Shown here piece by piece: positions 1 through 64,000 of a DNA stretch of 64,000 nucleotides; the first letter of the stretch is position 1, and each line of letters begins with the position of its first letter. Source of the stretch: an uncultured Candidatus Peribacteria bacterium (lineage in GTDB: Bacteria > Patescibacteriota > Gracilibacteria > Peribacterales > Peribacteraceae). The stretch covers positions 179-64,178 of the forward strand of contig CAZDKL010000004.1 in NCBI GenBank assembly GCA_964506185.1. Reading direction: 5' to 3'. The position numbers and the translations under genes were made by a program. Below the pieces are notes generated by a model, which saw nothing but the letters and a program-made list of their open reading frames with translations, did not search any database and was not told the DNA's origin.

Positions 1-377
1 ACTCATTTATTGCAACCGTGCACACAAGGTACACGGCAGTCCTTATCCCGAAGTTACGGACGTTGTTTTGCCGAGTTCCTTGACACGATATTACCCGTTC
101 GCCTTGGTCTACTCGACCACCCCACCGGAGTTGGTTTGCGGTACGGACTCACGGATTTCTGTGAGCGATGTTTTTCTTGGAAGCAGAAACAGCCAGACTC
201 TCCCGCCTTGCGGCGGACATTTGGTATCCACACTCAGCTCATCCGGGGGATTTGCCTCCCGGAATCAACACTTCATGTGTTACACGTGCAGTCAATGCAC
301 ACGCTCTGGTACTCCCGCTCCGTTACAACGCTCCTAGGATGACAGCATCCTTTTTCATTGACATGTTCCTCACCACT

Positions 378-469
378 TTGGAATCTAATTTGAATCTGGA
401 ATATGGAAGCTAGAATATGGAATATTATTCCAAATTCTAGATTCTAGATTCTAGATTCTAAATTCCAAA
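378..469. repeat. Simple-repeat hairpin forming an expansion segment inside the 23S rRNA
   Basis: The arm ttggaatctaatttgaatctggaatatggaagctagaatatggaat faces attccaaattctagattctagattctagattctaaattccaa. It lies between conserved 23S blocks (ggatttgcctcccggaatc ... ggtacaggaatattgacctg) that are ~150 nt closer together in E. coli. Confidence 0.8.
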
Positions 470-852
470 ATGGTAAGGAACAGAGGCCGATAAAACTATC
501 AGCTAACACCCTCTGGTGATCTCCATGAGGTACAGGAATATTGACCTGTTGTCCATCGGTTACGCCTTTCGGCCTGGCCTTAGGACCGACTAACCCCACG
601 CCGATTTACGTTGCGTGGGAAACCTTGGGGATTCGGCGGGCAAGATTTTCACTTGCCTAGTAGTTACTCATGCCAACATTCTCACTTCCGTCCGCTCCAC
701 AATACTTCGCAGTACTGCTTCACTGCTGAACGGAACGCTCCTCTACTGCGACCTACTAATGTAGGCCACTCATTGCTTCGGTTTATCGTTTCGCCCCGAT
801 ACATTTTCGGCGCACGAATGCAATCGACCAGTGAGCTGTTACGCTTTCTTTA

Positions 853-883
<31 letters not shown>

Positions 884-1852
884 TTGTCGATGCATTCGTA
901 CTACCTTTTCCACTGAACGATAATTAGGGACCTTAGCAGATGATTAGGGTTCTTTCCCTTTCGTCAACGGCAGTTAGCTGTCGCTGACTCACTCCCGATG
1001 CTGAAGAGTTGGTATTCGGAGTTTGTCAGGATTTGGTAGGTCGGAAAGACCCCCGCATCCAAACAGTAGCTCTACCCCCAACTGTATACATCGAGGCTGC
1101 CCCTAAAGGCATTTCGAGGAGAACCAGCTATCTCCGGGTTCGATAGGCTTTTCACCCCTAACCACAGGTCATCCCCCAGTCTTGCGGCACTGGTGGGTGC
1201 GGGCCTCCAATCGTGTTCCCACGACCTTCACCCTGCCCATGGTTAGCTCACCCGGTTTCGGGTCTTGCGCATGCGACTCAAAAATCGCCCTATTCGGACT
1301 CGCTTTCGCTCCGGCTTCGGCTTTTAGGCCTTAACCTGCCACATACGACAAACTCGTTGGCTCATTATGCAAAAGGCACGCCGTCACCCAATAAATTGGG
1401 CTCCGACTCTTTGTATGCATCACATTTCAGAGACTATTTCATCCCCCTTCCGGGGTGCTTTTCACCTTTCCCTCACGGTACTATCCGCTATTGATCTCTG
1501 TACCTATTTAGCCTTAGGTGGTGGTCCACCTAGATTCAGGCCGGATTACACGTGTCCGACCCTACTCAGGAAATCCCTACTGTGTATTACTTTTTCGGCG
1601 ACGGGGCTCTCACCCTCTTTGGCCGTCCGTTCCAGGATCGTTTGCCTAAAGTAAAAACAATCAGATATTGGGCTCCTACAACCATCCAAATTAATAATAT
1701 GGAATTTGGGCTGTTCCCTTTTCGCTCGCCACTACTAAGGGAATCTCTATTGATTTCTTTTCCTCTGTTACATGAGATGTTTCAGTTCACAGAGTGACCG
1801 TCTGGTCCTGTTTATGATTTCATTGAAGATTGATGATACTACTGATTCTTTG

Positions 1853-1912
1853 TTAGTGAGTAGTGAGTAGTGTGTAGGTTTCTACTACTCACTACCCACT
1901 ACACACTCGTTT
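1853..1912. repeat. Simple-repeat hairpin forming a second expansion segment in 23S domain I
   Basis: ttagtgagtagtgagtagtgtgtagg / ctactactcactacccactacacact lies between the conserved atgtttcagttc and ggtttccccattcgg blocks (~120 nt longer than E. coli). The 19-mer ttagtgagtagtgagtagt is identical to 17752-17770. Confidence 0.8.
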
Positions 1913-2099
1913 TCAAGGAAATAATAAACAGAACCAGACATCCTCCCATTACGGAGGACAGGTTTCCCCATTCGGAAATCCCCGGTTATAACGCCTGCCT
2001 AGCGGCTTACCGAGGCTTATCGCAGCTGGCCACGTCCTTCGTCGGAGTACAGAGTCGAGGCATCCATGTGATGCAATGAGTAACGTTCTTATGATGACT

Positions 2100-2203
2100 A
2101 TCGACAATCAACAATCAACACGCGCACTTCGTGCGCTTTCAACTACTCATAGTTGAATGTTGATTGTTGACAGTCCGCCAAAGGCGGACGTGTCGATTGT
2201 CGT
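2100..2203. repeat. Inverted simple repeats in the 23S leader
   Basis: cgacaatcaacaatcaaca ... tgttgattgttgacag ... gtcgattgtcg, plus the internal hairpins gcgcacttcgtgcgc and gtccgccaaaggcggac, lie immediately upstream (minus-strand sense) of the 23S 5' end. Confidence 0.6.
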
Positions 2204-2773
2204 TTTTTATCTGTTCACGTGTCACCCTCAAGGCGAGCAGGACATGCTCACACAAGATGTGACACAAAAATTGCATTTTTTTTGATCATACAAAGCTGGT
2301 ATATAAATTGTATGATCTCGGCCGGTGATCTAAATGACCGCAGGGGCGATTGAACACCGTAAAACCCTTCGACAAGCTCAGGGTTGTTTCTGCTTCGCAG
2401 AAACAAAAACGGGTGTTACGCACACCCGCAGAACTCGAGGAAATCCTCCCTTTTTTCAGGGTTTCGATTCCGGCGGCTGGGCGCAAAAACGCATAAAGCT
2501 AAGAGATTTTAGAGGCTGATTGGTTTCAGTCAAGAAAAAAGTGGCTTCCGGAGGCAAAAAAGTGATGTTTTTTGAGCTAACATCCGTAACTCGAAATGCG
2601 CCCTCCCCCCAGGGGTGGGGTATGGGCTCAGGGTGGCGGGCCGTCAGTATTGTGTCAGCCCTAAACACTTCGTCAATATCATCTCAAAATTTTCCGGCAT
2701 ATACCCCGACTTTTTGGCTTGTATTAGGACTGTTTGGCGTTCCACCCTCAAGCGGAACAGACTGCTTTTGAGC

Positions 2774-3520
2774 TTAATTAAGCCTTTTTCTTCCAACAAT
2801 CCCTTCAACAAAGAAAGGGGCATAAAAAGTACCTAAAATGTCCAATCCACCTTGTTGTTGAGCGAATAGAGCATCGTCAGCACTGCAACCGTTAAAGTAT
2901 CCTCCTCTCCCTTCAAACTGACGATATATCGACATCCAAGACTTAGAAGCAAATTGAGTAATTGGATTCCCATCCCAGCAGAAGTTATCAGCAATTAAAT
3001 GAATACCACCTAGTTTTAGAACTGCATTAACCTGCTCGGAAACTTCAACAAGATTATTAATGTGATGATGTACTGCAATACCAGTTACAACATCAAAACT
3101 ATTCGGTCCAAACTCTTTTAATATTTGTTCTGCAGGTAAATTAACAAACTCGCCACTTACTCTATTGTCATTCGACAATAGAAAATATGGAGGCTCTACT
3201 AAATCACAACCGGTAATATGAATCTTCTTGACCGAATCGGTTACTACTGATCGTATTATCAGATCATTCTTGTATCCCATACCACAACCTAAATCTAAGA
3301 TGCGAACTTCCTCAGGCGACTCATAAGAATGTTTTGCCAAAATTTTCCTGACTCTTCTCGGCATTGAGGGTTTAAGAATCTCGGCCCTCATGCGCCAAAA
3401 TCCTGGATGACACAATTTATTCCTGACTTCGTATGATTTTACTATCTGTCGCTGAACATCTGTTAAACAATTCTCTTCCAAAGACATAGGAGGAAGATTG
3501 TACACGAGGAATGCTGTCAT
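2774..3520 (-). CDS. Class I SAM-dependent methyltransferase
   Basis: Rossmann motif I ILDLGCGMGY, followed by ITGCDL and FDVVTGIAVHHHI (motif IV-like). The ORF opens with TTG at 3532; the first ATG is at 3520. Confidence 0.75.
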   Translation of the reverse strand: MTAFLVYNLPPMSLEENCLTDVQRQIVKSYEVRNKLCHPGFWRMRAEILKPSMPRRVRKILAKHSYESPEEVRILDLGCGMGYKNDLIIRSVVTDSVKKIHITGCDLVEPPYFLLSNDNRVSGEFVNLPAEQILKEFGPNSFDVVTGIAVHHHINNLVEVSEQVNAVLKLGGIHLIADNFCWDGNPITQFASKSWMSIYRQFEGRGGYFNGCSADDALFAQQQGGLDILGTFYAPFFVEGIVGRKRLN

Positions 3521-3522
3521 AC

Positions 3523-3606
3523 AACCTCTCAACCTATCAGCCTATCAGCCTATCAGCCTATCAACCTCTAACCTATAAACCTATCAACCTCTAACCTATA
3601 AACCTA
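3523..3606. repeat. Tandem simple repeats (cctatcag x3; cctatcaacctctaacctataaa x2)
   Basis: Direct reading of the sequence. A C/A-rich array with no complementary arm nearby fills the ssb/methyltransferase spacer. Confidence 0.85.
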
Positions 3607-4002
3607 TTAAGCAATCACCTCCTCCGGTACAGCTATATCCTCCACTGACTCAACCGGAGCATGCATTTCCCCCTTCGGTCCGAGCAGAACAATATTTTCG
3701 ACTACAACTTCTGTTCTGAAGATCTTGGTTCCTTCGGGACTATCCCAACTGCGAGTTTTTAAATAGCCCTCAATGAACAGAGGCTTTCCCTTCTTAACAT
3801 TTTCGGCGCAGAATTCTGCTAGTCCTCCCCAAGCCACAAGATTGTGGTACTCGGGAAGACTTTGTTTGTCGCCGGTTGAATCTTTCCAAACACGGTTGGT
3901 AGCGAGACCGAATGTGCAGACGGCCTGACCGTTGGTAGTGCTCTTTAACTCGGGATCGCGGGTTACGTTGCCGAGCAGCATTACTTTATTCACGGACTTC
4001 AT
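3607..4002 (-). CDS. ssb: Single-stranded DNA-binding protein
   Basis: Typical OB-fold SSB N-terminus: VNKVMLLGNVTRDPELKSTTNGQAVCTFGLATNRVWKD...YHNLVAWGGLAE...KKGKPLFIEGYLKTRSWD. Acidic C-terminus. Confidence 0.9.
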   Translation of the reverse strand: MKSVNKVMLLGNVTRDPELKSTTNGQAVCTFGLATNRVWKDSTGDKQSLPEYHNLVAWGGLAEFCAENVKKGKPLFIEGYLKTRSWDSPEGTKIFRTEVVVENIVLLGPKGEMHAPVESVEDIAVPEEVIA

Positions 4003-4063
4003 GGGTGCTAGGGGTAGGGGTAGAACGACGTAATCATAATGTCATTGATAGATCTTGGGAAGG

Positions 4064-4138
4064 ATTAAGACGTAAAAAGTAAGACATAAGACGTAAGATT
4101 TTTCTTAACTTCTTACGTCCTAAGTCTTACGTCTTAAT
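4064..4138 (-). terminator. Simple-repeat hairpin directly after the rpoB stop codon
   Basis: attaagacgtaaaaagtaagacataagacgtaaga / tcttacgtcctaagtcttacgtcttaat, with a T-rich loop (tttttc). The right arm abuts the rpoB stop codon (4138-4140). Confidence 0.6.
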
Positions 4139-7100
4139 CATGCTGCTTCTCTTGATTCTTCACTCACAGACTCTGCCATCTCTTCTTTTGCAGTTACTCC
4201 GGAAGCTTCTACCTCTTTACCTTCTTCTATTCCTTCTTTAACTTCTGATGAAGATTCAGATCCAACCTGAGGAAGATCAGAAAGCTCGGTAATCTTATCT
4301 TCGGATGGAACAATTTCTTCTGCCTCTTTTTCTGCAGCAACACGAGATTCTAATTCAACTTCTTCTATCTCTCCTTCCTCAATCGTCACGCGCTCTTCGG
4401 GCTCTATTTCATCTTTGAATTTGAGTAGATCAACTTTAAGTCCGAGTGCCTGAAGTTCCTTAACAAGAACATTGAAAGATTCGGGGATAGAAGGTCGGCG
4501 AATCTGTTCTCTCTTAACAATAGCTTCGTAGGCTTTGCTTCGACCAATAACATCGTCTGATTTGATGGTGAGCATTTCTTGAAGCGTGTGAGCAGCACCG
4601 TAAGCTTCCAAAGCCCACACCTCCATTTCTCCAAACCTCTGACCACCGTGTTGTGCTTTTCCTCCAAGAGGCTGTTGCGTAACCAATGAGTACGGCCCAA
4701 CTGACCTGGCATGTATCTTGTCTTCAACAAGGTGAAGCAGCTTAAGCATGTAAACCATTCCGACAGTAGTTTCGTGAGCGAATGGCTCACCAGTAAATCC
4801 ATTGTAGAGCTGAACTTTTCCGGAACGCGGCAACCCCGCAACTTCCAAGAAGTCACCGATTTTTTTAGCCGAGATTCCATCCAGCGCAGGAGTCGCAATT
4901 TTAATTCCAAGCGCCTGGCATGCCCAACCCAAGTGTGTTTCCAGAACTTGTCCAATATTCATACGCGAAGTTACTCCGAGCGGATTTAAAATAATATCTA
5001 CCGGAGTTCCATCTTTAAGGAATGGCATATCTTCGACTGGAACAATTCTGGCAATGACTCCCTTGTTACCATGTCGCCCTGCCATCTTATCTCCCTCTCT
5101 TATCTTTCTTGTCTGTGCAACATACACTTTAATCTGTTTGATTACTCCGGTTGGAAGTTCGTCTCCTTCTGATCTGTCGAAAATCTGAACGTCCACAACT
5201 TTTCCACCCGCACCACCTGGAAGTCTGAGTGAGCTGTCTTTTACGTCTTTTGCCTTATCCCCGAAAATGGCTTGTAGAAGCCGTTCTTCGGGTGTTAACT
5301 CGGTCTCGCCCTTAGGAGTAATTTTTCCAACAAGAATATCTCCTTCATGTACTGTTGCTCCTATTCTAACGATTCCATCGGTATCCAAATCTTTAAGTTT
5401 TGCTTCACCAACATTTGGAATATCTCGAGTGATCATTTCGGATCCTAGTTTCGTATCTCGAACATCGGTTACGTATGATTCAATATGAATTGAATCGAAC
5501 ATTCCGTCTTTCACCATTCGATCCGAAAGTATTACGGCGTCCTCAAAGTTATATCCTTGCCATGACATGTATGCAACAAGCAAGTTTTGTCCAAGTGCGA
5601 GCTCGCCATTGTCAACTGATGCACCATCGGCAAGACTCTCACCCTTTCGGACTTTTTGTCCGCGAAGAACGCGCGGTCGCAAACTAAAACATGTACCTTG
5701 ATTTGATCTGACAAATGAGTGTAAAGAATATGTTTGCTTACGTCCTGACTTGTAAACAACAGAGATTTCTTGCGCATCACTGTACACAATTTCTCCATCT
5801 TCCTCGGCAAGCAATGCATGCCCAGCTGATCTAGCTGCCAATCCTTCCATTCCAGTTCCAACAAGAGGAGCAGAAGGTTTTACCAGAGGAACTGCCTGTC
5901 GTTGCATGTTTGTTCCCATTGATGCTCGGGTATTATCATCGTGCTCAAGGAACGGGATTAGTGCAGTCGATAGCGAGAGAATTTGTTTTGGCGAAACATC
6001 AACGTGAGTAATGTCGCGTACATGAGACAGAATAGGCTCTCCACCTTTTCTTGCAGATACACGTGATGTTACAAACTCGCCAAATTCAGAGAATTTCGTT
6101 TGAGCTTGTGCAATTGAAAGACGTCGCTCTTGTTCGGCATCAGCATAAATAACTTTGCCGGTAACATAAGCTCGAACAGGCACATCCTTGAAATCCTGTT
6201 TCTTAAGTAGTGAAATTATTTTTTTCGCCTTCTCCTTGGTATCAATCACCTCACCCGCCCGAACAATCAATTTTCTATTGTCTCGCAAATCGACATCAAA
6301 CATTCTCCCCAACATCTTGTCTGGATCTAAAGGCACGCTGTGGCCAACTTCTCTATAAGGAGTTTCCAAAAATCCGTATTCATTAACTCGGGAAAAAATA
6401 GACAAGTGTACAACTAGCCCAATATTCGGACCCTCGGGAGTTGCAATGGGACATATGCGTCCATAGTGGCTTTGGTGCACGTCACGCACATCAAAGCTCG
6501 CACGCTCTCGCGAAAGTCCTCCTGGTCCCATGGCAGATAATCTGCGTTTGTGGCTGAGTTCTGATATTGGATTTGTCTGATCCATGAACTGGCTAAGCTG
6601 GGAGCTCGCGAAGAATTCCCTCATAGCTGCCGTTATAGGCCTGCAGTTAATAAGTTGCATCGGAGTTACAGTTTCCAAGTCCATAACGGTCATTCGATCT
6701 TTTACAATGCGTTCTGTTCTGATCAAGCCAACTCGATATTTATTCTGAACTAGCTCTCCAACACTTCTGACTCTTCTATTACTAAGGTGGTCAATATCAT
6801 CAGGAACACCTTCGCCATTATTTAATTTGATAAGTTCTCTTAAAATTTCAACAAAGTCTTCTACCTGAAATACCCTATGCTCTTCGTCGCTTGAAGTTTT
6901 AAAGCCGAATCTTCTGTTCATCTTGTATCTGGCAATTGCTCCCATGTCATACTTTTTAAAATCGAAGAACATTGCATCAATCAATTGCTTGGCATTTTCA
7001 GGTGTGGCCAAATCTCCCGGACGAACTTTGCGGTAAACACTTTGGTAAGCATCTTCGACTGTTCTCGCAGGATCTTTATCCAGAGTCGTAAGAATATAGT

Positions 7101-8151
7101 CCTTTTCTTTAGTGACTTCCGAAAATACATTAATAATTTTTTCATCGGTGTCGAAACCGAATATTCTTAGGAGTTGAGTAATGGGTATCTTTCTTTTGCG
7201 GTCAATCTTACAAGAGATGATTCCCCTTCTGTCAGTTTCAATTTCTAACCAAACTCCGCGCTTTGGAATAATTTTTGCAGCATGTAGTTTTGGATTGTCC
7301 GGCATTTTAGAGAAGAACACTCCAGGAGATCTAACAAGTTGATGAACAACTACTCGCTCAATACCTCCTACGATGAACGTACCGATATCTGTCATCAAAG
7401 GAATAGATCCCAAGAAGACATCTTGCTCCTTGATTTCTCCTGTCTCCTTATTAATAAGCTGAACATGGCCCTTCATAACAGATTCGAAGCTCAAGTTTCT
7501 TCTTCTACAAGTATCAGGATCGTATTTCGGAGGATCAAAAGTGTGTCCAAGCATACGCAGTTCCATTTTCTTTCCGGAGAAGTCCGTGATCGGTGAAATC
7601 TCACCCATCAATTCCTTAAGCCCTTCGGTAAGGAACCACTCATAACTCTTCACCTGCATTTCAACCAAAGAGGGAATAACCAAATCAGGCGCCTCATCTC
7701 CTGTAAAGAAGAGACGATCATTTTGATTTCCAACTGGTTTTAAATCTTCAGGAAATTGTTTTGTTACTGCAGGCATTTTCCCAGATGAAGGAATCGCAAT
7801 TGCTTCACTTGATGGAAGTACGCCTTGAGGAATAGTCATTTGATATTCCTTCGCAGCAGCTCTCTTCTTGGCCCCAATAATTTTGCGTTGTTCTTCTTTC
7901 TTTTTAGCTGCAGTTTTTTTGGGGGCAACTTTCTTAGGTGCTACTTTCTTAGGCGCTACTTTCTTGGGAGGAGTCTTTTTCGAGACAACCTTCTTCTTTG
8001 GAGCAGGCTTTTTCGCAGCTTTTTTCGGAGCCTTCTTTGCAGGGGCTTTCTTGGCTACCTTCTTCGTCGCTTTCTTTACTGCTTTCTTCACCTTCTTTAG
8101 AAGTTTCTTTTTTGGAGCCTTTTTGGCAGGCTTCTTCTTTTTTGCGGGCAT
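4138..8151 (-). CDS. rpoB: DNA-directed RNA polymerase beta subunit with a Lys/Ala/Pro-rich N-terminal tail and a Glu-rich C-terminal tail
   Basis: Conserved RpoB blocks: GTFIVGGIERVVVHQLVRSPGV, SQLSQFMDQTNPISELSHKRRLSA, GPGGLSRERA.FDVRDVH.SHYGRICPI.TPEGPNIGL, MGTNMQRQAVPL, NFEDAV, GDK.AGRHGNKGV, GEMEVWALEAYGAAHTLQE. About the first 125 aa are KKxAxKK/APKKV repeats. About the last 110 aa are acidic. Confidence 0.97.
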   Translation of the reverse strand: MPAKKKKPAKKAPKKKLLKKVKKAVKKATKKVAKKAPAKKAPKKAAKKPAPKKKVVSKKTPPKKVAPKKVAPKKVAPKKTAAKKKEEQRKIIGAKKRAAAKEYQMTIPQGVLPSSEAIAIPSSGKMPAVTKQFPEDLKPVGNQNDRLFFTGDEAPDLVIPSLVEMQVKSYEWFLTEGLKELMGEISPITDFSGKKMELRMLGHTFDPPKYDPDTCRRRNLSFESVMKGHVQLINKETGEIKEQDVFLGSIPLMTDIGTFIVGGIERVVVHQLVRSPGVFFSKMPDNPKLHAAKIIPKRGVWLEIETDRRGIISCKIDRKRKIPITQLLRIFGFDTDEKIINVFSEVTKEKDYILTTLDKDPARTVEDAYQSVYRKVRPGDLATPENAKQLIDAMFFDFKKYDMGAIARYKMNRRFGFKTSSDEEHRVFQVEDFVEILRELIKLNNGEGVPDDIDHLSNRRVRSVGELVQNKYRVGLIRTERIVKDRMTVMDLETVTPMQLINCRPITAAMREFFASSQLSQFMDQTNPISELSHKRRLSAMGPGGLSRERASFDVRDVHQSHYGRICPIATPEGPNIGLVVHLSIFSRVNEYGFLETPYREVGHSVPLDPDKMLGRMFDVDLRDNRKLIVRAGEVIDTKEKAKKIISLLKKQDFKDVPVRAYVTGKVIYADAEQERRLSIAQAQTKFSEFGEFVTSRVSARKGGEPILSHVRDITHVDVSPKQILSLSTALIPFLEHDDNTRASMGTNMQRQAVPLVKPSAPLVGTGMEGLAARSAGHALLAEEDGEIVYSDAQEISVVYKSGRKQTYSLHSFVRSNQGTCFSLRPRVLRGQKVRKGESLADGASVDNGELALGQNLLVAYMSWQGYNFEDAVILSDRMVKDGMFDSIHIESYVTDVRDTKLGSEMITRDIPNVGEAKLKDLDTDGIVRIGATVHEGDILVGKITPKGETELTPEERLLQAIFGDKAKDVKDSSLRLPGGAGGKVVDVQIFDRSEGDELPTGVIKQIKVYVAQTRKIREGDKMAGRHGNKGVIARIVPVEDMPFLKDGTPVDIILNPLGVTSRMNIGQVLETHLGWACQALGIKIATPALDGISAKKIGDFLEVAGLPRSGKVQLYNGFTGEPFAHETTVGMVYMLKLLHLVEDKIHARSVGPYSLVTQQPLGGKAQHGGQRFGEMEVWALEAYGAAHTLQEMLTIKSDDVIGRSKAYEAIVKREQIRRPSIPESFNVLVKELQALGLKVDLLKFKDEIEPEERVTIEEGEIEEVELESRVAAEKEAEEIVPSEDKITELSDLPQVGSESSSEVKEGIEEGKEVEASGVTAKEEMAESVSEESREAA

Positions 8152-8329
8152 AGGGATTAGATGAAAATAAACAAATAGACCGTGCTTGCTCTGAGCGAGC
8201 CCGAAGGGCGAGTCGAAGAGTGCCCTTAGGGAGAGTCATTCAGATGCAACACACAGATCTAATTACACAATCAAGACTACTGTGATCGAAAGAATCCTAC
8301 TCTAAATAAGTCTGAGGTCAATAATTATC

Positions 8330-8944
8330 TTAATCAATTTCAAAACTAGTTAACTTTTTTCCCGCCTCTTCCCAATCAACCACATTCCAAAATGCTTCAA
8401 CGTACTCCGGACGCCTGTTCTGATATTTGAGGTAATAGGCATGCTCCCATACATCAATACATAGTATTGGTTTTAGCCCTTGTGTAAGAGGAGAATCTTG
8501 ATTTGGGGTTTGAGCAATCTGTAGCTGATCATCATTACTGACTAGCCAAGCCCAGCCTGATCCAAATTGAGTCAAAGCAGCTTCAGTGAACTTTTCCTTG
8601 AATGAATTGAAATCACCAAATACTTCATCAATTGTAGATTTTAAATCCCCTTCTGGCTCTCCGTAATTCTGAGGCCCCAAGCATGTCCAGAATATATTGT
8701 GATTAAGCACTCCTCCACCATTATTTCTAATCGCTGAGCGTTTATCCTCGGGAATCTGATCCAGATCAGCAATGATTTCTTCAATGGATTTATCTTCAAA
8801 CCCTGTACCCTCAAGTGCTGCATTTGTCTTATCAACATAAGCCTGATGATGCTTGGAATGATGGATTTCCATCGTTTTGGCATCAATATGAGGCTCGAGT
8901 GCCGAATAATCGTATTGGAGTTCGGGGAGAGTTAGCATGATCAT
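8330..8944 (-). CDS. Fe/Mn superoxide dismutase
   Basis: [32 protein letters not shown] ... FGSGWAWL ... [18 protein letters not shown] are canonical Fe/Mn-SOD motifs. Confidence 0.95.
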
Positions 8945-8987
8945 ATTCTAAGTGAAAAGTTAAAAGTTAAAAGTGATTTAGATTACA

Positions 8988-9881
8988 ATGCGATATATGA
9001 ATCTCTGGCAATCTCCTCAATGGCAAAAGTATCAGGAGTCTCTCGGGCGCGAAGTCCGTCAATACGACTCTTCACTTGTTGTTATCGATCGAACAACCGG
9101 AGGTTATTCGACGTGGGAAACGACTAGAGTTGAAAGTTGTAAGTTGAAAATGGATAGTGATTTAATAAAAACAATTGTTGAAGATGCAAAAAAGGATAAA
9201 TGCTTTGCCTTGTACTTTTCTTTGGAAAGAAATAAAACTTTCAACTTACCATTTACAACTTTCAACTCTTTTCGCCACATTGTTCCGGAAGCTACACGGA
9301 TAATTGATCTGACAAAATCTGAGGATGAAATATTGGCGCAGATGAAACAGAAGGGTCGCTACAACATTAAGGTTGCTATGAAACATGACGTTGTAGTTAA
9401 GAAGTCGACTGATGTTGATGATTTTTATGAACTTATAAAAAAGACTTCTGCTCGGGATCAGTTCAAGCCGTTATCTAAAGATAGATATGAAGCATTTTTA
9501 AATAATCTTGGAAGTTCATTCATGTTCATTGCTTACACACCAATTGAACATTGCCTATTGCCTATTGCTGGCCTAATCGGAGTGATTTATAAAGATCAGG
9601 GAATCTATTACTACGGTGCCTCTTCTTATGAACATAGGAACTTGATGGCTCCTTATCTACTCCAATGGGAAGCAATGAAATACTGCAAATCAAATGGATG
9701 TACTTCGTACGATCTATTTGGAATTGCTCCGCCTGAAAAACCTGACCATCCTTGGAAAGGCGTAAGTGAGTTTAAAGAGAAGTTTGGGGGAAGTATTGTG
9801 AGTTATCCAGAAGAAAAAATAATTGTTCTGAAACCATTGATATATAACTTAATACAAATAAAGAGGAAGTTATTTAAATAA
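8988..9881 (+). CDS. FemAB-family peptidyltransferase (lipid II amino-acid transferase-like)
   Basis: ATRIIDLTKSEDEILAQMKQKGRYNIKVAMKH, YYYGASSYEHRNLMAPYLLQWEAMKYCKSNGCTSYDLFGI and GVSEFKEKFGG follow the FemAB/FemX pattern (recognised from memory). Confidence 0.7.
   Translation: MRYMNLWQSPQWQKYQESLGREVRQYDSSLVVIDRTTGGYSTWETTRVESCKLKMDSDLIKTIVEDAKKDKCFALYFSLERNKTFNLPFTTFNSFRHIVPEATRIIDLTKSEDEILAQMKQKGRYNIKVAMKHDVVVKKSTDVDDFYELIKKTSARDQFKPLSKDRYEAFLNNLGSSFMFIAYTPIEHCLLPIAGLIGVIYKDQGIYYYGASSYEHRNLMAPYLLQWEAMKYCKSNGCTSYDLFGIAPPEKPDHPWKGVSEFKEKFGGSIVSYPEEKIIVLKPLIYNLIQIKRKLFK
9127..9268. repeat. Palindromic element embedded in frame in the femX-like CDS
   Basis: A perfect 16-bp inverted repeat, gagttgaaagttgtaa (9127-9142) / ttacaactttcaactc (9253-9268), has arms extended by gttgaaa-type simple repeats. 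It encodes the segment VESCKLKM...FNLPFTTFNS. Confidence 0.8.
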
Positions 9882-9890
9882 CTAATTAAA

Positions 9891-9952
9891 CCTCACCCCC
9901 GCCCTTAACAGGGCACCCCCTCTCCTTTTAGGAGAGGGGGAAGGGGGTGAGG
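9891..9952. terminator. Bidirectional nested hairpin between convergent femX-like and S-layer genes
   Basis: cctcaccccc (9891-9900) pairs with gggggtgagg (9943-9952). The inner ccccctctcc pairs with ggagaggggg around a tttta loop. Confidence 0.65.
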
Positions 9953-10024
9953 TAAAAATTAAGAATAAGAAAAAGACCTCCAGGATATGGAGGTCTTCTT
10001 CTATATAAACAACTAAGCGGGGTA

Positions 10025-13000
10025 TTAGCCTGCGTAGCTTGTTGATTTAACAACTGTTGTCGGGTACTCGATCCACGTGAAGTCTTGTGTGGAGCTTGAG
10101 TCCTTATCACGCCAGTCAATGTGAGAGAATGCTGCGTTGTTCAGAACACCAAACCAGTACCTTGTGTCTGAGTCGAAGTTCTGGATGGATACCTGCAAGG
10201 TGCTAGGTGCACCAACAGATGAGTTGTTCTGGTTAGTTACATTGGCTTGCAGTACGAGCGTTACGCTTGCGCCATCATCAATGTCCGTTATAGGAGTTGA
10301 TGCTGCAAGAAGTCCTCTACATTCAATGAGGAGCGAGCCTGATGCGGTGCCGGTTGTGGCAACGCGGGTCGTGTCATTGACATACGACTGACATGTGTGA
10401 GTCGTATTGGAATCGTTCTGGTTGTAGATCAAGAAGTCGCCAGCGGTTCCACTAAGGGATACATTTGTGGCGTTTACGTTGAAGACGACTCCAGACAGTG
10501 AAACTGTATTGAGACCGTTCTTCGAGTTTACATGATCTGCAGCCGTAAACTTGAACTTACCAATATCGGACTGGCCGATAGGAATGGCAGAGCCATTCGG
10601 ATCGTCAGAGTCGTTTGTAATGGAGACGAGCTTGGACATAACTACTACACCCTTCTTACCAGTAATGTAAGCATTGGTGGTAGCAGTGTTTGTTCCAATG
10701 AACACCTCTCCTTCTGCAGATGTGTCTTCGTCGTTTGCAGCAAGGTTGTTGCTGGATTCGTCACCACGGGCGCGAACAGCTCCTGATCCTGTTGCTTCAT
10801 CGGAAACGTTTTGGTTATCCACGAAGAACTGGACTGGTTCTGCTGATACTGCACCTTGAACATCTGTCTTTACGCGAGGTCGGACGAGAACGTCAATTTC
10901 TGCTCCTTCAGGAACAACAAGTTGTCGGCTCTCCATATTCGCACAGAAGGTCTTAACAACTCCTGCAGCATTACCTGGGTTGATGCCGAGAGTATCGTCA
11001 CCTCCGCATCCACCAATTGTGGCGAGTGCGAATGGCTCGGATTCGCCATCTTTGAACAGTTCCAGACGATCAACTTCTTTCGAAGTTGTTGTTCCGGATG
11101 CGGTGAGTTGAATGTCTGTGACATCAATATCCTCGTACTCAGCTCTAAACTGAAGTCGTAGGACAGTCTCACCTAGTTCACCACCAAGTAGCTGGTGCTT
11201 GCGAACACCCAAGGTGTTCGTTGACTCAATGATGTACAGGTTACCCTGTGTAACAAGGAGCCATGGCTGTGACTCTACAGTTGTAACTGTAATGTCAGCT
11301 GAAGTTACAGAGTTGTGGAATGATCCGTTGAGTTTGATTCCGGACAAGTTGCTTCCGTCATCAAGTTCTTCGGCTTCCAAGAATGTAACAGTTGAACCGG
11401 TTGCAAACTCTAGTTGCAAGTCGTTTCCTGTTAGAGATGATGCAATGTCAGCGTGGACCTCGAAGATCACTGTCTCCTCGGCCGGAATGACATACCCTCC
11501 GCCTGCCATGTCACCAAATGTGACTTCGCTGGACTGGTTGGCGACACCATCCTCAAGGATTGTGTCTACTGCACCATCACCATCTGTATCAACCCATAGT
11601 GCATAGTTTTGACCATTGTTAAGTGATCCTGAAGCAGATTCGAAGATTGCCTTGGTGAAGAGGATATCTTCCGCTTCGCCTGCACGAGCTTCATATCTGA
11701 GAAGGTTCACATTGTTTGCATTTTCAACAGCGTAGTCTGATGTACCAATTGGCTTAACAGCAATTGTTAGAGTTGCTGTAGCGATGCGCTGGTAGTTACC
11801 GGCGATGTTGCCTCGTGGGCGTACATCTCCGACTTTGTCTCCTGTTGAGAGACCTTCTACCTGCATCTGCCATGTGGTAGCTGCAGTTACCATACTATTG
11901 AATGCACATTCTGAGGTGTTCGTAACGTTAGCACCGCCTGAGCGGATCTGCGTTGGTTCACCACAAATGTGAATGCGGAACTGGTCGCCGCTTGTCGGGT
12001 GCTTGCCAGCGCCGTTGTCGATAAAGTCGACACGGAATTCCCAAATTTCTTCGCCTCGGATGATGAAGTCATCGAAACGATAGATCTGGAATGTTCCAGC
12101 AGCGGAAGTAGCATTTCCTGACTCGGTGGAACCCGTTAGACGGACACCATCGATTGTACGACCTGTTGTTGTGTTTCGGATTTCAACATCCTCAAGAATT
12201 TCTTGGATGGTGTCGTCCGTTCCTGTTGCACATGTGCCACCTGCGGCCTGTGCACCAGCGTTTCCACAAAGTGTTCCACCAGTGCTGGATACACCCTGAA
12301 TTGCGATGAACAAGTCCTTAACGTCGATGTCCTCTCCACCTGTTGTGAAGTGAACATTTGCAAGAACTGCATCGTTGTCATCTCGGGTGTAGTCCTGCGT
12401 TGCAGGACCGTCAATAGCAATGGTGAACTCACCAGCGTCAATGCTAACAGTGTCAGGCAAAATAGAAGTCTCCGATGGGAGGCTGATTTGCGAACCGTAT
12501 AGCTGGCCGTTTACACCGTAACCGTAGAGTGAACCTACAGCGAAGAGGTCAGATGACTCCTCGAAGTGCATGATGATTGAATCACCTGCTCCTCCGACAA
12601 CGTCGGAGATTACTTCAAGTGTCACTTTGTCTCCTTCTAGAACTGTAAACGGAGGATCAAAGACGAGGGTGACGAAGTCACCTACCGTCTGAGCGACTGT
12701 GTTGGTGAGAATTGTGCCATCCGTTCGGCGAACTGCAAGATTGGAGAAGTCACCATCGGATGCTGAACTGTTTTGTTCAATTGTCATTGAGTAGAAGGTT
12801 TGGTCCTCTGTGGAATCCACAGCTACCTCCCACTTACCAATAACGATGCCTTTGTCACCAACCTCAACTTCATCAGGTGAGACTGTTCGGTAGGTCAATG
12901 AGACCGTTCCGCTTGTGACAGCGGCTGTGCGGAATGTGTTTCCGCGGACTGGGAAGTTCCCGGTTACTTCTTTGGCGTTACCAAAGACGTCTGATGGGAG

Positions 13001-14329
13001 CTCCACAACCATGTTGTGCTCGCCAGATGCGCTTGCACTAGATGTCAAGTCGGCAACTATGTCGACAGTGACAGTCTCACAGGGATCCAAGACGAGAGGT
13101 GAGGCGAACCTCAAATCTGCTGTCTGATCTTCTGCGTCGATTGTGCGCTTGCGAGTCACACGTGCGCCATTGATGGCAGCGTAAACACCATTGATGTCTC
13201 CGCTAGCACCAAAACCTTCATGTAGGACGGTCATGCTCTCGACTGTGACAGAATCGTCACAAGAGGCGGTTACGTCTACGGAGAGCATTACAACTCCAAC
13301 TGCTCCTCGTGGAACAGTGTCTCCCACTGGGGAGGCGGCGGAGAGTGAAAGCTCCAAAACTCCATCACCCTGAACGAAGGATGTGTATCCAGCGAAAGTG
13401 ATGGCATCGTCGATAACAGTTCCATCTGCTGCAAGCAGGCCGCTTACAGAAAGTGTGTACTCGTGGCCTGCGGTGAGTGCTTCACCGAAAGTTAGCTCAA
13501 CCGTCTGTGGGTTAAGCAAAGATGCAGAACTGACTGGTACTTCTGGAGAACCGGTAACTGTGAAGTTTCCGACGTTCTCGGCAGATGCAGCGTCTAGAGT
13601 TACATTGAACTCGACTTCTACAGATGTGGCCGCTGTTGCGGTCGCATCAACGATCATTGCTTCTCCACCTTGTGTTACACCACAGTCAACACCATAGGTG
13701 AGACCTTGGTCAACACGGTAGAGCATAACGACCATTTCTGCGCGGTTCATGTTGTCACCTGGGCGAACACGACCTGTTGCGTCATCTCCTTGGAGAACGC
13801 AGTGATCGGCTGCCGTCTGGATGACATCTGTGTACCACTGTCCAGATGGGTTGTCGACGAACTGAGCAGCGTCACCCGTGGCCTCGAGGCCGAATGATCG
13901 GGTAATAAGTGCTGCGGCCTCAGCGCGATTAATGTTGGCACCAGGGCGGGCGTAGCAAGGATGGCTGCCGTAGCAGTCACCGTCGCCGCGGACCCATCCC
14001 TCTTTACCGGCTTCTTCAAGGTACCCGTAGTACCATGCACCGGTTGCAACATCATCAAAGCTGGGGACGGCAGGAGGTGTAGAAAGAATCCCACCGTTTA
14101 GCTCGACAACGAGCTTGACGAATTCCGCACGATTGGCGGATTCGCTTCCGCGGAAGCGGGATTGGCTGGCATCAAGGTAACCGGCGTCAACGAATGCGTT
14201 GACAGCGTCCTCGAACCAAACGCCACCCGGAACATCTGTGTAAGCAGCAAATACGCTCCCGGCCTGGGTAAGCGAAATTGCAGCAACAGATACTCCCGCG
14301 CAAATCTTTTTCAAGCGAGGAAAATCCAT
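10025..14329 (-). CDS. Giant SLH-anchored cell-surface (S-layer-like) protein
   Basis: Signal peptide MDFPRLKKICAGVSVAAISLTQAGSVFA, followed by three SLH-type modules (YTDVPGGVWFEDAVNAFVDAGY..NRAEFVKL; FDDVATGAWYYGY..INRAEAAALITRSF; FVDNPSGQWYTDVIQ..MNRAEMVVMLYRV). About 1150 aa of Thr/Ser/Val/Gly-rich beta-type sequence follow. The start is placed at ATG 14329; the ORF-track start at 14518 lies in a repeat hairpin. Confidence 0.85.
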   Translation of the reverse strand: MDFPRLKKICAGVSVAAISLTQAGSVFAAYTDVPGGVWFEDAVNAFVDAGYLDASQSRFRGSESANRAEFVKLVVELNGGILSTPPAVPSFDDVATGAWYYGYLEEAGKEGWVRGDGDCYGSHPCYARPGANINRAEAAALITRSFGLEATGDAAQFVDNPSGQWYTDVIQTAADHCVLQGDDATGRVRPGDNMNRAEMVVMLYRVDQGLTYGVDCGVTQGGEAMIVDATATAATSVEVEFNVTLDAASAENVGNFTVTGSPEVPVSSASLLNPQTVELTFGEALTAGHEYTLSVSGLLAADGTVIDDAITFAGYTSFVQGDGVLELSLSAASPVGDTVPRGAVGVVMLSVDVTASCDDSVTVESMTVLHEGFGASGDINGVYAAINGARVTRKRTIDAEDQTADLRFASPLVLDPCETVTVDIVADLTSSASASGEHNMVVELPSDVFGNAKEVTGNFPVRGNTFRTAAVTSGTVSLTYRTVSPDEVEVGDKGIVIGKWEVAVDSTEDQTFYSMTIEQNSSASDGDFSNLAVRRTDGTILTNTVAQTVGDFVTLVFDPPFTVLEGDKVTLEVISDVVGGAGDSIIMHFEESSDLFAVGSLYGYGVNGQLYGSQISLPSETSILPDTVSIDAGEFTIAIDGPATQDYTRDDNDAVLANVHFTTGGEDIDVKDLFIAIQGVSSTGGTLCGNAGAQAAGGTCATGTDDTIQEILEDVEIRNTTTGRTIDGVRLTGSTESGNATSAAGTFQIYRFDDFIIRGEEIWEFRVDFIDNGAGKHPTSGDQFRIHICGEPTQIRSGGANVTNTSECAFNSMVTAATTWQMQVEGLSTGDKVGDVRPRGNIAGNYQRIATATLTIAVKPIGTSDYAVENANNVNLLRYEARAGEAEDILFTKAIFESASGSLNNGQNYALWVDTDGDGAVDTILEDGVANQSSEVTFGDMAGGGYVIPAEETVIFEVHADIASSLTGNDLQLEFATGSTVTFLEAEELDDGSNLSGIKLNGSFHNSVTSADITVTTVESQPWLLVTQGNLYIIESTNTLGVRKHQLLGGELGETVLRLQFRAEYEDIDVTDIQLTASGTTTSKEVDRLELFKDGESEPFALATIGGCGGDDTLGINPGNAAGVVKTFCANMESRQLVVPEGAEIDVLVRPRVKTDVQGAVSAEPVQFFVDNQNVSDEATGSGAVRARGDESSNNLAANDEDTSAEGEVFIGTNTATTNAYITGKKGVVVMSKLVSITNDSDDPNGSAIPIGQSDIGKFKFTAADHVNSKNGLNTVSLSGVVFNVNATNVSLSGTAGDFLIYNQNDSNTTHTCQSYVNDTTRVATTGTASGSLLIECRGLLAASTPITDIDDGASVTLVLQANVTNQNNSSVGAPSTLQVSIQNFDSDTRYWFGVLNNAAFSHIDWRDKDSSSTQDFTWIEYPTTVVKSTSYAG

Positions 14330-14404
14330 ATATATAGGAGTAAAAAATAGATAAATAAAAATTACGGAACGAATAATAAGGGGTTGATTGTGTCTGTTTG
14401 TAAA

Positions 14405-14501
14405 GCAATTGGCTATTGGCTTGTGGCTATTGGCTTGTTCATTGATTATTAATTTATTAATAATCAATGTGGCCAATTGCCAACTGCTAATTGCTAATTG
14501 C
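14405..14501. repeat. Long simple-repeat hairpin in the S-layer gene 5' region
   Basis: gcaattggctattggcttgtggctattggcttgttcattgattattaa / ttaataatcaatgtggccaattgccaactgctaattgctaattgc. Confidence 0.8.
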
Positions 14502-15118
14502 CATTTTGCATTGCCCAAAAGACAAACCCAGGGCTCTTGGTGTCAAAGAGGGACGGCATATTGCCGACCGCCTCCTTATGCAATAAAGAGTGGACACGAG
14601 CAAAAGGTGAGGCCTTCTCTGGAGTAATGCCAACTATCGCAGCCCTCTCTCAAAGCGGCGATATGAAAATCCTGCCTTTGCACATAATGTGAGCAATAAG
14701 CGCACAGCACAAAAGTAGGCATAAGAAAATACGGCTCTATTCTGTCCATCATCGGACTTTAAGAGCGTTAAATTGTCTTGTCGCCCCAATCTCGAGGTTA
14801 GGGGAGGCAAGTTGCCGAATTGTGAAAGATCGATTGACACAGACACGCCCCCCTAGGCTCCGGAGTGCGAATCTTTACAGGAAATCCTAGGAGAATGGCG
14901 GCAGAGAATCAAGACTCCCATACCGTTCCGCGTCACAGCATTAAACGAGAAGTAATGTTCCGCGTTACAGGCTTATGTAAGCCAAAGTTGGCATATTTGG
15001 GAGCAGTACGGGAATACCCTAAAAATTTTGAGTCCTATATCACCTTTAAGACTCATATTTGATGAGAATGGGGTATTTGAAAAGAGGTTGTTTTAATCTA
15101 TATTTATTGTCTTATAAC

Positions 15119-16507
15119 CTATAATTTCTTCACATTTTGCCCGCCATTCTCATCTCTCACCTCCCATCCCAAGTCCCTAATTTTGTCTCTAAGCTGATCC
15201 GAAGCTTCGAAGTCCTTGCCATCGCGAGCTGCCTGACGTTGATCCAAAAGCTCCTGAACCTTTGCCGGAACCTCGGCTGACTCCTCCGGTTCGAAGCACC
15301 CGAAGGTGGACCTGACCTTGGAGGCGAACTTCTTGAGCGCTCCAGGTGATCCTTCCGATCTAGACCAAGTCATAGTATCAAAGACAACAGCTAATGCCTC
15401 CGGCGCATTCAAGTCTGAGTTCATCGCATTATCAAACTTGTCTGACCACTCCTCTGACTCTTCTGATTCCTCTGATTCTTCTACTTCTTTCATAAATTCA
15501 ACAATTTTCCGGCGCGCCTTGTGTGAATCACTCAATCCTTTTTCAGTAAACTTCAAATTGGTTCTGTAATGAACCGACAAAAAATAGTAACGAAGATCCA
15601 AAGCTGAGTATCCCATCTCCTCGATGTTGGTAAGTGTAAGAATATTTCCTAAGCTCTTCGACATTTTCTCTTTACCCATATCGATACGACGACGATGCAC
15701 CCACATTCGGACAAAAGGCTTTTTACCTGACGCGCATTCGGACTGAGCAATCTCGCACTCATGGTGCGGGAAAATATTATCTTGGCCTCCGGTGTGAATA
15801 TCTATTTGTTCACCAAGGAACTTTGTACTCATTGCTGAACATTCAATATGCCAACCCGGGAATCCCTCTCCCCAAGGGGAATCCCATCTGAGAATGTGAT
15901 CTGCGTTCTCTCCAACGCACTTTTTCCATAAAGCGAAGTCTGCAGGATGCTTTTTATCTTCGCTGACTTCGACTCTTTTTCCTGCATCTAAATTATCAAG
16001 TGTGTTGCCAGAAAGCGCTCCGTATGGGGCAAAAGTTTGAACACTAAAGTAGATCCCATCTTCAGTTTCATATGCATTCCCTTTATCAACCAAAACCTGA
16101 ACGATCTCAATCATTTCTTTTATTGTCTCAGTCGCTCGCGGCCTGTGCTCCGGCTCTCTCATGTTAAGAGATTTCTCATCCTCTAAGTATTCAGCCTCAT
16201 ATTTCCTGGCAACATCCAAAGGATTAATCTTCTCTTTCTTAGCTTGTTTCTCAATCTTATCTTCCCCCTCATCCTGATCTGCAACCAAGTGCCCCACGTC
16301 AGTAATGTTTTTTACATGTGTAACTTTGTTACCGTTAACCTCAAGCCATCTGGCCAAAATATCAGCCATCAGAAACGAAGAGTAATTCCCAATATGCGGA
16401 CGACCATAAACTGTTGGTCCACACGTATACATGCTTGCCTGACCTTCTTTGATCGGTTTAAATTCCTCCTCTTTCTTCGAGAGCGTGTTGTAAAGCTTAA
16501 GGGGCAT
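15119..16507 (-). CDS. cysS: Cysteine--tRNA ligase
   Basis: Class I motifs HIGN ([11 protein letters not shown]) and KMSKS ([10 protein letters not shown]), plus the cysS-typical [19 protein letters not shown]. Confidence 0.96.
15458..15480. repeat. 23-nt repeat-family segment inside the cysS CDS (encodes [10 protein letters not shown])
   Basis: ctcttctgattcctctgattctt is the exact reverse complement of the intergenic hairpin arm at 38681-38703 (aagaatcagaggaatcagaagag). Confidence 0.85.
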
Positions 16508-16555
16508 AATCGGAGTTTAGCAGAATTAATTATCTGCGTAATCTGTGATCTGAAA

Positions 16556-16579
16556 GCGGCGGCTGCATGAGCAGCCGCC
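16556..16579 (-). terminator. GC-rich stem-loop downstream of the minus-strand ORF at 16645-16992
   Basis: gcggcggctgc-atga-gcagccgcc. On the minus strand the stem-loop is followed by tttc. Confidence 0.5.
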
Positions 16580-16644
16580 TTGGATTTAGGTGATGAAGTT
16601 AACGAGCAATGCTCATCAACGACTATCGTGGTTTCGCCGAGAAT

Positions 16645-16992
16645 TCATTCGATTGGCGGAAATAGGACTTCGGGAACGCCCGGAAAATGAATCAATTCGC
16701 TCAAATCCGACCATTGTCTCCCCCTCTCCAGCAACTGAACAACCTCCTGGCACATTCCATGCACAAGAAAGTTGCTGCCATCGAAAACCACAGCAGAAAG
16801 CGCCTGGTGAATTTCATCAGGTGCAAGAATCCTTGCGCGATCTACAATGTGGCACAGCAACGGCTCATCAGGGCCAATGAAATCAATTCTAGACCCATCG
16901 CCATTGCAATCAACCAAACGAACAAACCCACGAAACGAAAGACCATTTCGACGCACAGAAATCTCCTTTATCAAACCTAGGTGCATCAGCAA
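16645..16992 (-). CDS. Hypothetical protein (GC-rich island A)
   Basis: This is the longest ORF in its segment, on the same strand as csrA and followed by a stem-loop. No family was recognised. Overlapping plus-strand ORFs make the frame uncertain. Confidence 0.35.
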   Translation of the reverse strand: MLMHLGLIKEISVRRNGLSFRGFVRLVDCNGDGSRIDFIGPDEPLLCHIVDRARILAPDEIHQALSAVVFDGSNFLVHGMCQEVVQLLERGRQWSDLSELIHFPGVPEVLFPPIE

Positions 16993-17221
16993 CTGCAGAA
17001 TCCCTCTCAGGGTTAATCCAATTCCCCAAGATCGTCAGAAGCCGGAGCAGTCTACTTATTTTTTGTTTTGTAGCAAGTAAAAAGTGACCTTGATTCAAAG
17101 GACTACAAAAAAGCATCTGCGATATCTGCGGTTCAGACAAAAGTGGCGCGAGTCTCCGTTAGGAGAACCCGCGCCAATCGCCATCGCATCCTTGCGATGA
17201 CTTGTGCTCCTTTTTGGGTCT

Positions 17222-17584
17222 TCAGACCGGGAAGCGCTTGCGCCTCCCAGATCTCTTCTGCGCCGGGGGACGGCGTCGACCACTCTCTTGGTGTTCCTCT
17301 TGCTGTAACAGATTGTCCAAGGCATCACCAGTGGATCCAGCGGGGGACGGTCCACCTTGGGCATCATCAGTCAGATCAACGACTTCGACTGTGACATCAG
17401 GATTGGCAGCTTGAGCCGACTCCTGAATGCGTCTTCGAAGCTCAGATCGATGAACCGGGATTTCTCTTGGCGCCTCTATCCCTAGACGCACCTTGTCTCC
17501 GCGGATATCCACAACACAAATCCTTATGCTGTCCCCAATGCAGATCCACTCGTTCACTTTGCGGCTTAGGACTAACATACGCAC
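17222..17584 (-). CDS. csrA: Carbon storage regulator CsrA homologue with a ~55-aa C-terminal extension
   Basis: [47 protein letters not shown] matches the CsrA fold signature (MLILTRR.GE...IGD.V.V.VL...G..VR.GI.AP....V.R.E.). A GGAGG box lies 8 nt upstream of the ATG. Confidence 0.85.
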
Positions 17585-17751
17585 TTACCTCCAATCAAAA
17601 AAGGAGCATTGATCTCGAAGACCTTTCCAGTGTCCAATATGCACTCCAGGGGGGGAATGCGCGGCACTTCCTAGCGCCTACAACCGGATGTCGAGACCGC
17701 CGAATAGTCTAACGTATTTTACATGCTACTCAAGAAACTAAGGCTTTTTTA

Positions 17752-17835
17752 TTAGTGAGTAGTGAGTAGTTGGTAGTTGGTAGAATATATATGAAAATGT
17801 TATATACTTTCTACACACTACCAACTACCAACTAA
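17752..17835. repeat. Simple-repeat hairpin upstream of the aldolase gene
   Basis: ttagtgagtagtgagtagttggtagttggtaga ... tctacacactaccaactaccaactaa. It shares a 19-mer with the 23S expansion segment. Confidence 0.8.
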
Positions 17836-17839
17836 TCAT

Positions 17840-18904
17840 ATGAACTATTCCGAAATCCAATCCACCCTCGGCTCGGATGCTGAGTCTTTACTCGCTCACG
17901 AATGCAAAACAATCGATAAATCCAGACTGCATGCTCCAAGTCCTACAAACGTAAAGGACATGTTTTCAATTTCCGACAGATCCCCCAAGGTTCTTAAAAG
18001 TCTTGATGCTCTTTATGGCAATGGACGGCTTGCAGGCACAGGCTTCGTAAGCATTCTTCCCGTTGATCAGGGTATCGAGCATTCTGCCGGCGCATCGTTT
18101 GCAAAGAATCCAGATTACTTTGATCCGGAGAAGATTGTGGAGCTTGCAATTGAAGGAGGTTGTAATGCTGTTGCTTCCACATTCGGAGTACTTGGAATGG
18201 TAAGCAAGAAATACGCAGGCAAGATCCCCTTCCTTGTAAAGATTAATCACAATGAGTTACTTAGTTATCCAAATACCTTTGATCAAATAATGTTCGGCTC
18301 AGTCGAACGCGCTTACAACATGGGAGCTAAAGGAGTGGGGGCAACCATTTACTATGGATCTGAAGAATCTAATAAGCAGATTGTTGAAGTTGCTCAGGCT
18401 TTCGAAAAAGCTCATGACCTTGGAATGTTTACAGTTCTTTGGTGTTACCTAAGGAACCCGGCATTCAAGAAAGATAAGAACTATCACTCATCAGCTGACC
18501 TTACAGGACAGGCGAATCACTTGGGTGTAACAATTCAGGCTGATTTGATTAAGCAGAAACTGCCAACCAACAACGGCGGATACAAAGCGTTGGGATTGGA
18601 AAGTAGTTATGGAAAAATTGATGAGAAGATGTATACGGAATTGAGTTCTGACCATCCAATTGATCTTGCAAGGTATCAGGTTGCCAACTGTTATATGGGA
18701 AGAGTGGGGCTGATAAATTCAGGCGGATCATCCGGAGACAACGACTTACAACAAGCTGTAAAGACCGCGGTCATAAATAAGCGCGCAGGAGGTTGCGGAC
18801 TGATCTCGGGACGCAAAGCATTCCAGAAGCCCAAGGAAGAAGGTGTGAAGCTCTTGAATGCGATACAGGATGTGTATCTGTGTAGTGAGGTTACCTTGGC
18901 CTAA
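17840..18904 (+). CDS. fbaB: Class I fructose-bisphosphate aldolase (DhnA/FbaB type)
   Basis: [60 protein letters not shown] and [13 protein letters not shown] follow the archaeal-type class I aldolase pattern. Confidence 0.85.
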
Positions 18905-18923
18905 ATTTTCCTCCATCCCCCAG

Positions 18924-19021
18924 CCCCTTCCTCCAAAGGAGGAAGGGGGGCATTTGAAGATTCCCCCTCTCCCCTGGAGAGGGGGCTAGGGGGAGAGGTG
19001 TGTATGTACAATGTACATACA
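18924..19021. terminator. Cluster of three hairpins after the aldolase gene
   Basis: ccccttcctcc-aaa-ggaggaagggg; ccccctctcccc...gggggagagg; palindrome gtatgtacaatgtacatac. Confidence 0.6.
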
Positions 19022-19216
19022 GCAATATAATTAACCCTGAGATCCTTAATCAAGTTAATCCTTAAATCCTTTTATCATGGTTCAGACAATAGAGGCGGGT
19101 GACTGATCAGCAAAGCATCACAGCCACCCTTCCCCGCGCCGGGCCTCGCCAGATCCATTCTCAATATCTAGCACGAGGACACGCTAAGCATAATCTGTGG
19201 AATGCTTATGTCAACA

Positions 19217-19260
19217 AAACTAGCAACTAGAAACTAGCAAACTAGCAAACTAGCCAACTA
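19217..19260. repeat. Tandem simple repeat (aactagca units)
   Basis: aactagcaactagaaactagcaaactagcaaactagccaacta lies downstream of the yidC stop codon. Confidence 0.8.
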
Positions 19261-19284
19261 ATCACCTACCACCCCAATAGAATT

Positions 19285-20484
19285 CTACTTACGCAAATCG
19301 CTCCTGTTAACGATGATCTGCTGCCCAATCGCAAACAAGGTCGACACTCCCCAATAAAGACTGACTGCTGCGGGGAATTGGAGTGCAAAGAATCCAATCA
19401 TAAATGGAAGTCCATACATCATTACTTTTTGCTGAGTCTCTTGCGCTGATGGCGGATCTTTCTTCCCTGACTTATCTTGCTTCTTCTTCGCTATAGCAAA
19501 ACTGAGTTTCATTTGCAGGAACTGTGCTACAACCAATAGTGGCGGCATAACAAGCTTGCTTGGTTCGACCAAATTTAGCCCAAGGAACTGCGTTCCAAAC
19601 GACCATGATAGATTTTGATGCAAGTCATAAAGAAGATGACTTGAAAGTTCCAGAACTGACCCGTCTCTGATGACAAAGAAGAGTCCAATCAAAACCGGGA
19701 ACTGAATTAAGATAGGCATGCATGACTGCATGGGGTTTACTTTGTTCTCTTTCCACAACCTCATTGTCTCCTGTTGCATTTTTTGCGGATCTCCTTTGTA
19801 TTTCCTCTTAATGGCATCAATCTGAGGCTGAACTGCCTGCAGTTTCTTTTGCCCCTCAAGACCGTGTTGAGTTGGTACAAACAAAATCAGTTTGACCAAG
19901 ATTGTTAGGATAATGATCGCAATTCCTAAGTTGTAACCCGGTGTCCAGGATGCAATAAGAACCAGAAGATTCAAAAGGGGTTTCGAAATGAATGCTCTGA
20001 AGGCTCGCGTCATAGGACCGGCTTCATGAATTTTAAAATCAACTGATAATGCTTCATCGTCCGCTGACTTAACATCTGCCAGCACAAGCTTGTATTCACC
20101 AAGCTCAGAGAATAACGAATACTTCCAGGAATCAAGTTCATAAATCTTCCTCTCTCCCGCCTTAATCTCTGTTAAAGCTTCACAAGGAAGTGCTATCTCT
20201 TCTGTAGTTTGAGCTTCATCACCTTTGAAGACATCAAATGGAGGCATCGGACATTTGTCCTCTAAGACTATAGTCTCCTCTGTTCCATTTTTGATAATTG
20301 CAATTGGATGATGCCCATTTTTAACTGTTGCATCCTGCATTGTAAGGACCACTCCAGTAGCTCCATTCTTTTCTCCTCCAAAATACTGTGGGAAAAAGAG
20401 TTTTAGGGAGAACTGGACCAGAAAATATAGGACCAGAAAGATAAGGAAAAACTCTATAAAATCACGCAGTTTGCTTTTAGCCAT
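19285..20484 (-). CDS. yidC: Membrane protein insertase YidC
   Basis: YidC/Oxa1 core: NLGIAIIILTILVKLILFVPT...KLQAVQPQIDAIKRKYKGDPQKMQQETMRLWKENKVNPMQSCMPILIQFPVLIGLF. It lies directly downstream of rnpA (shared base at 20484). Confidence 0.92.
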   Translation of the reverse strand: MAKSKLRDFIEFFLIFLVLYFLVQFSLKLFFPQYFGGEKNGATGVVLTMQDATVKNGHHPIAIIKNGTEETIVLEDKCPMPPFDVFKGDEAQTTEEIALPCEALTEIKAGERKIYELDSWKYSLFSELGEYKLVLADVKSADDEALSVDFKIHEAGPMTRAFRAFISKPLLNLLVLIASWTPGYNLGIAIIILTILVKLILFVPTQHGLEGQKKLQAVQPQIDAIKRKYKGDPQKMQQETMRLWKENKVNPMQSCMPILIQFPVLIGLFFVIRDGSVLELSSHLLYDLHQNLSWSFGTQFLGLNLVEPSKLVMPPLLVVAQFLQMKLSFAIAKKKQDKSGKKDPPSAQETQQKVMMYGLPFMIGFFALQFPAAVSLYWGVSTLFAIGQQIIVNRSDLRK

Positions 20485-20948
20485 TAGGAAACAGAGGAAA
20501 GAAATTCTTGGACATCAGAAACGATCTCCGCAAAGTCGCACGTTAGACTACTGCGTCTGGGCATAAGTAACAACTGCATTGTTGGCAGTGCTGACTTTTC
20601 TTTTGTTTCACGCCTGAGAGCCTCTCTGCATCTTCGCCTCATTCGATTTCTCTTAACTGCAGATTTCTCTGTCTTAGCTGACGTTAGAGTACCAACAAAC
20701 AATCCTGTCCCTCCTGAGCTTGTCGTACTTCGACTTTGCTCAGTACGACCCAATGATCCATTGTTGCGTGAATTGCTACGAGACCCTGAGTCTGTCGAAT
20801 GGGTCGAAGGATGTGCCATTGTATTAACACGCTGATTTCGGGGGGCTCCACCCTCATATCTGACTACCAAATGCTTCCCCTTCCACACCTTTCCCTCCCT
20901 AAGCAATCGCTCGGAAGTCTTTCTGCCTTTAAGACGAGATAGTTTCAT
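20484..20948 (-). CDS. rnpA: Ribonuclease P protein component, with a Ser/Thr/Asn-rich internal insertion
   Basis: MKLSRLKGRKTSERLLREGKVWKGKHLVV plus KSAVKRNRMRRRCREALRRE (the RnpA RNR motif), and conserved rnpA-yidC synteny. The start is trimmed to ATG 20948 to avoid overlapping gatC. Confidence 0.75.
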   Translation of the reverse strand: MKLSRLKGRKTSERLLREGKVWKGKHLVVRYEGGAPRNQRVNTMAHPSTHSTDSGSRSNSRNNGSLGRTEQSRSTTSSGGTGLFVGTLTSAKTEKSAVKRNRMRRRCREALRRETKEKSALPTMQLLLMPRRSSLTCDFAEIVSDVQEFLSSVS

Positions 20949-20985
20949 GCTTCTATTGTACCAGCTTACTTGGTATCCTTTATCC

Positions 20986-21279
20986 ATGGCTCTTACAAAA
21001 GATGAAGTTCGGCATATTGCGAAGCTCGCACGTCTAAATCTTTCCGACAAAGAGGTAGAGAAGTTCACGAAAGAGCTCTCTTCAATCTTAGAGTATGTAG
21101 ATCAGCTTAAAGAGGTTGATACAAAGGACGTTATTCCAACTGCACAAGTAACAGGTCTTCATAACTCATTCAGAGCTGACGAGGTAAAGCCATCACAAGC
21201 GAACGCCGATGCATTATTGGAGACTAGCCCTTTGCCTAAAGTAGAACATCAGATCGAAACACCTTCTGCACATGGATAA
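20986..21279 (+). CDS. gatC: Asp/Glu-tRNA amidotransferase subunit C
   Basis: MALTKDEVRHIAKLARLNLSDKEVEKFTKELSSILEYVDQLKEVDT..V.PTAQV is the classic GatC sequence. Confidence 0.92.
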   Translation: MALTKDEVRHIAKLARLNLSDKEVEKFTKELSSILEYVDQLKEVDTKDVIPTAQVTGLHNSFRADEVKPSQANADALLETSPLPKVEHQIETPSAHG

Positions 21280-21324
21280 TTTGATCTAATTTTTAATACT
21301 ACTTCTAGCCCTAACCCTAGCCCT

Positions 21325-22773
21325 ATCCCTCATAGTCTCACCATTGCACAGGCACACAAGAAACTTAAAAACAAAGAGCTTTCATCAGAGGAGCTAACGC
21401 GTGCGTGCATAGATCGAATTGAAAAGGTTGATGATAAGTTGAATGCAGTAATATATAAGAATTTCGACCGAGCCCTAGAAGATGCCAAAAAGATTGATAA
21501 GGAAGGAAAGTTTAATCATCCACTTACTGGAATTCCATATCTTGCCAAAGATCTTTATTGTGAAAACGGAGTTCCTACTACAGGAAGCAGTAATGTTTTG
21601 AGGGAAAAGAATTACATTCCTCCATTTGACTCAACTGTTATATCAAAATTGAAATCGGTTGGAGCTATAAGTATAGGCAAAGCTAACTGCGATCAGTTTG
21701 CACAAGGAAGTAGCAATGAAACCTCATGTTATGGACCCGCATTAAATCCATGGAATACCGATTACGTTCCCGGAGGAACATCAGGAGGTTCAGCAGCTGC
21801 AACTTCTGCCGATGAATGTATCTTTGCAATTGGGACAGACACAGGGGGTTCTATCAGACAGCCGGCGTCTTTCTGCGGATGCGCCGGTATTAAGCCCTCG
21901 TATGGAAGAGTAAGCCGTTATGGAGTAATGGCTATGACAAGCTCATTGGATACAATGGGGGTCTGCACGAAAACCGTTGAGGATGCAGCAATATACCTTG
22001 GAACCGTTGCAGGAAAAGATGCCTTTGATGCAACAACTTCAGATACAGAAGTGCCCGACTATACGAAAGCCCTGACCGGAGATGTAAAAGGCATGACATT
22101 TGGTCTTCCCAAAGAATATTTCATTGATGGAATGGATCCTGAGGTTGAGGCATCAATTCGCGAGGCAGCTGAGACAATGGAAAGTCTTGGAGCAAAGATC
22201 AAAGAGGTTTCGCTACCCTATACCAAATACGCGGTAGCCACTTATTACATAATCTGTCCGTCGGAAGTCAGTTCAAACATGGCACGATACGACGGGATTA
22301 GATATGGACACACGGAAGATGCCAAAGATCTTATTGAGTATTACTTCAATGTGAGATCGGAAGGCTTTGGTGATGAAGTTAAGAGGAGAATAATGATTGG
22401 AACCTATGCCCTCTCGGCAGGATATTATGATGCTTACTACAGGCAAGCTCAAAAAGTAAGAACTCTTATTAAAGATGACTTCGCTAAAGCATTTGAAGAA
22501 GTCGATGCCCTGCTTACTCCAACTTCCCCATTCCCTGCATTCAAAGTGAGAGAAAAAATGGATGATCCGGTGCAAATGTATCTGGCTGATGTCTTTACGG
22601 TCCCGGCATCAATGGCGGGAATCTGCGGCCTCAATGTTACATGCGGATTTACAAAATCTAAGTTGCCTATAGGTCTTCAAATACTCGGACCGCAATGGGG
22701 AGAGGAAGTTGTATTTAGAGCAGGTGATGCATTTGAAAAAGCAGTGAAGCTAAGCGAAAAACCAAGCTTGTAA
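21325..22773 (+). CDS. gatA: Asp/Glu-tRNA amidotransferase subunit A (start codon uncertain)
   Basis: Amidase signature GGTSGGSAAATSADECIFAIGTDTGGSIRQPASFCG. A conserved GatA N-terminus (LTIAQAHKKLKNKELSSEELTRACIDRIEKVDDKLNAVI) is encoded in frame from 21337, upstream of the first canonical start (TTG 21439). Only ATC 21325 and ATT 21343 are available after the in-frame TAG at 21307. Confidence 0.9.
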   Translation: MPHSLTIAQAHKKLKNKELSSEELTRACIDRIEKVDDKLNAVIYKNFDRALEDAKKIDKEGKFNHPLTGIPYLAKDLYCENGVPTTGSSNVLREKNYIPPFDSTVISKLKSVGAISIGKANCDQFAQGSSNETSCYGPALNPWNTDYVPGGTSGGSAAATSADECIFAIGTDTGGSIRQPASFCGCAGIKPSYGRVSRYGVMAMTSSLDTMGVCTKTVEDAAIYLGTVAGKDAFDATTSDTEVPDYTKALTGDVKGMTFGLPKEYFIDGMDPEVEASIREAAETMESLGAKIKEVSLPYTKYAVATYYIICPSEVSSNMARYDGIRYGHTEDAKDLIEYYFNVRSEGFGDEVKRRIMIGTYALSAGYYDAYYRQAQKVRTLIKDDFAKAFEEVDALLTPTSPFPAFKVREKMDDPVQMYLADVFTVPASMAGICGLNVTCGFTKSKLPIGLQILGPQWGEEVVFRAGDAFEKAVKLSEKPSL

Positions 22774-22774
22774 A

Positions 22775-23404
22775 CTATACAACAATCTCGGCAGATTCAA
22801 TTGCAGCAACGCGATTGGTTCTTATTACCCGAACATTAAACGCAGCATCCAAAACTTCATCAAGCTCTCCATTCAAGAATGTTCCGGTCAACATTTCTCT
22901 TGCTCTTTCCCTGAGAGCTTGAACTCCGAGCACATTTGGAAGTTCAACTGCTCTTCTTAGACAAGCAACAATTTCTGCTTTCATATTGTTTTGCAAACTA
23001 CTTACACTCGATCTGCTTAGAAGCATGTCCCTGCAAAATTCCCTGAACCATGCGTACCTCCTCATCATCAATGAATCTTTTATTTGATAACCACAAGAAG
23101 GAAGAAACCCATGCTTTGCATAAGGATTTCCATCTCCATAATCTGCCAGCAGTAATCGATAGTCATCCAAGCACTGCCTAACGTCCGCCAAAGGATCCGC
23201 CAAAGCATCGTGATCACCATCTTGTTCTGCTCCCACAAGCGGAGGCTCTGCATCTAATGATTCTCCCGGCTTTGGCGCCCTGATAATCATTTGAGTTAAT
23301 CCTATCCTCCGTATAATTAAGTGATACTTGGTAAGGAAGAGAAGCCATATCCAACCACTTTCTTGGCTTAAATTAGCTCTAAACAGGGTGTTGACGATAT
23401 CCAA
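22775..23404 (-). CDS. Hypothetical protein
   Basis: Long ORF convergent with gatA. No family was recognised. Confidence 0.5.
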   Translation of the reverse strand: MDIVNTLFRANLSQESGWIWLLFLTKYHLIIRRIGLTQMIIRAPKPGESLDAEPPLVGAEQDGDHDALADPLADVRQCLDDYRLLLADYGDGNPYAKHGFLPSCGYQIKDSLMMRRYAWFREFCRDMLLSRSSVSSLQNNMKAEIVACLRRAVELPNVLGVQALRERAREMLTGTFLNGELDEVLDAAFNVRVIRTNRVAAIESAEIVV

Positions 23405-23419
23405 TGTTTAATATTCCTT

Positions 23420-25165
23420 TCATGTTTTATGCCGCTTTTTCCTTACATTTAGACCCAAAATTGCCAAAGCACAAATCAAAGAAATCAGGCTGATCCAGTT
23501 ACCTGCCCTCTGCCACATTGGAATCTTCCACATCGTTTTTTGGCCGCCGAGGAATTGCCTGGCATTCTCACCATCTTCAGCAAGTATGCGATCCCCCGGC
23601 TGACAATTATTAGCCTGAGGATATTGAAGGCATGCAGGATTGTAGATGTTGAACTTACCATCAGCCTGAACTGCAGGTGCGCCTCCTGTTATCGGATTGT
23701 TTTTGAAAATATCCGTTTGCCAGAAAAGTGACTCGTAACAATGTATGTGATTGCTTCCGGAAAAGATCGGAATCAGTTCTTCCAGTCCGCCTTTAAGCAT
23801 AAGCATTTGCGCAACGTCTTTATCTTTAAAGTCTTGGTACTGAGCCGCAAGTTCGCGATGAGTTGCAACCGGCATCACGCGTGGAAGTTCATTTGTCTTC
23901 ATTAACGGATAGTAAGCGATCGCAAATGCAATAATTGTAATTACACCGGCGCTTATTGAAATTAATAGCTCATTTTTTCTGACACTCGCCCATTGCATTA
24001 ACGCATAAACTCCAACTGCAGTCAGCGCAAACGAAAATGGATAAAGGAATCTCGTATTTATGTGAAGCGACTCAAATATTGGCAAGTTTTCAAGCGGAGT
24101 TACCAGTATTCCATATCCGCGTGCAAGTTGCGCGAAGAATATAACGATTAACAATGTGATAACTGCAATCAGAACTGACTTTGCAACCCGAGATTTGAAC
24201 TTATTCTTATTTTTCCAAAGCAAACTGAGCCCAACTACAACTCCAACCAAGACAATTGGAGAAAGATAAAGGCTGTATTCATGCGTTGCCCTGCCCGGCA
24301 TTCCAATGAAGCTAAAGAGCTCAGGCACCTGAGGAATCGCCCAGAATGCCTTAGCCATATACTCGAAAGGACAGCCGTCTGCAAACCTCTCAAACGGCTT
24401 CGCGCGTGGTATAAACCTCATGAAGCTCCATACGGCTGTTAGTTTGCTTAAGTTGATGAGGAGCGCCCCCAGTCCGCATGTTGCTGACCTTGCAATGAGT
24501 ATCTTTAATCGACTCTTTGATGAATTAAGTGTCAATTCAAACGGCAAGAAGATTACAAATGCCGCAATCGCCATCAACGCGACTACGTACCCACCGCTGT
24601 ACATAATGAATGCGGAGACTAATGCGAAGATTGAAGCCTTGGTAACCAAAGACCTGACTGAGCATTTTCTGCGGTCAAACAAAAGCCAAAGCAGAAGCCC
24701 GATCAAAGGCATTCCAAAAAATACTAAGTGCCCCGCTACCATGTGCATCAAATAAAATCCTTGTGCGAGAATTATCAATGCAAAAACATGCGACCATTGC
24801 TTGTTTAGTCTAACGATATCGCGTCCAAACAAGTACCATCCGAAATATCCGACTGACATTGCGATAATCATGCTAAGTTGCGATGCTCTCCAAAGATCCA
24901 TGCCAGCAATCGTAAGGAACTGAGGTAATGAGTAGAACATGTCTTGTGGATTTCCAAACTGCGGAACTCCTCCGCAAAAGTGCGGAGTGAAGTAGAAGAT
25001 GCCAAGCCCCTGACGGGCAAAGTGCCACTGTCCGGCATGAAGACGTGCGAAGAAATACACAAGGTCATGGCCCAAAATTCCGTTGAAGTTGAGGAACCAG
25101 AAGAAAACGCCAAGAAATAGGGCGAATATTGCAAGAAAGCTTAAATGGAGCTTTCGGGTGGTCAT
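23420..25165 (-). CDS. Polytopic integral membrane protein (possible GT-C-like glycosyltransferase)
   Basis: More than 10 predicted hydrophobic helices and a soluble C-terminal part. The functional label is based only on architecture. Confidence 0.6.
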   Translation of the reverse strand: MTTRKLHLSFLAIFALFLGVFFWFLNFNGILGHDLVYFFARLHAGQWHFARQGLGIFYFTPHFCGGVPQFGNPQDMFYSLPQFLTIAGMDLWRASQLSMIIAMSVGYFGWYLFGRDIVRLNKQWSHVFALIILAQGFYLMHMVAGHLVFFGMPLIGLLLWLLFDRRKCSVRSLVTKASIFALVSAFIMYSGGYVVALMAIAAFVIFLPFELTLNSSKSRLKILIARSATCGLGALLINLSKLTAVWSFMRFIPRAKPFERFADGCPFEYMAKAFWAIPQVPELFSFIGMPGRATHEYSLYLSPIVLVGVVVGLSLLWKNKNKFKSRVAKSVLIAVITLLIVIFFAQLARGYGILVTPLENLPIFESLHINTRFLYPFSFALTAVGVYALMQWASVRKNELLISISAGVITIIAFAIAYYPLMKTNELPRVMPVATHRELAAQYQDFKDKDVAQMLMLKGGLEELIPIFSGSNHIHCYESLFWQTDIFKNNPITGGAPAVQADGKFNIYNPACLQYPQANNCQPGDRILAEDGENARQFLGGQKTMWKIPMWQRAGNWISLISLICALAILGLNVRKKRHKT

Positions 25166-25192
25166 TGAGGATAGGATAGCAGGTTTTAATAA

Positions 25193-26296
25193 TTGACACT
25201 CTTGGTTATTCCAGTAAAGATGGTTGCCATTTTTATGAATTGCCAGGAATCAGATTCGGCCAGCCCGATTCGTAACAGAGCATATTTGGAGTTCTCAGGA
25301 GAGGTTGAAATTCTTACAGATAATAAGATACTTTTTCAAACTCCAAATAGTGGAAATAATCTCCAGGAATTGACCTCATTTGGAAATAGTGAATTTGAAT
25401 TCTTGAAACCACACATTCGTAGGGAAGATAGCGAAAAAGCTTCGAGATTATTTCAAATAGCCCAAGAACAAAGAACGGAATTGAATGCCTTACTGACAGA
25501 AACAGATGAAATGTGGATATTTTTAAACTCAAATGGTGGCGAACTTCTTGCCGAATCAAACACTGCTCCGATTGCAGTAAAAATGCAGATGGAAGAAAAA
25601 CCTTTGCACATCTGCACAAATTTTGCAGGCAGCACAGCCGCAGAAGTTATTCTAAGAAACAGAAGAGCTTTGTTGCATTGTCTGCCAGAATCAATTCTGA
25701 TATGGCATTGCGGCTCTGTAATAACAGAGCGTTGTGATCCAGAAGAATTAGAGAAAGTTTTAAATATGCAAAGCCTTAATAATTTGATGAGCTTTCTTTT
25801 TGCTCGCTTAAAACGTAATGAGGATATTACCAGTTTAGCACAGGCAATCATCGATCTTGGGCTCCTAGTAGGAGTATCCACCATGGAAGATTTTAAAATG
25901 TTTTTAAAAGAATATGCATCTATTAACTTTGATGCAGTAGACTCAATACTGGCATGCAATATCGATTTAAATGTAGATGATGACTATAGAATTAGAGGAA
26001 GTACGTTGCATGAAATCCACAACCTAACTGAGATGTATGACTCTACAGAATCTATGGCGCAAATGTTTGAGGGATACACAGGCAATAAAGTTACCATCGG
26101 TGATATGAGTACTCCTTGGAGCAGATTTTTCTCATTTATGAGAGCAACTGAATTAGCCAGAGAAAGAGGAGTATCTGATGTTTTATTTGTTGAAGCAGAA
26201 GAGGGAGAGATTCGTTGTGGTACACAAGAAGGATTGAGTGATGATGAAGCTAAAATATGCAAAGCCATAAAACATGAAGTATTTTTAGTTTCATAA
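25193..26296 (+). CDS. Hypothetical protein
   Basis: 367-aa ORF. No motif was recognised. Confidence 0.55.
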   Translation: MTLLVIPVKMVAIFMNCQESDSASPIRNRAYLEFSGEVEILTDNKILFQTPNSGNNLQELTSFGNSEFEFLKPHIRREDSEKASRLFQIAQEQRTELNALLTETDEMWIFLNSNGGELLAESNTAPIAVKMQMEEKPLHICTNFAGSTAAEVILRNRRALLHCLPESILIWHCGSVITERCDPEELEKVLNMQSLNNLMSFLFARLKRNEDITSLAQAIIDLGLLVGVSTMEDFKMFLKEYASINFDAVDSILACNIDLNVDDDYRIRGSTLHEIHNLTEMYDSTESMAQMFEGYTGNKVTIGDMSTPWSRFFSFMRATELARERGVSDVLFVEAEEGEIRCGTQEGLSDDEAKICKAIKHEVFLVS

Positions 26297-26492
26297 CGAA
26301 TTAATCCCACGACTAACACGAATAAGACAATCCGCGAAGCGGAAACTTGTTTTCGCTGGAGCGGCTCTTTTGAGGGAGGGGGTACTGGGGGAACCGTAGG
26401 TTCCCTCAGAATTCTGGCGGTGTTGAGGAGACAATCTTAGAACTTTTAAATGTAAATGTATTATCTGGTAGCCTATTTACTATATGAGGTTA

Positions 26493-26516
26493 TTGATCAA
26501 TAAACTGATGTATAAT
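26493..26516 (+). promoter_or_regulatory. Candidate sigma70-type promoter for the GHKL/STAS operon
   Basis: A perfect TATAAT (26511-26516) lies ~17-23 nt upstream of the TTG/ATG starts. The -35 candidates (TTGATC 26493, TTATTG 26490) have non-optimal 12/15-nt spacers. Confidence 0.3.
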
Positions 26517-26532
26517 CATTACATTATTCCTG

Positions 26533-27420
26533 TTGCTCATGACAATTGCGACTCAGATTGTTGTTAAATCAAGTTATAGCACCCTATCCCGATTTAAAGA
26601 ATTAGTAAGAAACATTTCATTTTTAGAATCTCTTGAGGATGGGGCAGAATTTGGAGTTAATGTTGAATATGCGACTCCATTACCTTTGTTGCCACTAGTA
26701 CCAATAATTAATAGAAAAAAATTAAAATGCACTGATGGCTTAAGTTCATATCTTAAAACTATTAGTTTTCCCGAAGGGAAAGAAGGGATAGAAAATATAT
26801 GTAAGGGGACATATATACCTGTATACCATTTATCTCTGGAGAATCTGTGTACGCCCGATGAACAAAGCAAAAAATTAGATTTGCTACATGAAGGTTACTT
26901 AACACTACTTCGCAACAACATTATTGAAGATGATAAATTTGCAAAATTTGTGACCAAGAGTAGCTTTGGAGTGCTACTGGGAGAACTAATTGCAAACATC
27001 GATGAGCATTCTTTGTCTAACAATGTATATATCTATTCTCAATACTGGAAGCAGAATGATACTTGCGAGATATGTCTTATGGACGATGGTCAAGGATTGC
27101 TTGGTTCATTGCAAGCTGCAGGTAGAGATGTAGTTAACTCTGAAGATGCAATTCAAAAAATAATTGAACAAGGGTTATCTGCGAAAGACGAATTTGGGGA
27201 TTCAAAAAGAGGGACAGGACTGAGAATGACCAGAACTGCTATTACAAGCAAGGTAGTCAAGGGAGAGTTTTTAATAGCATCTGGCAATGCAGCCTATCTT
27301 GAAACTCAAACTAGCTCAGGAATACCAATAGATTTGTCAATGGCATCAATACATGGCACAGTAATTATGTTAAAGTTTCAGAGACCACGTGCTACAATTA
27401 ATATCTATGACTATGTATAG
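26533..27420 (+). CDS. GHKL-superfamily (histidine-kinase-like) ATPase, SpoIIAB-like
   Basis: N-box LLGELIANIDEHS, G1 box CLMDDGQGL and G2 box KRGTGLRMT. The N-terminal ~140 aa are unassigned. Confidence 0.7.
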   Translation: MLMTIATQIVVKSSYSTLSRFKELVRNISFLESLEDGAEFGVNVEYATPLPLLPLVPIINRKKLKCTDGLSSYLKTISFPEGKEGIENICKGTYIPVYHLSLENLCTPDEQSKKLDLLHEGYLTLLRNNIIEDDKFAKFVTKSSFGVLLGELIANIDEHSLSNNVYIYSQYWKQNDTCEICLMDDGQGLLGSLQAAGRDVVNSEDAIQKIIEQGLSAKDEFGDSKRGTGLRMTRTAITSKVVKGEFLIASGNAAYLETQTSSGIPIDLSMASIHGTVIMLKFQRPRATINIYDYV

Positions 27421-27730
27421 AATCACACTGCCACTATCGGATGTATTTGATTCTTCAAGTCTTGTTACTAGAAGTGCTGCGAGCATCTTGATCAAAAAAA
27501 TAGAAGAGTTAAATGTTAAAGAAGTAACTTTGGATTTTAGTGAAATTAATCATACATCTAGATCATTTTTTGATGAGCTTGTTAGTAAAACTAAATGTCT
27601 GAAGAATCAGAAAATATTGTTTAAGAATCTCAGTCGTGATTTAGAGAGCTTGTATCATTTTGTAGACAATTATCAGTGCAATTCATCTAGGTTTAAAAAG
27701 ATAGATAAATCAAAAAAAGTAGTTATTTAA
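27407..27730 (+). CDS. STAS-like small protein (resembles DUF4325)
   Basis: ITLPLSDVFDSSSLVTRSAASILIKKIEELNVKEVTLDFSEINHTSRSFFDELV follows the STAS-like DUF4325 pattern (recalled from memory). Its start overlaps the stop codon of the ATPase gene. Confidence 0.6.
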   Translation: MTMYRITLPLSDVFDSSSLVTRSAASILIKKIEELNVKEVTLDFSEINHTSRSFFDELVSKTKCLKNQKILFKNLSRDLESLYHFVDNYQCNSSRFKKIDKSKKVVI

Positions 27731-27740
27731 TTTCTTAATC

Positions 27741-27932
27741 ATGGGTTGGCTGTTTACAGTATTGGGATATATAGCTCTTGGAGCGTTTATTGATATGTTT
27801 ATAACCAGTGATACTTACACGAAAGGGACAGGTGAAGTTCATTTTTTGAAAAAAGATGAGAGAAAGAATGTACGAATGTGGTTTTGGATAATATGGATAG
27901 GTTTTCCTATTGGGTTTGCACTACTGGTGTGA
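27741..27932 (+). CDS. Small two-helix membrane protein
   Basis: Two hydrophobic helices (WLFTVLGYIALGAFIDMFI; MWFWIIWIGFPIGFALLV). Confidence 0.45.
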   Translation: MGWLFTVLGYIALGAFIDMFITSDTYTKGTGEVHFLKKDERKNVRMWFWIIWIGFPIGFALLV

Positions 27933-28109
27933 ATGTTCCTCAGCTTTTGATTTAGCCACAATGGCAAATAGTGTAAGCATGGTCTCCCCATACTCCCTGG
28001 CCATCTCTGGAGTTAATTCCTCGCCCATTTCCTGTTTCCACAGTCCTTGGAATGCCTTGATGTCATCGTCAGTTAAAGTCATAAATGCATTGAGAAGAAG
28101 ACTATACAT
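27921..28109 (-). CDS. Small hypothetical helical protein
   Basis: 62-aa ORF with protein-like composition (TDDDIKAFQGLWKQEMGEELTPEMAREYGE). Confidence 0.4.
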   Translation of the reverse strand: MYSLLLNAFMTLTDDDIKAFQGLWKQEMGEELTPEMAREYGETMLTLFAIVAKSKAEEHSHQ

Positions 28110-28126
28110 TAATACAATATCTCCCT

Positions 28127-29014
28127 ATGAAAAAAGCAATTACAGCCTTTTTATCTTTATTAGTACTTACTGCCTGTACAGCCACAGAAGCCGATCTACA
28201 GGGCTTAAAAGAGCGAATTGAGGCTCTTGAGAAGGAGAATACAGAGCTTAAGCAAACGGAAACTGGTTCTGTTGAGGAGGAAGATAAAGAGCCTGAGCCA
28301 AAGGCTGAAGACAAGAAAGTCGAGGTAAGACAACCTGAGCCAGAGCCTGCACCTGCGCCACAACCAAAACCTAAACCAGTTCCAAAGCCTGAACCCCAAC
28401 CAGCAGTTAAGAAGTGTGAGGAATCAGATTGGGATTGCACGATATGGACTCCGTGTACAAATGGAAAGGAAATTAGAGTATGCAAATTAATTGGTAGTTG
28501 CACTGAAGGATTTCAACCCGAAGTTATAGAAAAAACTTGTGAAGATGGAACAACTAAAAAAACAGGTGAATTAAAAGCGCCTCCATGCACAACAGAAGAT
28601 TGGAGGTGTACTGAATATTCATCTTGTTACAATGGGAAGCAAACTAGAACTTGTGATTTGATTTCTCAGTGTGTTGGTGGCGCAAATGTGAAGCCAAATA
28701 CTATTAGTCTATGTAAAGCACCACCATCTCCAAAGCCTGTTTATAGAAGTCCAAGACAACAAATGAGTGATAATATAGAAAAGTGGAAAACGTTCCGTGC
28801 AGATATGATGAAACAAGTAGAGTTTTACCTGAAGCAAGATGAGCCTGCGTATGGTTTGCGACAAATAGATAAGATCGACGTCGAGTTTGTTGCTTACTTC
28901 AATGAATACATAAAGATTTATAATGGAGATAAGGAAGGCGATCCAGAAAGGCTGGAAAAATCCATTAATAATCTAATTAAAGAGTTTAATGCTTTGCCAA
29001 AGTTTTATTATTAA
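28127..29014 (+). CDS. Lipoprotein with a coiled-coil leader, a Pro/Glu/Lys linker and two Cys-rich repeats
   Basis: Lipobox LLVLTAC, then LQGLKERIEALEKENTELK. Repeats DWDCTIWTPCTNGKEIRVCKLIGSC and DWRCTEYSSCYNGKQTRTCDLISQC. Confidence 0.8.
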   Translation: MKKAITAFLSLLVLTACTATEADLQGLKERIEALEKENTELKQTETGSVEEEDKEPEPKAEDKKVEVRQPEPEPAPAPQPKPKPVPKPEPQPAVKKCEESDWDCTIWTPCTNGKEIRVCKLIGSCTEGFQPEVIEKTCEDGTTKKTGELKAPPCTTEDWRCTEYSSCYNGKQTRTCDLISQCVGGANVKPNTISLCKAPPSPKPVYRSPRQQMSDNIEKWKTFRADMMKQVEFYLKQDEPAYGLRQIDKIDVEFVAYFNEYIKIYNGDKEGDPERLEKSINNLIKEFNALPKFYY

Positions 29015-29023
29015 GAAGGGTAC

Positions 29024-29191
29024 CTATTTTTTCCCCCAAATTGAAAATCCTAACATGCCAGTAGCTACAAAAAGAGGAATTATTATTATCGCATCTTCCA
29101 TCAATGCTTCAGATGGATGTGTTAGATTTAAATCATGAAGCAAGGCAAGTATTAATAATCCCAAAGACAGAAAGAAGAAAAATATCCGCAT
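29024..29191 (-). CDS. Possible 55-aa membrane peptide (below the ORF-track cutoff)
   Basis: My own translation: MRIFFFFLSLGLLILALLHDLNLTHPSEALMEDAIIIIPLFVATGMLGFSIWGKK. Confidence 0.3.
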   Translation of the reverse strand: MRIFFFFLSLGLLILALLHDLNLTHPSEALMEDAIIIIPLFVATGMLGFSIWGKK

Positions 29192-29237
29192 ACAAGATAA
29201 TGCTACATATGCTCTAAACCTTAATCAATCTGACTTA

Positions 29238-29570
29238 TTAAATCGTAGATCCAATTTTTAATATATCCCAGGTATTTCCTTTAGTATCTACCCCCTGACA
29301 GATTGGCTCATCAAAAATTGTATCTGTGCAATACATATCATCTAACCTGACTGGACTGCCATTTGTTAAAAATACTGTCATGCTCATCCCGTTATTGTTC
29401 CTAACATATAGACTTTGACAATCGCTACTTTCAGAATATGGCCTCTTGCATACCATAAGGTACTCTTTGCCTGTAAAAAATGGATCTTTTTGATAAGTAT
29501 TTCCTCCACAGCTGAATAATAGTAATAATGACAAACCCAATAATGATTTTTTATTACTCATAAACTCCAT
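29238..29570 (-). CDS. Small lipoprotein
   Basis: Signal peptide and lipobox: MSNKKSLLGLSLLLLFSCGG. Confidence 0.6.
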   Translation of the reverse strand: MEFMSNKKSLLGLSLLLLFSCGGNTYQKDPFFTGKEYLMVCKRPYSESSDCQSLYVRNNNGMSMTVFLTNGSPVRLDDMYCTDTIFDEPICQGVDTKGNTWDILKIGSTI

Positions 29571-29597
29571 TATAGGATAGTACGCTATACTTACTAT

Positions 29598-30002
29598 ATG
29601 CAAATAACCAAGAAGAAGTTTATAGCCATATTACCTATTGCACTGCTCGTAACAGCATGCATTCCAACTATTCAAGATACACAGGAAAAATCACAACTCG
29701 ATAACAAGATTAAATGTCATGAATTTGGAATGAAGAATTATTTCGAAGAAGAAAGCAAATACAAGTGGTATCCCGAGCAAGTATTTGCTTACAGTCCAGA
29801 TCTAGATTCATGTTTGTATTACTATCGATTTTTCACAGAAAATAATTCAGGCAGAGGGATAGTGGATATGTTTTCGGATAAATCACTATCTATTTATATG
29901 CCAATTTGTAACAAGAGAAATAAATGTTCTGATACTCTAAAAGCTGAAGATGCAAAGAGCTTTGATGATTTTATGGCTGTGTATAATAAGTATTTTGAAT
30001 AG
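29598..30002 (+). CDS. Small lipoprotein
   Basis: Signal peptide and lipobox: KKKFIAILPIALLVTAC. Confidence 0.6.
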   Translation: MQITKKKFIAILPIALLVTACIPTIQDTQEKSQLDNKIKCHEFGMKNYFEEESKYKWYPEQVFAYSPDLDSCLYYYRFFTENNSGRGIVDMFSDKSLSIYMPICNKRNKCSDTLKAEDAKSFDDFMAVYNKYFE

Positions 30003-30006
30003 GGCG

Positions 30007-30048
30007 CCCATCAAAAGCACCCCCTAGGGTTGTTTATTGGTACCATGA
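30007..30048 (+). repeat. 42-bp direct repeat, copy A
   Basis: cccatcaaaagcaccccctagggttgtttattggtaccatga matches 40 of 42 positions of 32230-32271. Confidence 0.9.
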
Positions 30049-30063
30049 TGGACACATTGGTTT

Positions 30064-31062
30064 TTAGTTGTTTTTAAACAATGACCACAGCCAGCGCCAA
30101 AATCCGCCCTTTGATGAATCAGTATCATTATTAATCTGCGGCTTATCTTCAATACTTTCTACAGGCACCGATTCAATTTTCTCTAGCTCTGCACTACTAC
30201 TTACAATTGGCTGTGCACCAACCATAGGTGCTTCTTCTTGTGGATTGCATACATCGCCCCATAAGCCAGTTCTTTTCTCACGAGCTTCTTTCTCATCACT
30301 ATTGTAATCATCTAGTCTGGGATGTGGATATTTTTTGTAACTGTGTGCATATCCTTCTTTTATCATCTGTTTTCCAATATCTCTACCTAAATAATGAACG
30401 TAACGCAATAGGCGACCATATACATCGCGATTCTCTGCTGGATTTTTCACCAGCGTTACATACTTATCACCAATAAGTTGTTTAAGCTTTGCGCCAGCTT
30501 CTTTACCAAAGCATTCAACTGGCTTGCTAGGATGCACGGTCTCAGGTGAATCGATACCTATGATTCTCACTTTCTCTCTTTTATTATCACAAAAAAATGC
30601 AAAAGTATCTCCATCAATCACCTCGGATACTTGGGTCATGAAGCTGTTCACTTCGCAATCCAAGAGGCAATTATTTCCAATTTCCTTGTAACCATCGTTG
30701 CATAGCCAAACGTCAGTACCGTTGTTAGCTTTATGAGAATTGTCTGGCACTTTTGCACAGGACTGGCCATTCAATGATGGCAAATATCCTACATTACATT
30801 CACACAAACTGGCTGATTTATTATATTTTGCATTTGCGGGGCATCTCGGAGTTGTAGGAACATACTTAGGAGTAGGTGCATACGTAGGCGTTGGGGAACG
30901 ATACCCTCCATGACAATGCCTAGCATTCCATGTCTCACCCCAATAATCACATCTTGTTCTACAGTAATGACATCCATCTGAAGCAGTTCTACCAGGGTGT
31001 GCTTCTACTACGATTGGTAGAATTAATATTGCCAATGCAAGAATTAGTCTATTTATTGTCAT
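30064..31062 (-). CDS. Secreted thermonuclease (SNase-like) with a His/Cys-rich leader and EGF-like Cys modules
   Basis: Signal peptide. SNase core: VIDGDTFAFFCDNKREKVRIIGIDSPET...ECFGKEAGAKLKQLIGDKYVTL...DVYGRLLRYVHYLGRDIGKQMIKEGYAHSY...EAREKRTGLWG. Confidence 0.88.
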   Translation of the reverse strand: MTINRLILALAILILPIVVEAHPGRTASDGCHYCRTRCDYWGETWNARHCHGGYRSPTPTYAPTPKYVPTTPRCPANAKYNKSASLCECNVGYLPSLNGQSCAKVPDNSHKANNGTDVWLCNDGYKEIGNNCLLDCEVNSFMTQVSEVIDGDTFAFFCDNKREKVRIIGIDSPETVHPSKPVECFGKEAGAKLKQLIGDKYVTLVKNPAENRDVYGRLLRYVHYLGRDIGKQMIKEGYAHSYKKYPHPRLDDYNSDEKEAREKRTGLWGDVCNPQEEAPMVGAQPIVSSSAELEKIESVPVESIEDKPQINNDTDSSKGGFWRWLWSLFKNN

Positions 31063-32174
31063 AATTTAGAATAATCTTCTGTGAACTTATCTACCTTTTC
31101 CTGTAATGCAGGATCTCTCTCAGCTTTTGATAAAGCATCCATCTTCCAGGATACTTTACCTTGCTTCCTCAGATCTTCCATCATTTTAGTGGCACTATTT
31201 TGTGCTTCGGCAATCTGTGATCTACTCATTTTGCTTCGAGCTTCATCCATTTTTTCCTTTGCATCAGGTACCCCTTGAGATCTAGCAATACTCAACCAAA
31301 CATATGCAAGCACTTGATTCTTTGGCACACCAATTCCAAGTGCATACATATCACCAAGATGATATTGAGCAAGAGGATCACCCTGTTGTGCTGATTTACT
31401 TAACCATTTCGCTGATTCATTCCAATCTTCTGTGACACCAATTCCATTAAAATAATCCATTCCTACAGAGAATTGCGCATCCGAATTTCCATTTTCAGCC
31501 GCTTCCAGATACATCTCAAAAGCCTTAACATGATCTTGGGGCACTCCATAACCAAGGCTGTGCATTACTGCTAACTGATACAAAGCCTCAACATAACCCA
31601 ACTCAGTTGCTCTTTCGTATAATTGATTTGCTTTCGTGTAATCTTTTTTGACCCCCAAGCCACTCGTATATAGCTTACCTAATAAATATTGAGCAGATGG
31701 AAAATCTTGATCTGCAGATTTTTTGTACCAATAAGCTGCCTTTTTGTAATTCTGCGTTACTCCATTCCCACCCTGATGCATATAACCAAGCAAATACTGC
31801 CCAAATGGGCATTTATCTTTAGCTGATTTACGAGCCAATTTGATCGCTTTTTTATAATCTACATCAACACTTTGGCCTAAATAGTACATTGACGAAAGCA
31901 TTGATGTTGCAGCAGGGTCACCCAAATCATGAGCTTTCTTAAACCACTCAAGTGACTTGTCGAAGTTTTGTTCAATTCCCTTTCCTTCATAATATCGTCT
32001 GCCAATTTCAGCTACCACAGTCAAATCGCCTTCTTTTTCCTTATTAAATAATTCCTCCATCGTAAATGCATGCATCTCTTGATAATTTATATTATCAAAC
32101 ACACTACTATCACTATTAATAGTACAACTTGCACATAAGATTGTTATCAAGGCAATGACGGCGAGTCTTTGCAT
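31059..32174 (-). CDS. Sel1-repeat (SLR/TPR-like) lipoprotein
   Basis: Lipobox ITILCASC, then seven or more Sel1 repeats (e.g. AQYLLGKLYTSGLGVKKDYTKANQLYERATELGYVEA). It overlaps the nuclease gene by 4 nt. Confidence 0.88.
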   Translation of the reverse strand: MQRLAVIALITILCASCTINSDSSVFDNINYQEMHAFTMEELFNKEKEGDLTVVAEIGRRYYEGKGIEQNFDKSLEWFKKAHDLGDPAATSMLSSMYYLGQSVDVDYKKAIKLARKSAKDKCPFGQYLLGYMHQGGNGVTQNYKKAAYWYKKSADQDFPSAQYLLGKLYTSGLGVKKDYTKANQLYERATELGYVEALYQLAVMHSLGYGVPQDHVKAFEMYLEAAENGNSDAQFSVGMDYFNGIGVTEDWNESAKWLSKSAQQGDPLAQYHLGDMYALGIGVPKNQVLAYVWLSIARSQGVPDAKEKMDEARSKMSRSQIAEAQNSATKMMEDLRKQGKVSWKMDALSKAERDPALQEKVDKFTEDYSKL

Positions 32175-32229
32175 GTGACAAAGGTAGTACTATTTGAACT
32201 AGGCCACAAGCTTATAGCTAATGGGGGTA

Positions 32230-32271
32230 CCCATCAAAAGCACCCCCTAGGGTTCTATATTGGTACCATGA
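32230..32271 (+). repeat. 42-bp direct repeat, copy B
   Basis: cccatcaaaagcaccccctagggttctatattggtaccatga. Confidence 0.9.
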
Positions 32272-32313
32272 CGAACAAATCCTAAATACCATTTTATGTT
32301 ATAATATGCATAT

Positions 32314-32667
32314 ATGAGTGATAAGAAGAAGATAGGTAGGCCAACCAAATACAACGATGAAATTCTGAATAAAGCAAAATCATATGTTTCACACTGCCAA
32401 GATAAAGAAAAAATTCCCTATATCGAAGAATTAGCCCTTATTTTAGACATAAACGACGATACAATCGTTGAATGGACAAAGAAGCACAAAGAGTTTTCCG
32501 CCACTATAGATCAACTCAAAACGCTTCAGAAGCTACGAATTAAGGATGGTGCTTTAACCAAGCAATTACATCCTTCTACTTCGATGTTTCTACTTAGAGC
32601 CAATCATGGAGTTAGTGATAGACGTTATGATAAGCCTGAGAATGTAGAGTTTGTAATTACACTGTAG
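32314..32667 (+). CDS. Terminase-small-subunit-like HTH protein
   Basis: GRPTKYNDEILNKAKSYV...IPYIEELALILDINDDTIVEWTKKHKEFSATI...STSMFLLRANHG follows the phage TerS / gp3-like pattern. Confidence 0.6.
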   Translation: MSDKKKIGRPTKYNDEILNKAKSYVSHCQDKEKIPYIEELALILDINDDTIVEWTKKHKEFSATIDQLKTLQKLRIKDGALTKQLHPSTSMFLLRANHGVSDRRYDKPENVEFVITL

Positions 32668-32673
32668 TAGCAT

Positions 32674-32970
32674 ATGTATGTGTTCAGGAACTGTGTTTTT
32701 ATTGGCTCTCTGTTGCTGATTGGATGTACTTCAACTTCTTACGATATTGATTTAAAATGCAAAAATGGTCGTACAGATGCTGGAAACCCATATTTCCGAG
32801 TTGATGCTTTTTCAAGAGATAGAAAAACTGAGACGTTGACTTGTTACTGGGGAGAATATTTCAAAGTAAAATGCGCAAGTAATACATCAAGAAGAATTGA
32901 CGATGAATACTTCTGCACAACACACGATGGCAAGAGCGTGCGGGTACAACTAGAGAAAGAAGACACCTGA
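32674..32970 (+). CDS. Small lipoprotein
   Basis: Lipobox: IGSLLLIGCTS. Confidence 0.5.
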   Translation: MYVFRNCVFIGSLLLIGCTSTSYDIDLKCKNGRTDAGNPYFRVDAFSRDRKTETLTCYWGEYFKVKCASNTSRRIDDEYFCTTHDGKSVRVQLEKEDT

Positions 32971-32984
32971 TAAAATAGGTAACT

Positions 32985-33773
32985 CTAAGTATTCTCTAAG
33001 TTTTTCGGTGCGTTATAGTTTTCCATCTGCTTCAGTTGCTCGCGTTTCTGAATCTCCTGAGCCTTCTTAAACCAATTGCCAAGCCCCTTGGTAGTTAGAG
33101 AATCGATTTTCCTCTCTAATAGCCACGATGCATGATGCTGAAGCTCGACCTTCATTTTTATTTTGCCTAGATATCGCTCAACAATGGGATCAAGGCTTTC
33201 AACTGTTACCACATTGGTAATTCCATGCCTATTACACATCTCTTCTATCGAATCAAATAATGCTTTTGTTTCAAATCGCACGTTCGTATTCTTGTAATTC
33301 TTTTCATTATTCTCATTATTTTCATTCTTGTTAATGGATGGACGTTGTTGGTTCTCTTTTAGTCTATCTTTGGAATCTTCATTGGTATGTTCCTTGGTTC
33401 GTTCGTAGTTAGTTAGATTCTGATATTTATCGTAGTTAATAACAGTAATTAATATTCCTCTTGGTTTTTTCGCAGTGGTTATTCGATTGGTATCTCGTAA
33501 GTATTTCAGTACACGTTTCGCTGTGCTGTCGCTCGCATTCTTTCTGCAACAGCCAATGTAGTAACGTAACTGATCAAGCAATTCTCCACTATGACAAAAA
33601 TATTGCCCACGTTCTACCGTGAAACCACGGTAACGTTTTCTTTCATGGTTAGCCTTGCCGATAATATATATAAAAATTTTTAAGTAAGTTGGAGGCATCT
33701 CCCATATATCGCTTGTAAATAAGCTACGTGAGAGTTGGAAAGCGCCTTGGCTGTGATTATCAGTCAGTGGCAT
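32985..33773 (-). CDS. Replication/DnaD-like winged-helix protein of a mobile element
   Basis: FQLSRSLFTSDIWEMPPTYLKIFIYIIGKANHERKRYRGFTVERGQYFCHSGELLDQL...RVLKYLRDTNRITTAKKPRGILITVINYDKYQ is a pattern common in phage/plasmid replication-organiser proteins (family not verified). Confidence 0.5.
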   Translation of the reverse strand: MPLTDNHSQGAFQLSRSLFTSDIWEMPPTYLKIFIYIIGKANHERKRYRGFTVERGQYFCHSGELLDQLRYYIGCCRKNASDSTAKRVLKYLRDTNRITTAKKPRGILITVINYDKYQNLTNYERTKEHTNEDSKDRLKENQQRPSINKNENNENNEKNYKNTNVRFETKALFDSIEEMCNRHGITNVVTVESLDPIVERYLGKIKMKVELQHHASWLLERKIDSLTTKGLGNWFKKAQEIQKREQLKQMENYNAPKNLENT

Positions 33774-33865
33774 CGCTTTGCGTGTTAATTGTCTCCTCTA
33801 TACCTTCAGTGCGATCTCTTATCCCTTTCAGGATCAGAAAGTATTCGGCGTAGACCATTGCTCGC

Positions 33866-34075
33866 TCATCTAGTGTTAACACTTTCATTATCGTATAGAT
33901 CGTCCATAGGGATATGTAAAAGATGCCCTGCGTGGAATAAAATTGATTTCGGTGGTTTTACTTCGCCATTCTCGTAGCGCCATAAAGTTGATCTACTAAT
34001 GCCCAATTCATTGGCAAGCCATGTAAGTGTTACACCATTCTTGCGTCGGTAATGTCGTATAGCTGTCATATGCAC
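33866..34075 (-). CDS. XRE-family HTH regulator
   Basis: RRKNGVTLTWLANELGISRSTLWRYENGEVKPP. Confidence 0.8.
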   Translation of the reverse strand: MHMTAIRHYRRKNGVTLTWLANELGISRSTLWRYENGEVKPPKSILFHAGHLLHIPMDDLYDNESVNTR

Positions 34076-34167
34076 TGTGGTAAATATCTGTTGCCAGAAT
34101 ATCCGAAATAGGTTGGGGGTGCCATGTAAACGTTGCGCACTGCCATATAGAGTGCTACAGTGCCGAT

Positions 34168-35022
34168 ATGCTCAGTAAAAGTGTGTTTCAGATCATTGCA
34201 GAGAAGCGTAAAGAACGGCATATTTCACTCAGCTTACTTGAAGAGAAAACAGGTAAAGATCGGGCTTCGATAATGAGATGGCAAAGGGGTGAATGCATGG
34301 TGCCAAAAAAAATGGATAGCATATTGGCAGAACTTTTTTATGATAATGTTCAGGATAGGAAAAAATTTATAGAGCATTGTAAATACTCTAGAGACAAAGG
34401 AAGAAAAGAAATGAACAGAAGGCGTAACAGACGCAAAAAGATGACAGAAGCAAGCAAATTATTTAAGGCTGATTTAAATTTGGGTTGGACATCATCAAGT
34501 GATGATAATGAATACAAATATTCTTATGCATCAGTAGTTGTTAGAAATAAAAAAACGGGGCAATTTATTTTGAATGTGTGTCACAGAACATTTCGCTTTT
34601 ACGAAGATGGATATTCAGAAGATGGAAAATTACCAAAACCTTTGTACCACAAGAGTGCCCTAGAACCATATATGAGATACTGTTCAAAAAATAAAATTGG
34701 TAAATTTGCTTTGTTTGATCTTGCAAAACGAGAGGTTGAAAAATCTGATATGTTTAAAGTTTCTAGTCCAGACTGGTTCCCTATTCCAGGAGGCAAGCCT
34801 ATCATTGTTGACTCATTAGAAATCGAGAAAATACAAAAGTTTTTGGAACGAGCGCATGATTATACTAGCGTTAAAAAGTTAAAATCGGATGCAAAAGACC
34901 TTAATACAAGATTAGATCACATAAGGTCTAGAGCGAGTGAGATGCCGAAGTGTAAAGATAAACTTTTAAAAAGTATTGATAATGCATGTATCTTAATTCA
35001 AGAAAAACTATCTGATGCCTAA
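34168..35022 (+). CDS. HTH-domain protein, divergent from the XRE gene (possible switch partner)
   Basis: N-terminus IIAEKRKERHISLSLLEEKTGKDRASIMRWQRGE. The C-terminal 200 aa are unassigned. Confidence 0.6.
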   Translation: MLSKSVFQIIAEKRKERHISLSLLEEKTGKDRASIMRWQRGECMVPKKMDSILAELFYDNVQDRKKFIEHCKYSRDKGRKEMNRRRNRRKKMTEASKLFKADLNLGWTSSSDDNEYKYSYASVVVRNKKTGQFILNVCHRTFRFYEDGYSEDGKLPKPLYHKSALEPYMRYCSKNKIGKFALFDLAKREVEKSDMFKVSSPDWFPIPGGKPIIVDSLEIEKIQKFLERAHDYTSVKKLKSDAKDLNTRLDHIRSRASEMPKCKDKLLKSIDNACILIQEKLSDA

Positions 35023-36511
35023 ATACGTTGCTTACCTCAGGCGTTCAACTAAAGATGAAAAGCATCAACAGTACTCCATAAGTGCTCAAGATAAGCTATG
35101 TAAAAAATATGCTAAGCAACACTCACTTACTATTGGGAAAATAGTTACAGAAGAACACAGTGCAAGAATGGCTGGTAAACGACCTAAATTTTTGGCAATG
35201 CTTGAGGATCTAGAACAAGGCAAATATGAAGGTGTTATTGTGCACAATGTTGATCGCTTACTTCGCTCCATTGGAGATTACGCTCTTATAGATACTCTAA
35301 GAACAAGTGGTACTGAGTTTCATTTTGTTGATGGTTCTTATCCTAATACTCCAGAAGGCAACATGATGCTTGGGATTAATGTTGTCTTTGCCAAATGGTA
35401 TGTAGAAAAGCTTGGCAAGGAAGTTAAGAAAGGATTCAAGGAATCGCTTGAGCAGGGTAGATACCCAGGTGAAGCACCAGTTGGTTATCTCGACAAAGGC
35501 AAGGGTATCAAAACTCCTGATCCTGTTTACGCACCTCTTGTACGCCAAGCATTTGAGCTATACGCCACAGGAGACTATTCATTGGATTCTCTTACAGCAG
35601 AAATGAGAAAGCGTGGATTGCGTACTAAGCGAGGTCAGAAGTATGGCAAACAACTTGTAAAGGGCTCATTGCACAGAATCCTCTCGAACCCTTTCTATTG
35701 CGGAAAAGTGTTAATGAAAGGGGAAGAATACGAAGGCGGACATGAACCAATCATTTCAAAAGACCTTTTTTATCGTGTAGAAAAACTCCTTCACTCAAAG
35801 AATACTTCATTCGTTTCGCGCAAACCATTTGCATACAGAGGCTTACTTCGGTGCTCATGTGGACAGATGCTTTCGCCTTATGAAAAGAAAGGACGTATTT
35901 ACTATGGATGCCATCAAAAGGGGTGTACCCAATCAACAACTAGGGAAGGGGTGATAGACGAAGCAATCAATAATATTTTGGATAAGTTGATGTTTACAGA
36001 TAAGGAACTTGAAGCAACTCGCAAGTCTATGAAGAAACTGGAGGCATTTGTAACCGAAGAGAGAGATACAAACTTGAAATCAATAATAGCCAGAAAAGAG
36101 AAGGTCAATGATCGCCTTGGTAAAGTAAGACAGCTTGTTATTGAAGGCACCTTTGGCAAAGATGAATATGAGGAAGAGAAAGACAAGATCGAAAAAGAGC
36201 TTTCAGATATTGCAGAGGAAGAGGAGCGTATTCAAAAAATTGAAGTAAAACGATTGGATGAAGTTTATGAGTTCTTAGAACTAACCAAAAAGGCATCTTC
36301 GTACTTCAAAAAGGGAAACCTTGAAGAGAAGAGACGTATCGCACAAATGGTATTCTTAGACGTGCAGATAACAGACAAGGAAGTGACTTCTTTTAGCCTG
36401 AATGAAGCTTTTGAGACTTTGAACAGGCGTCATGATCGATGTATCGGTGCGTATGGCGGGGCTGACGAGACTCGAACTCGCGACCTTCCGCGTGACAGGC
36501 GGACGTTCTAA
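35015..36511 (+). CDS. Large serine recombinase (integrase)
   Basis: Resolvase catalytic N-terminus (VAYLRRSTKDEKHQQYSISAQ...GVIVHNVDRLLRS), recombinase domain (GEAPVGY), Cys-rich zinc-ribbon region (LRCSCGQ...YYGCHQKGC) and a coiled-coil tail. The last 58 nt are antisense to tRNA-Asp. Confidence 0.9.
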   Translation: MPKYVAYLRRSTKDEKHQQYSISAQDKLCKKYAKQHSLTIGKIVTEEHSARMAGKRPKFLAMLEDLEQGKYEGVIVHNVDRLLRSIGDYALIDTLRTSGTEFHFVDGSYPNTPEGNMMLGINVVFAKWYVEKLGKEVKKGFKESLEQGRYPGEAPVGYLDKGKGIKTPDPVYAPLVRQAFELYATGDYSLDSLTAEMRKRGLRTKRGQKYGKQLVKGSLHRILSNPFYCGKVLMKGEEYEGGHEPIISKDLFYRVEKLLHSKNTSFVSRKPFAYRGLLRCSCGQMLSPYEKKGRIYYGCHQKGCTQSTTREGVIDEAINNILDKLMFTDKELEATRKSMKKLEAFVTEERDTNLKSIIARKEKVNDRLGKVRQLVIEGTFGKDEYEEEKDKIEKELSDIAEEEERIQKIEVKRLDEVYEFLELTKKASSYFKKGNLEEKRRIAQMVFLDVQITDKEVTSFSLNEAFETLNRRHDRCIGAYGGADETRTRDLPRDRRTF

Positions 36512-36530
36512 CCAACTGAACTACAGCCCC
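36454..36530 (-). tRNA. tRNA-Asp (GTC), CCA encoded
   Basis: The minus strand reads GGGGCTGTAGTTCAGTTGGTTAGAACGTCCGCCTGTCACGCGGAAGGTCGCGAGTTCGAGTCTCGTCAGCCCCGCCA. It folds as a cloverleaf with anticodon loop CTGTCAC. Confidence 0.93.
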
Positions 36531-36580
36531 ATTAGAACAGGAGAAATTTACTTAAAAATTGGCTTATTGGCAACAAATTG

Positions 36581-37660
36581 TTACTGAATATATAGAAGCG
36601 GATTTTTCTTGATACCCCGTAATCTGACCTCAAAGTGAAGGTGAATCCCCGTTGCGCCATAAACGAGTCCTGTGCGCCCCATCCATGCAATCATTTGTCC
36701 ACGCTTAACAATGTCCCCTTTCTTTACATAAAGCTCCTTGTTGTGCGCATAGAGAGTGATCAGATCATTACCATGATCGACCTCAATCACATTTCCAAAT
36801 CCTCCATTCCATCCATAGCCGGCTCTGATTACCGTACCTGCTTCAGCCGCATAGATGGGGCCTGCTCCTTTCTCCTGCATATCAAGAGCATAGTGTCCTG
36901 CACGATAGTATTGAGTAATGAAACATACATCTGAACACGGTTTTTGCAAAACTCCTGACGTTGGAGTTGGAGTATATTTTTTTGGAGCCTCGTCACGCGT
37001 TGGTTTTGAAGGTTTGATTGGAAGTTTTTCCGGAGGCTGATCTGAAGGTGTGGGTGCAGGAGTGGGCACGGGTGCGGGCTCATCCGGAACAGGCGGTGGA
37101 TCTGCTGTGGCAACTAGCACAGGCTTGCCAACAATTGGAGTTGCACCGGGAATTATCAGTTCCTGACCCGCAAGAATAAATCCTCCTTTGATTTTATTTT
37201 GTGCAACGATCTCTGCTTGCTCAATCCCATAAAGCTCAGAAATTCCTATAAGAGTTTGTCCTCTGCTGACTGTGTGAAGCACGCCATCAACCGGAAGTAT
37301 GAGAAGTTCATCTCCGGGTTGCATCACGCCCGAACCCTCCAAATCATTTGCCCAACGAACTGTGTTGGCCGCTATTCCATAACGATCTGCTAATTTCTCT
37401 ACGCTATCTCCTTCTTTAACCGTATGAAAGATTCCCTCTGCGTATGCGCGTCTGGAACCTTGCTGAGAAATCGATCCTGACTTCATTAGAAATCCTTCTT
37501 CAACCAAAAGAAATTGCGACGTTGCAATCGAAACCTCCTGTGGAGCAAGGGCGGCCTTTGGTACGTATGGAGGAAGAAGTGAACCCAACGCAAAAACAAG
37601 AACGCAAATCAATCGTACACGAACAGAAAGCCAGCGGGCAGTAGGTGAGTAAGAAATCAT
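36581..37660 (-). CDS. LysM-domain M23 family metallopeptidase
   Basis: Two LysM modules (HTVKEGDSVEKLADRYGIAANTVRWAN; HTVSRGQTLIGISELYGIEQAEIVAQN), a Pro-rich linker and the M23 motifs HYALDM...HGNDLITLYAHN...TGIHLHFEV. Confidence 0.9.
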   Translation of the reverse strand: MISYSPTARWLSVRVRLICVLVFALGSLLPPYVPKAALAPQEVSIATSQFLLVEEGFLMKSGSISQQGSRRAYAEGIFHTVKEGDSVEKLADRYGIAANTVRWANDLEGSGVMQPGDELLILPVDGVLHTVSRGQTLIGISELYGIEQAEIVAQNKIKGGFILAGQELIIPGATPIVGKPVLVATADPPPVPDEPAPVPTPAPTPSDQPPEKLPIKPSKPTRDEAPKKYTPTPTSGVLQKPCSDVCFITQYYRAGHYALDMQEKGAGPIYAAEAGTVIRAGYGWNGGFGNVIEVDHGNDLITLYAHNKELYVKKGDIVKRGQMIAWMGRTGLVYGATGIHLHFEVRLRGIKKNPLLYIQ

Positions 37661-37662
37661 AT

Positions 37663-38607
37663 TTATGATACATCAGATTCAAAGTTTGAATCCTTTGTTT
37701 TGTACTTTAATTCAATAATATCCATTATCTTTCGCATATCTATATATCTCTGCGAAGAATACATAAGAACCACAAGAAATGATCTGTCGTTATGTTCAAC
37801 CAAAGACATAAGACACTCTTTCGCAGCATCCGTGGTTCCGGTTTTGCCCGCCGCTATCCTAGCATCATCTTTGGAGAGATCCCCATTTGAAGAACTCGCA
37901 TGCATGAGTGCATGTGTGTGGACAAGATCAATGTAAGTGCCTTGGACGCTTTTTATCCGCGTACCCCGCTTGGACAACCTCGAAATCAATTCCTCATAAC
38001 TCATTGCAAAGGCAGAAAGCCAAGCCATGTCTTGAGGAGTTGTCCATTGCTCGAAACTATCCAGTCCGATTGAGTTTTTGAATCTCGTGTCTTTTAGTCC
38101 CAAAGCCTGCGCACGCGCATTCATTTCCTGAGCGAATTCCTCCACGGTTCCGCTATGAAAAACCGCCAACGTATATGCTGCATCATTTGCAGAATGAATT
38201 AACACTGCAGACAACATATCCTTCACCGTAAAATCTTCTCCGACTGGAAGATACGCGCTGTTACCTTCTATTCGAGCAGCTTTGTAAGGAATGGTTACAA
38301 GTTCATCCAGTTCGTGATTTTCCAAAATTATAATTGCTGTCATTAGTTTTGTTAGACTTGCCATGGGTCGACGCACATCAATTTGTTTTCCATATAACTT
38401 CTGCCCGCTCTTTGCATCCAATATCAAAACGCCTGAAGCAGAAAGTTTGCTATCAATTTCCAAAGGACTAGACGGAGGCGAGATAGCTAAGCTATCTATC
38501 GCAGGAGTCACCTCATCCATAGGCGGCAAAGAAACCGGAACAAGCCCAAACAAAAGCGCTGCGATAATTGAGCGATACATCCGCCATAGGATAGGAGGTG
38601 TGGGCAA
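37663..38607 (-). CDS. D-alanyl-D-alanine carboxypeptidase (PBP5-type serine peptidase S11)
   Basis: SxxK motif MASLTKLMTA, SxN motif HSAND and KTG motif GKTGTT. Confidence 0.88.
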   Translation of the reverse strand: MPTPPILWRMYRSIIAALLFGLVPVSLPPMDEVTPAIDSLAISPPSSPLEIDSKLSASGVLILDAKSGQKLYGKQIDVRRPMASLTKLMTAIIILENHELDELVTIPYKAARIEGNSAYLPVGEDFTVKDMLSAVLIHSANDAAYTLAVFHSGTVEEFAQEMNARAQALGLKDTRFKNSIGLDSFEQWTTPQDMAWLSAFAMSYEELISRLSKRGTRIKSVQGTYIDLVHTHALMHASSSNGDLSKDDARIAAGKTGTTDAAKECLMSLVEHNDRSFLVVLMYSSQRYIDMRKIMDIIELKYKTKDSNFESDVS

Positions 38608-38680
38608 GTTGTTGAAGTGATTATTATGAGTTTTAGTGCAACTAATAACACACTAGTCAAGAATTTAATTTACAAAGGTA

Positions 38681-38749
38681 AAGAATCAGAGGAATCAGAA
38701 GAGTGTAAACAGGTGGCATCCTCTGATTCTTCTGCTTCTTCTGATTCTT
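38681..38749. repeat. Simple-repeat hairpin between the carboxypeptidase and ftsQ-like genes
   Basis: aagaatcagaggaatcagaagag ... cctctgattcttctgcttcttctgattctt. Confidence 0.8.
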
Positions 38750-38758
38750 CTGCCTCCT

Positions 38759-39673
38759 TTATTTATAAACCACCCTATCAGACACCCTCAGATCTATATA
38801 TTCCTTAACTTCTTCTACATTGACACCTTTCAAGAATGTTCGATAGCGTAGCAATTGCTCGTCCAAAGGCGACACCATGTCGAACCAAATGTCGATCCCC
38901 TTATCTAGATGCAAATGATATTCCTGTCCACGTATATAGACTGTCCTGCCCAAAATCGAATGACCGAATTGTTCCGACAATGCCTTTTCGGTTTCCGACA
39001 TTCTTTCAAGTAATTTTGGTCTAACAAGCACATCTCCTTCGATGGGACGAACTCCCCAATCCACAATACCAATAGCAGGCAATGATTTTGAATCTTCAGG
39101 CAACGGAACAATTACATACACTCCTTCGTCGGTTAAGTAATCAACCGTCGCTCCTGTTGAAGTTAAATCAAATTCTTGATCAGGATCTATAATTCTTAAG
39201 CGAGCTATTAGAGGATCTAATTTTATATATACACTTAATTCAGATGGATAACGTTTTGCAATCTTTATTTCTTTCAAATCTTTAATGGCATCATTTAGAG
39301 TGTTTTCAACTTCATGAGTAGGCAAAAAGAAAAGATGTTTCCCAAAATAAGGTGCCAAAATTTTCTGGACTTCTTCAATATCCAATCTCGAATCGAAGCG
39401 CACAACTTTCACTTCTCTTACTTGAATCAATGGTGAAAATACTAATAATCCAAATCCAAGAAGCAGAAGACCGAACAAGGCGATCAATATCCACCACATG
39501 CAAGATCGCCACCAGGACTTAATGGCCCTTTGGCCTCTGCGCTCAAATTTGTGCATGAAATCTTTCCATCTGTTCTTTTTATGCCTCTTTTTATGCTTCT
39601 TCACCAAACGCTTTGTCATTGGAGTAACGGGCCGGTTGTAGCGCTTTGGCAATCTTCGAGGAGGCTTGAGCAT
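38759..39673 (-). CDS. ftsQ: FtsQ/DivIB-like cell-division protein
   Basis: Basic N-terminus, a single TM helix (MWWILIALFGLLLLGFGLLVF), then a POTRA-like IQVREVKVVRFDSRLDIEEVQKILAPYFGKHLFF. ATG 39673 is preferred over GTG 39706, which lies in a hairpin arm. Confidence 0.7.
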   Translation of the reverse strand: MLKPPRRLPKRYNRPVTPMTKRLVKKHKKRHKKNRWKDFMHKFERRGQRAIKSWWRSCMWWILIALFGLLLLGFGLLVFSPLIQVREVKVVRFDSRLDIEEVQKILAPYFGKHLFFLPTHEVENTLNDAIKDLKEIKIAKRYPSELSVYIKLDPLIARLRIIDPDQEFDLTSTGATVDYLTDEGVYVIVPLPEDSKSLPAIGIVDWGVRPIEGDVLVRPKLLERMSETEKALSEQFGHSILGRTVYIRGQEYHLHLDKGIDIWFDMVSPLDEQLLRYRTFLKGVNVEEVKEYIDLRVSDRVVYK

Positions 39674-39698
39674 GCAGCTATCATAGCCAATCTGCCTG

Positions 39699-39763
39699 CT
39701 ACCCACTACTCACTACACACTATTTCAAGATCTTGAGTAAGTGAGTAGTGGGTAGTGAGTAGT
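39699..39763. repeat. Simple-repeat hairpin between divergent ftsQ-like and GT4 genes
   Basis: ctacccactactcactacacactatttcaaga / tcttgagtaagtgagtagtgggtag. It belongs to the same agtgagtag word family as 1853-1912 and 17752-17835. Confidence 0.8.
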
Positions 39764-39781
39764 AATAGTACACTCTAACTA

Positions 39782-40930
39782 ATGAAACTAGCCATTGTTG
39801 CAGATTGGTTACCGCTATACGCAGGCGCTGAGCATGTAATTGCTGAGTTTCACAAGCTTTGGCCTGATGCCCCAATATTCACCACAGTTGCAAATCATGG
39901 AAACTTAGGTCCATTGAATGGAGCTGACATAAGAACCGGTCGTTTGCAGAAATGGTACAAGCTCCTCGGCAAACATCACAGATGCCTCCTTCCTCTTATG
40001 CCGCGCGAGATGGAGAGGATTGATCTTGATGAGTATGACGTGATCCTCAGTTCTTCACACGCAATCGGAAAGGGGATTATTCCTCCAAGCAATGCAAAAC
40101 ACATTTGTTACTGCCACACTCCAATGAGGTATGCATGGGAAATGGAAAAAAAGTATTTGGAAGATTCGAATATTCCAAAGTTCTTTTGGAAAAGAATCGG
40201 AAGAAAATTAAATGAAATTAGAAGGTGGGATATGACAACTGCAAAGAGAGTCGATTTATTTATTGCTAACTCATCTACAGTTGCTAACCGTATCAAGAAA
40301 ATTTACAACCGCGATGCAACTGTCATCTTGCCTCCGGTGTCAGATAGGTTTTTTGATAATTCCAACTTAAGGGAACCGGGAACCGGGAACCGGGAACCGG
40401 GATACAGTAATACTAAAATCCCCGATCCCCGATCCCCGATCCCCGATCCCCCATATCTTGCCCTCGGCCGCCTCGTCCCCTACAAACGTTTTGACTTGCT
40501 AATTGAATGTGCAAACAAATATCAACTCCCAATTAAGATAGCAGGCAAAGGTCCGGACGAATCCAGACTGAAGAACTTGGCAGGGCCAACTGTTGAATTC
40601 CTGGGTTACGTTCCTGATGAAAAGTTGCCCGAAATTTTCGCGAATTCAAAAGCGCTTCTTTATCCACAGGAAGAAGATGCGGGCATTGCACCACTTGAAG
40701 CGCAGTCGCAGGGAACTCCCGTAATTGCATTTAAGAAAGGTGGGGCCTTGGATACTGTTGAGGAAAATGTTTCGGGAATATTCTTTAATGAACAATCAGT
40801 TGAATCTTTGAAGGAGGCTATTGATCGATTTGAAGGAATGAATTTTGATTCTGAAGTAATCGGAAAAAGAGCCGAGAATTACAGAGCGGAGAGGTTTAGA
40901 GACAAGATTGAGGAAGTTGTAAGTTTATGA
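39782..40930 (+). CDS. GT4-family (GT-B) glycosyltransferase carrying an in-frame repeat insertion
   Basis: N-terminus MKLAIVADWLPLYAGAEHV. C-terminal EX7E-type region (LLYPQEEDAGIAPLEAQSQGTPVIAFKKGGALDTVEE). Confidence 0.85.
   Translation: MKLAIVADWLPLYAGAEHVIAEFHKLWPDAPIFTTVANHGNLGPLNGADIRTGRLQKWYKLLGKHHRCLLPLMPREMERIDLDEYDVILSSSHAIGKGIIPPSNAKHICYCHTPMRYAWEMEKKYLEDSNIPKFFWKRIGRKLNEIRRWDMTTAKRVDLFIANSSTVANRIKKIYNRDATVILPPVSDRFFDNSNLREPGTGNREPGYSNTKIPDPRSPIPDPPYLALGRLVPYKRFDLLIECANKYQLPIKIAGKGPDESRLKNLAGPTVEFLGYVPDEKLPEIFANSKALLYPQEEDAGIAPLEAQSQGTPVIAFKKGGALDTVEENVSGIFFNEQSVESLKEAIDRFEGMNFDSEVIGKRAENYRAERFRDKIEEVVSL
40371..40451. repeat. Paired 7-nt tandem arrays (GGGAACC)x4 and (CCCCGAT)x4 inside the GT4 CDS
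   Basis: gggaaccgggaaccgggaaccgggaaccggga, a 16-nt spacer, then tccccgatccccgatccccgatccccgatccccc. The arms are partially complementary. The segment is translated as REPGTGNREPGYSNTKIPDPRSPIPDPP. Confidence 0.85.
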
Positions 40931-40988
40931 TTGGACAATTACTAATTCTTCATTATTAATTATTTATTTTGCCCTATCATTTCCTCCT

Positions 40989-41771
40989 ATGAAACGCTCA
41001 CCTGACTCCCATAAAGGCGAAAACGGTAAAGTTGCCATAATCGGCGGATCCCGCCACATGCATGGTGCTCCATTGCTATGCGCTCTTGCAGCTGAACGAA
41101 GTGGAGCTGACTTGGTTTATCTGTCTCTCCCCGACTGGCATGAGAATGTTGCAAAAGATACATCTCTGAATTTTCAGGTTTATCCATTCCAAATGGATGA
41201 CCTTCAACCGCATGACGTTGAGATTGTTTTGGCATTACTCGCAACAATGGACTCTGCCGCCCTTGGGCCCGGTATTGATCGCGGTAATGAAGACAGTAAA
41301 AAAGCTTTGATTGAAATTATCGAAGGTGCAAGTTGCACACTTGTGCTGGATGCTGCTGCATTGCAACCAGAAACTCTTAAGGCTGTAAAAGGTAAAACTG
41401 CAGTCCTCACTCCTCATTTGGGCGAACTGGAGAGAATGGAAGTTAAAGAAAAAGAATTGGAGAAAGCCGCAAAAGATTCAGGCGCTGTGATTGTTCTTAA
41501 GGGACCGGAGGATCGAGTTGTCGGACCTGACGGCAAGTCAGAAGTTATTAAGGGAGGAAACGCGGGGCTGACAGTTGGAGGAACAGGGGACATACTTGCA
41601 GGACTTATCGCAGGACTGATCGCACAAAAGATGGAGCCATTTGATGCAAGCGTACTTGCAACTAAAATTATTAAGAAGGCCGGTGAAGAGCTTGAGGAGG
41701 ATGATGGATATGCGTATAGAGCTAAGGACGTAGTTAAAGAAATTCCCGAATTAATTAAAGAGATGTCATGA
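40989..41771 (+). CDS. nnrD: ADP-dependent NAD(P)H-hydrate dehydratase (YjeF C-terminal type)
   Basis: HKGENGKVAIIGGS..M.GAPLL.ALAA.RSGADLVY, LTPH.GE and GGNAGLTVGGTGDILAGLIAG. Confidence 0.85.
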   Translation: MKRSPDSHKGENGKVAIIGGSRHMHGAPLLCALAAERSGADLVYLSLPDWHENVAKDTSLNFQVYPFQMDDLQPHDVEIVLALLATMDSAALGPGIDRGNEDSKKALIEIIEGASCTLVLDAAALQPETLKAVKGKTAVLTPHLGELERMEVKEKELEKAAKDSGAVIVLKGPEDRVVGPDGKSEVIKGGNAGLTVGGTGDILAGLIAGLIAQKMEPFDASVLATKIIKKAGEELEEDDGYAYRAKDVVKEIPELIKEMS

Positions 41772-42412
41772 TCGAAGATCCATTTTCAATTCTGATTCCA
41801 TTTAAGGACAAGTTATCGGTTACTCTTTTTACCAAGGAAGACAACATTACAAGCGATGACCAGATTGGAGATAATGTCGCAAGTTTGTGGCAAGTTCATG
41901 GCAACAAAACAATTAAAGTTAATTCCCCTACCTCGCGAACTGAGCAAGCTGATGGTCTTGTAACTGATAAGAAGAATCTGACCCTGAGCATACGCATGGC
42001 CGATTGTCAGCCGTTAATTGCTTACGATCCTGAATCGAACATAGTTGGATTAGTTCACGTAGGCTGGCGTGGCCTTGTTGCTGGTGCAATACCTGAGTTT
42101 TTCAAGATAATGAATCCCGCAAGTTCTTACGTGTGCATCGGACCTTCCCTGTGTCAGAAGTGTGCAATCTTTTCTGATCCTAAGAATGAATTGCCTAATG
42201 TAGACTCTAAGTTTGTTGACGAGGCAAACTCAGTTGATTTGATGGGGGCAGCTGATGAGCAGTTATCTGAACTTGGAGTATCCGAGGATCGTATTGAAAG
42301 AATAACTGCATGCACCAGTTGCAATCCGGATAAGTACTGGGCGTATCGCGGAGGAGATAAGGAGGCTGTTAAAAACGGACACACTAATGTGCTCAGTTGT
42401 TATTTGAAATAG
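41768..42412 (+). CDS. YfiH/PgeF-family (DUF152, laccase-domain) protein
   Basis: QVHGNK, ADGLVTD, MADCQPL, VHVGWRG and a C-terminal CT.C......YRG form the typical YfiH pattern. Confidence 0.8.
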   Translation: MIEDPFSILIPFKDKLSVTLFTKEDNITSDDQIGDNVASLWQVHGNKTIKVNSPTSRTEQADGLVTDKKNLTLSIRMADCQPLIAYDPESNIVGLVHVGWRGLVAGAIPEFFKIMNPASSYVCIGPSLCQKCAIFSDPKNELPNVDSKFVDEANSVDLMGAADEQLSELGVSEDRIERITACTSCNPDKYWAYRGGDKEAVKNGHTNVLSCYLK

Positions 42413-42610
42413 TCCAAACGACCGTTGAGCAGGGACGCTTTACTCCTGGTTGTTTCCAGGTGGGTGGCCGCATCCTCGGACCACGGTCCTCGGAGAGTTA
42501 GCCTCCCGTAATGCGCGTTGAGGATAAACGTATACTGCCCTGACGAGTCGCTGAGACGAGATGATGATAGCACAGATTATTAAATATCTGATTTTTGAAA
42601 CTTGGATATA

Positions 42611-42703
42611 GTTAAAAGTGAATAGTTAAAAGTGAAAAGTGCTATTGTAAAAATCTCAAAAAGACTAGAATTAACTTTTCACTTTTCACTCTTAACTTTT
42701 AAC
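42611..42703. repeat. Simple-repeat hairpin immediately upstream of the dGTPase-like gene
   Basis: gttaaaagtgaatagttaaaagtgaaaagtg ... aacttttcacttttcactcttaacttttaac. It shares the word agttaaaagtga with 8951-8976. Confidence 0.8.
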
Positions 42704-42704
42704 T

Positions 42705-43793
42705 TTGTTAGACCTTCAAAAACGTCTCCAGGCAGCAAATTCTCTCCTGACCTCATATGCCATTCCGCATCAAGGACTACTTGGTAGAACTGCGGATGAG
42801 CCCGACGATGAAACTCGCTTTCCTTTTCAGCGCGATCGCGATCGACTGATTCATACCAGAGCTTTTCGTAGGCTGAAGGGGAAAACTCAGGTTTTCGTTG
42901 CAGGGCATGGAGATCATGTAAGGACGAGGCTGACACATACAATGGAAGTTGTTCAGATAAGCCGTGACATAGCACGGACTCTGAGTCTCAATGAAGATCT
43001 TACTGAATGCATAGCAATCGCTCATGATCTTGGTCACCCACCATTTGGCCACGCTGGCGAAGATGCTTTGGATGATTGGATGAAAAGTTTCGGAGGAAGA
43101 TTTGAGCATAATGAGCAATCGCATAGAATTGTTACGTTACTTGAGTCGCATTCTTCGCTTGCCCAAGGGCTAAACCTTAATCAGGAAATATTGGAAGGCC
43201 TACTTAAGCATACAACTCCGCATGACCTTCCTCGGGCAATTGTGTCTAAGTCGCCCACACTGGAAGCACAAGTTGTGAACCTGGCTGACGAAATTGCATA
43301 CACTGGACACGACTGTGAGGACGGGATGCGAGCCGGACTCTTTACTCTTGAAGAGATACTTGCAGTGCCATTAGCTAAGAATGCTCATGACCTTACTGTC
43401 GAGCGTGGCACCTCATTGCGCGGATCTATTATTAACATTTGTGTAATGGACCTGTATAAAGCAACTTCTGAGGAACTTGCGTCACAGCGTATTAACACAG
43501 TTGAAGATGTAGACAAAGCTGTTACCCCTCTAGTACATTTGACTGTATCGATACGTGAAGACTTAGATGAGCTTAGGAGGTTCTTATCTGAACGTATGTA
43601 CTTCTGCCCACAGGTAAGAACCAAGAGCGAAGAGGGCAAGAAGCTAATTACTTCGCTTTGTAATGGGCTAAAGTCGAAGCCTTCTAACAAGGTTCTGGCT
43701 ATTCAAAAGAAAACTGACTCCAGTTTAGAAGAAGCAGTAAAAGACTTCGTCGCAGGAATGACTGATAGATTCGCTATGGAACAATTAAAATAA
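42705..43793 (+). CDS. dgt: dGTP triphosphohydrolase-like HD-domain protein
   Basis: FQRDRDRLIHTRAFRRLKGKTQVF...HVRTRLTHTMEV.QI.R, HDLGHPPFGH and ADEIAYTGHD.EDG. Confidence 0.88.
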   Translation: MLDLQKRLQAANSLLTSYAIPHQGLLGRTADEPDDETRFPFQRDRDRLIHTRAFRRLKGKTQVFVAGHGDHVRTRLTHTMEVVQISRDIARTLSLNEDLTECIAIAHDLGHPPFGHAGEDALDDWMKSFGGRFEHNEQSHRIVTLLESHSSLAQGLNLNQEILEGLLKHTTPHDLPRAIVSKSPTLEAQVVNLADEIAYTGHDCEDGMRAGLFTLEEILAVPLAKNAHDLTVERGTSLRGSIINICVMDLYKATSEELASQRINTVEDVDKAVTPLVHLTVSIREDLDELRRFLSERMYFCPQVRTKSEEGKKLITSLCNGLKSKPSNKVLAIQKKTDSSLEEAVKDFVAGMTDRFAMEQLK

Positions 43794-43821
43794 AGCTAGT
43801 CTTTATTAGCTAGCAAATTCC

Positions 43822-43909
43822 AAATACGAAATCCGAAACAAGCACGAAATTCGAACTAACAAACAGTTTCGGATTTTAGAATTTCTTATTTCGGATTTGT
43901 TTCGTATTT
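43822..43909. terminator. Bidirectional simple-repeat hairpin between convergent dgt and M23 peptidase genes
   Basis: aaatacgaaatccgaaacaagcacgaaattcgaa ... tttcggattttagaatttcttatttcggatttgtttcgtattt. Confidence 0.65.
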
Positions 43910-43921
43910 CGAGCTTCGCAT

Positions 43922-44761
43922 TTAATATTCCGGAAGAAACTTCAATGGATCAACATGCACCCCTCCTCTTATAACTTCTAAATGCAGATGCGGACCGGTT
44001 GAAAGCGGGCCTGCACCTCTTGAGCCCGGACGTCCTCCACTGAGCGCAATGGTGTCACCACGATGTACAACTTGACCTTGTTGTACCAAGAACTCACTCA
44101 CGTGACCATAAAGAGTTGCTCCACCGGGATGTGAGATGATGATGTACTGGTAACCGCTATCTCCCTCATATAAAACTTCAACTATTCCTTCGGCCGCTGA
44201 TCGCACCTCTGAATTTTGGAGAACAGGAATATCAACTGCTTCATGTACCAATCCAAATCTCTTCTTATACTCTTCGTCATGGAAGAGGGCTGAGATTCCT
44301 TCCGAAGGCTCCAAAGGCCAACTGAGTCTGAGCGGAACACTTGGATCTCCACTTGCAGCAAGAGCTCGGATCTCAGCTGCCTTAATTTCAAATAATGCAG
44401 TTCTTATATACTCTTCGGAAACTCTTCGATCCTCTAATAGATTTAGAAGCTTGGTCCTAGCATCTTGCCATTCTCTTTGCTGTGCTTCTGACCAGTCTTG
44501 ACCGTATGTTGCTTTTTCATTTTCAAGAACATCTAACTGATATCTAAGAATCTCTTCCCTTCTTTCCAAAACTGCAATTTCTTGACGCTCGCGTTGTATA
44601 GTTGATTCAGCATGCTGAACTGATGCATTGAATGGGCCTCCCACAGATAATTTACCTGAGTTGACCATTACTTGAAGTCCAACGAATAAGCCAACTGTTC
44701 CGCCAATTATTGCAAGTACTCTAAGGGGCTTATGAATATGGATGTTTATCTCAAGCATCAA
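43922..44761 (-). CDS. M23 family peptidase with an N-terminal TM helix and coiled coil (EnvC-like)
   Basis: HEAVDI...HPGGATLYGHV...GPHLHLEV, preceded by a coiled coil. Confidence 0.85.
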   Translation of the reverse strand: MMLEINIHIHKPLRVLAIIGGTVGLFVGLQVMVNSGKLSVGGPFNASVQHAESTIQRERQEIAVLERREEILRYQLDVLENEKATYGQDWSEAQQREWQDARTKLLNLLEDRRVSEEYIRTALFEIKAAEIRALAASGDPSVPLRLSWPLEPSEGISALFHDEEYKKRFGLVHEAVDIPVLQNSEVRSAAEGIVEVLYEGDSGYQYIIISHPGGATLYGHVSEFLVQQGQVVHRGDTIALSGGRPGSRGAGPLSTGPHLHLEVIRGGVHVDPLKFLPEY

Positions 44762-44813
44762 GAAATTATAGCAGATTATCAGGATTATTGCTATTGGCGC
44801 AGACTGAGGTTTT

Positions 44814-44885
44814 AGGTCAAGTAAGTAAGGTATGTCATGTACGTTGCCTACCTAACTTACAATACGTACATGACCTACCTGACCT
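44814..44885. repeat. Simple-repeat hairpin between two minus-strand genes
   Basis: aggtcaagtaagtaaggtatgtcatgtacgt ... acgtacatgacctacctgacct. Confidence 0.8.
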
Positions 44886-44890
44886 AATAA

Positions 44891-45664
44891 TTAGTTTGGA
44901 CAAAACTTAGCCACAAACTCGTCAACTAGCTTTTCAAATATCTCATGAAATTCATCAACCCTTTCAGGAATCGGGTCGAATGAGTTGTTTTTGATATAAA
45001 GCCCTTGGTTTATTTCGATCTGGATGCCCGGGACAAGGAATGGAGGAATCCTGCGCCTATGGCAGTGGTGTCCCAGAATATATTTGCCTGAGTAGGGGAA
45101 GTTGACTTCGACTGAGTATCCGCGGTTTTTGAAGAAGTCGCGGAAGAATACTGTTCTATCGCGTGAGCATGACGTGTAGTTCCCGTTTCCGATATTGATA
45201 TCCGGACGGTCTTTTCCACTGTCTTTTTTTAAGCTTGGACCAACTGACAGGAATGAATGTCCGTCTATCAAAAACTTTGCATGAGGAATTACTTCATCAA
45301 TCTTTTCATGATACGGATCGTGATACTTTTTGATTAATGCATCGACAACTTCCTGCGAAGGCTCTTCCTTATAAACATTTTTTTCATCCCAAGTCGTATG
45401 AACCGTTACTCCTTCCGCCGCTTGCTTGTACTCGGTTGAAATATCATCCGGCGCGCGATTTACATCGACAATCACGCGGGAAGTATCGCACTTAACCGTA
45501 TAAACATTTCCAATGGAAAATATCTGATCTGTATATAGATCCGTGTAACCCAGAAGATCTTCTTCACTCAGCTGAATATAATCCTTTACCTCCTCCGGAA
45601 TTTTATTCGAGGCGTGCGGTATCGAGACCAGAATTGGCCGGATTTCAGAACCTGAATCAACCAT
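44891..45664 (-). CDS. N-formylglutamate amidohydrolase-family (FGase) protein
   Basis: LVSIPHASNKIPEE, VIVDVNR and IDGHSF form the FGase family pattern (from memory). Confidence 0.65.
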   Translation of the reverse strand: MVDSGSEIRPILVSIPHASNKIPEEVKDYIQLSEEDLLGYTDLYTDQIFSIGNVYTVKCDTSRVIVDVNRAPDDISTEYKQAAEGVTVHTTWDEKNVYKEEPSQEVVDALIKKYHDPYHEKIDEVIPHAKFLIDGHSFLSVGPSLKKDSGKDRPDINIGNGNYTSCSRDRTVFFRDFFKNRGYSVEVNFPYSGKYILGHHCHRRRIPPFLVPGIQIEINQGLYIKNNSFDPIPERVDEFHEIFEKLVDEFVAKFCPN

Positions 45665-46551
45665 TAATCTGTAATTGTGTAAGTTTGTGTAAAGAATAGC
45701 GATGCCGGGACGACCGTTTCGCCATCAGAAGTTTCTATAACCACGCCGGCAAGCGTGAATGTTTTGACCTTTCCTTTTACATCGCCAACGGAGACTTTGC
45801 TTCCGACTTCAATATTCCTTTTAAGATGCTGGCAAAGCAAAGCATTCTCCAAAACTGTCCTTGCGCTTAAAACAATTGCAAGACCGCAAATCAATAAGAC
45901 AGCTGCGAAGAAAATAAGCACGTTGGTTGTTATAAAAGACAGATTCATTCCAAGCTGCTCAACTGCGGCAAGGAACACAAAGACCAGCACAATCATCTGA
46001 ACCGCTCGCCCCACTGATCTCTCGTATCCAAGATCTGTTTTGGAAATGGACTGAACCACCAAAGTTTGCAGGAATTTCGCAAGAAGCATTCCAAATACAA
46101 TAATTAGAAAAGCTGCGATGACCTGAGGTATATATCGCGTTACAACTTCAAGTGCATTCGAAACTTTTTCAAGATTCAAAATTTCCGACGCAAAGATTAA
46201 CGTGACCAAGATAGTCAGCCAAAAAACCAGAAGACCGAGTATTCCGGATGCGCTTTTGTGGATTCCAATGCTCTTTAACATCTTATCGAGCGGAGTCTTT
46301 GCAACCAGCTTATCGACTGCAAAGAAAGCGAGAATTCGAACGCATAGGCGATAGAAAATTGAAGCGATTATCCAACCGGCCAGCACTATCAAAATTGCGA
46401 GCAATGCCTCGGGTAGAATATCCATCAGCTTCTCGTATGCCTGAAGGGCGGCTTCTCTGACTAAGGTATTTGTGCGGGTAATTATTGTTTCCATAACAGA
46501 AATTATAGCAGAAAAGGGGTAATTTGTGTAGCTTAAGCCATAAGCTATCAT
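45664..46551 (-). CDS. Mechanosensitive-channel-like membrane protein
   Basis: Several TM helices, then an MscS beta-domain-like IEVGSKVSVGDVKGKVKTFTLAGVVIETSDGETVVPASLF. Confidence 0.6.
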   Translation of the reverse strand: MIAYGLSYTNYPFSAIISVMETIITRTNTLVREAALQAYEKLMDILPEALLAILIVLAGWIIASIFYRLCVRILAFFAVDKLVAKTPLDKMLKSIGIHKSASGILGLLVFWLTILVTLIFASEILNLEKVSNALEVVTRYIPQVIAAFLIIVFGMLLAKFLQTLVVQSISKTDLGYERSVGRAVQMIVLVFVFLAAVEQLGMNLSFITTNVLIFFAAVLLICGLAIVLSARTVLENALLCQHLKRNIEVGSKVSVGDVKGKVKTFTLAGVVIETSDGETVVPASLFFTQTYTITD

Positions 46552-46557
46552 ATCCTT

Positions 46558-48162
46558 ATGAACAAACTGGAGATTCCCCTCTTCATCGTCCTTACCTTCC
46601 TAGCATTCGGAGCTTCCCTATTCCACGGCTTTGCGCCTGTTGATGATTCTTTTCTGATTGTGGAAAACCTCGCGATCAGGGCAATTAATTGGGAGAACAT
46701 ATATCACTTCTTTAGCACTTACGATCCGGAACTTTATATCCCGCTAGTATTCTTAAGCTTCCAATTCAATTATCTGATAGGCGAGTTGGCTCCATTTAAT
46801 TATCACCTGACTAATATTCTAATCCACATCATCAACGCACTTCTCGTTACTCGAATCCTGACTCAGCTAACTGACAAAAAGAAACTATCAATCTTCGCAG
46901 GACTGATATTTGCAGTTCATCCATTGAACGCTGAGGCTGTTGTCTGGCTCGCGGGCAGAAAGGATCTTCTCGCAGGACTCTTCTTCTTCGCATCGCTGAC
47001 TTTTTATTTGGACTTTATAAAAGGCAATCGAAAAGCTTACGCTCTGAGCATTTCAATGTTTCTTCTTGCATTACTTTCTAAAGTAATAGCAGTAACTCTT
47101 CTAGGAATTATTATTCTTCACTGGATTCTATTCCAAGCCCGTACCCGAAAACCGAACCCGATTGCACTCACTCCTTATCTAATCCTAACTCTAATCTTCA
47201 TAGTCGTCGCTCTCGGCGGTAAAGCCCGCGTCATCGCATCTGTAACTTTCGCTGACAAGATTCTAGTCGCATGCAAAAGCACGATCTTTTATATATACAA
47301 ATTCCTAATCCCGACTGATCTGACGATTATCTATCCGCTTCAGGGAGATATAAGCCTGACTGACATGCGAATTCTCCCAAGCGTTATATTCGCTATATTA
47401 CTGATCGCTGTCGCGGTTAAAGTTATAAAAAGGCATCCATGGATTACATTTGGAATCGGATGGTACTTAATATGCTTAGCTCCAACATTCCTGAACATTG
47501 GAAAAGCCGGCCTCGTCTTCTTTGCCGTTGACCGTTATGCGTATTTGCCAATGGTCGGACTTCTGATTGTTCTTGTTTATATTTACAAAAGCATTCGACC
47601 AATCGCAGTATCAATAATAATTATTGTTCTAATAGCCCTTTCAATAAATCAAACCAGTACTTGGAAAACACCTGACGGAGTCTTCAGGCGAACTCTTGAT
47701 ATTTATCCCGAGTCGGTTGGTGCTCGCGTTGGTCTTGCAACAATCCTAAGGCATCAGAACAAGTTGGAAGAAGCCTTTGAAGTTATAACTGAAGGCGTGA
47801 AACATATGGACCACTCGCTTCTGCATATGAACGCGGGATTCGTTTATGCGGCAACGGGACAAGTAGCTGACGCGGAGGAAAGATTCCGTTCTGCAATCAA
47901 TATGGATCCAAATAATCCTGAACCTTACTTCTCACTCGGCTCACTGTTTGAACAGACAAATAGAACTGACGAAGCTATTTCATTTTACGAAAAAGCGATC
48001 GAACTTGATGACTCTTATGTAATTGCAAGAGCAAAGCTCGGAAACCTTTATCTAAACAAAGGACAAACTGATAAAGCTCGTGAGCAGTTTAAAAAAGCTC
48101 TTGAGTGGAATAAGTTTTCAGTTGAAGCTAACGAGGGAATTAAGAAAATCAATTCTCAGTAA
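46558..48162 (+). CDS. Polytopic membrane protein (PMT/GT-C-like) with a C-terminal TPR domain
   Basis: About 11 TM helices, followed by TPR repeats (AEERFRSAINMDPNNPEPYFSLGSLFEQTNRTDEAISFYEKAIELDDSYV...). Confidence 0.75.
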   Translation: MNKLEIPLFIVLTFLAFGASLFHGFAPVDDSFLIVENLAIRAINWENIYHFFSTYDPELYIPLVFLSFQFNYLIGELAPFNYHLTNILIHIINALLVTRILTQLTDKKKLSIFAGLIFAVHPLNAEAVVWLAGRKDLLAGLFFFASLTFYLDFIKGNRKAYALSISMFLLALLSKVIAVTLLGIIILHWILFQARTRKPNPIALTPYLILTLIFIVVALGGKARVIASVTFADKILVACKSTIFYIYKFLIPTDLTIIYPLQGDISLTDMRILPSVIFAILLIAVAVKVIKRHPWITFGIGWYLICLAPTFLNIGKAGLVFFAVDRYAYLPMVGLLIVLVYIYKSIRPIAVSIIIIVLIALSINQTSTWKTPDGVFRRTLDIYPESVGARVGLATILRHQNKLEEAFEVITEGVKHMDHSLLHMNAGFVYAATGQVADAEERFRSAINMDPNNPEPYFSLGSLFEQTNRTDEAISFYEKAIELDDSYVIARAKLGNLYLNKGQTDKAREQFKKALEWNKFSVEANEGIKKINSQ

Positions 48163-48255
48163 TCAAGCTAATCCTGAAATCAAGCAAATCAAGGTTCAGA
48201 CAGACGTGGCGAAGAGCCCGGTTCCACCGGACTCTTCTGTTGACAACGATAGGCT

Positions 48256-48732
48256 TCAGATCTTCTCCGCCGCCTTGCGAACGGCAATCGGCAAAACCAT
48301 CTGTTCGCCGTTCAGCCACACCTGCTGCTGATCGGCATTGTCGGAATAGAGGCCAACGACATCCAGCACCGTGCGCACGAAGTACATGTTCGTCGCTTCA
48401 ATCTGGACCATGCAGTTCGGCGCAACCCAACCGATGGTAACCGTAATCGGGTTGAAGCTGTCTGCATTGGTCACGATCTGCACGGATTCACCATGGGTGA
48501 CTTTCGGAATAGGACTTCCTTCACTGGCCAAAGCGACCATCTCTTTGGCATGGTGTGCTGCCTTCTCGACGTCTCCAACCTCGAGCTGAGCAAGCATTCG
48601 CCGAAACGAAGAATCTGATTCCAATCCCGAATCTTGTTCGTTGTCGCCACGCGTCGCACGGTGCAAGTTGAGCACCATGAGGATCTGCAGGTGCAACTTC
48701 GAACTAAACGCCACTGAGTAGTTGGTTGACAC
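48256..48732 (-). CDS. Hypothetical protein, paralogue 1 (GC-rich island B)
   Basis: Shares colinear motifs with the neighbouring ORF: VLNLHRATRGDN vs MLNVCEATRVDN; FRRMLAQLEVGDVEKAAHHAKEMV vs FLKMLGLLKEGNLEGAGRQACEFL; VQIVTNADSFNPITVTIGW vs VVIKTGTGYPQPMSFAIAY. Confidence 0.6.
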   Translation of the reverse strand: MSTNYSVAFSSKLHLQILMVLNLHRATRGDNEQDSGLESDSSFRRMLAQLEVGDVEKAAHHAKEMVALASEGSPIPKVTHGESVQIVTNADSFNPITVTIGWVAPNCMVQIEATNMYFVRTVLDVVGLYSDNADQQQVWLNGEQMVLPIAVRKAAEKI

Positions 48733-48776
48733 GACTTCGTCCTCCCCGTTTGAAAAGTGGTTGTTGTAACTGATTT

Positions 48777-49355
48777 CTACTCCATGAGTTGCTCGCGAAC
48801 CCGTCCGATGGCGTCGATGATTTTCATCCTTTCCTCATCGAGCCTGACCATCTTCACCGGATTGCCCGATGACAATTGCAGAGCCGACAGGACCGTAAGC
48901 ATCAGCATGCCATTTGCGCGCACTTCGACAGCCCATTGATCGTGATATGCAATGGCGAAAGACATTGGCTGCGGATACCCCGTGCCGGTTTTGATCACGA
49001 CACTCGGACTCTTCACCGACACGTCGGCAGCAGAGCCACTGGCCTCCTGAGCCCCTTTCAGGAACTCGCACGCTTGCCTGCCAGCTCCTTCCAAATTTCC
49101 TTCTTTCAGCAAGCCAAGCATCTTCAAGAAATGTCCTTCACGGTCCCGAGATGAGCAACGAACATTGTCGACGCGAGTTGCCTCGCACACATTCAACATG
49201 TCTGCAACATCGAACTCGGCACAATTCTCTGCGACCAGTGTGTGCTTCAAGTCACTACTCACGATTCTATCTCCCCAAAAAGACGTCCAAAAAACAAAGG
49301 TTATATTCATAGACCCGGCGCGCCAAGCACCGGATCCGCCTATCTGTGCTGTCAA
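48777..49355 (-). CDS. Hypothetical protein, paralogue 2 (GC-rich island B)
   Basis: See 48256-48732. The conservation between the tandem paralogues supports coding. Confidence 0.6.
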   Translation of the reverse strand: MTAQIGGSGAWRAGSMNITFVFWTSFWGDRIVSSDLKHTLVAENCAEFDVADMLNVCEATRVDNVRCSSRDREGHFLKMLGLLKEGNLEGAGRQACEFLKGAQEASGSAADVSVKSPSVVIKTGTGYPQPMSFAIAYHDQWAVEVRANGMLMLTVLSALQLSSGNPVKMVRLDEERMKIIDAIGRVREQLME

Positions 49356-49501
49356 TGACCGCAGAAATCTAGAGAAAGACCTCTGGGACGCGAAATATTA
49401 CGTCTTTTGGCCTATTTAAGCAATCATTTGCACATTTAAATGAGGACGACGACCGCGGTAGCAGTCCTCGTCCAATGTTGATCGATCGGCCAATCCTTGG
49501 C

Positions 49502-49816
49502 CTATTCGAGGTAAATCGCCGCCGATGCCAGGTTGAGCGCAACGATGATCGTCGCAACAAACATGCAAAGGCTTACGAACATGAATGTGTAGGCAGCGAA
49601 CAGCATCGGACCTGTCTTCCTGCTCCGAGCCCATCGTTGCAATCCGTCAATGCACTTGGCGACAGAAAACGGTGCTTGCGTGGCAGGCTGTTGTGGCGGC
49701 TCTTCGTTTTCCTCGCCGCAAGCCTTCCAGCAAAAGAATCCGATTCCCGCCAGTAGAAAATCACCACCGATGCCCAGCAACAGAATAAAAAATGTCACGG
49801 TCCCGTACCTCCGCAA
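49502..49816 (-). CDS. Small membrane protein (GC-rich island B)
   Basis: Hydrophobic helices at the N-terminus (VTFFILLLGIGGDFLLAGIGFFCW) and C-terminus (MLFAAYTFMFVSLCMFVATIIVALNLA). Other ORFs overlap it, so the frame is uncertain. Confidence 0.4.
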   Translation of the reverse strand: MRRYGTVTFFILLLGIGGDFLLAGIGFFCWKACGEENEEPPQQPATQAPFSVAKCIDGLQRWARSRKTGPMLFAAYTFMFVSLCMFVATIIVALNLASAAIYLE

Positions 49817-49878
49817 AAAAGTAGTGAAAGGTCAATCGATTCAGACCTAAAGTATCATAATATCCAGTATTGTCAATA

Positions 49879-51483
49879 CTACCCCTTACTATTTCTCTTT
49901 ATAAGTCTCTTCCTCTGCATCGCAGTAAATAACTTCTTCCCCTGAGCAATGGAAATTTTTGCATTTAGCTTAACCTCACCTCCGTTTGCAGATGCATCTG
50001 GCATACCGGAGGTTTCATTAATACACTGAACTACTTCATCAACAGTTAATTCGCCTTGTGGCTTTAGAACCATATCAAGTTTTTTGGCTCCGTCTGCCTC
50101 CAGCATCGAATCAACATCGGTTATATCCTTTCCTCCTTCGCCTTTAAACTCAACATTCAACTTGTCTCGAGTGGTCCCCTTGCTATCGGTCGCATACCTT
50201 AGCAAGTTCACAGCCTTACCACGGTTTATCCAATCGCTTAAATCAACGCCCTGTTCATTTAATTGCTTTTGAAGCTGGAACATTTCCTCTTCATCTGCCG
50301 AAGCATCAAGGCGCATAAAACGAAAAGATGCACCGTCATATCTAATCTCCAATCCCTTATCTTCCCAATCCGAATTCATTTCCAACACGCGTTTAATAAC
50401 ACTTTGCTTCTGGTCTTCCGGACAATGATCAAACAGTGTATTTAGTTCGTACATAATACCTCTTCCTGTTTCGGTTCCCTGCGATTCAGTTTTGATATCT
50501 TTCAATAGTTGCTGTAACTCCTGCTCAAAAACTTTCGGATCTTCAACGCCCTTTGCTACCCAATCTATAGCCTCAGATGCTTCTGGTTGCCCCGTGGCAT
50601 CCACAGTGCGCATCGTTCTTCCATTCTCGGCTTCTGCCTGATACTTGTCATACATCAAATCAAACCATTTGTCTTCAGCTGCTGTAGTTTCTTGCGACAT
50701 GCTCTGATCGAATTGAGACTGTGCATTTTCTCTATTTTCTTCCCATAGCTCTCCAACTTGAGACATATGCACCGGTGTAGCATTCAACTTGCGCATGAAA
50801 CTGGTAACAGAGTTCGCCATAGAACCTGCAGCTCCACGCTCGATTTTTGCAACTCTTTGTTGCGCTGCTTCTCTGGATTCATCTTGGGCCTGCTCCACAG
50901 ACGCGCCGGAATTTAGCCTGCCTCTGATGTCGTTAACGAACTGCTTCTTTATTGGAGTTAAATGTTTTATCCATTCGTAAAAATTCTTTCCAACTAATTC
51001 TCTTTCTCCACCGGCCAACTGATCTGTTGCATGCTCGCAAAGCTCTTTTGCATCTCCACCTAATCTGGATTCCGCACTTTCAATAATATTTTCTCCTTTA
51101 ACCATTTTTTCGAATTCTTCCTCCCAATTCTTAACACTCTCCTGCGACTCTTCCTGTCCTTCTTGTTCTTTCTCCGGTCCCATTTCTTTCTCATCTCTTT
51201 TTTCTTCCACTTCTTCCATTGCCTCATTATCACTCGCTCCCATTTCTTCAACTGATTCATCCTCTCCCAATTCAGCCTTTGCTTTTTCTACCTTCGCTAA
51301 TTTATTGCCATTGCCTCCCGCATCCTTTTCAGCTTCATCTGCCTTCAGTCCGGTAAACTCCTGCAATTCCGCCAAAGTTGTTCCTTTAAACTCCACTGTA
51401 CCGCTTTCAAAACCTTCGTCGACTCCTTCGTCGACGCTATCGTTATTTTCGTTTTGCCCAAGCTGATCCGGTTTTCCACCCAT
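49879..51483 (-). CDS. Acidic hypothetical protein (534 aa)
   Basis: Long ORF with a Glu/Asp-rich N-terminal third. No family was recognised. Confidence 0.6.
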   Translation of the reverse strand: MGGKPDQLGQNENNDSVDEGVDEGFESGTVEFKGTTLAELQEFTGLKADEAEKDAGGNGNKLAKVEKAKAELGEDESVEEMGASDNEAMEEVEEKRDEKEMGPEKEQEGQEESQESVKNWEEEFEKMVKGENIIESAESRLGGDAKELCEHATDQLAGGERELVGKNFYEWIKHLTPIKKQFVNDIRGRLNSGASVEQAQDESREAAQQRVAKIERGAAGSMANSVTSFMRKLNATPVHMSQVGELWEENRENAQSQFDQSMSQETTAAEDKWFDLMYDKYQAEAENGRTMRTVDATGQPEASEAIDWVAKGVEDPKVFEQELQQLLKDIKTESQGTETGRGIMYELNTLFDHCPEDQKQSVIKRVLEMNSDWEDKGLEIRYDGASFRFMRLDASADEEEMFQLQKQLNEQGVDLSDWINRGKAVNLLRYATDSKGTTRDKLNVEFKGEGGKDITDVDSMLEADGAKKLDMVLKPQGELTVDEVVQCINETSGMPDASANGGEVKLNAKISIAQGKKLFTAMQRKRLIKRNSKG

Positions 51484-51593
51484 ATTTATTTTTGTTTATT
51501 TCTAGCCATTTTACCTTATTTTTGGGTTTTTATCAATCAGCATAAGAATATCATTTCCCTTTCGAGATTTGATAAGTAATATTAGTACACCTA

Positions 51594-51670
51594 AGGCGCG
51601 TAGCTCAGTTGGCTAGAGCACTGGTCTCCAAAACCAGGGGTCGAAGGTTCAAATCCTTCCGCGCCTGCCA
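51594..51670 (+). tRNA. tRNA-Trp (CCA), CCA end encoded
   Basis: AGGCGCGTAGCTCAGTTGGCTAGAGCACTGGTCTCCAAAACCAGGGGTCGAAGGTTCAAATCCTTCCGCGCCTGCCA folds as a cloverleaf with anticodon loop CTCCAAA. Confidence 0.93.
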
Positions 51671-53311
51671 CTCAATACAGAGATTTGGGTCTAATGGCCG
51701 CTTCTCTAATGTTTTAGAAACCGTATCATTACAATCAGATGATTCTAACCTTGCCTTTTGATTTGCTCCCGCAAGCGGGAACTTTGCGATAGTTGCGAAA
51801 GGTTCTTGATACTCAGCGGTCACTTTGCAGTCTTTTAGCACTAGGTTCGAACAAACAAGTAAAATAACCCCTCTCTTCTCCTCACATGAAGCCATAGCAA
51901 GATTATCCGGTAGGTTAATTAATGCTTCCACAAACGACTGGCAGTCATCAATCCATTGGGTGCCATCTCCATGAATAGCGCCGAGCTTGCTCTGAATTGA
52001 TTCTAAATCCTCGTTCAGCGCACGCTTTTGTGCAAGGTATTCTTCATCTGATAAGAGTTCTCCACTGACATTATTGGGTGATATTTTAAGCTGTAGTAGG
52101 CCATCTAGCTTCTGTTTGCAGGCATTGTACTGAGACTGCAGTTTCCTTCTTACTGACTCAGAAGATTTAGCTTCCGACTTATGGAGCTCACGGACTTTAT
52201 CACAGGCTGGCTTAATAAATGCTTCTGGAATGGACAAGTCTGTAAGTATACAAAGCAGTTGCTCCTGTAATTGTTCCTCGCGTATCCACTTGCGCTGATC
52301 ACATGAACCTTTTTTGTAAGTGCAGTGGTAGTACACGTGCCCTTTCTGCCACTCTGCAGTAATTGCACAACCACATTCACCGCATCGCATAAGACCACTG
52401 TAAGAAAACTGATGTCTGCGATGTCTTCCCTTAGATTTCCTTGCAAGTGCATGCTGTACCCGGTCAAACAGCTCTCTGGAAATTAAAGGGTCATGTTGAA
52501 TGTTTTCATTGTATATTTTTCCCTGGTAACGTATAGCTCCATAAAAGTAGGGGTTGGAGAGCAAATTTGTAAGAACACACTTGCTTAATTTCTTTTTACC
52601 ATTGCGAGTTTCTAGGCCGATCCCCTGAGCATAATTTTGGAGCCCGGCTAACGTATACACCCCCTTAGATGCCTCTTCGAATAACATTCTCAACAACTTC
52701 CCATCTATTGGGTCAATCTCCTCCCGTTTCAATGGCCTTTCCAGCTGTTCCAGTATTTGCTGCTTTTGTGGTGAGTATTGGGCTGGAGTAATGCGACCTG
52801 CCCTATCAATATTTAGAAAGCCCAATGGGACAGTCCCTGGAAGCTCGCCTTTAAGCAATTTGGATTTAATATCTCGCTTTACGAATTGGCTGTTGTCATC
52901 ACTACTTTTCTTTGCCATAGCGAAGTGTATCTGCATCATGAACTTATCGTCAGAGTGGCCTGTAAATTCACTCTCAGGTGTAATGATTTTCTTTATGACA
53001 TCATCATCCATCATGTAAATGATGCGCCCACCATCAAAGCTGTTCCTTGCCAAGCGGGTAAGGTGGTAGGTAAGTATGCAATCGACCTCGCCGGCTTCTA
53101 TCCTATTTAGCATCTTGTTAAATAATGGACGTCCTTTCTTGTACGCGCTTTGGCTCTCAACGTAGATGTCGACTATTTCGATATTATGATTCTCGGCATA
53201 TTCCAATAAGGTGCGCTTTTGGGCGTCATTACTTAGCACCTGTCGATCCTCACGTTCTTGGCTACGTCTGCAGTATGCAATTAGGCGGGTTGGGGATTCT
53301 TGATAGGACAT
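51605..53311 (-). CDS. Large serine recombinase (integrase)
   Basis: LIAYCRRSQEREDRQVLSNDAQ...CILTYHLTRLARN (resolvase domain), recombinase domain (GTVPLGF) and a Cys cluster (MRCGECGC...YYHCTYKKGSC). The last 66 nt are antisense to tRNA-Trp. Confidence 0.9.
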   Translation of the reverse strand: MSYQESPTRLIAYCRRSQEREDRQVLSNDAQKRTLLEYAENHNIEIVDIYVESQSAYKKGRPLFNKMLNRIEAGEVDCILTYHLTRLARNSFDGGRIIYMMDDDVIKKIITPESEFTGHSDDKFMMQIHFAMAKKSSDDNSQFVKRDIKSKLLKGELPGTVPLGFLNIDRAGRITPAQYSPQKQQILEQLERPLKREEIDPIDGKLLRMLFEEASKGVYTLAGLQNYAQGIGLETRNGKKKLSKCVLTNLLSNPYFYGAIRYQGKIYNENIQHDPLISRELFDRVQHALARKSKGRHRRHQFSYSGLMRCGECGCAITAEWQKGHVYYHCTYKKGSCDQRKWIREEQLQEQLLCILTDLSIPEAFIKPACDKVRELHKSEAKSSESVRRKLQSQYNACKQKLDGLLQLKISPNNVSGELLSDEEYLAQKRALNEDLESIQSKLGAIHGDGTQWIDDCQSFVEALINLPDNLAMASCEEKRGVILLVCSNLVLKDCKVTAEYQEPFATIAKFPLAGANQKARLESSDCNDTVSKTLEKRPLDPNLCIEWQARKDLNLRPLVLETSALAN

Positions 53312-53336
53312 AATTGGAGTTGGAAAGAAACAAAAA

Positions 53337-53435
53337 CCCAGAGGGCGGCCCTGGCTATCACATCAGCTATTCGCTGTGTGCAGGGCCGCCCTCTGGGCGG
53401 TATACAAAACCAAACGAATAGCAATGATGTGATAG
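53337..53435. repeat. Two interleaved inverted repeats between the primase-helicase and integrase genes
   Basis: IR1 (17 bp, perfect): cccagagggcggccctg (53337-53353) / cagggccgccctctggg (53381-53397). IR2: gctatcacatcagctattcg (53354-53373) / cgaatagcaatgatgtgatagc (53414-53435). Confidence 0.85.
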
Positions 53436-53443
53436 CAGGCTCA

Positions 53444-55342
53444 TTATAGCAGATCATCTTCGTTGTCTCTAATAATCGTTTTAAACTGCTCCTTGGTCGA
53501 ATATACCCACGGAGAATTCTCAATATCTTGGTCTTCCTTCTCGCGGTTAAGAATCCCAAGGTGGTAAAGCTCTTCCAAGTATCTTTTAATTGTCTTAGTA
53601 CTCATGGTCGTGATTCCTTCAGCTACATCTCTTCCTGTCAATTGGTCGGCAAAATTAAACTGGCGCAATACCTCAGCACGCTGAACAGGCATAGACGATA
53701 GTGCCACTTTTCGTATAGTGTCCACTTCAACTTGTGTTATACCTGTTTTAGCCCGTACAGTTGCAAGCGATCGGCAAAGAGTTCTTATCTGATGCAAAGC
53801 CCGAAAGGGTTCTTCTATCTGAACTCCAATAACATCCCTATAAACCACCTCCTTCCCCTCGTCGTCGACAAACTTGTTAGTAGTGGAGTCTACAATCCCA
53901 CGAGTACGAGCGATGAATTGGGCTATGTTGTTTAGCTGTTTTTTAATCTCCGGTTCTTCTGGTTCAAGCTGTAGGCCATGCTTTTTGATATGCTCGCAAA
54001 TCGAAATAACAAGGCTTATTGATGCCTTTGCAGCCTCAATACTTATTTGTTTGAAGTTGTCGTTCCAAGCATTGCTTAAGCATTCTTCCCGCTCCTCACT
54101 TGTAAGCTCAGGTATTCGTAGAGTAAGAAACCTTGGACCAACCATATTCATGTAGTTTTGGCGCATCTTAAGGCCTTGAGGCGTCACGCAGCCCACATGG
54201 GCAAATGTAGCCTTGTAACGGATTGTGCCCCGCGATCCACTGTGCTTGGAAAACTCTCCGTCATAAATCGACACCAGATCTGACAGCAGTTTCTTTACAG
54301 TTTCTTCGCTTCTGCCAAAGAAAGAGGTGTAATCCTTAACAATAAAACAACAACCATCCAGTTGCGGTAATAGATCTTGAGGATTCTCACTTTCCTTCAT
54401 TCCGGATATAAACGGAGCGCTGGTCATCACATCTATTGCAATAGTATCCGGTGCATAACGAAGCAAGGATACAAGCTCAGTCTTGTTGGAGCTCGGTGGT
54501 CCGACTAAAAGCAGCCAGAGCGGGTTCTTTTTCACAAGTTGCTTGCTTATATATGTTGCCAATGTAATCTCAACAACGTAATCATGAACGAACCCAAGTT
54601 GTCGGGTAAGTTCAAGCACATCTGCAAGTGAAGCGGGAGGCAAATTAGAAAGGTCCCTGAATTCCATAGGAGTTTGTGTCCCGCTTGCTTTATTAAGTAG
54701 GTCCTCTGGTATGTTGCCCACCAACTTTAATAGTCGGTCGGGCAATTCATCCTGCTCTTGCCTACATTGACACGCAAAATCAGCCATATCTCCGCCCTTT
54801 TTAAATTCTATTGGCCAATGAATCATCCGTAGTTTAATGTCAGGTCTTTTATCCAAAACTAGTTTTACTGCCGCCTCCATTGCTTTCCATCCCGCTTGGT
54901 CATTGTCGAATGACAACACAAGCTCGGCATTATTCGGGACATGCTCAAGGCATGGTTCAATGGATGTGGATGCACCAGTAGTTACTGTTTGAGCAGACAT
55001 TCCGTTCTGGATAAGAATTAAACAATCAAGCTCGCCTTCGGTTTGCCACACTCGATCAGGATTCTCTTCTTTCCAATAACTTGGTCCAAAAACACCGTTC
55101 CGTTTTCCGGGATTAAAAAGCCATTTCTTCTTTGGATCGCCAATTTTCTCTGATAAAGCAACTCGCAGTTTCCAAGCCGTAGTTTTGCCGTTAGCCTTCG
55201 CATTGGGGATGCAGATGTGCCCCTTGCTATCCAAAATAGTATAGGCAATTCCTATAAGGTCTATTACCTCGTCAGTAAGGCACTTTTTGGTTTTAAGTAA
55301 TTCTCGTTCTTTATCGGGCAATGATTCTATTTTTAGGTTCAT
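53444..55342 (-). CDS. Toprim-domain primase fused to a P-loop NTPase (primase-helicase) with a C-terminal wHTH-like region
   Basis: Toprim: VWQTEGELDCLIL...LVLSFDNDQAGWKAMEAA. Walker A-like LLLVGPPSSNKTE and Walker B-like CCFIVKDYT. Confidence 0.75.
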   Translation of the reverse strand: MNLKIESLPDKERELLKTKKCLTDEVIDLIGIAYTILDSKGHICIPNAKANGKTTAWKLRVALSEKIGDPKKKWLFNPGKRNGVFGPSYWKEENPDRVWQTEGELDCLILIQNGMSAQTVTTGASTSIEPCLEHVPNNAELVLSFDNDQAGWKAMEAAVKLVLDKRPDIKLRMIHWPIEFKKGGDMADFACQCRQEQDELPDRLLKLVGNIPEDLLNKASGTQTPMEFRDLSNLPPASLADVLELTRQLGFVHDYVVEITLATYISKQLVKKNPLWLLLVGPPSSNKTELVSLLRYAPDTIAIDVMTSAPFISGMKESENPQDLLPQLDGCCFIVKDYTSFFGRSEETVKKLLSDLVSIYDGEFSKHSGSRGTIRYKATFAHVGCVTPQGLKMRQNYMNMVGPRFLTLRIPELTSEEREECLSNAWNDNFKQISIEAAKASISLVISICEHIKKHGLQLEPEEPEIKKQLNNIAQFIARTRGIVDSTTNKFVDDEGKEVVYRDVIGVQIEEPFRALHQIRTLCRSLATVRAKTGITQVEVDTIRKVALSSMPVQRAEVLRQFNFADQLTGRDVAEGITTMSTKTIKRYLEELYHLGILNREKEDQDIENSPWVYSTKEQFKTIIRDNEDDLL

Positions 55343-55343
55343 T

Positions 55344-55643
55344 TTATTGAGGGAAATAAGATAAAAGAAAATCTACCGCTTCCATGAGGTTGCAATCGCG
55401 TACATGCATAACAAGATCAATTGGAGATCCGCCTGTGACGCCTCCAAAATCTTTTCCGGAGAAGCGGTAGAAAGAATTTGTCTTCTCGAATACTGTTAGT
55501 GATGAAGGTTCTTTGGGGTTGTTTGGATCTTTCATTTGCCAAGTATTGAAACCAACTCGGATCAGATCCAAGTTAAGAATGTCCGCAACATACATGATGG
55601 GAATCTGTCGCAGCCTCTGGAAATCAATCTCTTTCTTTGCCAT
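55344..55643 (-). CDS. Primase zinc-finger-like (CHC2-like, cysteine-less) small protein
   Basis: IPIMYVADILNLDL......PSSLTVFEKTNSFYRFSGKDFGGVTGGSPIDLVMHVRDCNLMEAVDFL mirrors the DnaG/CHC2 N-terminal layout, but the Zn ligands are replaced. Confidence 0.5.
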   Translation of the reverse strand: MAKKEIDFQRLRQIPIMYVADILNLDLIRVGFNTWQMKDPNNPKEPSSLTVFEKTNSFYRFSGKDFGGVTGGSPIDLVMHVRDCNLMEAVDFLLSYFPQ

Positions 55644-55827
55644 GACACTTACAAGATGGAAACTCAGAGTCGACGTGTAGGTGCGCCCCCCACTTATCAG
55701 CTAATTGCATGATTGCATCATAGAAATCCTGATAGCTTTGATCTGATTGTTTTGAGCCGTTGTTTGTAATAGAATTTGACATGTTAAAATGATTAGAAAA
55801 TAAGCTCCTCCGCTTGACCCATTGCAT
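55624..55827 (-). CDS. Small hypothetical protein
   Basis: ORF in the same minus-strand operon. No family was recognised. Confidence 0.4.
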   Translation of the reverse strand: MQWVKRRSLFSNHFNMSNSITNNGSKQSDQSYQDFYDAIMQLADKWGAHLHVDSEFPSCKCHGKERD

Positions 55828-55829
55828 AC

Positions 55830-55988
55830 TTAGGGGGGAGCTCTTTTCTTATGCCCAAGGTCAATCACAAACTTGATTAGTTGAGCTAGCCGTTCCTCAT
55901 ATTCTTTGGCTTGCTCTGGGGTAAGCTGGCAGCCATATAACTGATTCCAGCATTGTCTAAAGTTGCCGCTTTTGTCTTGTGCATTCAT
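55830..55988 (-). CDS. Possible 52-aa protein (below the ORF-track cutoff)
   Basis: My own translation: MNAQDKSGNFRQCWNQLYGCQLTPEQAKEYEERLAQLIKFVIDLGHKKRAPP. It shares an ATGA start/stop overlap with the upstream gene. Confidence 0.35.
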   Translation of the reverse strand: MNAQDKSGNFRQCWNQLYGCQLTPEQAKEYEERLAQLIKFVIDLGHKKRAPP

Positions 55989-56221
55989 TGATGGCAATCG
56001 AAAACAAGCCCCTTAGCCTCTTTGTAAGACATAAGAAGCGATCGTGCCGGGCATACCAGATCCCCGCTCCAAAAACCTTGTACGGCCTCTTGAAGCCCTT
56101 CAGAATCTTCAAAAACGAACGTTACACGTCCTGAGTCGGCCGATCTCTCGATTCCTGTAACTCTAAAGCCCTCATGAATGCATGTGGCGGCCAGTGGAGT
56201 TGAATAGGTCTTAAATGGCAT
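55985..56221 (-). CDS. DUF5659-like small protein
   Basis: FKTYSTPLAATCIHEGFRVTGIERSADSGRVTFVFEDSEGLQEAVQGFWSGDL follows a pattern I recall for DUF5659 (unverified). Confidence 0.5.
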   Translation of the reverse strand: MPFKTYSTPLAATCIHEGFRVTGIERSADSGRVTFVFEDSEGLQEAVQGFWSGDLVCPARSLLMSYKEAKGLVFDCHQ

Positions 56222-56413
56222 ATTCGCGGCAAATTCAAATAAAAAAGAGCCCCAAGTAGGGGCTCTGTACTTACATTACTTATGTGCTAAATAATGAAAA
56301 AGGAAACGTAGTACATGATTTTTTCAGATTCAAAATTGAAGCCCTAAGAAGCATTTTGCTTGATTACCATGTCATGGGTGTATAATCCAGCACTGATCTT
56401 CCCCCTTCTTTTT

Positions 56414-57763
56414 ATGAAAAAGAGTGTAACTCAAGTGATGTTTACTTGGCTTTTTGTCTCTCTGATATTGGCTCCATCAATTGTAAATGCCGACGCTGGT
56501 AGCTGCGCGCGTGATTGTCTCGATGATGCGATCAGGAGGGGTATGGGAATTGGTAGTGGCTTACATATGAGATGTGTAGAAGATTGTGCACTTGAGGAAG
56601 AGAGACAGAAAGAATACAACGATAAAATGCTTGAATTTGAACTCGAAAGAATACAAAGAGAGGAGCAACAGGCACAGGAGCAAAGAGAGATGGAAGAAAG
56701 AATGCGCGAGCTTGAGGCAGAGAAACATCGCATAAAAATGGAGAGCCTACAAAGAGAACTCGATTCGCAACAGAGACAGCAATCTCAACAGCCTTCATCG
56801 CCCTCAATGAGCAATGATGATTATATGAGACAGTACTATGACAACAAGACCCCAGCAGTTAAATGCCCCAAGAATTCAAGAGGTGCTACTGCAACCGAGA
56901 AGACGGAGAAGCCAGGGGTGATGTGCATATGCCTTGTAGGGTTTGGACTCGATGAATCTGGTACCCGTTGTGTCGAAAAGAAATATGCTCAACCGGCCAA
57001 GAAAGCACAAACTGAAACTAAGGAAGCTGATGACAATTGCATGCCTCATGCAAAGCTGTCAGCAGATGGCATGTATTGCGATTGTGACGAAGGTTACGAA
57101 GCAGATGCAACAGGTGCATATTGTTTCCCAATAAGAGAGGATGCGCAGTCTACATACAATGGTAATCAAAAGAGTAATTGGAGTGGGGAGCTGCCAACTG
57201 ACACTGAGGAAAATGCATGGTATAGCAACAACCTGAAGCATTTTCTTGGACAGGGTGTAATCAAAGAAGATAAGCCATTCAGGCCATCTGAATCTGCAAC
57301 TCGGGGAGAACTCATCGAGTTGATTGTTAAATCTTTGGGAATTGCCTTAAACGAAATAACACACATAACAGAACCTAGCTTTGATGATGTGCCAGGATAT
57401 CAACAGGACGCATTTGAAAAAGCAGCAGTCAGGGGTATCACAAAGGGTGATGGCGATTGTTTGGGAACACATCCTTGTTATGCGTATCCGGACAGAAAGA
57501 TTAACCGCGCAGAGGCTGCAACTTTGATATTTAGAGCATTTAACCTTGGTGGCGCTGGTGTAACTGGAAAGGGGCCTACTTTTTCGGACGTTGAGCCGGG
57601 TTCTTGGTTTGCAGAAACGATACGAACAGCTGGTTATTATTGCATTCTAAGGGGTGACTCTGGATCAAGTAATGTAAGACCCGGTGGCAATCTAAATAGA
57701 GCCGAGATGATTACGATGGTAAGGCGTGCAGAAGGGCAGGAGAGGTATCCGAACTGCCAATAA
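56414..57763 (+). CDS. Secreted coiled-coil / Cys-rich protein with three C-terminal SLH modules
   Basis: Signal peptide MKKSVTQVMFTWLFVSLILAPSIVNA, a Glu/Gln/Arg coiled coil and EGF-like CxCxxG[FY] modules. The SLH modules are colinear with the host S-layer anchor (PSFDDVPGYQQDAFEKAAVRGITKGDGDCLGTHPCYAYPDRKINRAEAATLIFRAF; FSDVEPGSWFAETIRTAGYYCILRGD..VRPGGNLNRAEMITMV). Confidence 0.85.
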   Translation: MKKSVTQVMFTWLFVSLILAPSIVNADAGSCARDCLDDAIRRGMGIGSGLHMRCVEDCALEEERQKEYNDKMLEFELERIQREEQQAQEQREMEERMRELEAEKHRIKMESLQRELDSQQRQQSQQPSSPSMSNDDYMRQYYDNKTPAVKCPKNSRGATATEKTEKPGVMCICLVGFGLDESGTRCVEKKYAQPAKKAQTETKEADDNCMPHAKLSADGMYCDCDEGYEADATGAYCFPIREDAQSTYNGNQKSNWSGELPTDTEENAWYSNNLKHFLGQGVIKEDKPFRPSESATRGELIELIVKSLGIALNEITHITEPSFDDVPGYQQDAFEKAAVRGITKGDGDCLGTHPCYAYPDRKINRAEAATLIFRAFNLGGAGVTGKGPTFSDVEPGSWFAETIRTAGYYCILRGDSGSSNVRPGGNLNRAEMITMVRRAEGQERYPNCQ

Positions 57764-57797
57764 TTATCTGTGTCTAAGGCGAGGTGGCTAAGGTATA

Positions 57798-58250
57798 TCA
57801 TTCGTCATCCCAATTTTGGGTTGCCTCCTGAGTATTATTCTTCACCTTTTCATTAAGACCAGCATCATCCCAATCAGCGATTACTCGGTTTTTTGAGCAT
57901 TCCATAATCATCTGGGTAATTGTAAGATCTCCGTCCACAGAATGCACAAATCTGGGCGAATATTGCTTCTTACATCTTCTTTCAAGTACTTTTAGAGCCA
58001 AGTTACTGTCTTCTTTAATCCCTTTTGTAATCGACTTCTTGGCTTCGATTTCCAGATTCATTTGTGCAATGCGCATTTCGTCAGAAAAGTCCTTATCCTT
58101 CAGGTGTCGGTAATATGTGTCTTTGCTTATACCGGCATAATCGCAGGCTTTTTCTACGGTTAAATCCAGTTTCAGAGCCTCAGTGAGTTTTGCGATAGTA
58201 GCGGGTGTTATAACTGATGGACGACCTGTTTTTGCTTTAGAAGTTGTCAT
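57798..58250 (-). CDS. Terminase-small-subunit-like HTH protein
   Basis: KTGRPSVITPATIAKLTEALKLDLTVEKACDYAGISKDTYYRHLKDKDFSDEM...ALKVLERR. ATG 58250 is preferred over TTG 58286. Confidence 0.6.
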   Translation of the reverse strand: MTTSKAKTGRPSVITPATIAKLTEALKLDLTVEKACDYAGISKDTYYRHLKDKDFSDEMRIAQMNLEIEAKKSITKGIKEDSNLALKVLERRCKKQYSPRFVHSVDGDLTITQMIMECSKNRVIADWDDAGLNEKVKNNTQEATQNWDDE

Positions 58251-58301
58251 GAGTAAATGATATTTATCTTTACTCGGGTAAGGCAAGGAAGTGTAGTGTG
58301 G

Positions 58302-61300
58302 TTATTTAAGGCGGTGTTTTGTAAAAAGCTTATTTAACGACGATCCTCCATTAAATCCTCTGGATCCTCTATATAGTGCTTTATTTATGGTACGCCAGGT
58401 CTCACCACCACTATTTGGTATCTCACCGCTTTTTTCATTTGGCCATTTTCCATTTGTTTTATTAAAATCTTTAGCCCATTTAATGATTTTAGATTCAGAT
58501 AAACTTGGTAGATTTCTGCTATTTCTCAATCCTCTTTCCTTGCTCAATAACTTTGCAAGTGAACTGCCACTTGGTAAACCCCTAACGCCATTCTGAAGAT
58601 ATGTATCAATACTAAGCCAAGTATACTGGGGCATTTCTTTTATTTTTCCACTTTTTGTATTTGGCCACTTCCCATACTTTTTCTTGTAAGCATCGGCCCA
58701 TCCTAAAACTTGATTTACAGTTAGTGGTTTTTGCTGATGCTTGTGTTCTTTTAACCCCTTGCTTGCTAGCAAGTTAGCTAACGTTGTCTTTTGTAAACCC
58801 CTATTTCCTCGGAATAAAGCACCATCGACATCACTCCATTTCTCGTTAGGGCAATCAATTATCTTGCCTGACTTAGCAGTAGGCCATTTCCCTGTCTTTT
58901 TATGATGATTTTTAGCCCACTCAATTATTTGATCATACGTCAGTATTGGCAAAGCCCTTTTAACTCTTAGCCCCCTGTTTTTAGCAAAGACTTTTGCCAA
59001 AGACATATCTTTTGGAAGTTGTCTTGTACCTCTTATTAGAGCTGTGTTAATACCTGTCCAAGTTTCTTCTGTTCCTTCAATTTTTCCAGATCTTGTATTG
59101 GGGTACTCTGCATTTTTTTTCTTATAATCATCTGCCCATTTTAATATTTGCTCAACAGATAAATCAGGTAATTCTTTAATATGTCTTACTCCTCTATGTT
59201 CTTTTAATAACTTTGCCAACGAAGAATTCTTTGGTAATCCTCTAGAACCTAAATTCAATGCGCCATCAACAATGGGCCAAGTATCTTCTGGAGACTCATC
59301 TATACTTTCAAACAGTTTTGCATGTGGCCAGTCTCCATGTTTCTTTTTATACGAATCCATCCATTCTAGGATTAAATCTATTTTTAGATCAGCCTTTTTA
59401 GCCCCAACTTTAATAATCTTAACAAGAAGATTCTGTTCAAACTCTCTTGGTAAAACTGTGTGAATGTCGACTTTTACTTGCGACGGCATTCTCACCTTTC
59501 CGCTTGCCCTACGTTTACCAACTTCCATTCTATATCCCTCCAGCTCTTCTTTAAGCGACTCGTCGTGCTGCTGAAGAGCTTTCAAAACATATCCCACAAT
59601 CTTAAATGCAGAACTATCCAATGCCTCCTCCTCATCATCAGGATTTATAAAAACAGGTACTAGAATGGTTCCAGCCTTGTTGTCGGGGGTTTTCCTAATA
59701 GCCCGCCCCACAGCCTGCACAATGTCTATTATTGAGCTCTTGGGATCAACAAAAGCAATTCCATCCAAGGCAGGTATATCCACTCCTTCCTTAAGGCAAG
59801 CACAGTTTGTAAGAAGCGCACGTGTTGTTTTTGGTAGCGCTTTGAAATCCTCTAATAAGGTCTTCCTCTGCGATGCGGGAGTTTTTCCGGAAATATGATT
59901 GAACCAAAGGTCCTTTGCCGGTTTTCTCTTCATTAGCTTAATAGTACTAGGCAGAGAGTCTTCCTTATTCTCATCAATGAAGTCCTTTGCCTTCTTAACA
60001 GACGAATGGAAGGTTATCATCTTCGTTATGTCATATTTCTTCATCGCCTTTGCTATAGCCATCTGTGTTGCCATAGTGCGCGCATCAGAAAGGATTCCGC
60101 TTCTAGTCTTAATTAGTTTGCCTTTTTCAACCATCTCCTTGGCTTCCTCTTCAGACACAACAACAATGGCCACCTGATAGTTGTTAAGTAAATTCTGCTT
60201 AATGGCCTGCCCAAAAGAAAGCTCACTAAAAACAGGTCCGTAAAGCCCCTCGTCATCCATTGATGCTATTTCAAAGTCCACTTCGCCCGCTTTGTCCTTA
60301 ATAACCTGCTTAATGTACCTCTCGGTTGCCGTCATGAAGAGCCGCTTCTTGCCACGAATATTTTTGTCATCCAGTGCAAAAGTGAATTGCCTGCCCATAT
60401 ATCCTGTACACCTATGCGCTTCGTCAAAAATAATTAAATCAAAGTCGGGACAACCCTCCTGAGCTTCTTTTAGTAGCTTGGAGCTCTGGTATGTACAAAA
60501 CACGATAGTTGGCTTGCTTGTCTTTCTTTTGAGGAATCCATGAATCTCCTGAGCATCCGTAGTTACATCGATGCCATATGAAGAGGCCGATTCAGATTCG
60601 CCGCTATCTGTTGTTTCATCCGAGCAGATGATCAGATATTCATAATCATCTCTTCGCTCTTTGTTCCAGGACTCGACCGTTTGTGCAACAAGCGAGATTG
60701 AAGGAAATAGAACAAGTGTCCTTTTTGGTTTCATCTTTTCCTTGACCCAAAGAGATATAAGCGTCTTACCGGTACCACATGCACGAATGAGTCTGCCCCT
60801 GTTATGCTTTTTAAAACCCTTCAGCACTGCGTCAATAGCCTTCTTCTGATCGGGTCGGGGATTTTTTTTAGGTTCCCTTTTCGTTTTTTCTTTTAACTTA
60901 GTTGGCCACGGAGTCTTCTGTGCCTTTAGATCGCCACGCATTACAAGAACGCACTTCTTTGATAGCGATGAAAATAACTCCTTCGCGTTTGGACCGATTT
61001 TGTCGGTAGTGGCTATGAGCATCCTCTTGTCGATCACCTTTCGTTCGGATTCAGAAATAAAAGAATCTATTCCGCTTTTTGGGATCACATAATCCGGGCT
61101 GTAATTCTTAACCTGAATTGCCCAGATCTTTCCCTGTTTGTCCTCAGCTATCAGGTCAATTCCTTTATCAATTCCCCAGTTCTTCGGCCACTCTTCCCAC
61201 AACCAAACGTTTTGGAATTGTGGCTTAAACTCAGTTCTAGCTTCAATTAGACGCTTCTTTATAACCTTTTCAAAGGCTTTGCCGTAGGCTGTTCCCTTAG

Positions 61301-61367
61301 CTTCCTTTCTTAGTTTTGTTTCCAAATACTCAAAGCTGCCCTCTTTGAATTTTATTGCCTTAGTCAC
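58302..61367 (-). CDS. Mrr-like PD-(D/E)xK nuclease fused to an SF2 (ResIII/DEAH) helicase and five C-terminal ~73-aa repeats
   Basis: N-terminus GIDLIAEDKQGKIWAIQVKNY (Mrr_cat-like). Walker A ACGTGKTL and DEAH box IIFDEAHRC. Helicase C motifs TNCACLKEGVDIPALDG...VQAVGRAIR. The five repeats follow W.....KK.G.WP..KSGKI.....W..I..AL..G.RGLP..SSLAKLL...RG. Confidence 0.85.
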   Translation of the reverse strand: MTKAIKFKEGSFEYLETKLRKEAKGTAYGKAFEKVIKKRLIEARTEFKPQFQNVWLWEEWPKNWGIDKGIDLIAEDKQGKIWAIQVKNYSPDYVIPKSGIDSFISESERKVIDKRMLIATTDKIGPNAKELFSSLSKKCVLVMRGDLKAQKTPWPTKLKEKTKREPKKNPRPDQKKAIDAVLKGFKKHNRGRLIRACGTGKTLISLWVKEKMKPKRTLVLFPSISLVAQTVESWNKERRDDYEYLIICSDETTDSGESESASSYGIDVTTDAQEIHGFLKRKTSKPTIVFCTYQSSKLLKEAQEGCPDFDLIIFDEAHRCTGYMGRQFTFALDDKNIRGKKRLFMTATERYIKQVIKDKAGEVDFEIASMDDEGLYGPVFSELSFGQAIKQNLLNNYQVAIVVVSEEEAKEMVEKGKLIKTRSGILSDARTMATQMAIAKAMKKYDITKMITFHSSVKKAKDFIDENKEDSLPSTIKLMKRKPAKDLWFNHISGKTPASQRKTLLEDFKALPKTTRALLTNCACLKEGVDIPALDGIAFVDPKSSIIDIVQAVGRAIRKTPDNKAGTILVPVFINPDDEEEALDSSAFKIVGYVLKALQQHDESLKEELEGYRMEVGKRRASGKVRMPSQVKVDIHTVLPREFEQNLLVKIIKVGAKKADLKIDLILEWMDSYKKKHGDWPHAKLFESIDESPEDTWPIVDGALNLGSRGLPKNSSLAKLLKEHRGVRHIKELPDLSVEQILKWADDYKKKNAEYPNTRSGKIEGTEETWTGINTALIRGTRQLPKDMSLAKVFAKNRGLRVKRALPILTYDQIIEWAKNHHKKTGKWPTAKSGKIIDCPNEKWSDVDGALFRGNRGLQKTTLANLLASKGLKEHKHQQKPLTVNQVLGWADAYKKKYGKWPNTKSGKIKEMPQYTWLSIDTYLQNGVRGLPSGSSLAKLLSKERGLRNSRNLPSLSESKIIKWAKDFNKTNGKWPNEKSGEIPNSGGETWRTINKALYRGSRGFNGGSSLNKLFTKHRLK

Positions 61368-61446
61368 GGGCTTATTCTACCTCTTTGTTGGGTTTATTTT
61401 CCAAAAAATAATAGCCTTTCATAGTATCAGGGTGTATAAGTATCGT

Positions 61447-62079
61447 ATGAAAGCTGGGAAGATTTCTGCATTTATGTTGTTTACGCTGATTTTTCTAACA
61501 GCTTGCTCGCTACAAGGCAATGTGTCTTTGGACGAACTCAACGAGCTAAAAAACCGAATTGAAGTTCTCGAGGATGAAAATCAGGAGCTCAAGGAGGTAA
61601 TTGAGGATGAACAAAAAGCAGAACTGGCACCCAAGCCAACGACCCAGCCCGCACCAAAAGCAGTTGTTCCCGTAAAAGTGGATAATTCAGCAGAGCTCAA
61701 AGAGCAACGCGAGGCCTTATTAGCAATTTATTTAGATTTTAAGGATCTGGAGACGTTACTAAATGCTGAAATAAATAGAATAAGTTTGCAGCATCAGGCG
61801 ATTGCAGTGGATAACACTCGGATTGCAAAGATAATGTACGATCCATCGACACCGGATAGCGAGTTTTATGAGGCCAAAAGACAAGCGGCTGAATATGTAG
61901 AGATCATGAAGGAAACGATGCCAGAAAGTGAAAGACTGTATAAACAATTGAAGGAAGTAATAATTATGAAAACAGCCGTAGAAATAATGCGGCATAACAA
62001 TGCTGAGGGGAAGCTGCTTACTGATTCTGATTACGACAAGCTTGCAGAAATGGAGAGATGGAACAATCAATATCGATAA
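61447..62079 (+). CDS. Lipoprotein with a coiled-coil leader (paralogue family)
   Basis: MKAGKISAFMLFTLIFLTAC, then LNELKNRIEVLEDENQELKEVIED and a Pro-rich linker. Confidence 0.75.
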   Translation: MKAGKISAFMLFTLIFLTACSLQGNVSLDELNELKNRIEVLEDENQELKEVIEDEQKAELAPKPTTQPAPKAVVPVKVDNSAELKEQREALLAIYLDFKDLETLLNAEINRISLQHQAIAVDNTRIAKIMYDPSTPDSEFYEAKRQAAEYVEIMKETMPESERLYKQLKEVIIMKTAVEIMRHNNAEGKLLTDSDYDKLAEMERWNNQYR

Positions 62080-62084
62080 TTAGT

Positions 62085-62492
62085 ATGGCGAGGCTACTTT
62101 TTCTAGCACTGGCATTGATTACACTGACAGCATGTGATGCTTCAGAGCAAAGCAAGTTGCATGATGATCTTCCAGCAACAGATTCTCAGGAAGCTCGCGA
62201 AAAAATTGCCAATAGGCAATTGGTTAATATTAAATACCGAGAGGATCCTGTCGATGTTGCAGGCTTCGATTACCTAAATACTCCCCGGAGCTCTTTTGTT
62301 AGAGGTGCATGGTATGACTCCGACAACCAATACATGATTATTAACCTCAATGGCACCAATTATCATTATTGCGGACTTCCAAAGAGCACCTGGCGAAAGT
62401 TCTCTCGCTCTGATTCGTTTGGTAGATCTTATAATCAGACCATAAAGAATAGGTATGATTGTAGAATCAATCCCGTACCCAATTATGATTAA
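62085..62492 (+). CDS. Lipoprotein with a KTSC-like domain
   Basis: Lipobox LALITLTAC. FVRGAWYDSDNQYMIINLNGTNYHYCGLPKSTWRKFSRSDSFGRSYNQTIKNRYDC follows the KTSC pattern. Confidence 0.65.
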   Translation: MARLLFLALALITLTACDASEQSKLHDDLPATDSQEAREKIANRQLVNIKYREDPVDVAGFDYLNTPRSSFVRGAWYDSDNQYMIINLNGTNYHYCGLPKSTWRKFSRSDSFGRSYNQTIKNRYDCRINPVPNYD

Positions 62493-62521
62493 ATGGCTTT
62501 GGTATTACTCTCGCTCCTCAT

Positions 62522-63130
62522 ATGAAATTACTACTAACAATTCTGCCAGCTCTATTTGTGTTTACAGCCTGTAGTACTAAGACAGATCCTGCAGTAGATG
62601 ATCTCAAAGAGCGAGTAGAAAAACTTGAGGAAGAAAACCGACAATTAAAACAGAAGAAAGAACCGGCTGTTGCACCAAAGCCTGATAAAGCTGCAGTACA
62701 AAAAAAAGTACCGATAACCACAGCACCAAAGAACGAGCCAAGCGATGCACTAAAATTAAAAACCCCATGGTATATGCAACCAACTGAGTCTATACCAGAA
62801 AAACCTGTATTCTACAATTCTTCAAGCAATTTGGTGAAAGATAAATGCACAGAAATACGTAATCAAGAGGAGGCTGCAAAAAATGAAACAATGCAAAATT
62901 ATTTGGAAGCACAGACTGATCTTCGTGAGCAAAACCTTGCGTCTAGGGCAGACCTAGTATCCAAGCTCTCTCACCTAAGTCCAGCTGCAAGACAAAGGAT
63001 TCTTGCCGAACAAGATTCACTATCAAAAGAATCACTAGCCGCTATGGAAAATTTGAAAAATATTAGAATGGATGCAATTGAGTCGGCTTACGATAAAGAG
63101 TATGCCAAAAATGGGTGCAGTTTTTATTAA
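62522..63130 (+). CDS. Lipoprotein with a coiled-coil leader (paralogue family)
   Basis: MKLLLTILPALFVFTAC, then VDDLKERVEKLEEENRQLKQKKEP and a Pro/Lys linker. Confidence 0.75.
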   Translation: MKLLLTILPALFVFTACSTKTDPAVDDLKERVEKLEEENRQLKQKKEPAVAPKPDKAAVQKKVPITTAPKNEPSDALKLKTPWYMQPTESIPEKPVFYNSSSNLVKDKCTEIRNQEEAAKNETMQNYLEAQTDLREQNLASRADLVSKLSHLSPAARQRILAEQDSLSKESLAAMENLKNIRMDAIESAYDKEYAKNGCSFY

Positions 63131-63215
63131 GATGTTGCATGTTAAAAGAAAAAATAATATTAACAATTCCGTTTTATAAACAATCCTCAATTGTGCTGAT
63201 ACAATTCCCAGTCCA

Positions 63216-63449
63216 ATGCCAACTGCAAAAACAACTTTGCGGCTTACTCTCTTTAAAGTTGAGAAAACCAAGTGGAAAGCGGCAGCGAAGCGTCACCGCC
63301 TCAGGCTTTCTGAATTTGTCAGATGGACTGTAAATACCAAGGTCAGGATTCCGACGATAGATCTGGCGGAGAAGCTCGAGAAAAAGAGACCGGAGCAGAT
63401 GTCGATCATTGATGTTACGAAATATGATGCTCAAACTTCAATGTTTTAA
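63216..63449 (+). CDS. Ribbon-helix-helix (CopG/MobC-like) protein
   Basis: TLRLTLFKVEKTKWKAAAKRHRLRLSEFVRWTV has an RHH-type beta-strand plus helix signature. Confidence 0.5.
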   Translation: MPTAKTTLRLTLFKVEKTKWKAAAKRHRLRLSEFVRWTVNTKVRIPTIDLAEKLEKKRPEQMSIIDVTKYDAQTSMF

Positions 63450-63583
63450 CACTGCCGATACATTAAATGGTACCTAAGGGGGTATGGGACCCTGCGGGGG
63501 AATGGGGGTGGGTGCGACGTATGCGGACCAGAAAAAAGGATTGTTAATGTTTTCCATTTACACTTTTTGTTATCATATCTGGT

Positions 63584-63976
63584 ATGGACCTCACAGTGCT
63601 CAACATAAGCAAAGTTAAATCGACCGAAGAAGCTAGCAAGCTCATGAAGGAATCAGCTGTCCTTTTATATATTTTCTTCGGTATTCAATTGTTTATGGGT
63701 GTCTTTGCTTATCCTGTATTACAAGATGTACAAGTGTTCTTAGTGCCTATAGCGCTGTTACTAATGATAGTGGTTGTCCATAGGTTTAAAAACAGAGCAA
63801 TTTCGATCGTGATGCTATGCTATTTGCTATTGGAGCTAGCAAACAGGCTATACAACAAGTTCACAGATCAACAGCCTGCGGCCTTTATTTTAGTTGCAAT
63901 TGTTTGCTATCTTTCGGCGCAAGCAACATATGCTGCAATAAGTATTAAGAGATTCTCAAAAACAAAACAAAGATAG
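63584..63976 (+). CDS. Small membrane protein (3-4 TM helices)
   Basis: Hydrophobic helices: VLLYIFFGIQLFMGVFAYPVL, VFLVPIALLLMIVVV, AISIVMLCYLLLELA and AAFILVAIVCYLSAQA. Confidence 0.55.
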   Translation: MDLTVLNISKVKSTEEASKLMKESAVLLYIFFGIQLFMGVFAYPVLQDVQVFLVPIALLLMIVVVHRFKNRAISIVMLCYLLLELANRLYNKFTDQQPAAFILVAIVCYLSAQATYAAISIKRFSKTKQR

Positions 63977-64000
63977 GACACAAACTCCTATGACTATATC

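Follow-up and report, generated by a model that had tools for sequence, protein, structure and literature searches.

Palindromic repeats that stay in frame inside protein genes raise the question of whether they were inserted as mobile elements or arose where they stand. The question is posed here by a 64,000-nt stretch of DNA (the window) from the genome of an uncultured marine Peribacteria bacterium (CPR), in which repeats occur within femX, cysS and a GT4 glycosyltransferase gene. The original prediction, made from the letters of the window, likened all three to the selfish Rickettsia palindromic elements (RPEs). Exact matches and shuffle tests confirmed that the three repeats are real and non-random; the three reading frames are open, and the peptides quoted for them are correct.

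Periodic hairpins in the window and across Peribacteria

DNA hairpins whose arms are tandem repeats of 7-nt units, sometimes of 8- or 9-nt units, are scattered through the window (Table 1). Nine of the 14 inverted repeats with a score of at least 13 have period-7 arms, compared with 0-3 inverted repeats and no period-7 arms in each of 15 shuffles that preserved local composition. The hairpins are found in intergenic spacers, two 23S rRNA helices, femX and GT4. In domain I of 23S rRNA, the inserted stem-loop (predicted fold -59.9 kcal/mol) encloses a heptamer hairpin at 1854-1901 with TAGTGAG units.

Table 1. Periodic repeats and associated segments in the window, with z-scores of the predicted folds.
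Feature	Position	Strand	Fold z	Context
Heptamer hairpin, GAATCTA/GAATATG units	389..461	-	-5.8	Replaces variable 23S rRNA helix (model ~1490-1590)
Extended stem-loop, insert in domain I of 23S rRNA	1796..1944	-	-8.9	115 nt versus 4 in model
Heptamer hairpin	2096..2175	.		Directly upstream of 23S 5' end
Heptamer hairpin, TAAGACG units	4063..4139	.	-8.9	rpoB-ssb spacer, abuts rpoB stop codon
Heptamer array, AAGTTAA x 3.6	8950..8976	.		43-nt SOD-femX spacer; unit family of femX arms
femX arm 1	9126..9158	+		Heptamer-periodic GTTGAAA/GTTGTAA/GTTGAAA...; codes residues 47-57 (RVESCKLKMDS)
femX segment between arms	9159..9236	+		Ancestral coding (by alignment), helix 57-69 and strand 72-78
femX arm 2	9237..9269	+		Reverse complement of arm 1; codes residues 84-94 (TFNLPFTTFNS)
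Heptamer hairpin, ATTGGCT / AATTGCC arrays	14404..14505	.	-6.5	Upstream of S-layer (SLH) gene
cysS 9-nt in-frame tandem array, TCCTCTGAT x 3.7 on plus strand	15450..15482	-	+0.8	Catalytic-DALR domain interval
Heptamer hairpin, NNNGTAG units	17756..17838	.	-7.1	Ends 1 nt before deoC-like ATG
9-nt-periodic hairpin	38681..38760	.		Intergenic, just past ftsQ-like stop codon
Heptamer palindrome, AGTGAGT units	39699..39762	.	-6.1	Divergent ftsQ-like/GT4 spacer
GT4 array 1, (GGGAACC) x 4.6	40371..40402	+		Perfect; codes REPGTGNREPG; G-tract motif on sense strand
GT4 array 2, (ATCCCCG) x 4.9	40418..40451	+		Perfect; codes IPDPRSPIPDPP; minus strand reads (GGGGATC)n
Hairpin, AGTTAAA/AGTGAAA unit family of femX arms	42592..42722	.	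-4.9	49-nt arms, 80% complementary

A census of 1.07 Mb around femX, comprising the window (64 kb of the source genome) and ~16 kb from each of 80 other Peribacteria species, contained 250 inverted repeats, with period-7 arms in 80, period-8 arms in 16 and period-9 arms in 15. These 111 periodic hairpins in ~1.1 Mb of Peribacteria DNA show that periodic palindromes are a normal feature of these genomes. Most are intergenic, a minority sit in variable 23S rRNA helices, and the few in protein genes occupy sequence-tolerant places. Within protein genes both arms are translated into 7-residue-periodic, disordered peptides, the codons of the purine-rich arm giving E/K/G/N-type residues and those of the pyrimidine-rich arm F/S/L/P-type residues. 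The purine-rich arm is the 5' arm in 73 periodic inverted repeats and the 3' arm in 8 (p = 3e-14), whereas non-periodic inverted repeats have no polarity (38 versus 39).

Arm length and unit number differ freely among hairpins. Dispersed copies of one unit family have their arms in common and unrelated loops and flanks, with weak flank similarity in one pair in the window. The AGTTAAA and AGTGAGT families each occupy three loci in the window, and the NNNGTAG, AGTTAAA and AATGGAA families recur at several loci per genome and across species; copying between loci could produce this recurrence. A periodic inverted repeat lies just upstream of femX in 18 of 73 loci from other species, each time with a different unit. 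The syntenic ftsQ-GT4 spacer of sister species keeps its hairpin with the unit changed to octamers, the hairpin at 42592..42722 has a syntenic copy in the sister species L089 (at 4882-4978), and the family of the 9-nt-periodic hairpin is dispersed in L089 and in a second sister species, L087.

A hairpin in femX

The 16 nt at 9127-9142 (GAGTTGAAAGTTGTAA) recur exactly, as their reverse complement, at 9253-9268, across a gap of 110 nt. Beyond this perfect core the inverted repeat reaches 33-38 nt per arm, at ~79% complementarity. Its score was reached by none of 100 codon shuffles, and none of 200 shuffles gave an equally good RNA fold (z = -4.6). The hairpin had been thought to add about 45 amino acids. 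That reading fails: the interior can be aligned with S. aureus FmhB (6snr) and in all 14 orthologues, which makes it the ancestral FemX helix-strand core (pLDDT ~88-94 in the AlphaFold model), and only the two arms, in its flanking loops, are extra sequence. Arm 1 forms the loop at residues 46-56 (pLDDT < 50 at 49-52) and arm 2 is mostly coil (at 79-91 and 94-98). Since ancestral coding sequence splits the arms, a single insertion event cannot explain both.

Of 75 orthologues, 24 carry a significant hairpin, with a score that none of 100 codon shuffles attains. In 23 of these 24, arm 1 begins 26-42 nt downstream of the TWEIPRGP W codon; in the window this distance is 12 nt. Arm 2 comes 55-139 nt after arm 1. 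The units vary by species (AATTGAG, GGGAGTA, GACAATT, AAGTGGA, GGACTTA, GAATCTG, TTACGGA, AGCTTTA). Hairpin-bearing species are spread across the whole of a crude NJ tree, with decayed remnants in species between them; on this tree the hairpin is probably old, and it is conserved in position across the class and not a discrete insertion.

The two arms change together. In the sister taxa L014 and L065, an identical A-to-G change distinguishes each arm-1 unit, and arm 2 shows the corresponding T-to-C change. Stem mismatches comprise 13 G:U, 25 A:C and 47 others, and the lack of a G:U bias on the sense strand is evidence for maintenance at the DNA level over the RNA level. For 14 of 85 arm-1 mismatches, repair would introduce a stop codon in frame, compared with 5.4% of control substitutions (p = 1.7e-4). 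Unit 2 in the window has a TGT variant that avoids AGT-TGA, and arm 2 mirrors it.

A young array pair in GT4

The two GT4 arrays are mutually 5/7 complementary and form an interrupted hairpin with a predicted energy of -34.7 kcal/mol (z = -2.1, with 4 of 200 shuffles folding as well). Array 1 was not found in the nearest orthologues, and at 79-83% protein identity the linker carries (GTCAATT) x 4 in L087 and unrelated sequence in L089. The arrays are a genuine recent insert of ~21 amino acids in a disordered interdomain linker, where residues 201-212 are coil with a pLDDT below 50. In femX and GT4 alike, the AlphaFold models show the arms or insert as coil, with the lowest-confidence residues of each model among them; the translated arms fall in disordered surface loops or linkers. 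By unit sequence, the arrays match the GGGNATC-type (G-quadruplex-type) heptamer repeats described in PMC4692102.

A tandem repeat in cysS, and unrelated repeats in rpoB and rnpA

The cysS sequence at 15457-15480 matches 38681-38704 exactly in reverse complement, so that one arm of the 9-nt-periodic intergenic hairpin equals the cysS array over 24 nt. No match to the 23-mer was found in 100 dinucleotide shuffles, even with 3 mismatches. It had been counted as a third palindrome insert, but the gene holds a single array, in frame and coding for (EES)n, with no inverted partner within the gene and no fold. The site is a hypervariable linker where several of 47 orthologues have other in-frame repeats (EDSKDSEDS, SKESEEG, EGVEGTEGT), a few have hairpins (L045, L055, L010), and L007, the closest relative, has no such repeat. 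More than 120 metagenome contigs contain the corresponding 20-mer class, which in 44 of 80 fetched contigs lies in frame within long ORFs of unrelated organisms. The string is thus a common EES-coding motif, an outcome that the original prediction had itself named as refuting it. We regard the cysS array as an ordinary in-frame tandem repeat whose unit is common to one hairpin family.

The odds seem to us even that the 24-nt identity is a coincidence of two simple (GAR-GAA-TCA)n arrays, the cysS one being an ordinary acidic low-complexity linker. The lone, unfolded array, the variability of the linker and its repeats, including the absence of the array from L007, and the wide occurrence of the 20-mer class are consistent with this, while an exact 24-nt match within 64 kb is unexpected by chance, the same 9-nt unit builds the hairpin family dispersed in sister genomes, and hairpins do occupy the cysS site in those few orthologues.

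A similar origin had been suggested for repeats in rpoB and rnpA, which are in fact unrelated to the hairpin class. The Lys-rich rpoB segment, described as a tail, is N-terminal; it repeats KKVAP x 3 in frame and contains no inverted repeat. The rnpA insert contains no periodic DNA and a single 15-nt inverted pair (87%), its arms 148 nt apart.

Origin of the hairpins

Our preferred explanation, to which we assign a probability of about 0.58, is that these are lineage-wide periodic palindromes evolving in place by slippage and template switching under a coding filter. The hairpins would not have spread as discrete mobile elements but would change where they are: replication slippage would expand and homogenise the heptamer units within an arm, and intrastrand or quasipalindrome template switching would pass changes in one arm on to its partner. 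As a result of such copying, the arms would stay complementary while the unit drifts, a form of concerted evolution. Selection would act only as a filter that keeps the frame, removes in-frame stops and confines arrays to loops. The femX case would then be an old hairpin with arms in two loops around a conserved helix-strand unit, and the GT4 case a recently formed pair of inverted G-tract heptamer arrays in an interdomain linker. Slippage has been proposed as the reason for heptamer over-representation in bacteria, and inverted pairs of heptamer arrays have been described in Xanthomonas (PMC4692102). No direct slippage or arm-conversion event was seen in strain-level contigs or cluster members; contigs of the femX region from six metagenomes are identical, and no unit-number variants occur in 90%-identity cluster members.

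A purely mutational model does not predict the strong purine-first polarity, the recurrent sites directly upstream of start codons, or a femX hairpin that persists throughout the class, and simple slippage does not explain two arms flanking the conserved 55-139-nt femX segment. The polarity, the start-codon placement and the femX persistence hint at function or at selection on structure.

We think it rather unlikely that the hairpins are selected functional structures, with the femX hairpin as a conserved cis-regulatory element. At the RNA level they could serve as 5'-leader or intercistronic punctuation, in mRNA stability, or as RNase III sites (including removal of the 23S inserts as intervening sequences); at the DNA level they could form cruciforms or G-quadruplexes. 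Position is kept while sequence turns over in femX, upstream of femX and in syntenic spacers, but about two-thirds of femX orthologues (51/75) lack a significant hairpin. The femX arms co-vary, yet on the sense strand without a G:U mismatch bias, and a mutational process accounts more simply for concerted changes of whole arrays. Polarity confined to periodic hairpins, the ending of several hairpins at start or stop codons, the long extended stem predicted for the 23S insert, and the distinctness of the periodic hairpins from a canonical terminator at 9968-10002 (GC stem and T-run) all fit a function. With 4-5 G-tracts, the GT4 arrays match the number favoured by G4-forming GGGNATC repeats, but their turnover among sister species looks neutral, and the Xanthomonas repeats, though well studied, have had no function found (PMC4692102).

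Transposition of RPE- or MITE-like selfish palindromes in frame into femX, cysS and GT4, and into RNA genes, now appears improbable. The outward likeness stands: the class is palindromic and dispersed, and it occurs in femX and GT4 in frame, in surface loops and with the ORF kept, as well as in 23S rRNA. The anatomy of a mobile insert does not, as copies have no full-length consensus and share only a 7-9-nt unit, with arm length and unit number free to vary. The presence or absence of the GT4 insert among close orthologues could be read as transposition, but different units occupy one site in different species at both GT4 and femX, the femX arms enclose ancestral coding sequence, and cysS has a single arm. 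The three AGTTAAA and three AGTGAGT loci, with their one weak flank match, would also suit mobility; against it, no Y1/RAYT or other transposase is among the annotated ORFs of the window, no hairpins lie inside its two integrated islands, and conserved ends, target-site duplications and a linked transposase are absent from the sampled DNA.

Phase-variable repeats are typically found in cell-envelope genes, and both femX and GT4 act on the envelope. With 4.6 and 4.9 perfect heptamer units in a glycosyltransferase gene, gain or loss of one unit would cause a frameshift, so that GT4 (and femX) could be contingency loci. We consider this very unlikely given that strain-level contigs and cluster members show no unit-number variants, repeats of this class lie mainly in intergenic DNA or rRNA, femX has imperfect units, and the length of the cysS unit is divisible by 3. 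The notion that the femX repeats bound an invertible segment recoding or switching the protein, suggested by inverted repeats around a short intragenic segment and two serine recombinases in the window, is largely refuted, since inversion brings in stop codons in 21 of 24 species, every assembly has one orientation, and the recombinases are large serine integrases adjoining tRNA genes in the islands.

Comparison with known repeat systems

RPEs are reportedly 100-150 bp single-unit insertions with a conserved family consensus, in frame in protein genes and also in RNA genes, that keep the ORF and place their peptide on the surface away from the core. The Peribacteria palindromes resemble them in lying in frame in protein genes and in an RNA gene with the ORF kept, and in encoding peptides at the protein surface, outside the core. 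Their arms, however, are tandem heptamers with no full-length consensus and a unit that differs by locus and species, the two femX arms form separate patches on either side of ancestral sequence, and the lineage is different.

REP/REPIN sequences are short dispersed intergenic hairpins mobilised by RAYT transposases; REPs are extragenic and non-periodic, with a genome-wide consensus and a linked RAYT gene. The (NNNGTAG)n family holds the GTAG tetranucleotide that tags many REPs, but the Peribacteria copies lack a consensus and RAYT and are also found in coding sequences and rRNA. Intervening sequences of 23S rRNA are extended stem-loops at the tip of a variable helix, defined by RNase III excision. 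The insert at 1796..1944 is likewise an extra extended stem-loop, known here from its sequence and predicted fold; a heptamer-periodic inner hairpin is not known as a feature of intervening sequences.

Cyanobacterial STRR heptanucleotide repeats are dispersed, essentially direct tandem arrays of one or a few fixed units, likewise found mainly between genes. The TAACTGA repeats of Beggiatoaceae are mainly intergenic, often just upstream of start codons, and occasionally tolerated at the ORF periphery, with one inverted case in a Beggiatoa genome (PMC4679880). Both are essentially direct arrays with fixed units, whereas the Peribacteria hairpins are inverted array pairs with many units.

The GGGNATC heptamer repeats of Xanthomonas and Nostoc form genome-wide tandem arrays, mostly intergenic and near ORF ends, with ~4 units preferred and function unknown; in 70-75 cases per genome two convergent opposite-strand arrays make an inverted repeat or potential stem-loop, and intergenic positions are kept in related species while length and sequence vary (Rehm et al. 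2015, PMC4692102). GT4, with (GGGAACC)4.6 and (GGGGATC)4.9 on opposite strands, has this unit type. Peribacteria units, in contrast, are many, unrelated and mostly not G-rich (AGTGAGT, AGTTAAA, TAAGACG, GAATCTA), and some of the elements are found in 23S rRNA and coding sequences. The inverted arrangement, common in Peribacteria, makes up only part of the repeat sites in PMC4692102, where split arms of the femX type around conserved coding sequence are not described.

Mitochondrial protein genes of Nematomorpha contain long inverted repeats with both arms translated; these arms are long, perfect and non-periodic and code for conserved protein regions (PMC6649704). The compromise between stem complementarity and coding is visible in femX too, but Peribacteria arms are heptamer-periodic and code for variable loops, the conserved part lying between them. 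Repeats within Borg coding sequences have units that are multiples of 3 nt. Borg proteins gain intrinsically disordered segments from locally arising, fast-evolving tandem repeats (PMC9879509), which are there direct arrays rather than inverted pairs; the Peribacteria arrays are similarly local, evolve rapidly and add disordered segments.

Heptamer-periodic hairpins in the window and across Peribacteria

An inverted-repeat scan found 14 hairpins in the window, nine of which have arms built of tandem 7-nt units, and TRF placed period-7 arrays at 11 places. Fifteen locally composition-preserving shuffles of the window gave between zero and three hairpins each, none with periodic arms. The predicted folds of the periodic hairpins are strong (z between -4 and -9), and, as in GGGNATC-type SSRs, the tandem heptanucleotides of the window are dispersed and over-represented. 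The periodic hairpins are confined to 1-19.3 kb and 38.6-44.9 kb, and none falls within the two putative integrated islands.

Coordinates of periodic hairpins, repeat arrays and the genes that carry them
Feature	Position (strand)	Location or composition
23S rRNA gene	1-2090 (-)	5' 1,791 model positions
Heptamer hairpin	389-461	inside 23S rRNA gene
Heptamer hairpin	1854-1901	inside 23S rRNA gene
Heptamer hairpin	2096-2175	immediately 5' of 23S rRNA 5' end
Heptamer hairpin	4063-4139	adjoins rpoB stop codon
rpoB N-terminal extension	7850-8151 (-)	Lys/Ala/Pro-rich
femX	8988-9881 (+)	FemAB family, 297 aa
femX perfect 16-bp inverted repeat	9127-9142 / 9253-9268	110 nt apart
Heptamer hairpin	14404-14505	upstream of S-layer gene
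cysS	15119-16507 (-)	
cysS array	15450-15482 (-)	in-frame 9-nt tandem array, (EES) x 3.7
Heptamer hairpin	17756-17838	end 1 nt short of deoC-like ATG
rnpA	20484-21068 (-)	S/T/N/R-rich insert of ~45 aa
9-nt-period hairpin	38681-38760	
Heptamer hairpin	39699-39762	divergent ftsQ-like/GT4 spacer
GT4	39782-40930 (+)	
GT4 array 1	40371-40402	(GGGAACC) x 4.6
GT4 array 2	40418-40451	(ATCCCCG) x 4.9
Periodic hairpin	42592-42722	

The heptamer-periodic inverted repeats form a Peribacteria-wide class that occupies spacers, rRNA and permissive protein loops. Around femX, in the window and the flanking DNA of 80 other Peribacteria species (1.07 Mb together), we counted 250 inverted repeats, of which 80 have arms of period 7, 16 of period 8 and 15 of period 9. 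The closest proteins and the 80 related loci all belong to Candidatus Peribacteria / Peregrinibacteria (CPR), and contigs identical to the window DNA occur in several marine or aquatic metagenomes; the Tara, SUTE22 and SCRA20 metagenomes contain this population. Arms and loops of the periodic hairpins (median 27 and 35 nt) exceed those of other hairpins. Where open reading frames run through the repeats they stay open. Position is kept while the units change and the two arms co-vary.

The periodic hairpins also have a polarity. Of the 81 with clearly biased arms, counted over the window and the loci L007-L086 of other species, 73 have a purine-rich 5' arm and eight a pyrimidine-rich one (p = 3e-14), whereas non-periodic hairpins split 38 to 39 and show no such bias. 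Purine-first polarity of a palindrome reads identically on both strands. The periodic hairpins are further set apart from the classical GC-stem bidirectional terminator at 9968-10002, which has a 15-bp stem with a T-run on either side and lies where the femX and S-layer genes converge. Its presence indicates that ordinary terminators coexist with the periodic hairpins; an intrinsic-terminator search does not pick up the periodic hairpins as canonical terminators. Two direct octamer arrays without an inverted partner were also seen: 11 copies of CAACCTAT at 3522-3607 in the spacer between ssb and a methyltransferase gene, and 5.8 copies of AAACTAGC at 19217-19260 in the convergent deoC-like/yidC spacer.

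Two heptamer hairpins lie inside the 23S rRNA gene. The region 1796-1944 has 115 nt where the Rfam 23S model has 4 nt (model positions ~166-170) and is predicted to fold into a single long stem that encloses the heptamer hairpin (-59.9 kcal/mol, z = -8.9). The other hairpin takes the place of a variable helix at model positions ~1490-1590. By its place in the model, 1796-1944 adds a stem-loop to the end of a variable helix, as intervening sequences of 23S rRNA do. Such intervening sequences are cut out after transcription, leaving a fragmented 23S rRNA. Taken with the femX and GT4 hairpins described below, the two rRNA hairpins give a real basis to the idea of palindromes within both protein and RNA genes here.

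A hairpin split between two loops of FemX

The window femX, shorter than most of its orthologues, contains a perfect 16-bp inverted repeat exactly where it had been reported. The repeat grows to arms of 33-38 nt that are ~79% complementary; its score was matched by none of 100 codon shuffles, its RNA fold has z = -4.6, and the helix persists within a 345-nt context. The original prediction took the whole bracketed segment for an RPE-like insert of about 45 aa. Orthologue alignment and a profile match to S. aureus FmhB (6snr) ruled this out: the interior, LIKTIVEDAKKDKCFALYFS, is conserved in all 14 orthologues aligned, and a profile search aligned it to the helix-strand core of FmhB. The extra sequence consists of the arms only, ~8-10 aa divided over two loops, as measured against those orthologues without a significant hairpin in which the segment is shortest (L012, L027, L038, L047, L068, L077 and L081, loci of other Peribacteria species), which have that many fewer residues here. 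The AlphaFold model (pLDDT 83.4) agrees, with arm 1 in a loop at residues 46-56 (pLDDT <50 at 49-52), the interior forming a helix (57-69) and a strand (72-78) at pLDDT ~88-94, and arm 2 in coil (79-98).

The same two loops are joined by a hairpin in 24 of 75 orthologues, each scoring above all 100 of its codon shuffles. Significance was assessed by codon-shuffle tests per species because the arm-1 offset varies and the columns are not alignable independently of the structure. In 23 of the 24 the distance from the W codon of TWEIPRGP to the start of arm 1 is 26-42 nt, and in the window it is 12 nt; arm 1 and arm 2 are 55-139 nt apart. Every arm consists of tandem heptamers, with a unit that varies by species (AATTGAG/AATGGAG, GGGAGTA, GACAATT, AAGTGGA, GGACTTA, GAATCTG, TTACGGA, AGCTTTA, GGGGGTG and others). 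Hairpin-bearing species are spread over the entire femX tree, and within clades there are series from intact to decayed hairpins (for example L023, then L051, then L060, L028 and L040). Between the sister loci L014 and L065, an A-to-G change is present in all arm 1 units and the matching T-to-C change in arm 2, a case of concerted evolution of the whole structure.

Mismatches in the femX stem are enriched where a perfect pair would put a stop in frame, as it would in 14 of the 85 cases; among control substitutions the share is 5.4% (p = 1.7e-4). In the window itself the second unit is GTTGTAA instead of GTTGAAA, which avoids AGT-TGA, and arm 2 has the matching change. On the sense strand the mismatches comprise 13 G:U, 25 A:C and 47 others; this lack of the G:U enrichment sought as an RNA-level wobble signature gives no support for RNA-level wobble tolerance in the femX stem.

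A second position near femX is also occupied repeatedly: in 18 of 73 loci of other species, a periodic hairpin ends 56-105 nt upstream of the femX LWQS motif, near the start codon, with every unit different. Additional or shifted arms also occur in femX: in locus L082 (8575-8660) a third variable loop contains a compact heptamer hairpin (SESGTQDSESGT...LIPDSGFRIPDS), and in locus L052 (8075-8330) arm 1 is placed one loop further upstream, so that the arms enclose 191 nt.

Repeats in other protein-coding genes

The two heptamer arrays reported in GT4 are real and, by TRF, both 100% perfect. They encode residues 197-224, between Glyco_transf_4 (15-186) and Glycos_transf_1 (223-365), a stretch that the AlphaFold model (pLDDT 84.8) shows as coil at 196-224 with pLDDT <50 at 201-212; like the femX arms, the insert falls in a surface loop or linker outside the catalytic core. 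Against orthologues at 79-83% identity, the arrays amount to a discrete in-frame insert of ~21 aa with the ORF kept, where most of 119 orthologues have ~8-10 residues. The closest orthologues (83%, 82% and 79% identity) have no arrays, and at the DNA level the sister species L087 has (GTCAATT) x 4 at this spot and the sister species L089 an unrelated sequence. Distant lineages have other periodic or hairpin inserts there, for example GIRNQE...LIPDSGL in one case and six tandem copies of a 7-residue peptide in another. The insert is therefore real and young, at a site that is hypervariable and permissive. Predicted peptides of the translated repeat segments include VESCKLK, TFNLPFTTFNSFR and EPGTGNREPGYSNTK.

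The two GT4 arrays are mutually 5/7 complementary and each is perfect internally, suggesting that the arms were homogenised separately, and the hairpin that they form is weak (z = -2.1). On the minus strand (GGGGATC)4.9 is an exact match to the GGGNATC type, and the plus-strand (GGGAACC)4.6 is off by one base. By analogy with GGGNATC-type units, a G-quadruplex on either strand may form in place of the weak hairpin. The G-tract pattern of at least four GGGNATC units is confined to the GT4 arrays; most other units have no G-tracts.

The cysS case proved weaker. The identity between cysS and an intergenic hairpin arm is exact (15457-15480 is the reverse complement of 38681-38704), and none of 100 dinucleotide shuffles gave any match to the 23-mer, even with three mismatches. 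The cysS segment is, all the same, a tandem repeat without an inverted partner or a fold and not the palindromic element first proposed; it lies in the linker between the catalytic (16-328) and DALR (357-387) domains. The class of 20-mers to which it belongs is widespread in metagenomes, with in-frame EES coding of unrelated organisms in 44 of the 80 loci fetched, and by the original prediction's own caveat about common low-complexity strings this part of the argument is weak. The array is absent from the nearest relative (L007). In 47 syntenic orthologues the linker is hypervariable and often repetitive (EDSKDSEDS, SKESEEG, EGVEGTEGT), and a few have true hairpins there, a 17-nt perfect one in L045 and ones with heptamer-periodic arms in L055 and L010.

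The intergenic partner is one of a family of 9-nt-periodic hairpins, (GAGGAAnCA)n/(TGnTTCTTC)n, dispersed in the sister genomes, of which L087 has three copies and L089 has two; those at L087 8853-8930 and L089 355-445 are syntenic with the window copy. A metagenome scan for this family returned mostly unrelated EES-coding sequences. The cysS array and the 9-nt hairpins may have a common origin. The window hairpin begins right after the ftsQ-like stop codon (38762-38800; compare L087 8853-8930), and its gene-proximal arm is phased in triplets resembling (GAA GAA TCA), so that it looks like an acidic C-terminal tail, whether a past or a potential one.

Two further regions for which a similar origin had been suggested fall outside the class. 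The rpoB repeat is a 15-nt in-frame tandem, (KKVAP) x 3, without an inverted repeat, within a histone-H1-like N-terminal extension of ~100 aa that precedes the first Pfam domain (residue 162). The rnpA insert, recognized against the Pfam model and the 119-aa orthologue of L087, contains no periodic DNA and, as inverted repeats go, only a single pair of 15-nt arms, 87% complementary and separated by 148 nt; the listed start of this ORF is probably too far upstream. Following rpoB in the window is ssb (3607-4002), not rpoC.

Proposed evolution in place and alternative explanations

We propose that the periodic hairpins evolve in place. Quasipalindrome template switching, which is established in E. 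coli, would carry changes from one arm to the other, and replication slippage would homogenise the units within an arm; selection would enforce only the reading frame, stop-codon avoidance and loop tolerance. Slippage has been proposed as the cause of heptamer over-representation in bacteria (PMC4692102). Position is conserved while hairpin sequence turns over both upstream of femX and in the ftsQ-GT4 spacer, which has heptamer AGTGAGT units in the window and octamer units in L087 and L089. The hairpin family in the Cu-oxidase/HD spacer is common to the window and L089 and is not that of L087.

The hairpins might instead be under selection for the structure itself, to which their purine-first polarity, their placement at gene starts and their long persistence at femX all point; with no G:U signature in the femX stem, we consider this explanation unlikely. 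A related and similarly doubtful reading takes the hairpins for genome-wide functional cis elements, with fixed polarity and positions at gene starts, gene ends and in rRNA, among which the femX hairpin would be a conserved long-range structure, in mRNA or DNA, controlling a cell-wall gene, whose arms bracket a conserved helix-strand unit and co-evolve through complete class-wide sequence turnover. If it were true, femX would encode a protein and at the same time bear, in two of its loops, a nucleic-acid structure that covaries across the class.

In-frame palindromes are known from Rickettsia, and the original prediction read the window repeats as analogous, though unrelated in sequence. The placement in loops, the presence in RNA genes and the in-frame GT4 insert stand in its favour; against it, the femX interior is ancestral, the cysS segment is a tandem repeat, and the aligned copies of the AGTGAGT and 9-mer families yielded no full-length consensus (~100-150 bp with defined ends) of the sort that RPE- or MITE-like mobile palindromes have. 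Dispersed copies share the periodic arms only, their loops and flanks being unrelated save between syntenic orthologous copies, and a Pfam scan of ~50 window ORFs found no Y1_Tnp/RAYT or other transposase. We regard a mobile-element origin as very improbable.

A REP/REPIN system, which would be extragenic only, does not accommodate the copies inside femX, GT4 and 23S rRNA. The femX hairpin is not a coding inverton, since inverting the segment in silico brings stops in 21 of 24 species; all assemblies show one orientation only. Nor did we find the unit-number polymorphism of a phase-variable contingency locus in the small sample at hand, the femX region being identical, without strain-level copy-number variation, in six independent metagenome contigs, and the 90% clusters of GT4 and femX holding no repeat-number variants.

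Relation to known repeats and implications

G-quadruplex-forming GGGNATC heptamer repeats are known in Xanthomonas and Nostoc, with a preference for four units and frequent convergent pairing, and Xanthomonas also has heptamer arrays in inverted pairs (PMC4692102); coding palindromes are known from hairworm mitochondria (PMC6649704). We found nothing in the searched literature linking such repeats to Peregrinibacteria, and the Peribacteria genome paper mentions none. The diversity of units and the presence in rRNA and coding sequences appear to be new, and above all so does the split-arm femX hairpin, which keeps its position across a bacterial class while its sequence turns over completely.

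If evolution in place holds, a simple mutational process of heptamer slippage and arm-to-arm templating can write long, changing, self-complementary sequence into essential genes and rRNA, and can keep the arms complementary over deep evolutionary time in a reduced-genome lineage. This would offer a concrete, testable source for unexplained protein inserts and rRNA expansion segments of CPR, and tie heptamer over-representation in bacteria to a system with abundant, diverse and position-conserved repeats. As a natural experiment, femX offers a single site in dozens of species at which selection for nucleic-acid structure can be told apart from biased gene conversion. Periodic repeats will also affect CPR gene calling (through spurious ORF extensions), assembly and alignment.

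Other features of the window

The region 25200-36530 is a putative integrated element, absent from the syntenic region of L087, where amidase and dacA lie ~5 kb apart as against ~15 kb in the window. Its GC content is low (0.36-0.40), and its genes include a terminase-small-subunit-like gp3 (32314-32667), an SNase-domain protein and a Sel1-repeat protein. A 56-nt direct repeat of 88% identity (30002-30057 / 32225-32280, GGGCGCCCATCAAAAGCACCCCCTAGGG...) flanks the SNase and Sel1 genes, and a large serine recombinase gene (35015-36511) runs with its 3' end into tRNA-Asp (36454-36530). In a second island-like block at 49879-55643, another large serine recombinase gene (51605-53311, minus strand) likewise overlaps tRNA-Trp (51594-51670) with its 3' end, and beyond it lie a Toprim-domain protein (53444-55342) and ORFs without a family match. 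Further on, 58302-61367 (minus strand) encodes a 1,021-aa protein in which an Mrr-like restriction endonuclease domain is fused to a type III restriction / DEAD-box helicase.

Follow-up and report, generated by a model that had tools for sequence, protein, structure and literature searches.

The window analysed here is a stretch of 64,000 nucleotides of DNA from an uncultured Candidatus Peribacteria bacterium, and the gene pair that is the subject of this work occupies positions 26533-27730, counted from the first nucleotide of that stretch. The initial annotation had recognized two overlapping genes at this site, and both open reading frames (ORFs) are indeed present, with the stop codon of the first gene (K) overlapping the start of the second (S). 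The features of the locus are as follows.

25188-36450, no strand assigned: low-GC segment of 11.3 kb that is missing from same-genus genomes, includes K and S, and extends up to a serine integrase and a tRNA-Asp
26415-26432, no strand assigned: 18-nt copy (15/18 positions) of the tRNA-Asp 3' end, found by local alignment to 36454-36471, about 105 bp upstream of K
26481-26516, plus strand: AT-rich leader with an imperfect 16+16-nt palindrome (26481-26512) and a TATAAT box (26511-26516); candidate promoter/operator
26539-27420, plus strand: gene K, a two-domain protein of 293 amino acids, consisting of an N-terminal alpha/beta domain (VapK-like; residues 1-104), a helical linker, and a GHKL kinase/ATPase domain (approximately residues 140-285)
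27407-27730, plus strand: gene S, a STAS-like DUF4325 protein of 107 amino acids with an LDF..I..SRSFFDEL motif and a short basic C-terminal tail
27741-27932, plus strand: orphan ORF of 63 amino acids with two hydrophobic segments, beginning 10 nt after S

The ORF listed for K starts with a TTG codon at position 26533 and specifies the 295-amino-acid protein that had been reported originally, but a comparison with the N-termini of its homologues favours the ATG codon at 26539, from which a protein of 293 amino acids would be made; the K reading frame is closed by a TAG codon at 27418-27420. Three start codons are possible for S, GTG at 27389, ATG at 27407 and ATG at 27413 (113, 107 and 105 amino acids, respectively), and the K stop codon is overlapped by S with any of them. 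We favour the ATG at 27407, since it fits the N-termini of the homologous proteins and reproduces the 14-nt overlap between K and S found in a close relative (L011); the S protein, previously given as 108-113 amino acids, would then be 107 residues long. The TATAAT box that was said to precede the pair is present, but a consensus promoter scan found no complete sigma-70-type site at this position.

The K protein itself has no direct match in Pfam, NCBIfam, PADLOC or among the sequences of the PDB, and the Pfam HATPase_c model does not recognize it at E ≤ 1; because of this, its placement in the GHKL superfamily needed indirect proof. The three motifs on which the annotation of a C-terminal Bergerat-fold ATPase had been built (ELIANIDEHS, DDGQGL, GTGLRMT) are all found in K and fall on family-invariant residues. 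In an alignment of K and its relatives (86 members), E149, N153, H157, D182, G184, G225 and G227 are invariant: E149 and N153 correspond to the catalytic glutamate and the Mg-binding asparagine of the N-box (ExxxN; GELIANIDEHS in K), while the G1 box (DxGxG; D182-D-G184-Q-G186) and the G2 box (R224-G225-T-G227) are invariant or nearly so. The AlphaFold2 model of K (pLDDT 84.7, pTM 0.86), in which residues 218-224 form a low-confidence loop where the ATP lid is expected, was compared with the PDB via Foldseek; its well-scoring matches include the N-domain of Hsp90, GyrB/ParE, DesK and the anti-sigma F chains of 8JZT and 8IH8, nearly all matches in the E range of 5e-4 to 0.1 being GHKL proteins. 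HATPase proteins are also among its structural matches in BFVD. Moreover, 47 of the 86 K relatives match HATPase_c and 18 match HATPase_c_2. An early profile constructed from eight K sequences had returned only noise from the PDB, such as CdiA and lysozyme. Together, these data securely place K in the GHKL (Bergerat-fold) superfamily, its link to Pfam being a transitive one that runs through its relatives, and they bear out the original assignment of the C-terminal domain. K also matches phrog_3364 (positions 42-292 of 304, E 3e-23).

The assignment of S is a direct one. It scores 27.2 bits against Pfam DUF4325 (PF14213; gathering cut-off 23, E 3e-6), so that the HMM searches proposed in the initial annotation succeeded for S, but for K only by way of its relatives. 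The bins to which the two proteins belong, phrog_3364 for K and DUF4325 for S, are both without a described function, and the PADLOC models gave no convincing match for either of them. Within the LDF..I..SRSF motif, S51 and F54 are shared by 90% or more of 40 S relatives, and the C-terminal tail of S is conserved and hydrophobic (...VVI, ...ITI). When a profile of the S family was searched against the PDB, the best match was the chain 9Z7O_A, 'Escherichia VapS' (E 2.2e-9), and TM1442 and RsbS, both STAS proteins, ranked next. A wHTH or other DNA-binding domain was not found in the 107 residues of S, in which DUF4325 is the only recognizable domain, and neither K nor S matches an HTH domain.

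The initial annotation had stated that such a pairing has no experimentally defined function. At the level of the superfamily this statement is outdated, since two related systems were characterized in 2026 (Chambers et al., EMBO J 2026, PMC13373217), and the window proteins are homologous to VapK and VapS of the second. In the first of these systems, ssDNA activates the kinase CapK (HTH-STAS-GHKL), whose phosphorylation of a conserved serine in CapS (STAS-wHTH) leads to the de-repression of adjacent immune operons; CapK and CapS respond to DNA damage and exert transcriptional control over their neighbours, and they frequently adjoin restriction-modification (R-M) systems, in 88/443 (PMC13373217). 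In the second, VapK (STAS-GHKL) phosphorylates VapS (STAS with a short tail), and the PIN toxin VapC is set free; the VapKSC system of Escherichia sp. E4736 provides about 2 logs of protection against phage Bas42 (PMC13373217). VapS is a proven antitoxin with S48 as its proven phospho-serine, the toxin of the system is VapC and not the kinase, and F54 of VapK is the aromatic residue for the stacking of ssDNA (PMC13373217).

Using the VapK sequence taken from Appendix Table S2 and the model file of that study (PMC13373217), the K profile aligns to VapK with 34.4 bits across both domains (profile positions 19-271, VapK residues 24-282). In this alignment, VapK F54 corresponds to Y44 of K, P57 to P47, E156/N160/H164 to E149/N153/H157, D190xGxG to D182xGxG, and R236-G-x-G to R224-G-x-G; the residues of the N-box, G1 and G2 and an aromatic equivalent of VapK F54 are thus all kept. 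Y44 is part of a conserved [F/Y]-x-T-P motif, and its position is occupied by Phe in the seven closest homologues. The window pair can be described as a distant relative of VapK/VapS in which K, at an identity of approximately 15%, aligns as an end-to-end homologue of VapK. The N-terminal domain of K, which had been left unassigned, aligns with the STAS-type N-terminal domain of VapK; its own putative classification as STAS-type is suggested by the sequence-profile alignment to VapK and VapS. Modelled separately (AlphaFold2, pLDDT 76), the domain found no PDB match better than E 0.3, STAS proteins included.

K shares with VapK the two-domain plan and the size (293 amino acids vs 296/301 for VapK, depending on the choice of the start codon), S has the size and plan of VapS, and the genes follow each other in the same order, K and then S. 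The window pair differs from VapKSC in its CPR host, in its location on a serine-integrase island and in the lack of a VapC/PIN gene, none being found after S in the window. In addition, the position of VapS S48 is taken by R52 in the HMM register, flanked by serines at -1 (S51) and +1 (S53), either of which may be the acceptor in this tentative register. With CapK-CapS the pair has in common a GHKL protein whose N-terminal domain is putatively of the STAS type, a STAS protein as the presumed substrate, and adjacency to R-M genes, type IIG R-M genes adjoining the pair at three homologous loci (L001, L025, L028). In contrast to CapK, the window K is without an N-terminal HTH, and its alignment to VapK begins at the first beta strand of K; S is without the C-terminal wHTH and hence cannot be a CapS-type repressor, and there is no immune operon directly downstream of the pair.

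Close homologues of K are few, seven with 38-58% identity among 5.8 billion proteins, but the profile derived from them recovers 2,218 cluster representatives (50% identity) at E ≤ 1e-3, most of which are full-length proteins of 270-300 amino acids. Among the loci recovered with the close-family profile, 20 are distinct in sequence and complete in their downstream DNA, and each of them has S, as do two phage loci; at homologous loci S measures about 100-120 amino acids and usually overlaps K by 4-17 nt. In a second, independent sample of 401 Bacteroidia genomes, 25 carriers with 28 loci were found, and a DUF4325 gene lies downstream of K or is fused to it in 24 of these 28; at a 25th locus, an S-like ORF lies on the other strand. 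Two loci (L062, L075) encode K and S as a single fusion polypeptide. The pairing of K with S is therefore near-obligate; the genes show translational coupling and are inherited together in nearly all cases, with occasional fusions.

The close homologues are dispersed over Peregrinibacteria, Saccharibacteria, Paceibacterota, Altimarinota, Bacteroidota, Balneolota and Ignavibacteriaceae. K-S pairs are also present in the Bacteroides phage BF1-TP2 (gp43/gp42) and in the inserted fragment IFa of the Methanothermobacter virus psiM100 (ORFB/ORFC), and the Francisella prophage KIRK carries the pair beside a CI repressor and near an integrase (PMC7924643). Scans of viral contigs with patterns of the close family and a tblastn search of plasmids gave no match. 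This distribution demonstrates that the module moves horizontally among phyla, phages and islands. Within the close subfamily, 114 neighbour proteins from 18 homologous loci were surveyed. Conflict-related neighbours do recur and comprise, next to the type IIG R-M genes, AbiEii (2), Fic (2), HEPN and a PLD-SNF2 helicase, but many neighbours are housekeeping genes, and the defence-island signal is modest. No PIN gene was found among the called genes of L001-L015, nor among the 25 most frequent Pfam families of the 114 neighbours.

In the window, the pair is part of an insertion. The syntenic loci of two same-genus genomes (G005, G006) match the flanks of the segment (23490-25187 and 36450-39674) at approximately 80% identity in blastn comparisons, and their gene for a 581-amino-acid membrane protein (window 23490-25187) lies only about 0.55-0.75 kb from tRNA-Asp. 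Since nothing in either genome corresponds to 25188-36450, the K-S pair resides inside an 11.3-kb insertion that the compared same-genus genomes lack. The GC content is 33-41% across the segment, with 35-37% at the pair, against 43-45% in the flanks. The initial annotation was thus right in describing low-GC accessory DNA, but had placed the pair next to an element (its element 1) and not, as found here, within the missing segment. Other genes of the segment specify a serine integrase, a DnaD-like loader and a small-terminase-like protein, and the short copy of the tRNA-Asp 3' end at 26415-26432 is tentatively viewed as its distal att remnant, the match being short and imperfect. A related island without the pair was sought in 40 relatives via the DnaD-like protein, and none was found. 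The host is a Peribacter-like (CPR) bacterium with a genome of 1.36 Mb (98% complete) that contains a single copy each of K and S. Among 60 relatives, seven of which belong to the same genus, there was no full-length close homologue of K, the best match reaching 83 bits over profile positions 43-274.

Beyond S follow the 2-TM ORF, a convergent 62-amino-acid ORF and then a lipoprotein gene. The small 2-TM protein noted originally is confirmed as an ORF of 63 codons whose hydrophobic segments begin at residues 2 and 44. It has no homologue among 5.8 billion proteins and no Pfam match, and no counterpart was found downstream of S in 20 other K-S loci; these findings rule it out as a conserved third gene, and a role as the effector of the window pair is possible but unsupported. 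Upstream of the pair, a 367-amino-acid protein (25193-26296) that resembles ClpP by eye (IFLNSNGGEL...AGSTAAEV) was rejected as such: it has no BLAST similarity to the ClpP-like protein of L001, no Pfam or PHROG match, and no match to an HMM of the nine K-linked ClpP proteins even at maximum sensitivity.

These K-linked proteins are found at nine distinct loci (L001, L012, L017-L022, L024), where a ClpP-like gene of 187-212 codons overlaps or abuts the start of K, and one further protein (P0014) is a ClpP-K fusion. In a Pfam CLP_protease scan of seven of the nine ORFs, six scored 55-68 bits and that of L017 scored a sub-threshold 19.1 bits; the call for L001 is a precomputed CLP_protease annotation, and that for L022 comes from the HMM built in this analysis. 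The proteins keep the Ser and His of the ClpP catalytic motifs. Their position upstream of K sets this sister clade apart from VapKSC, in which the PIN toxin is encoded downstream of S. The ClpP-linked K proteins cluster in a maximum-likelihood tree, which is consistent with one gain of the linkage. The window K groups with those of L008 and L011 (support 100/99) in a clade that is without ClpP and has kept both genes. The ClpP and the published PIN variants, a fusion with a DEAD helicase (P0093) and a locus with a Fic gene in the position of S (L076) argue for K-S being a portable sensor-switch with interchangeable outputs. One might go further and propose that S of this subfamily is a phosphorylation-gated adaptor or inhibitor of ClpP-type proteases, that the ClpP-like serine protease of the sister clade is its dedicated effector, and that the tail of the window S acts on the 2-TM protein or on the single housekeeping ClpP of the host, which is a canonical protein encoded away from the pair at G000:C26:10698-11234. 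We regard this proposal as a long shot. If true, it would represent the first protease-output version of a VapKSC-like switch, and an ultra-small CPR genome would possess a minimal 1.2-kb ssDNA-triggered abortive-infection device.

The relationship to classical partner switches requires consideration, since SpoIIAB-SpoIIAA and RsbW-RsbV are alike to the window pair at the level of the fold, with a Bergerat-fold serine kinase and a STAS substrate or antagonist; the fold of K resembles that of the anti-sigma F kinases (8JZT, 8IH8), and S resembles TM1442 and RsbS. An ordinary switch of this type that controls a sigma factor is nevertheless largely refuted, and we assign it next to no weight. No sigma factor was found among the scanned neighbours in the window, in the called genes of L001-L015, or among the 25 commonest Pfam families of the 114 neighbour proteins from 18 loci. 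In the 98%-complete host genome, there is no match to the SpoIIE-type PP2C phosphatase (PF07228). K has an extra N-terminal domain, and the module is mobile and patchy in its occurrence, borne by phages and islands and missing from the relatives searched. The homologues surveyed are not located in sigma-factor operons, an arrangement that had been named beforehand as speaking against the initial reading. What had been said about the absence of a sigma factor and a PP2C from the vicinity proved correct, and the reading of a SpoIIAB-like GHKL protein with a STAS-like partner, without sigma-factor wiring and carried as cargo in accessory DNA, holds.

The compactness of the two-gene cassette, its overlapping genes, its location on mobile DNA and its patchy distribution would also suit an addiction (toxin-antitoxin-like) module that stabilizes the island, with K as a toxic kinase/ATPase that is neutralized by S and freed when the island is lost. 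Coupling of DUF4325 genes to PIN.4 VapC toxins has also been described (PMC5499597), VapS is an antitoxin (PMC13373217), and the toxin-antitoxin genes AbiEii, Fic and SocA occur in the neighbourhoods of the homologues; however, the toxin of VapKSC is VapC instead of the kinase, and stable K-S fusions fit poorly with a mechanism based on differential stability, so that we consider an addiction function unlikely. A role in the regulation of the island itself, in which DNA damage or the replication of a helper phage activates K, and phosphorylated S turns on excision, replication or packaging, would parallel the transcriptional control that CapK/CapS exert upon DNA damage (PMC13373217). In its favour, the island, at whose far end the pair lies, carries the serine integrase, DnaD-like loader and small-terminase-like genes, and an imperfect palindrome overlaps the putative promoter. 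Against it stand the lack of an HTH in K and of any DNA-binding domain in S, and the occurrence of the same K-S subfamily at loci without integrases or island genes; we therefore judge it doubtful. The pair could further be the decaying, non-functional residue of a three-gene system (ClpP-like protease-K-S or K-S-toxin) whose effector has been lost. The sister clade in which a ClpP-like gene overlaps or is fused to K, and a degraded copy in another Peribacteria MAG in which a truncated K is fused in frame to S (L030), can be cited for this explanation. Yet both ORFs of the window are intact and keep all catalytic and family-invariant residues, the entire clade of the window K, L008 and L011 (100/99) retains both genes without ClpP, and ClpP maps in the tree as a single gain with no indication of repeated losses; decay thus appears improbable.

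In our view, the pair is probably (at roughly 0.6) a VapK/VapS-type kinase-substrate switch that is carried as cargo of an integrated mobile island. By homology to CapK and VapK, K would be held inactive until a cue of stress or infection arrives. This cue would probably be ssDNA, bound in the groove between the N-terminal and GHKL domains with Y44 in place of VapK F54; the activating ligand of K could differ from that of VapK, as the two proteins are about 15% identical. K would then use ATP (N153, D182xGxG) and phosphorylate S at S51 or S53, the candidate serines where helix 2 begins, whereupon S may change its binding partner. S might control the orphan 2-TM protein encoded next to it, a target whose gene lies elsewhere, or K. 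The most likely role would be the protection of the host or the island against phage, or a response to stress.

The window pair is an effector-less form of a type of switch that was first described in 2026. It extends the CapK/VapK kinase-STAS switches to a family of about 2,200 clusters (50% identity) whose function is undescribed in the literature searched, and whose reach includes CPR bacteria, archaeal viruses and Bacteroides phages. Since the sensor-switch pair can travel in the absence of the published PIN toxin, its output must either be exchangeable or come from a gene in trans, and the ClpP-like protease variant of the sister clade points to a new class of effectors. For the biology of the CPR, the pair adds to the few modules found on a mobile island that may sense infection or stress, here in a genome of 1.36 Mb.

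K (the two-domain, VapK-like GHKL protein) and S (its DUF4325 STAS-like, VapS-like neighbor) are found joined in Bacteroidia genomes as single polypeptides of 430 aa (L062:1420-2712) and 449 aa (L075:1276-2625). In each, the K module (HATPase_c) shares one chain with DUF4325, making the two proteins Rosetta-stone K-S fusions. A different type of joined reading frame is present in an uncultured Peribacteria MAG (L030:4522-5235), where a 237-aa ORF, adjoined by a pseudouridine synthase gene, links 113 C-terminal residues of K's GHKL domain in frame to an S protein. Its K portion possesses 53% identity to residues 146-258 of the window K protein, and the ORF looks like a copy of the K-S pair that has decayed by deletion.

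In the window, two GC-rich hairpins are located between the gene for the 367-aa protein and the tRNA-like 18-mer, and they jointly mark the junction immediately 5' of the K-S leader.

GC-rich hairpins upstream of the K-S leader
Window 26331-26343: hairpin 1, TCCGCGAAGCGGA, a bidirectional terminator-like stem
Window 26385-26409: hairpin 2, CTGGGGGAACC/GGTTCCCTCAG

At the other end of the island, the approximately 128-bp tRNA-Asp segment (window 36450-36577) is inverted relative to its conserved flanks in the same-genus genomes G005 and G006 (compared regions L050:5201-5328 and L051:15723-15848); the 3' end of the tRNA points toward the island in the window and in the opposite direction in these relatives. 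The island that harbors K-S also contains SNase and Sel1 genes flanked by 56-nt direct repeats of 88% identity (window 30002-30057 and 32225-32280), an arrangement that suggests an insertion nested inside the island.

The K-S pair is also present in the archaeal virus psiM100 of Methanothermobacter as ORFB and ORFC (ORFC matches DUF4325 with 29.4 bits), on a fragment labelled 'inserted fragment IFa' in the psiM100 record (L010:3541-6333). After the pair comes ORFD (492 aa), whose resolvase-like match is faint; the cassette may therefore have reached psiM100 as a mobile unit.

K is further associated with other partners. The metagenomic 1266-aa protein P0093 combines a DEAD/ResIII helicase (residues 200-545) with a complete K module (residues 991-1265), apparently another effector or partner swap, and in one Bacteroidia locus (L076:41-1357) a 438-aa Fic/DOC protein occupies the usual S slot 3' of K. 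In Saccharibacteria, Peregrinibacteria and several Bacteroidota, a ClpP-like serine protease, K and S are encoded in three-gene operons with overlapping genes (L001, L012, L017-L022, L024).

Examples of ClpP-like protease/K/S operons
L001:9376-11183: ClpP-like/K/S operon
L012:202-1986: ClpP-like/K/S operon
L018:9415-11195: ClpP-like/K/S operon, representing the L017-L022 and L024 set

In the protein P0014, ClpP is fused to K. The ClpP-like/K/S arrangement, which is not mentioned by Chambers et al. (EMBO J 2026, PMC13373217), is possibly a protease-effector version of the logic of the anti-phage system VapKSC.

Follow-up and report, generated by a model that had tools for sequence, protein, structure and literature searches.

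Is the small element beside a tRNA-Asp gene of a Peribacter-like CPR bacterium a phage satellite, or an integrative island that carries a phage packaging gene for another reason? CPR bacteria have tiny genomes and are mostly uncultured, and little is known about their gene exchange. The element lies in a 64,000-nt stretch of DNA (hereafter, the window), in which a sequence-only reading had placed it between 25 and 36.5 kb and had described it as satellite- or PICI-like (phage-inducible chromosomal island), without virion genes, in a lineage with no satellites that it was aware of. Literature searches likewise turned up no description of a phage satellite in CPR/Patescibacteria bacteria.

Boundaries and mobility of the element

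We set the ends of the element by using contigs from the same population that lack it. The element spans 26,421-36,459 (10,039 bp), which moved the proposed start at 25 kb inward and kept the proposed right end at tRNA-Asp; the region 32230-36530 covers only its core module. Its G+C content is below that of the flanking DNA. The insertion occurred at the CCA end of tRNA-Asp(GTC) (36454-36530, minus strand; ARAGORN), which is also found in the empty-site contigs and is left intact, with TGGCGG as the core. The attL core (26415-26420), located by comparison with the empty-site contig L002 and by att reconstruction, is followed by an attP-derived arm (26421-26450, TGTTGAGGAGACAATCTTAGAACT...) with a motif that recurs in sibling elements, and the attR core (36454-36459) is the antisense of the tRNA 3' sequence CCGCCA (discriminator-side bases plus CCA). 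Resolution of attL, attR and attB against the empty-site contigs defines a small site-specific island with known att sites, as expected of a PICI, for which a size of about 10-15 kb is usual. Two flanking genes were rejected as element genes: the 367-aa ORF at 25193-26296 recurs in contigs with an empty site and is therefore a host gene, and the M23 peptidase gene to the right of the tRNA is a host gene as well.

In seven different empty-site contigs (among loci L002-L019), the M23 peptidase is 100% identical and the departure from the window falls exactly at the TGGCGG junctions, the host DNA being otherwise identical. Occupied copies are 100% identical in several metagenomes and samples, a 99.07% variant of the element occurs in another strain, and the sampled populations contain both occupied and empty alleles. 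The identical host contigs with an empty site, together with the 100% identical copies, indicate that the element moved recently. One contig (L001) has exactly 55 nt in common with the empty allele at either end, as we infer would result from an assembly-graph bubble. The element is almost certainly an integrative, probably self-replicating island, and the exact fit of the allele differences to the att junctions is direct evidence of its mobility.

Integrase, regulatory switch and replication gene

The order of genes from tRNA-Asp inward was confirmed as serine integrase, HTH protein, divergent XRE regulator, DnaD-like protein, lipoprotein and terS-like gene. The integrase (35015-36511, plus strand) is a large serine recombinase of 498 aa with a match to phrog_95 'integrase' (5e-83) and with the Pfam domains Resolvase (PF00239, 2.6e-25), Recombinase (PF07508, 2.2e-16) and Zn_ribbon_recom (PF13408, 4.8e-5), the last at 24.1 bits and thus slightly below its cut-off of 25.3. 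Its N-terminal YLRRST motif (residues 7-12) holds the catalytic serine. The antisense of tRNA-Asp supplies its final 17 codons (36460-36510). As attP sits within the integrase ORF, at its 3' end, the integrated and excised states encode different C-terminal tails of ~20 residues. The att reconstruction predicts a 503-aa protein with a different tail for the excised form, and this change could contribute to directionality control.

The start of the integrase gene is overlapped by the gene for a 284-aa protein (34168-35022, plus strand), in which residues 4-45 match an XRE/SinR-like HTH in a profile search against the PDB (1.4e-4) and the C-terminal domain has no assigned function. This protein is a candidate master repressor (Stl/cI-like) or excision co-factor. 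On the other side of a 92-nt divergent-promoter spacer (34076-34167) lies the gene for a Cro-like XRE regulator of 67-69 aa (33866-34075, minus strand; HTH_31, 4e-10, and HTH_3), the first of a leftward XRE-DnaD operon. The spacer, which had been called switch-like, was confirmed from the sequence, and the two operons that it parts fit the integrase plus divergent-regulator layout of PICIs; a consensus promoter scan returned no site within it. The second gene of the leftward operon encodes a 262-aa DnaD-like replication initiator or helicase loader (32985-33773, minus strand; phrog_2514, 1e-20), which is 66% identical to its counterpart in the sibling island L115 and 28% identical to that in L119. 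No origin or iterons were identified in the element.

A small-terminase homologue among cargo genes

The terS-like gene (32314-32667, plus strand; 117 aa) belongs to a real small-terminase family, in keeping with its label in the sequence-only reading. The protein scores 57.7 bits against Pfam GP3_package (PF16677; cut-off, 29.4), with residues 8-103 aligned to positions 1-102 of the 105-position profile, and it also hits PHROG terminase-small-subunit families (2e-8). A phage protein (P0006), whose gene immediately precedes those for TerL and portal in L026/L027, shares 46% identity with it, and its matches extend to 61 GenBank phage records, among them APSE P17 and genes annotated 'terminase small subunit'. 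The element thus has a GP3_package homologue, with phage relatives that adjoin TerL, as a candidate for the packaging-redirecting gene of PICIs. The nearest relatives are found in two other small serine-integrase islands; the copies from the three islands, which have distant integrases, are 57-66% identical to each other and group together in a neighbor-joining tree, suggesting that terS is maintained in islands.

The TerS core is complete through the C-terminal conserved strand. At 117 aa, versus 125-191 aa in phage and IMG/VR copies, the protein is the shortest of its family, and it lacks the C-terminal tail found in phage copies, which may be relevant to TerL binding. Its AlphaFold2 model is all-helical with moderate confidence (pLDDT 70.6), and a Foldseek search with this model against the PDB gave no significant match, P22 gp3 (3p9a) and 2ao9 appearing only at E ~1-4.

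The terS gene lies outside the XRE-DnaD operon and is transcribed convergently towards it, and lipoprotein genes accompany terS in every island that carries it. In the window, a 98-aa lipoprotein is encoded 3' of terS (32674-32970, plus strand), and its homologue (30% identity) adjoins terS in L110/L111; a homologue (29% identity) of a 134-aa lipoprotein (29598-30002, plus strand) adjoins terS in the L111 element. A 295-aa lipoprotein (28127-29014, plus strand) has a lipobox-like N-terminus, a Pro-rich linker and Cys-rich repeats, and its C-terminal part is 26% identical to an SLH-like protein adjoining terS in L022/L023. Further cargo comprises a secreted staphylococcal-nuclease-domain protein (30064-31062, minus strand; PF00565, 2e-22; PADLOC candidate 'SNc+LTD', 6e-30) and a lipoprotein with seven Sel1 repeats (31059-32174, minus strand; PF08238, 7e-62). 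This cassette is flanked by two plus-strand copies of a 56-nt direct repeat (30002-30057 and, immediately upstream of terS, 32225-32280), and the 25-mer core of the repeat occurs exactly twice in the window, with 0 occurrences expected by chance. Near attL, a 295-aa protein (26533-27420, plus strand) matches phrog_3364 (function unknown; 3e-23) and has no Pfam, PADLOC or NCBIfam match; its gene is paired with that of a STAS-like DUF4325 protein (27389-27730, plus strand; PF14213, 3e-6, over the cut-off). Three genes have no family match: those for a 63-aa hydrophobic, probably membrane protein (27741-27932, plus strand; called in L001), a 62-aa small ORF (27921-28109, minus strand; called as 53 aa) and a called lipoprotein of 107-121 aa (29238-29603, minus strand).

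Pfam and PHROGs scans of all 15 element ORFs found no capsid, portal, TerL, tail or lysis family, so the claim that virion genes are lacking withstood the screen, with terS as the only structural or packaging gene detected. A tblastn search with phage TerL and portal gave no match in the window, and TerS thus has no adjoining TerL. The element is absent from IMG/VR, and neither a helper phage nor an excised circle, an attP junction or an encapsidated copy was detected.

Sibling islands at tRNA-Asp

Five sibling islands occupy the same tRNA-Asp position. The relatives of the integrase form a discrete clade at 49-69% identity, beyond which identity falls to 36%, and the five examined islands of this clade all lie at tRNA-Asp with the same overlap geometry. 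Where the ends were mapped (4/5), the siblings measure 5.5-9.7 kb and have 18-bp repeats and the common attP arm motif. All five have the integrase, a ~300-aa HTH protein and a small divergent gene, which is of the XRE type in four. The HTH counterparts (286-334 aa) occupy the same position in 5/5 and are only 14-38% identical to the 284-aa protein; the XRE regulator is kept at 36-69% identity. Most siblings also have the switch and replication backbone in common, with replication modules that vary (DnaD-like, RepB_primase plus PriCT, Zn_ribbon_DnaG, DUF3631) and with cargo that varies as well, including Shedu SduA and a 1369-aa helicase. The window element is one of a modular family of islands from Peribacter-like CPR bacteria.

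No sibling has a terS-family gene (0/5) or structural-gene remnants (0/5), and the window element is the sole member of the integrase clade with a phage-type small terminase. As the shared backbone persists in siblings that do without terS, it is a general island for integration and replication; terS is an accessory of the window member and could be cargo with another role. The proposed satellite architecture stands in its gene layout and mobility.

Satellite or cargo island

As judged from the sequence, the layout is PICI-like, and a PICI-like or tycheposon-like phage satellite is a plausible reading, which we put somewhat short of an even chance. In such a satellite, the 284-aa HTH protein, co-transcribed with the integrase, would silence the element, and the small XRE protein would lead the divergent operon that also encodes the DnaD-like initiator. 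Once the element is excised, this initiator would bring in the host helicase, and the circle would be replicated. On infection by a Peribacter phage, the element TerS would bind a putative pac site on the element and recruit the phage large terminase, and phage capsids would then take up the element DNA and carry it to further cells, in the manner of pac-type PICIs and PICI-like tycheposons. The cargo would comprise the lipoproteins, the secreted nuclease, the Sel1 protein and the 295-aa/DUF4325 (STAS-like) pair. The fuller proposal, that this is the first CPR phage-satellite lineage, a tRNA-Asp serine-integrase island whose own TerS hijacks Peribacter phage capsids and whose backbone alternates between cargo/defence and satellite forms, is more doubtful.

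A serious competitor, also less than evenly probable, is an integrative and replicative cargo/defence island that is not packaged by phages and has captured a phage terS. It would spread by integrase-mediated excision and uptake of free or vesicle-borne DNA, or by simple gain and loss, and the captured TerS might serve as a decoy against phages, by poisoning their TerS rings or by occupying pac sites, or might have no role. The five terS-less siblings with the same integrase and HTH backbone and with cargo such as Shedu SduA favor this explanation, as do the missing C-terminal tail of TerS, the constant association of terS and lipoprotein genes as a potential phage-exclusion module, the lack of an IMG/VR copy, and the finding that cargo-carrying tycheposons were not seen in virus fractions either (10.1101/2020.12.28.424599). 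However, a complete and conserved TerS core in three islands with distant integrases points to a selected, island-related function, pac-type satellites classically hijack packaging with a TerS homologue, and a decoy function has been shown for no member of the TerS family.

The other two explanations fare worse. The terS-like HTH protein had also been proposed as an excisionase. Recombination directionality factors (RDFs) of serine integrases vary widely and many of them are small, and in three islands the distance between terS and a large serine recombinase is 1-2.5 kb. We regard an excisionase role as improbable because the presence of terS does not follow the integrase clade: five islands with 50-69% identical integrases lack it, whereas islands with integrases only ~27% identical have TerS copies at 57-58% identity. 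In addition, the phage homologues hold the terS position directly upstream of TerL, and a likelier co-factor is the ~300-aa HTH protein, whose gene overlaps the integrase start in each sibling. Still less probable is a degraded prophage that kept int, switch, replication genes and terS after losing its morphogenesis genes, even though many temperate phages have a left arm with this gene order (int, regulators, replication, terS). All ORFs are intact, copies are 100% identical between samples, and the occupied and empty states diverge exactly at the att sites; the four mapped siblings are only 5.5-9.7 kb, with no structural remnant in 5/5, and terS is convergent with the replication operon and followed by lipoprotein genes instead of TerL.

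Whichever reading applies to terS, a CPR mobile element has been caught both present and absent, with base-pair boundaries, and as a family rather than a single case, the siblings swapping replication modules and carrying defence or surface-protein cargo. The integrases of the clade share a simple, conserved target in the CCA end of tRNA-Asp, and with att sites defined for five members they could suit engineering. If the terS member is phage-packaged, phage satellites would extend to CPR bacteria, and the duality of cargo island and satellite seen in tycheposons would have arisen independently on a serine-integrase backbone.

Relation to known systems

The element resembles PICIs such as SaPIs in its size of ~10 kb, its site-specific insertion with the integrase at one end, its divergent pair, with a long HTH protein co-oriented with int and a short Cro-like protein heading the replication operon, and its combination of replication initiator, TerS homologue and accessory genes without virion or lysis genes. 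It differs in that its integrase is a large serine recombinase, whereas the integrases of described PICIs are tyrosine recombinases of the Tn916 and SXT types (10.1101/2020.12.28.424599). Its replication protein is DnaD-like instead of a Pri-Rep primase/helicase, its terS is convergent to the replication operon instead of downstream, it has no recognizable capsid-remodelling or interference genes, and its host is a CPR bacterium.

Tycheposons, which occur in Prochlorococcus and other marine bacteria, use one integration/replication backbone for cargo-carrying members and for PICI-like members with terS or a capsid gene (10.1101/2020.12.28.424599). They too are tRNA-targeted, site-specific integrative elements with replication genes, and they form presence/absence islands in streamlined genomes from marine waters; similarly, the window element and its five siblings at tRNA-Asp bear varied replication modules and cargo on one backbone. 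However, tycheposons are defined as one gene-sharing network, in which 910/937 have tyrosine recombinases and only 27 have large serine recombinases (10.1101/2020.12.28.424599), and the element is unlikely to belong to this hallmark-gene network, its integrase being of another superfamily than those tyrosine recombinases. Moreover, its crossover at the CCA end leaves no partial tRNA copy.

With the temperate phages and islands that use serine integrases (such as phiC31, Bxb1, A118, SCCmec Ccr), the element shares the Resolvase, Recombinase and zinc-ribbon architecture, the N-terminal YLRRST motif with its catalytic serine and a short crossover core between otherwise dissimilar att arms. The best-known serine integrases insert into protein-coding genes or intergenic sites, whereas this one targets the 3' end of a tRNA gene and, unlike theirs, has its attP inside the 3' end of its own ORF.

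Boundaries and mobility of the island

We set the boundaries of element 1, the island at tRNA-Asp, by comparing the window with empty-site contigs, which were retrieved from related metagenomes via the exact flanking host proteins. Seven different contigs showed the order M23 peptidase, tRNA-Asp, 358/367-aa gene and 581-aa gene with nothing between, representing the empty site, and further contigs from related metagenomes, found through the same flanking proteins, held the element. The empty-site attB reads …CAGAATTC TGGCGG GGCTGACGAGAC…, attL reads …CAGAATTC TGGCGG TGTTGAGGAGAC… (core at 26415-26420) and attR reads …GGTGCGTA TGGCGG GGCTGACGAGAC… (core at 36454-36459), so that the element is 10,039 bp long; the predicted excised-circle junction, attP, joins …CGATGTATCGGTGCGTATGGCGG to TGTTGAGGAGACAATCTTAGAACTTTTAAATG…. 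Since the TGGCGG core is the antisense of the terminal CCGCCA of the tRNA, the tRNA remains intact after insertion. A search of attB and attP for inverted-repeat symmetry gave nothing convincing.

The occupied copies were 100% identical across several samples, with one 99.07% variant in a different strain background. Evidence of mobility in related genomes, a check set by the sequence-only reading of a PICI- or satellite-like element, came from the empty and occupied sites. One element-carrying contig, L001, corresponds to window positions 26366-36508, covering the element and, on either side of it, precisely 55 nt that the empty allele also has. Judging from this pattern, L001 is probably a k=55 assembly-graph bubble, with the occupied and empty alleles probably present together in that sample.

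The same reading had noted no virion genes from 25 to 36.5 kb, but the element does not start at 25 kb. The 358-367-aa ORF at 25193-26296, with its low G+C content (0.39), was considered as part of the element and rejected, because the 367-aa ORF (25.2-26.3 kb) is also present in the empty-site contigs and is therefore a host gene. It stands beside the att site without a family match, and its low G+C makes the island appear ~1.2 kb too long. A weak match at 26414-26430 was likewise rejected as a displaced tRNA fragment, being the attP-derived arm. As for the host, the CysS of the window is 84-87% identical to its counterparts in Candidatus Peribacter and Peribacteria MAGs, which places it within the Peregrinibacteria, CPR/Patescibacteria.

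Gene content of the island

Inward from tRNA-Asp(GTC) (36454-36530, minus strand; ARAGORN), the element encodes a large serine recombinase (35015-36511, plus; Resolvase, Recombinase and Zn ribbon domains; phrog_95, 5e-83) and a 284-aa HTH protein (34168-35022, plus) that overlaps the integrase start and whose N-terminus is SinR/XRE-like in a profile search against the PDB (1.4e-4). A 92-nt spacer (34076-34167) separates the latter from a divergent 69-aa XRE protein (33866-34075, minus; HTH_31/HTH_3), followed by a DnaD-like protein (32985-33773, minus; phrog_2514, 1e-20), a 98-aa lipoprotein recognized from its sequence (32674-32970, plus) and a 117-aa TerS-like protein (32314-32667, plus), which matches GP3_package with 57.7 bits against a cut-off of 29.4 as well as PHROG terS families. 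The other ORFs down to 26.5 kb encode lipoproteins, a secreted SNase-domain protein, a Sel1-repeat protein and two small proteins. These ORF calls and Pfam/PHROG matches agree with the ORFs, order and families originally read from the sequence, and the claim that virion genes are missing also held: none of the 15 element ORFs matched structural, TerL or lysis families. Phage TerL and portal proteins used as tblastn queries found nothing in the 64-kb window, and nothing further came from NCBIfam.

PADLOC called no known defence system in the cargo, the sole match being a candidate 'SNc+LTD' nuclease. Farthest from the tRNA (26533-27730), the remaining two ORFs overlap and encode a 295-aa protein of phrog_3364 (unknown function) and a DUF4325 STAS-like protein, a pair with no PADLOC or NCBIfam match. 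Searched for homologues, the 284-aa HTH protein retrieved only itself, neither iterons nor an origin turned up near the DnaD-like gene, and a sigma-70 scan gave fewer promoter-like sites than shuffled sequence.

The SNase-Sel1 cassette is flanked by a 56-nt direct repeat (30002-30057 and 32225-32280; 88% identity with an exact 25-mer core) holding three short palindromes, GGGCGCCC or GGGTACCC, CCCTAGGG and TGGTACCA, the first of which varies between the copies yet remains palindromic. The repeat folded no better than shuffled sequence and had no match in IMG/VR or in any of the loci fetched. In L111, another small serine-integrase island, the homologues of the cassette-flanking genes (134-aa lipoprotein, terS and 98-aa lipoprotein) are adjacent, and the cassette therefore looks like a nested insertion.

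A family of islands at tRNA-Asp

The integrase relatives form a discrete clade at 49-69% identity, with the next matches falling to 36%. All five sibling contexts that we read (L115, L117, L119, L120 and L121, with integrases 50-69% identical to that of the window) lie at tRNA-Asp, the locus whose comparison across genomes the sequence-only reading had put forward as a check. In IMG/VR, neither the integrase nor the DnaD-like protein had any close relatives.

The island ends bear a repeat of the last 18 nt of the tRNA, then a conserved arm in the variants AATCTTAGAACT, AGTTTTAGAACT, GATCTTCGAACT or AATTCTAGAACT. The attL 18-mer matches the tRNA perfectly in L115 (9.7 kb), L121 (7.6 kb) and L119 (5.5 kb), and with 3 mismatches in the window element (10.0 kb) and 4 in L120 (8.8 kb); in L117, an attL was sought and not found. 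The mismatches to the resident tRNA lie in the element-side copies at window 26421-26432 and L120 2583-2600. These imperfect repeats may reflect an attP shaped on the tRNA of another host with a differing tRNA-Asp acceptor stem, and may record transfer from such a host. In L119, the 18-bp att repeat occurs a third time (5842-5859), 92 bp beyond the attL of its 5.5-kb island, perhaps as a trace left by a previous or tandem integration.

In all five siblings, the integrase is accompanied by an HTH protein of 286-334 aa whose gene overlaps the integrase start and which shows only 14-38% identity from member to member, and by a small gene divergent to it, which is XRE-like in four and in L117 encodes 43 aa with no family on record. 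The adjoining replication gene varies in type: DnaD-like in L115 and L119 (the L115 copy being 66% identical to that of the window), RepB_primase plus PriCT in L120, Zn_ribbon_DnaG in L121, and DUF3631 in L117, at 19.0 bits under its 24-bit cut-off. The cargo varies as well: L115 encodes a 1369-aa helicase, and L117, which occupies the same host locus with M23 and S11 peptidase genes beside it, has the defence gene Shedu SduA (4719-5753) along with DUF4062 and DUF2188 genes. The backbone therefore also carries anti-phage cargo.

The integrase gene crosses the att junction

The integrase ORF spans attR and stops within the antisense tRNA, encoding 498 aa in the integrated state. In the excised form, it is predicted to read into the opposite element end and encode 503 aa, with the last ~20 residues differing. 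This geometry recurs in the five relatives at tRNA-Asp, in the L023 island at tRNA-Tyr, which is unrelated to the element, and again in the second island of the window at tRNA-Trp. With the ORF crossing the att junction in several independent islands, the C-terminal ~20-30 residues depend on the integrated or excised state. The integrase ORFs end in antisense tRNA at window 36454-36511, at ~11431-11491 in L115/L117/L119 and at 5874-5966 in L023.

The L023 serine integrase consists of two overlapping ORFs (4217-4699 and 4680-5966). This split, which L022 and L024 also show, could come from a frameshift or a sequencing error, or mark a pseudogene. The second island (51594-61367), sharing the geometry of element 1, encodes a 568-aa large serine recombinase (51605-53311, minus) that ends in the antisense tRNA-Trp (51594-51670) and is 26% identical to the element 1 integrase. 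Next come genes for a Toprim-domain protein (53444-55342), an SLH protein (56360-57763) and a restriction-like protein of the Mrr_cat_2/ResIII helicase type (58302-61367), and the interval showed no virion genes.

The terS-like gene

Our TerS homologue search retrieved only nine proteins. The gene of one of them, the phage homologue P0006 (46% identity to the element TerS), immediately precedes those of a Terminase_3 TerL and an SU10 portal. Among the IMG/VR relatives, L031-L033 have terS followed by TerL and then portal, and in L030 a portal lies downstream. In addition, 61 GenBank phage records match TerS, among them APSE P17 and genes that bear the annotation 'terminase small subunit'. These contexts and matches make the TerS family assignment sound.

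Of the homologues with readable context, the closest two are found in other small islands, not phages. L022-L025 (Patescibacteria MAG; TerS 57%) have the order SLH/lipoprotein, terS, three unknown genes and a serine integrase reading into antisense tRNA-Tyr; L110/L111 (TerS 58% identity) have terS, two lipoproteins homologous to the 98-aa and 134-aa lipoproteins of the window, a small ORF and a serine integrase. The integrases of both are only ~26-27% identical to that of the window. In a neighbour-joining tree without bootstrap, the island TerS copies form one clade separate from the phage copies. They are 117-136 aa long, against 125-191 aa for the copies outside the island clade, including those in confirmed phage contexts, and the window TerS stops right past the last conserved strand.

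Single-sequence and profile searches of TerS against the PDB gave no match. The AlphaFold2 model was of moderate confidence (pLDDT 70.6), and Foldseek found nothing significant in the PDB, with 2ao9 and P22 gp3 among the top weak matches. TerS alignment scans gave none in GTDB genomes and one 1.2-kb contig in JGI metagenomes, neither collection including the genome of the window. No terS-family gene was detected in the five siblings by tblastn with nine family members (E up to 0.01-0.1).

Discussion

The solid result is a well-resolved island family with a tRNA-Asp-specific integrase clade, and we are nearly certain that element 1 is a recently moved serine-integrase island, site-specific at tRNA-Asp and one of a modular family. 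From the gene arrangement, its switch would be SaPI-like, the long HTH protein co-oriented with int acting like Stl or cI and the short Cro-like protein heading the replication operon. Autonomous replication of the excised element is likely, because each sibling retains a replication gene next to the switch.

The question of a phage satellite turns on TerS, and we put this mechanism only a little short of an even chance. An intact, conserved TerS core, the sole phage morphogenesis gene, is retained in three islands, in line with pac-type PICIs and 'PICI-like' tycheposons, which argues for it. On the other hand, we found no helper phage, excised form or virus-collection copy, the siblings persist without terS, and terS lies outside the replication operon and encodes a short C-terminal tail. 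A non-packaged cargo island, with TerS as a decoy or relic, is in our view nearly as likely as the satellite. The sequence-only reading had offered an excisionase or recombination directionality factor as the alternative identity of the terS-like protein; this is quite unlikely, since the distribution of terS does not track the integrase clade. It is very unlikely that the element is a decayed prophage, because the copies are precise, intact and identical and the siblings are compact.

Full-text literature searches surfaced only a DPANN/haloarchaeal preprint and nothing that describes phage satellites in CPR/Patescibacteria bacteria, in keeping with the earlier remark that satellites are not known to have been characterised in this lineage. 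Unlike described PICIs, the element does without their tyrosine integrase. As in pac-type PICIs, TerS is its only phage morphogenesis gene. 'PICI-like' tycheposons have a backbone in common with cargo-carrying relatives (10.1101/2020.12.28.424599), and element 1 likewise bears terS on a backbone that cargo-carrying relatives also use. In gene content, the element resembles a PICI or a PICI-like tycheposon, and it would work like one.
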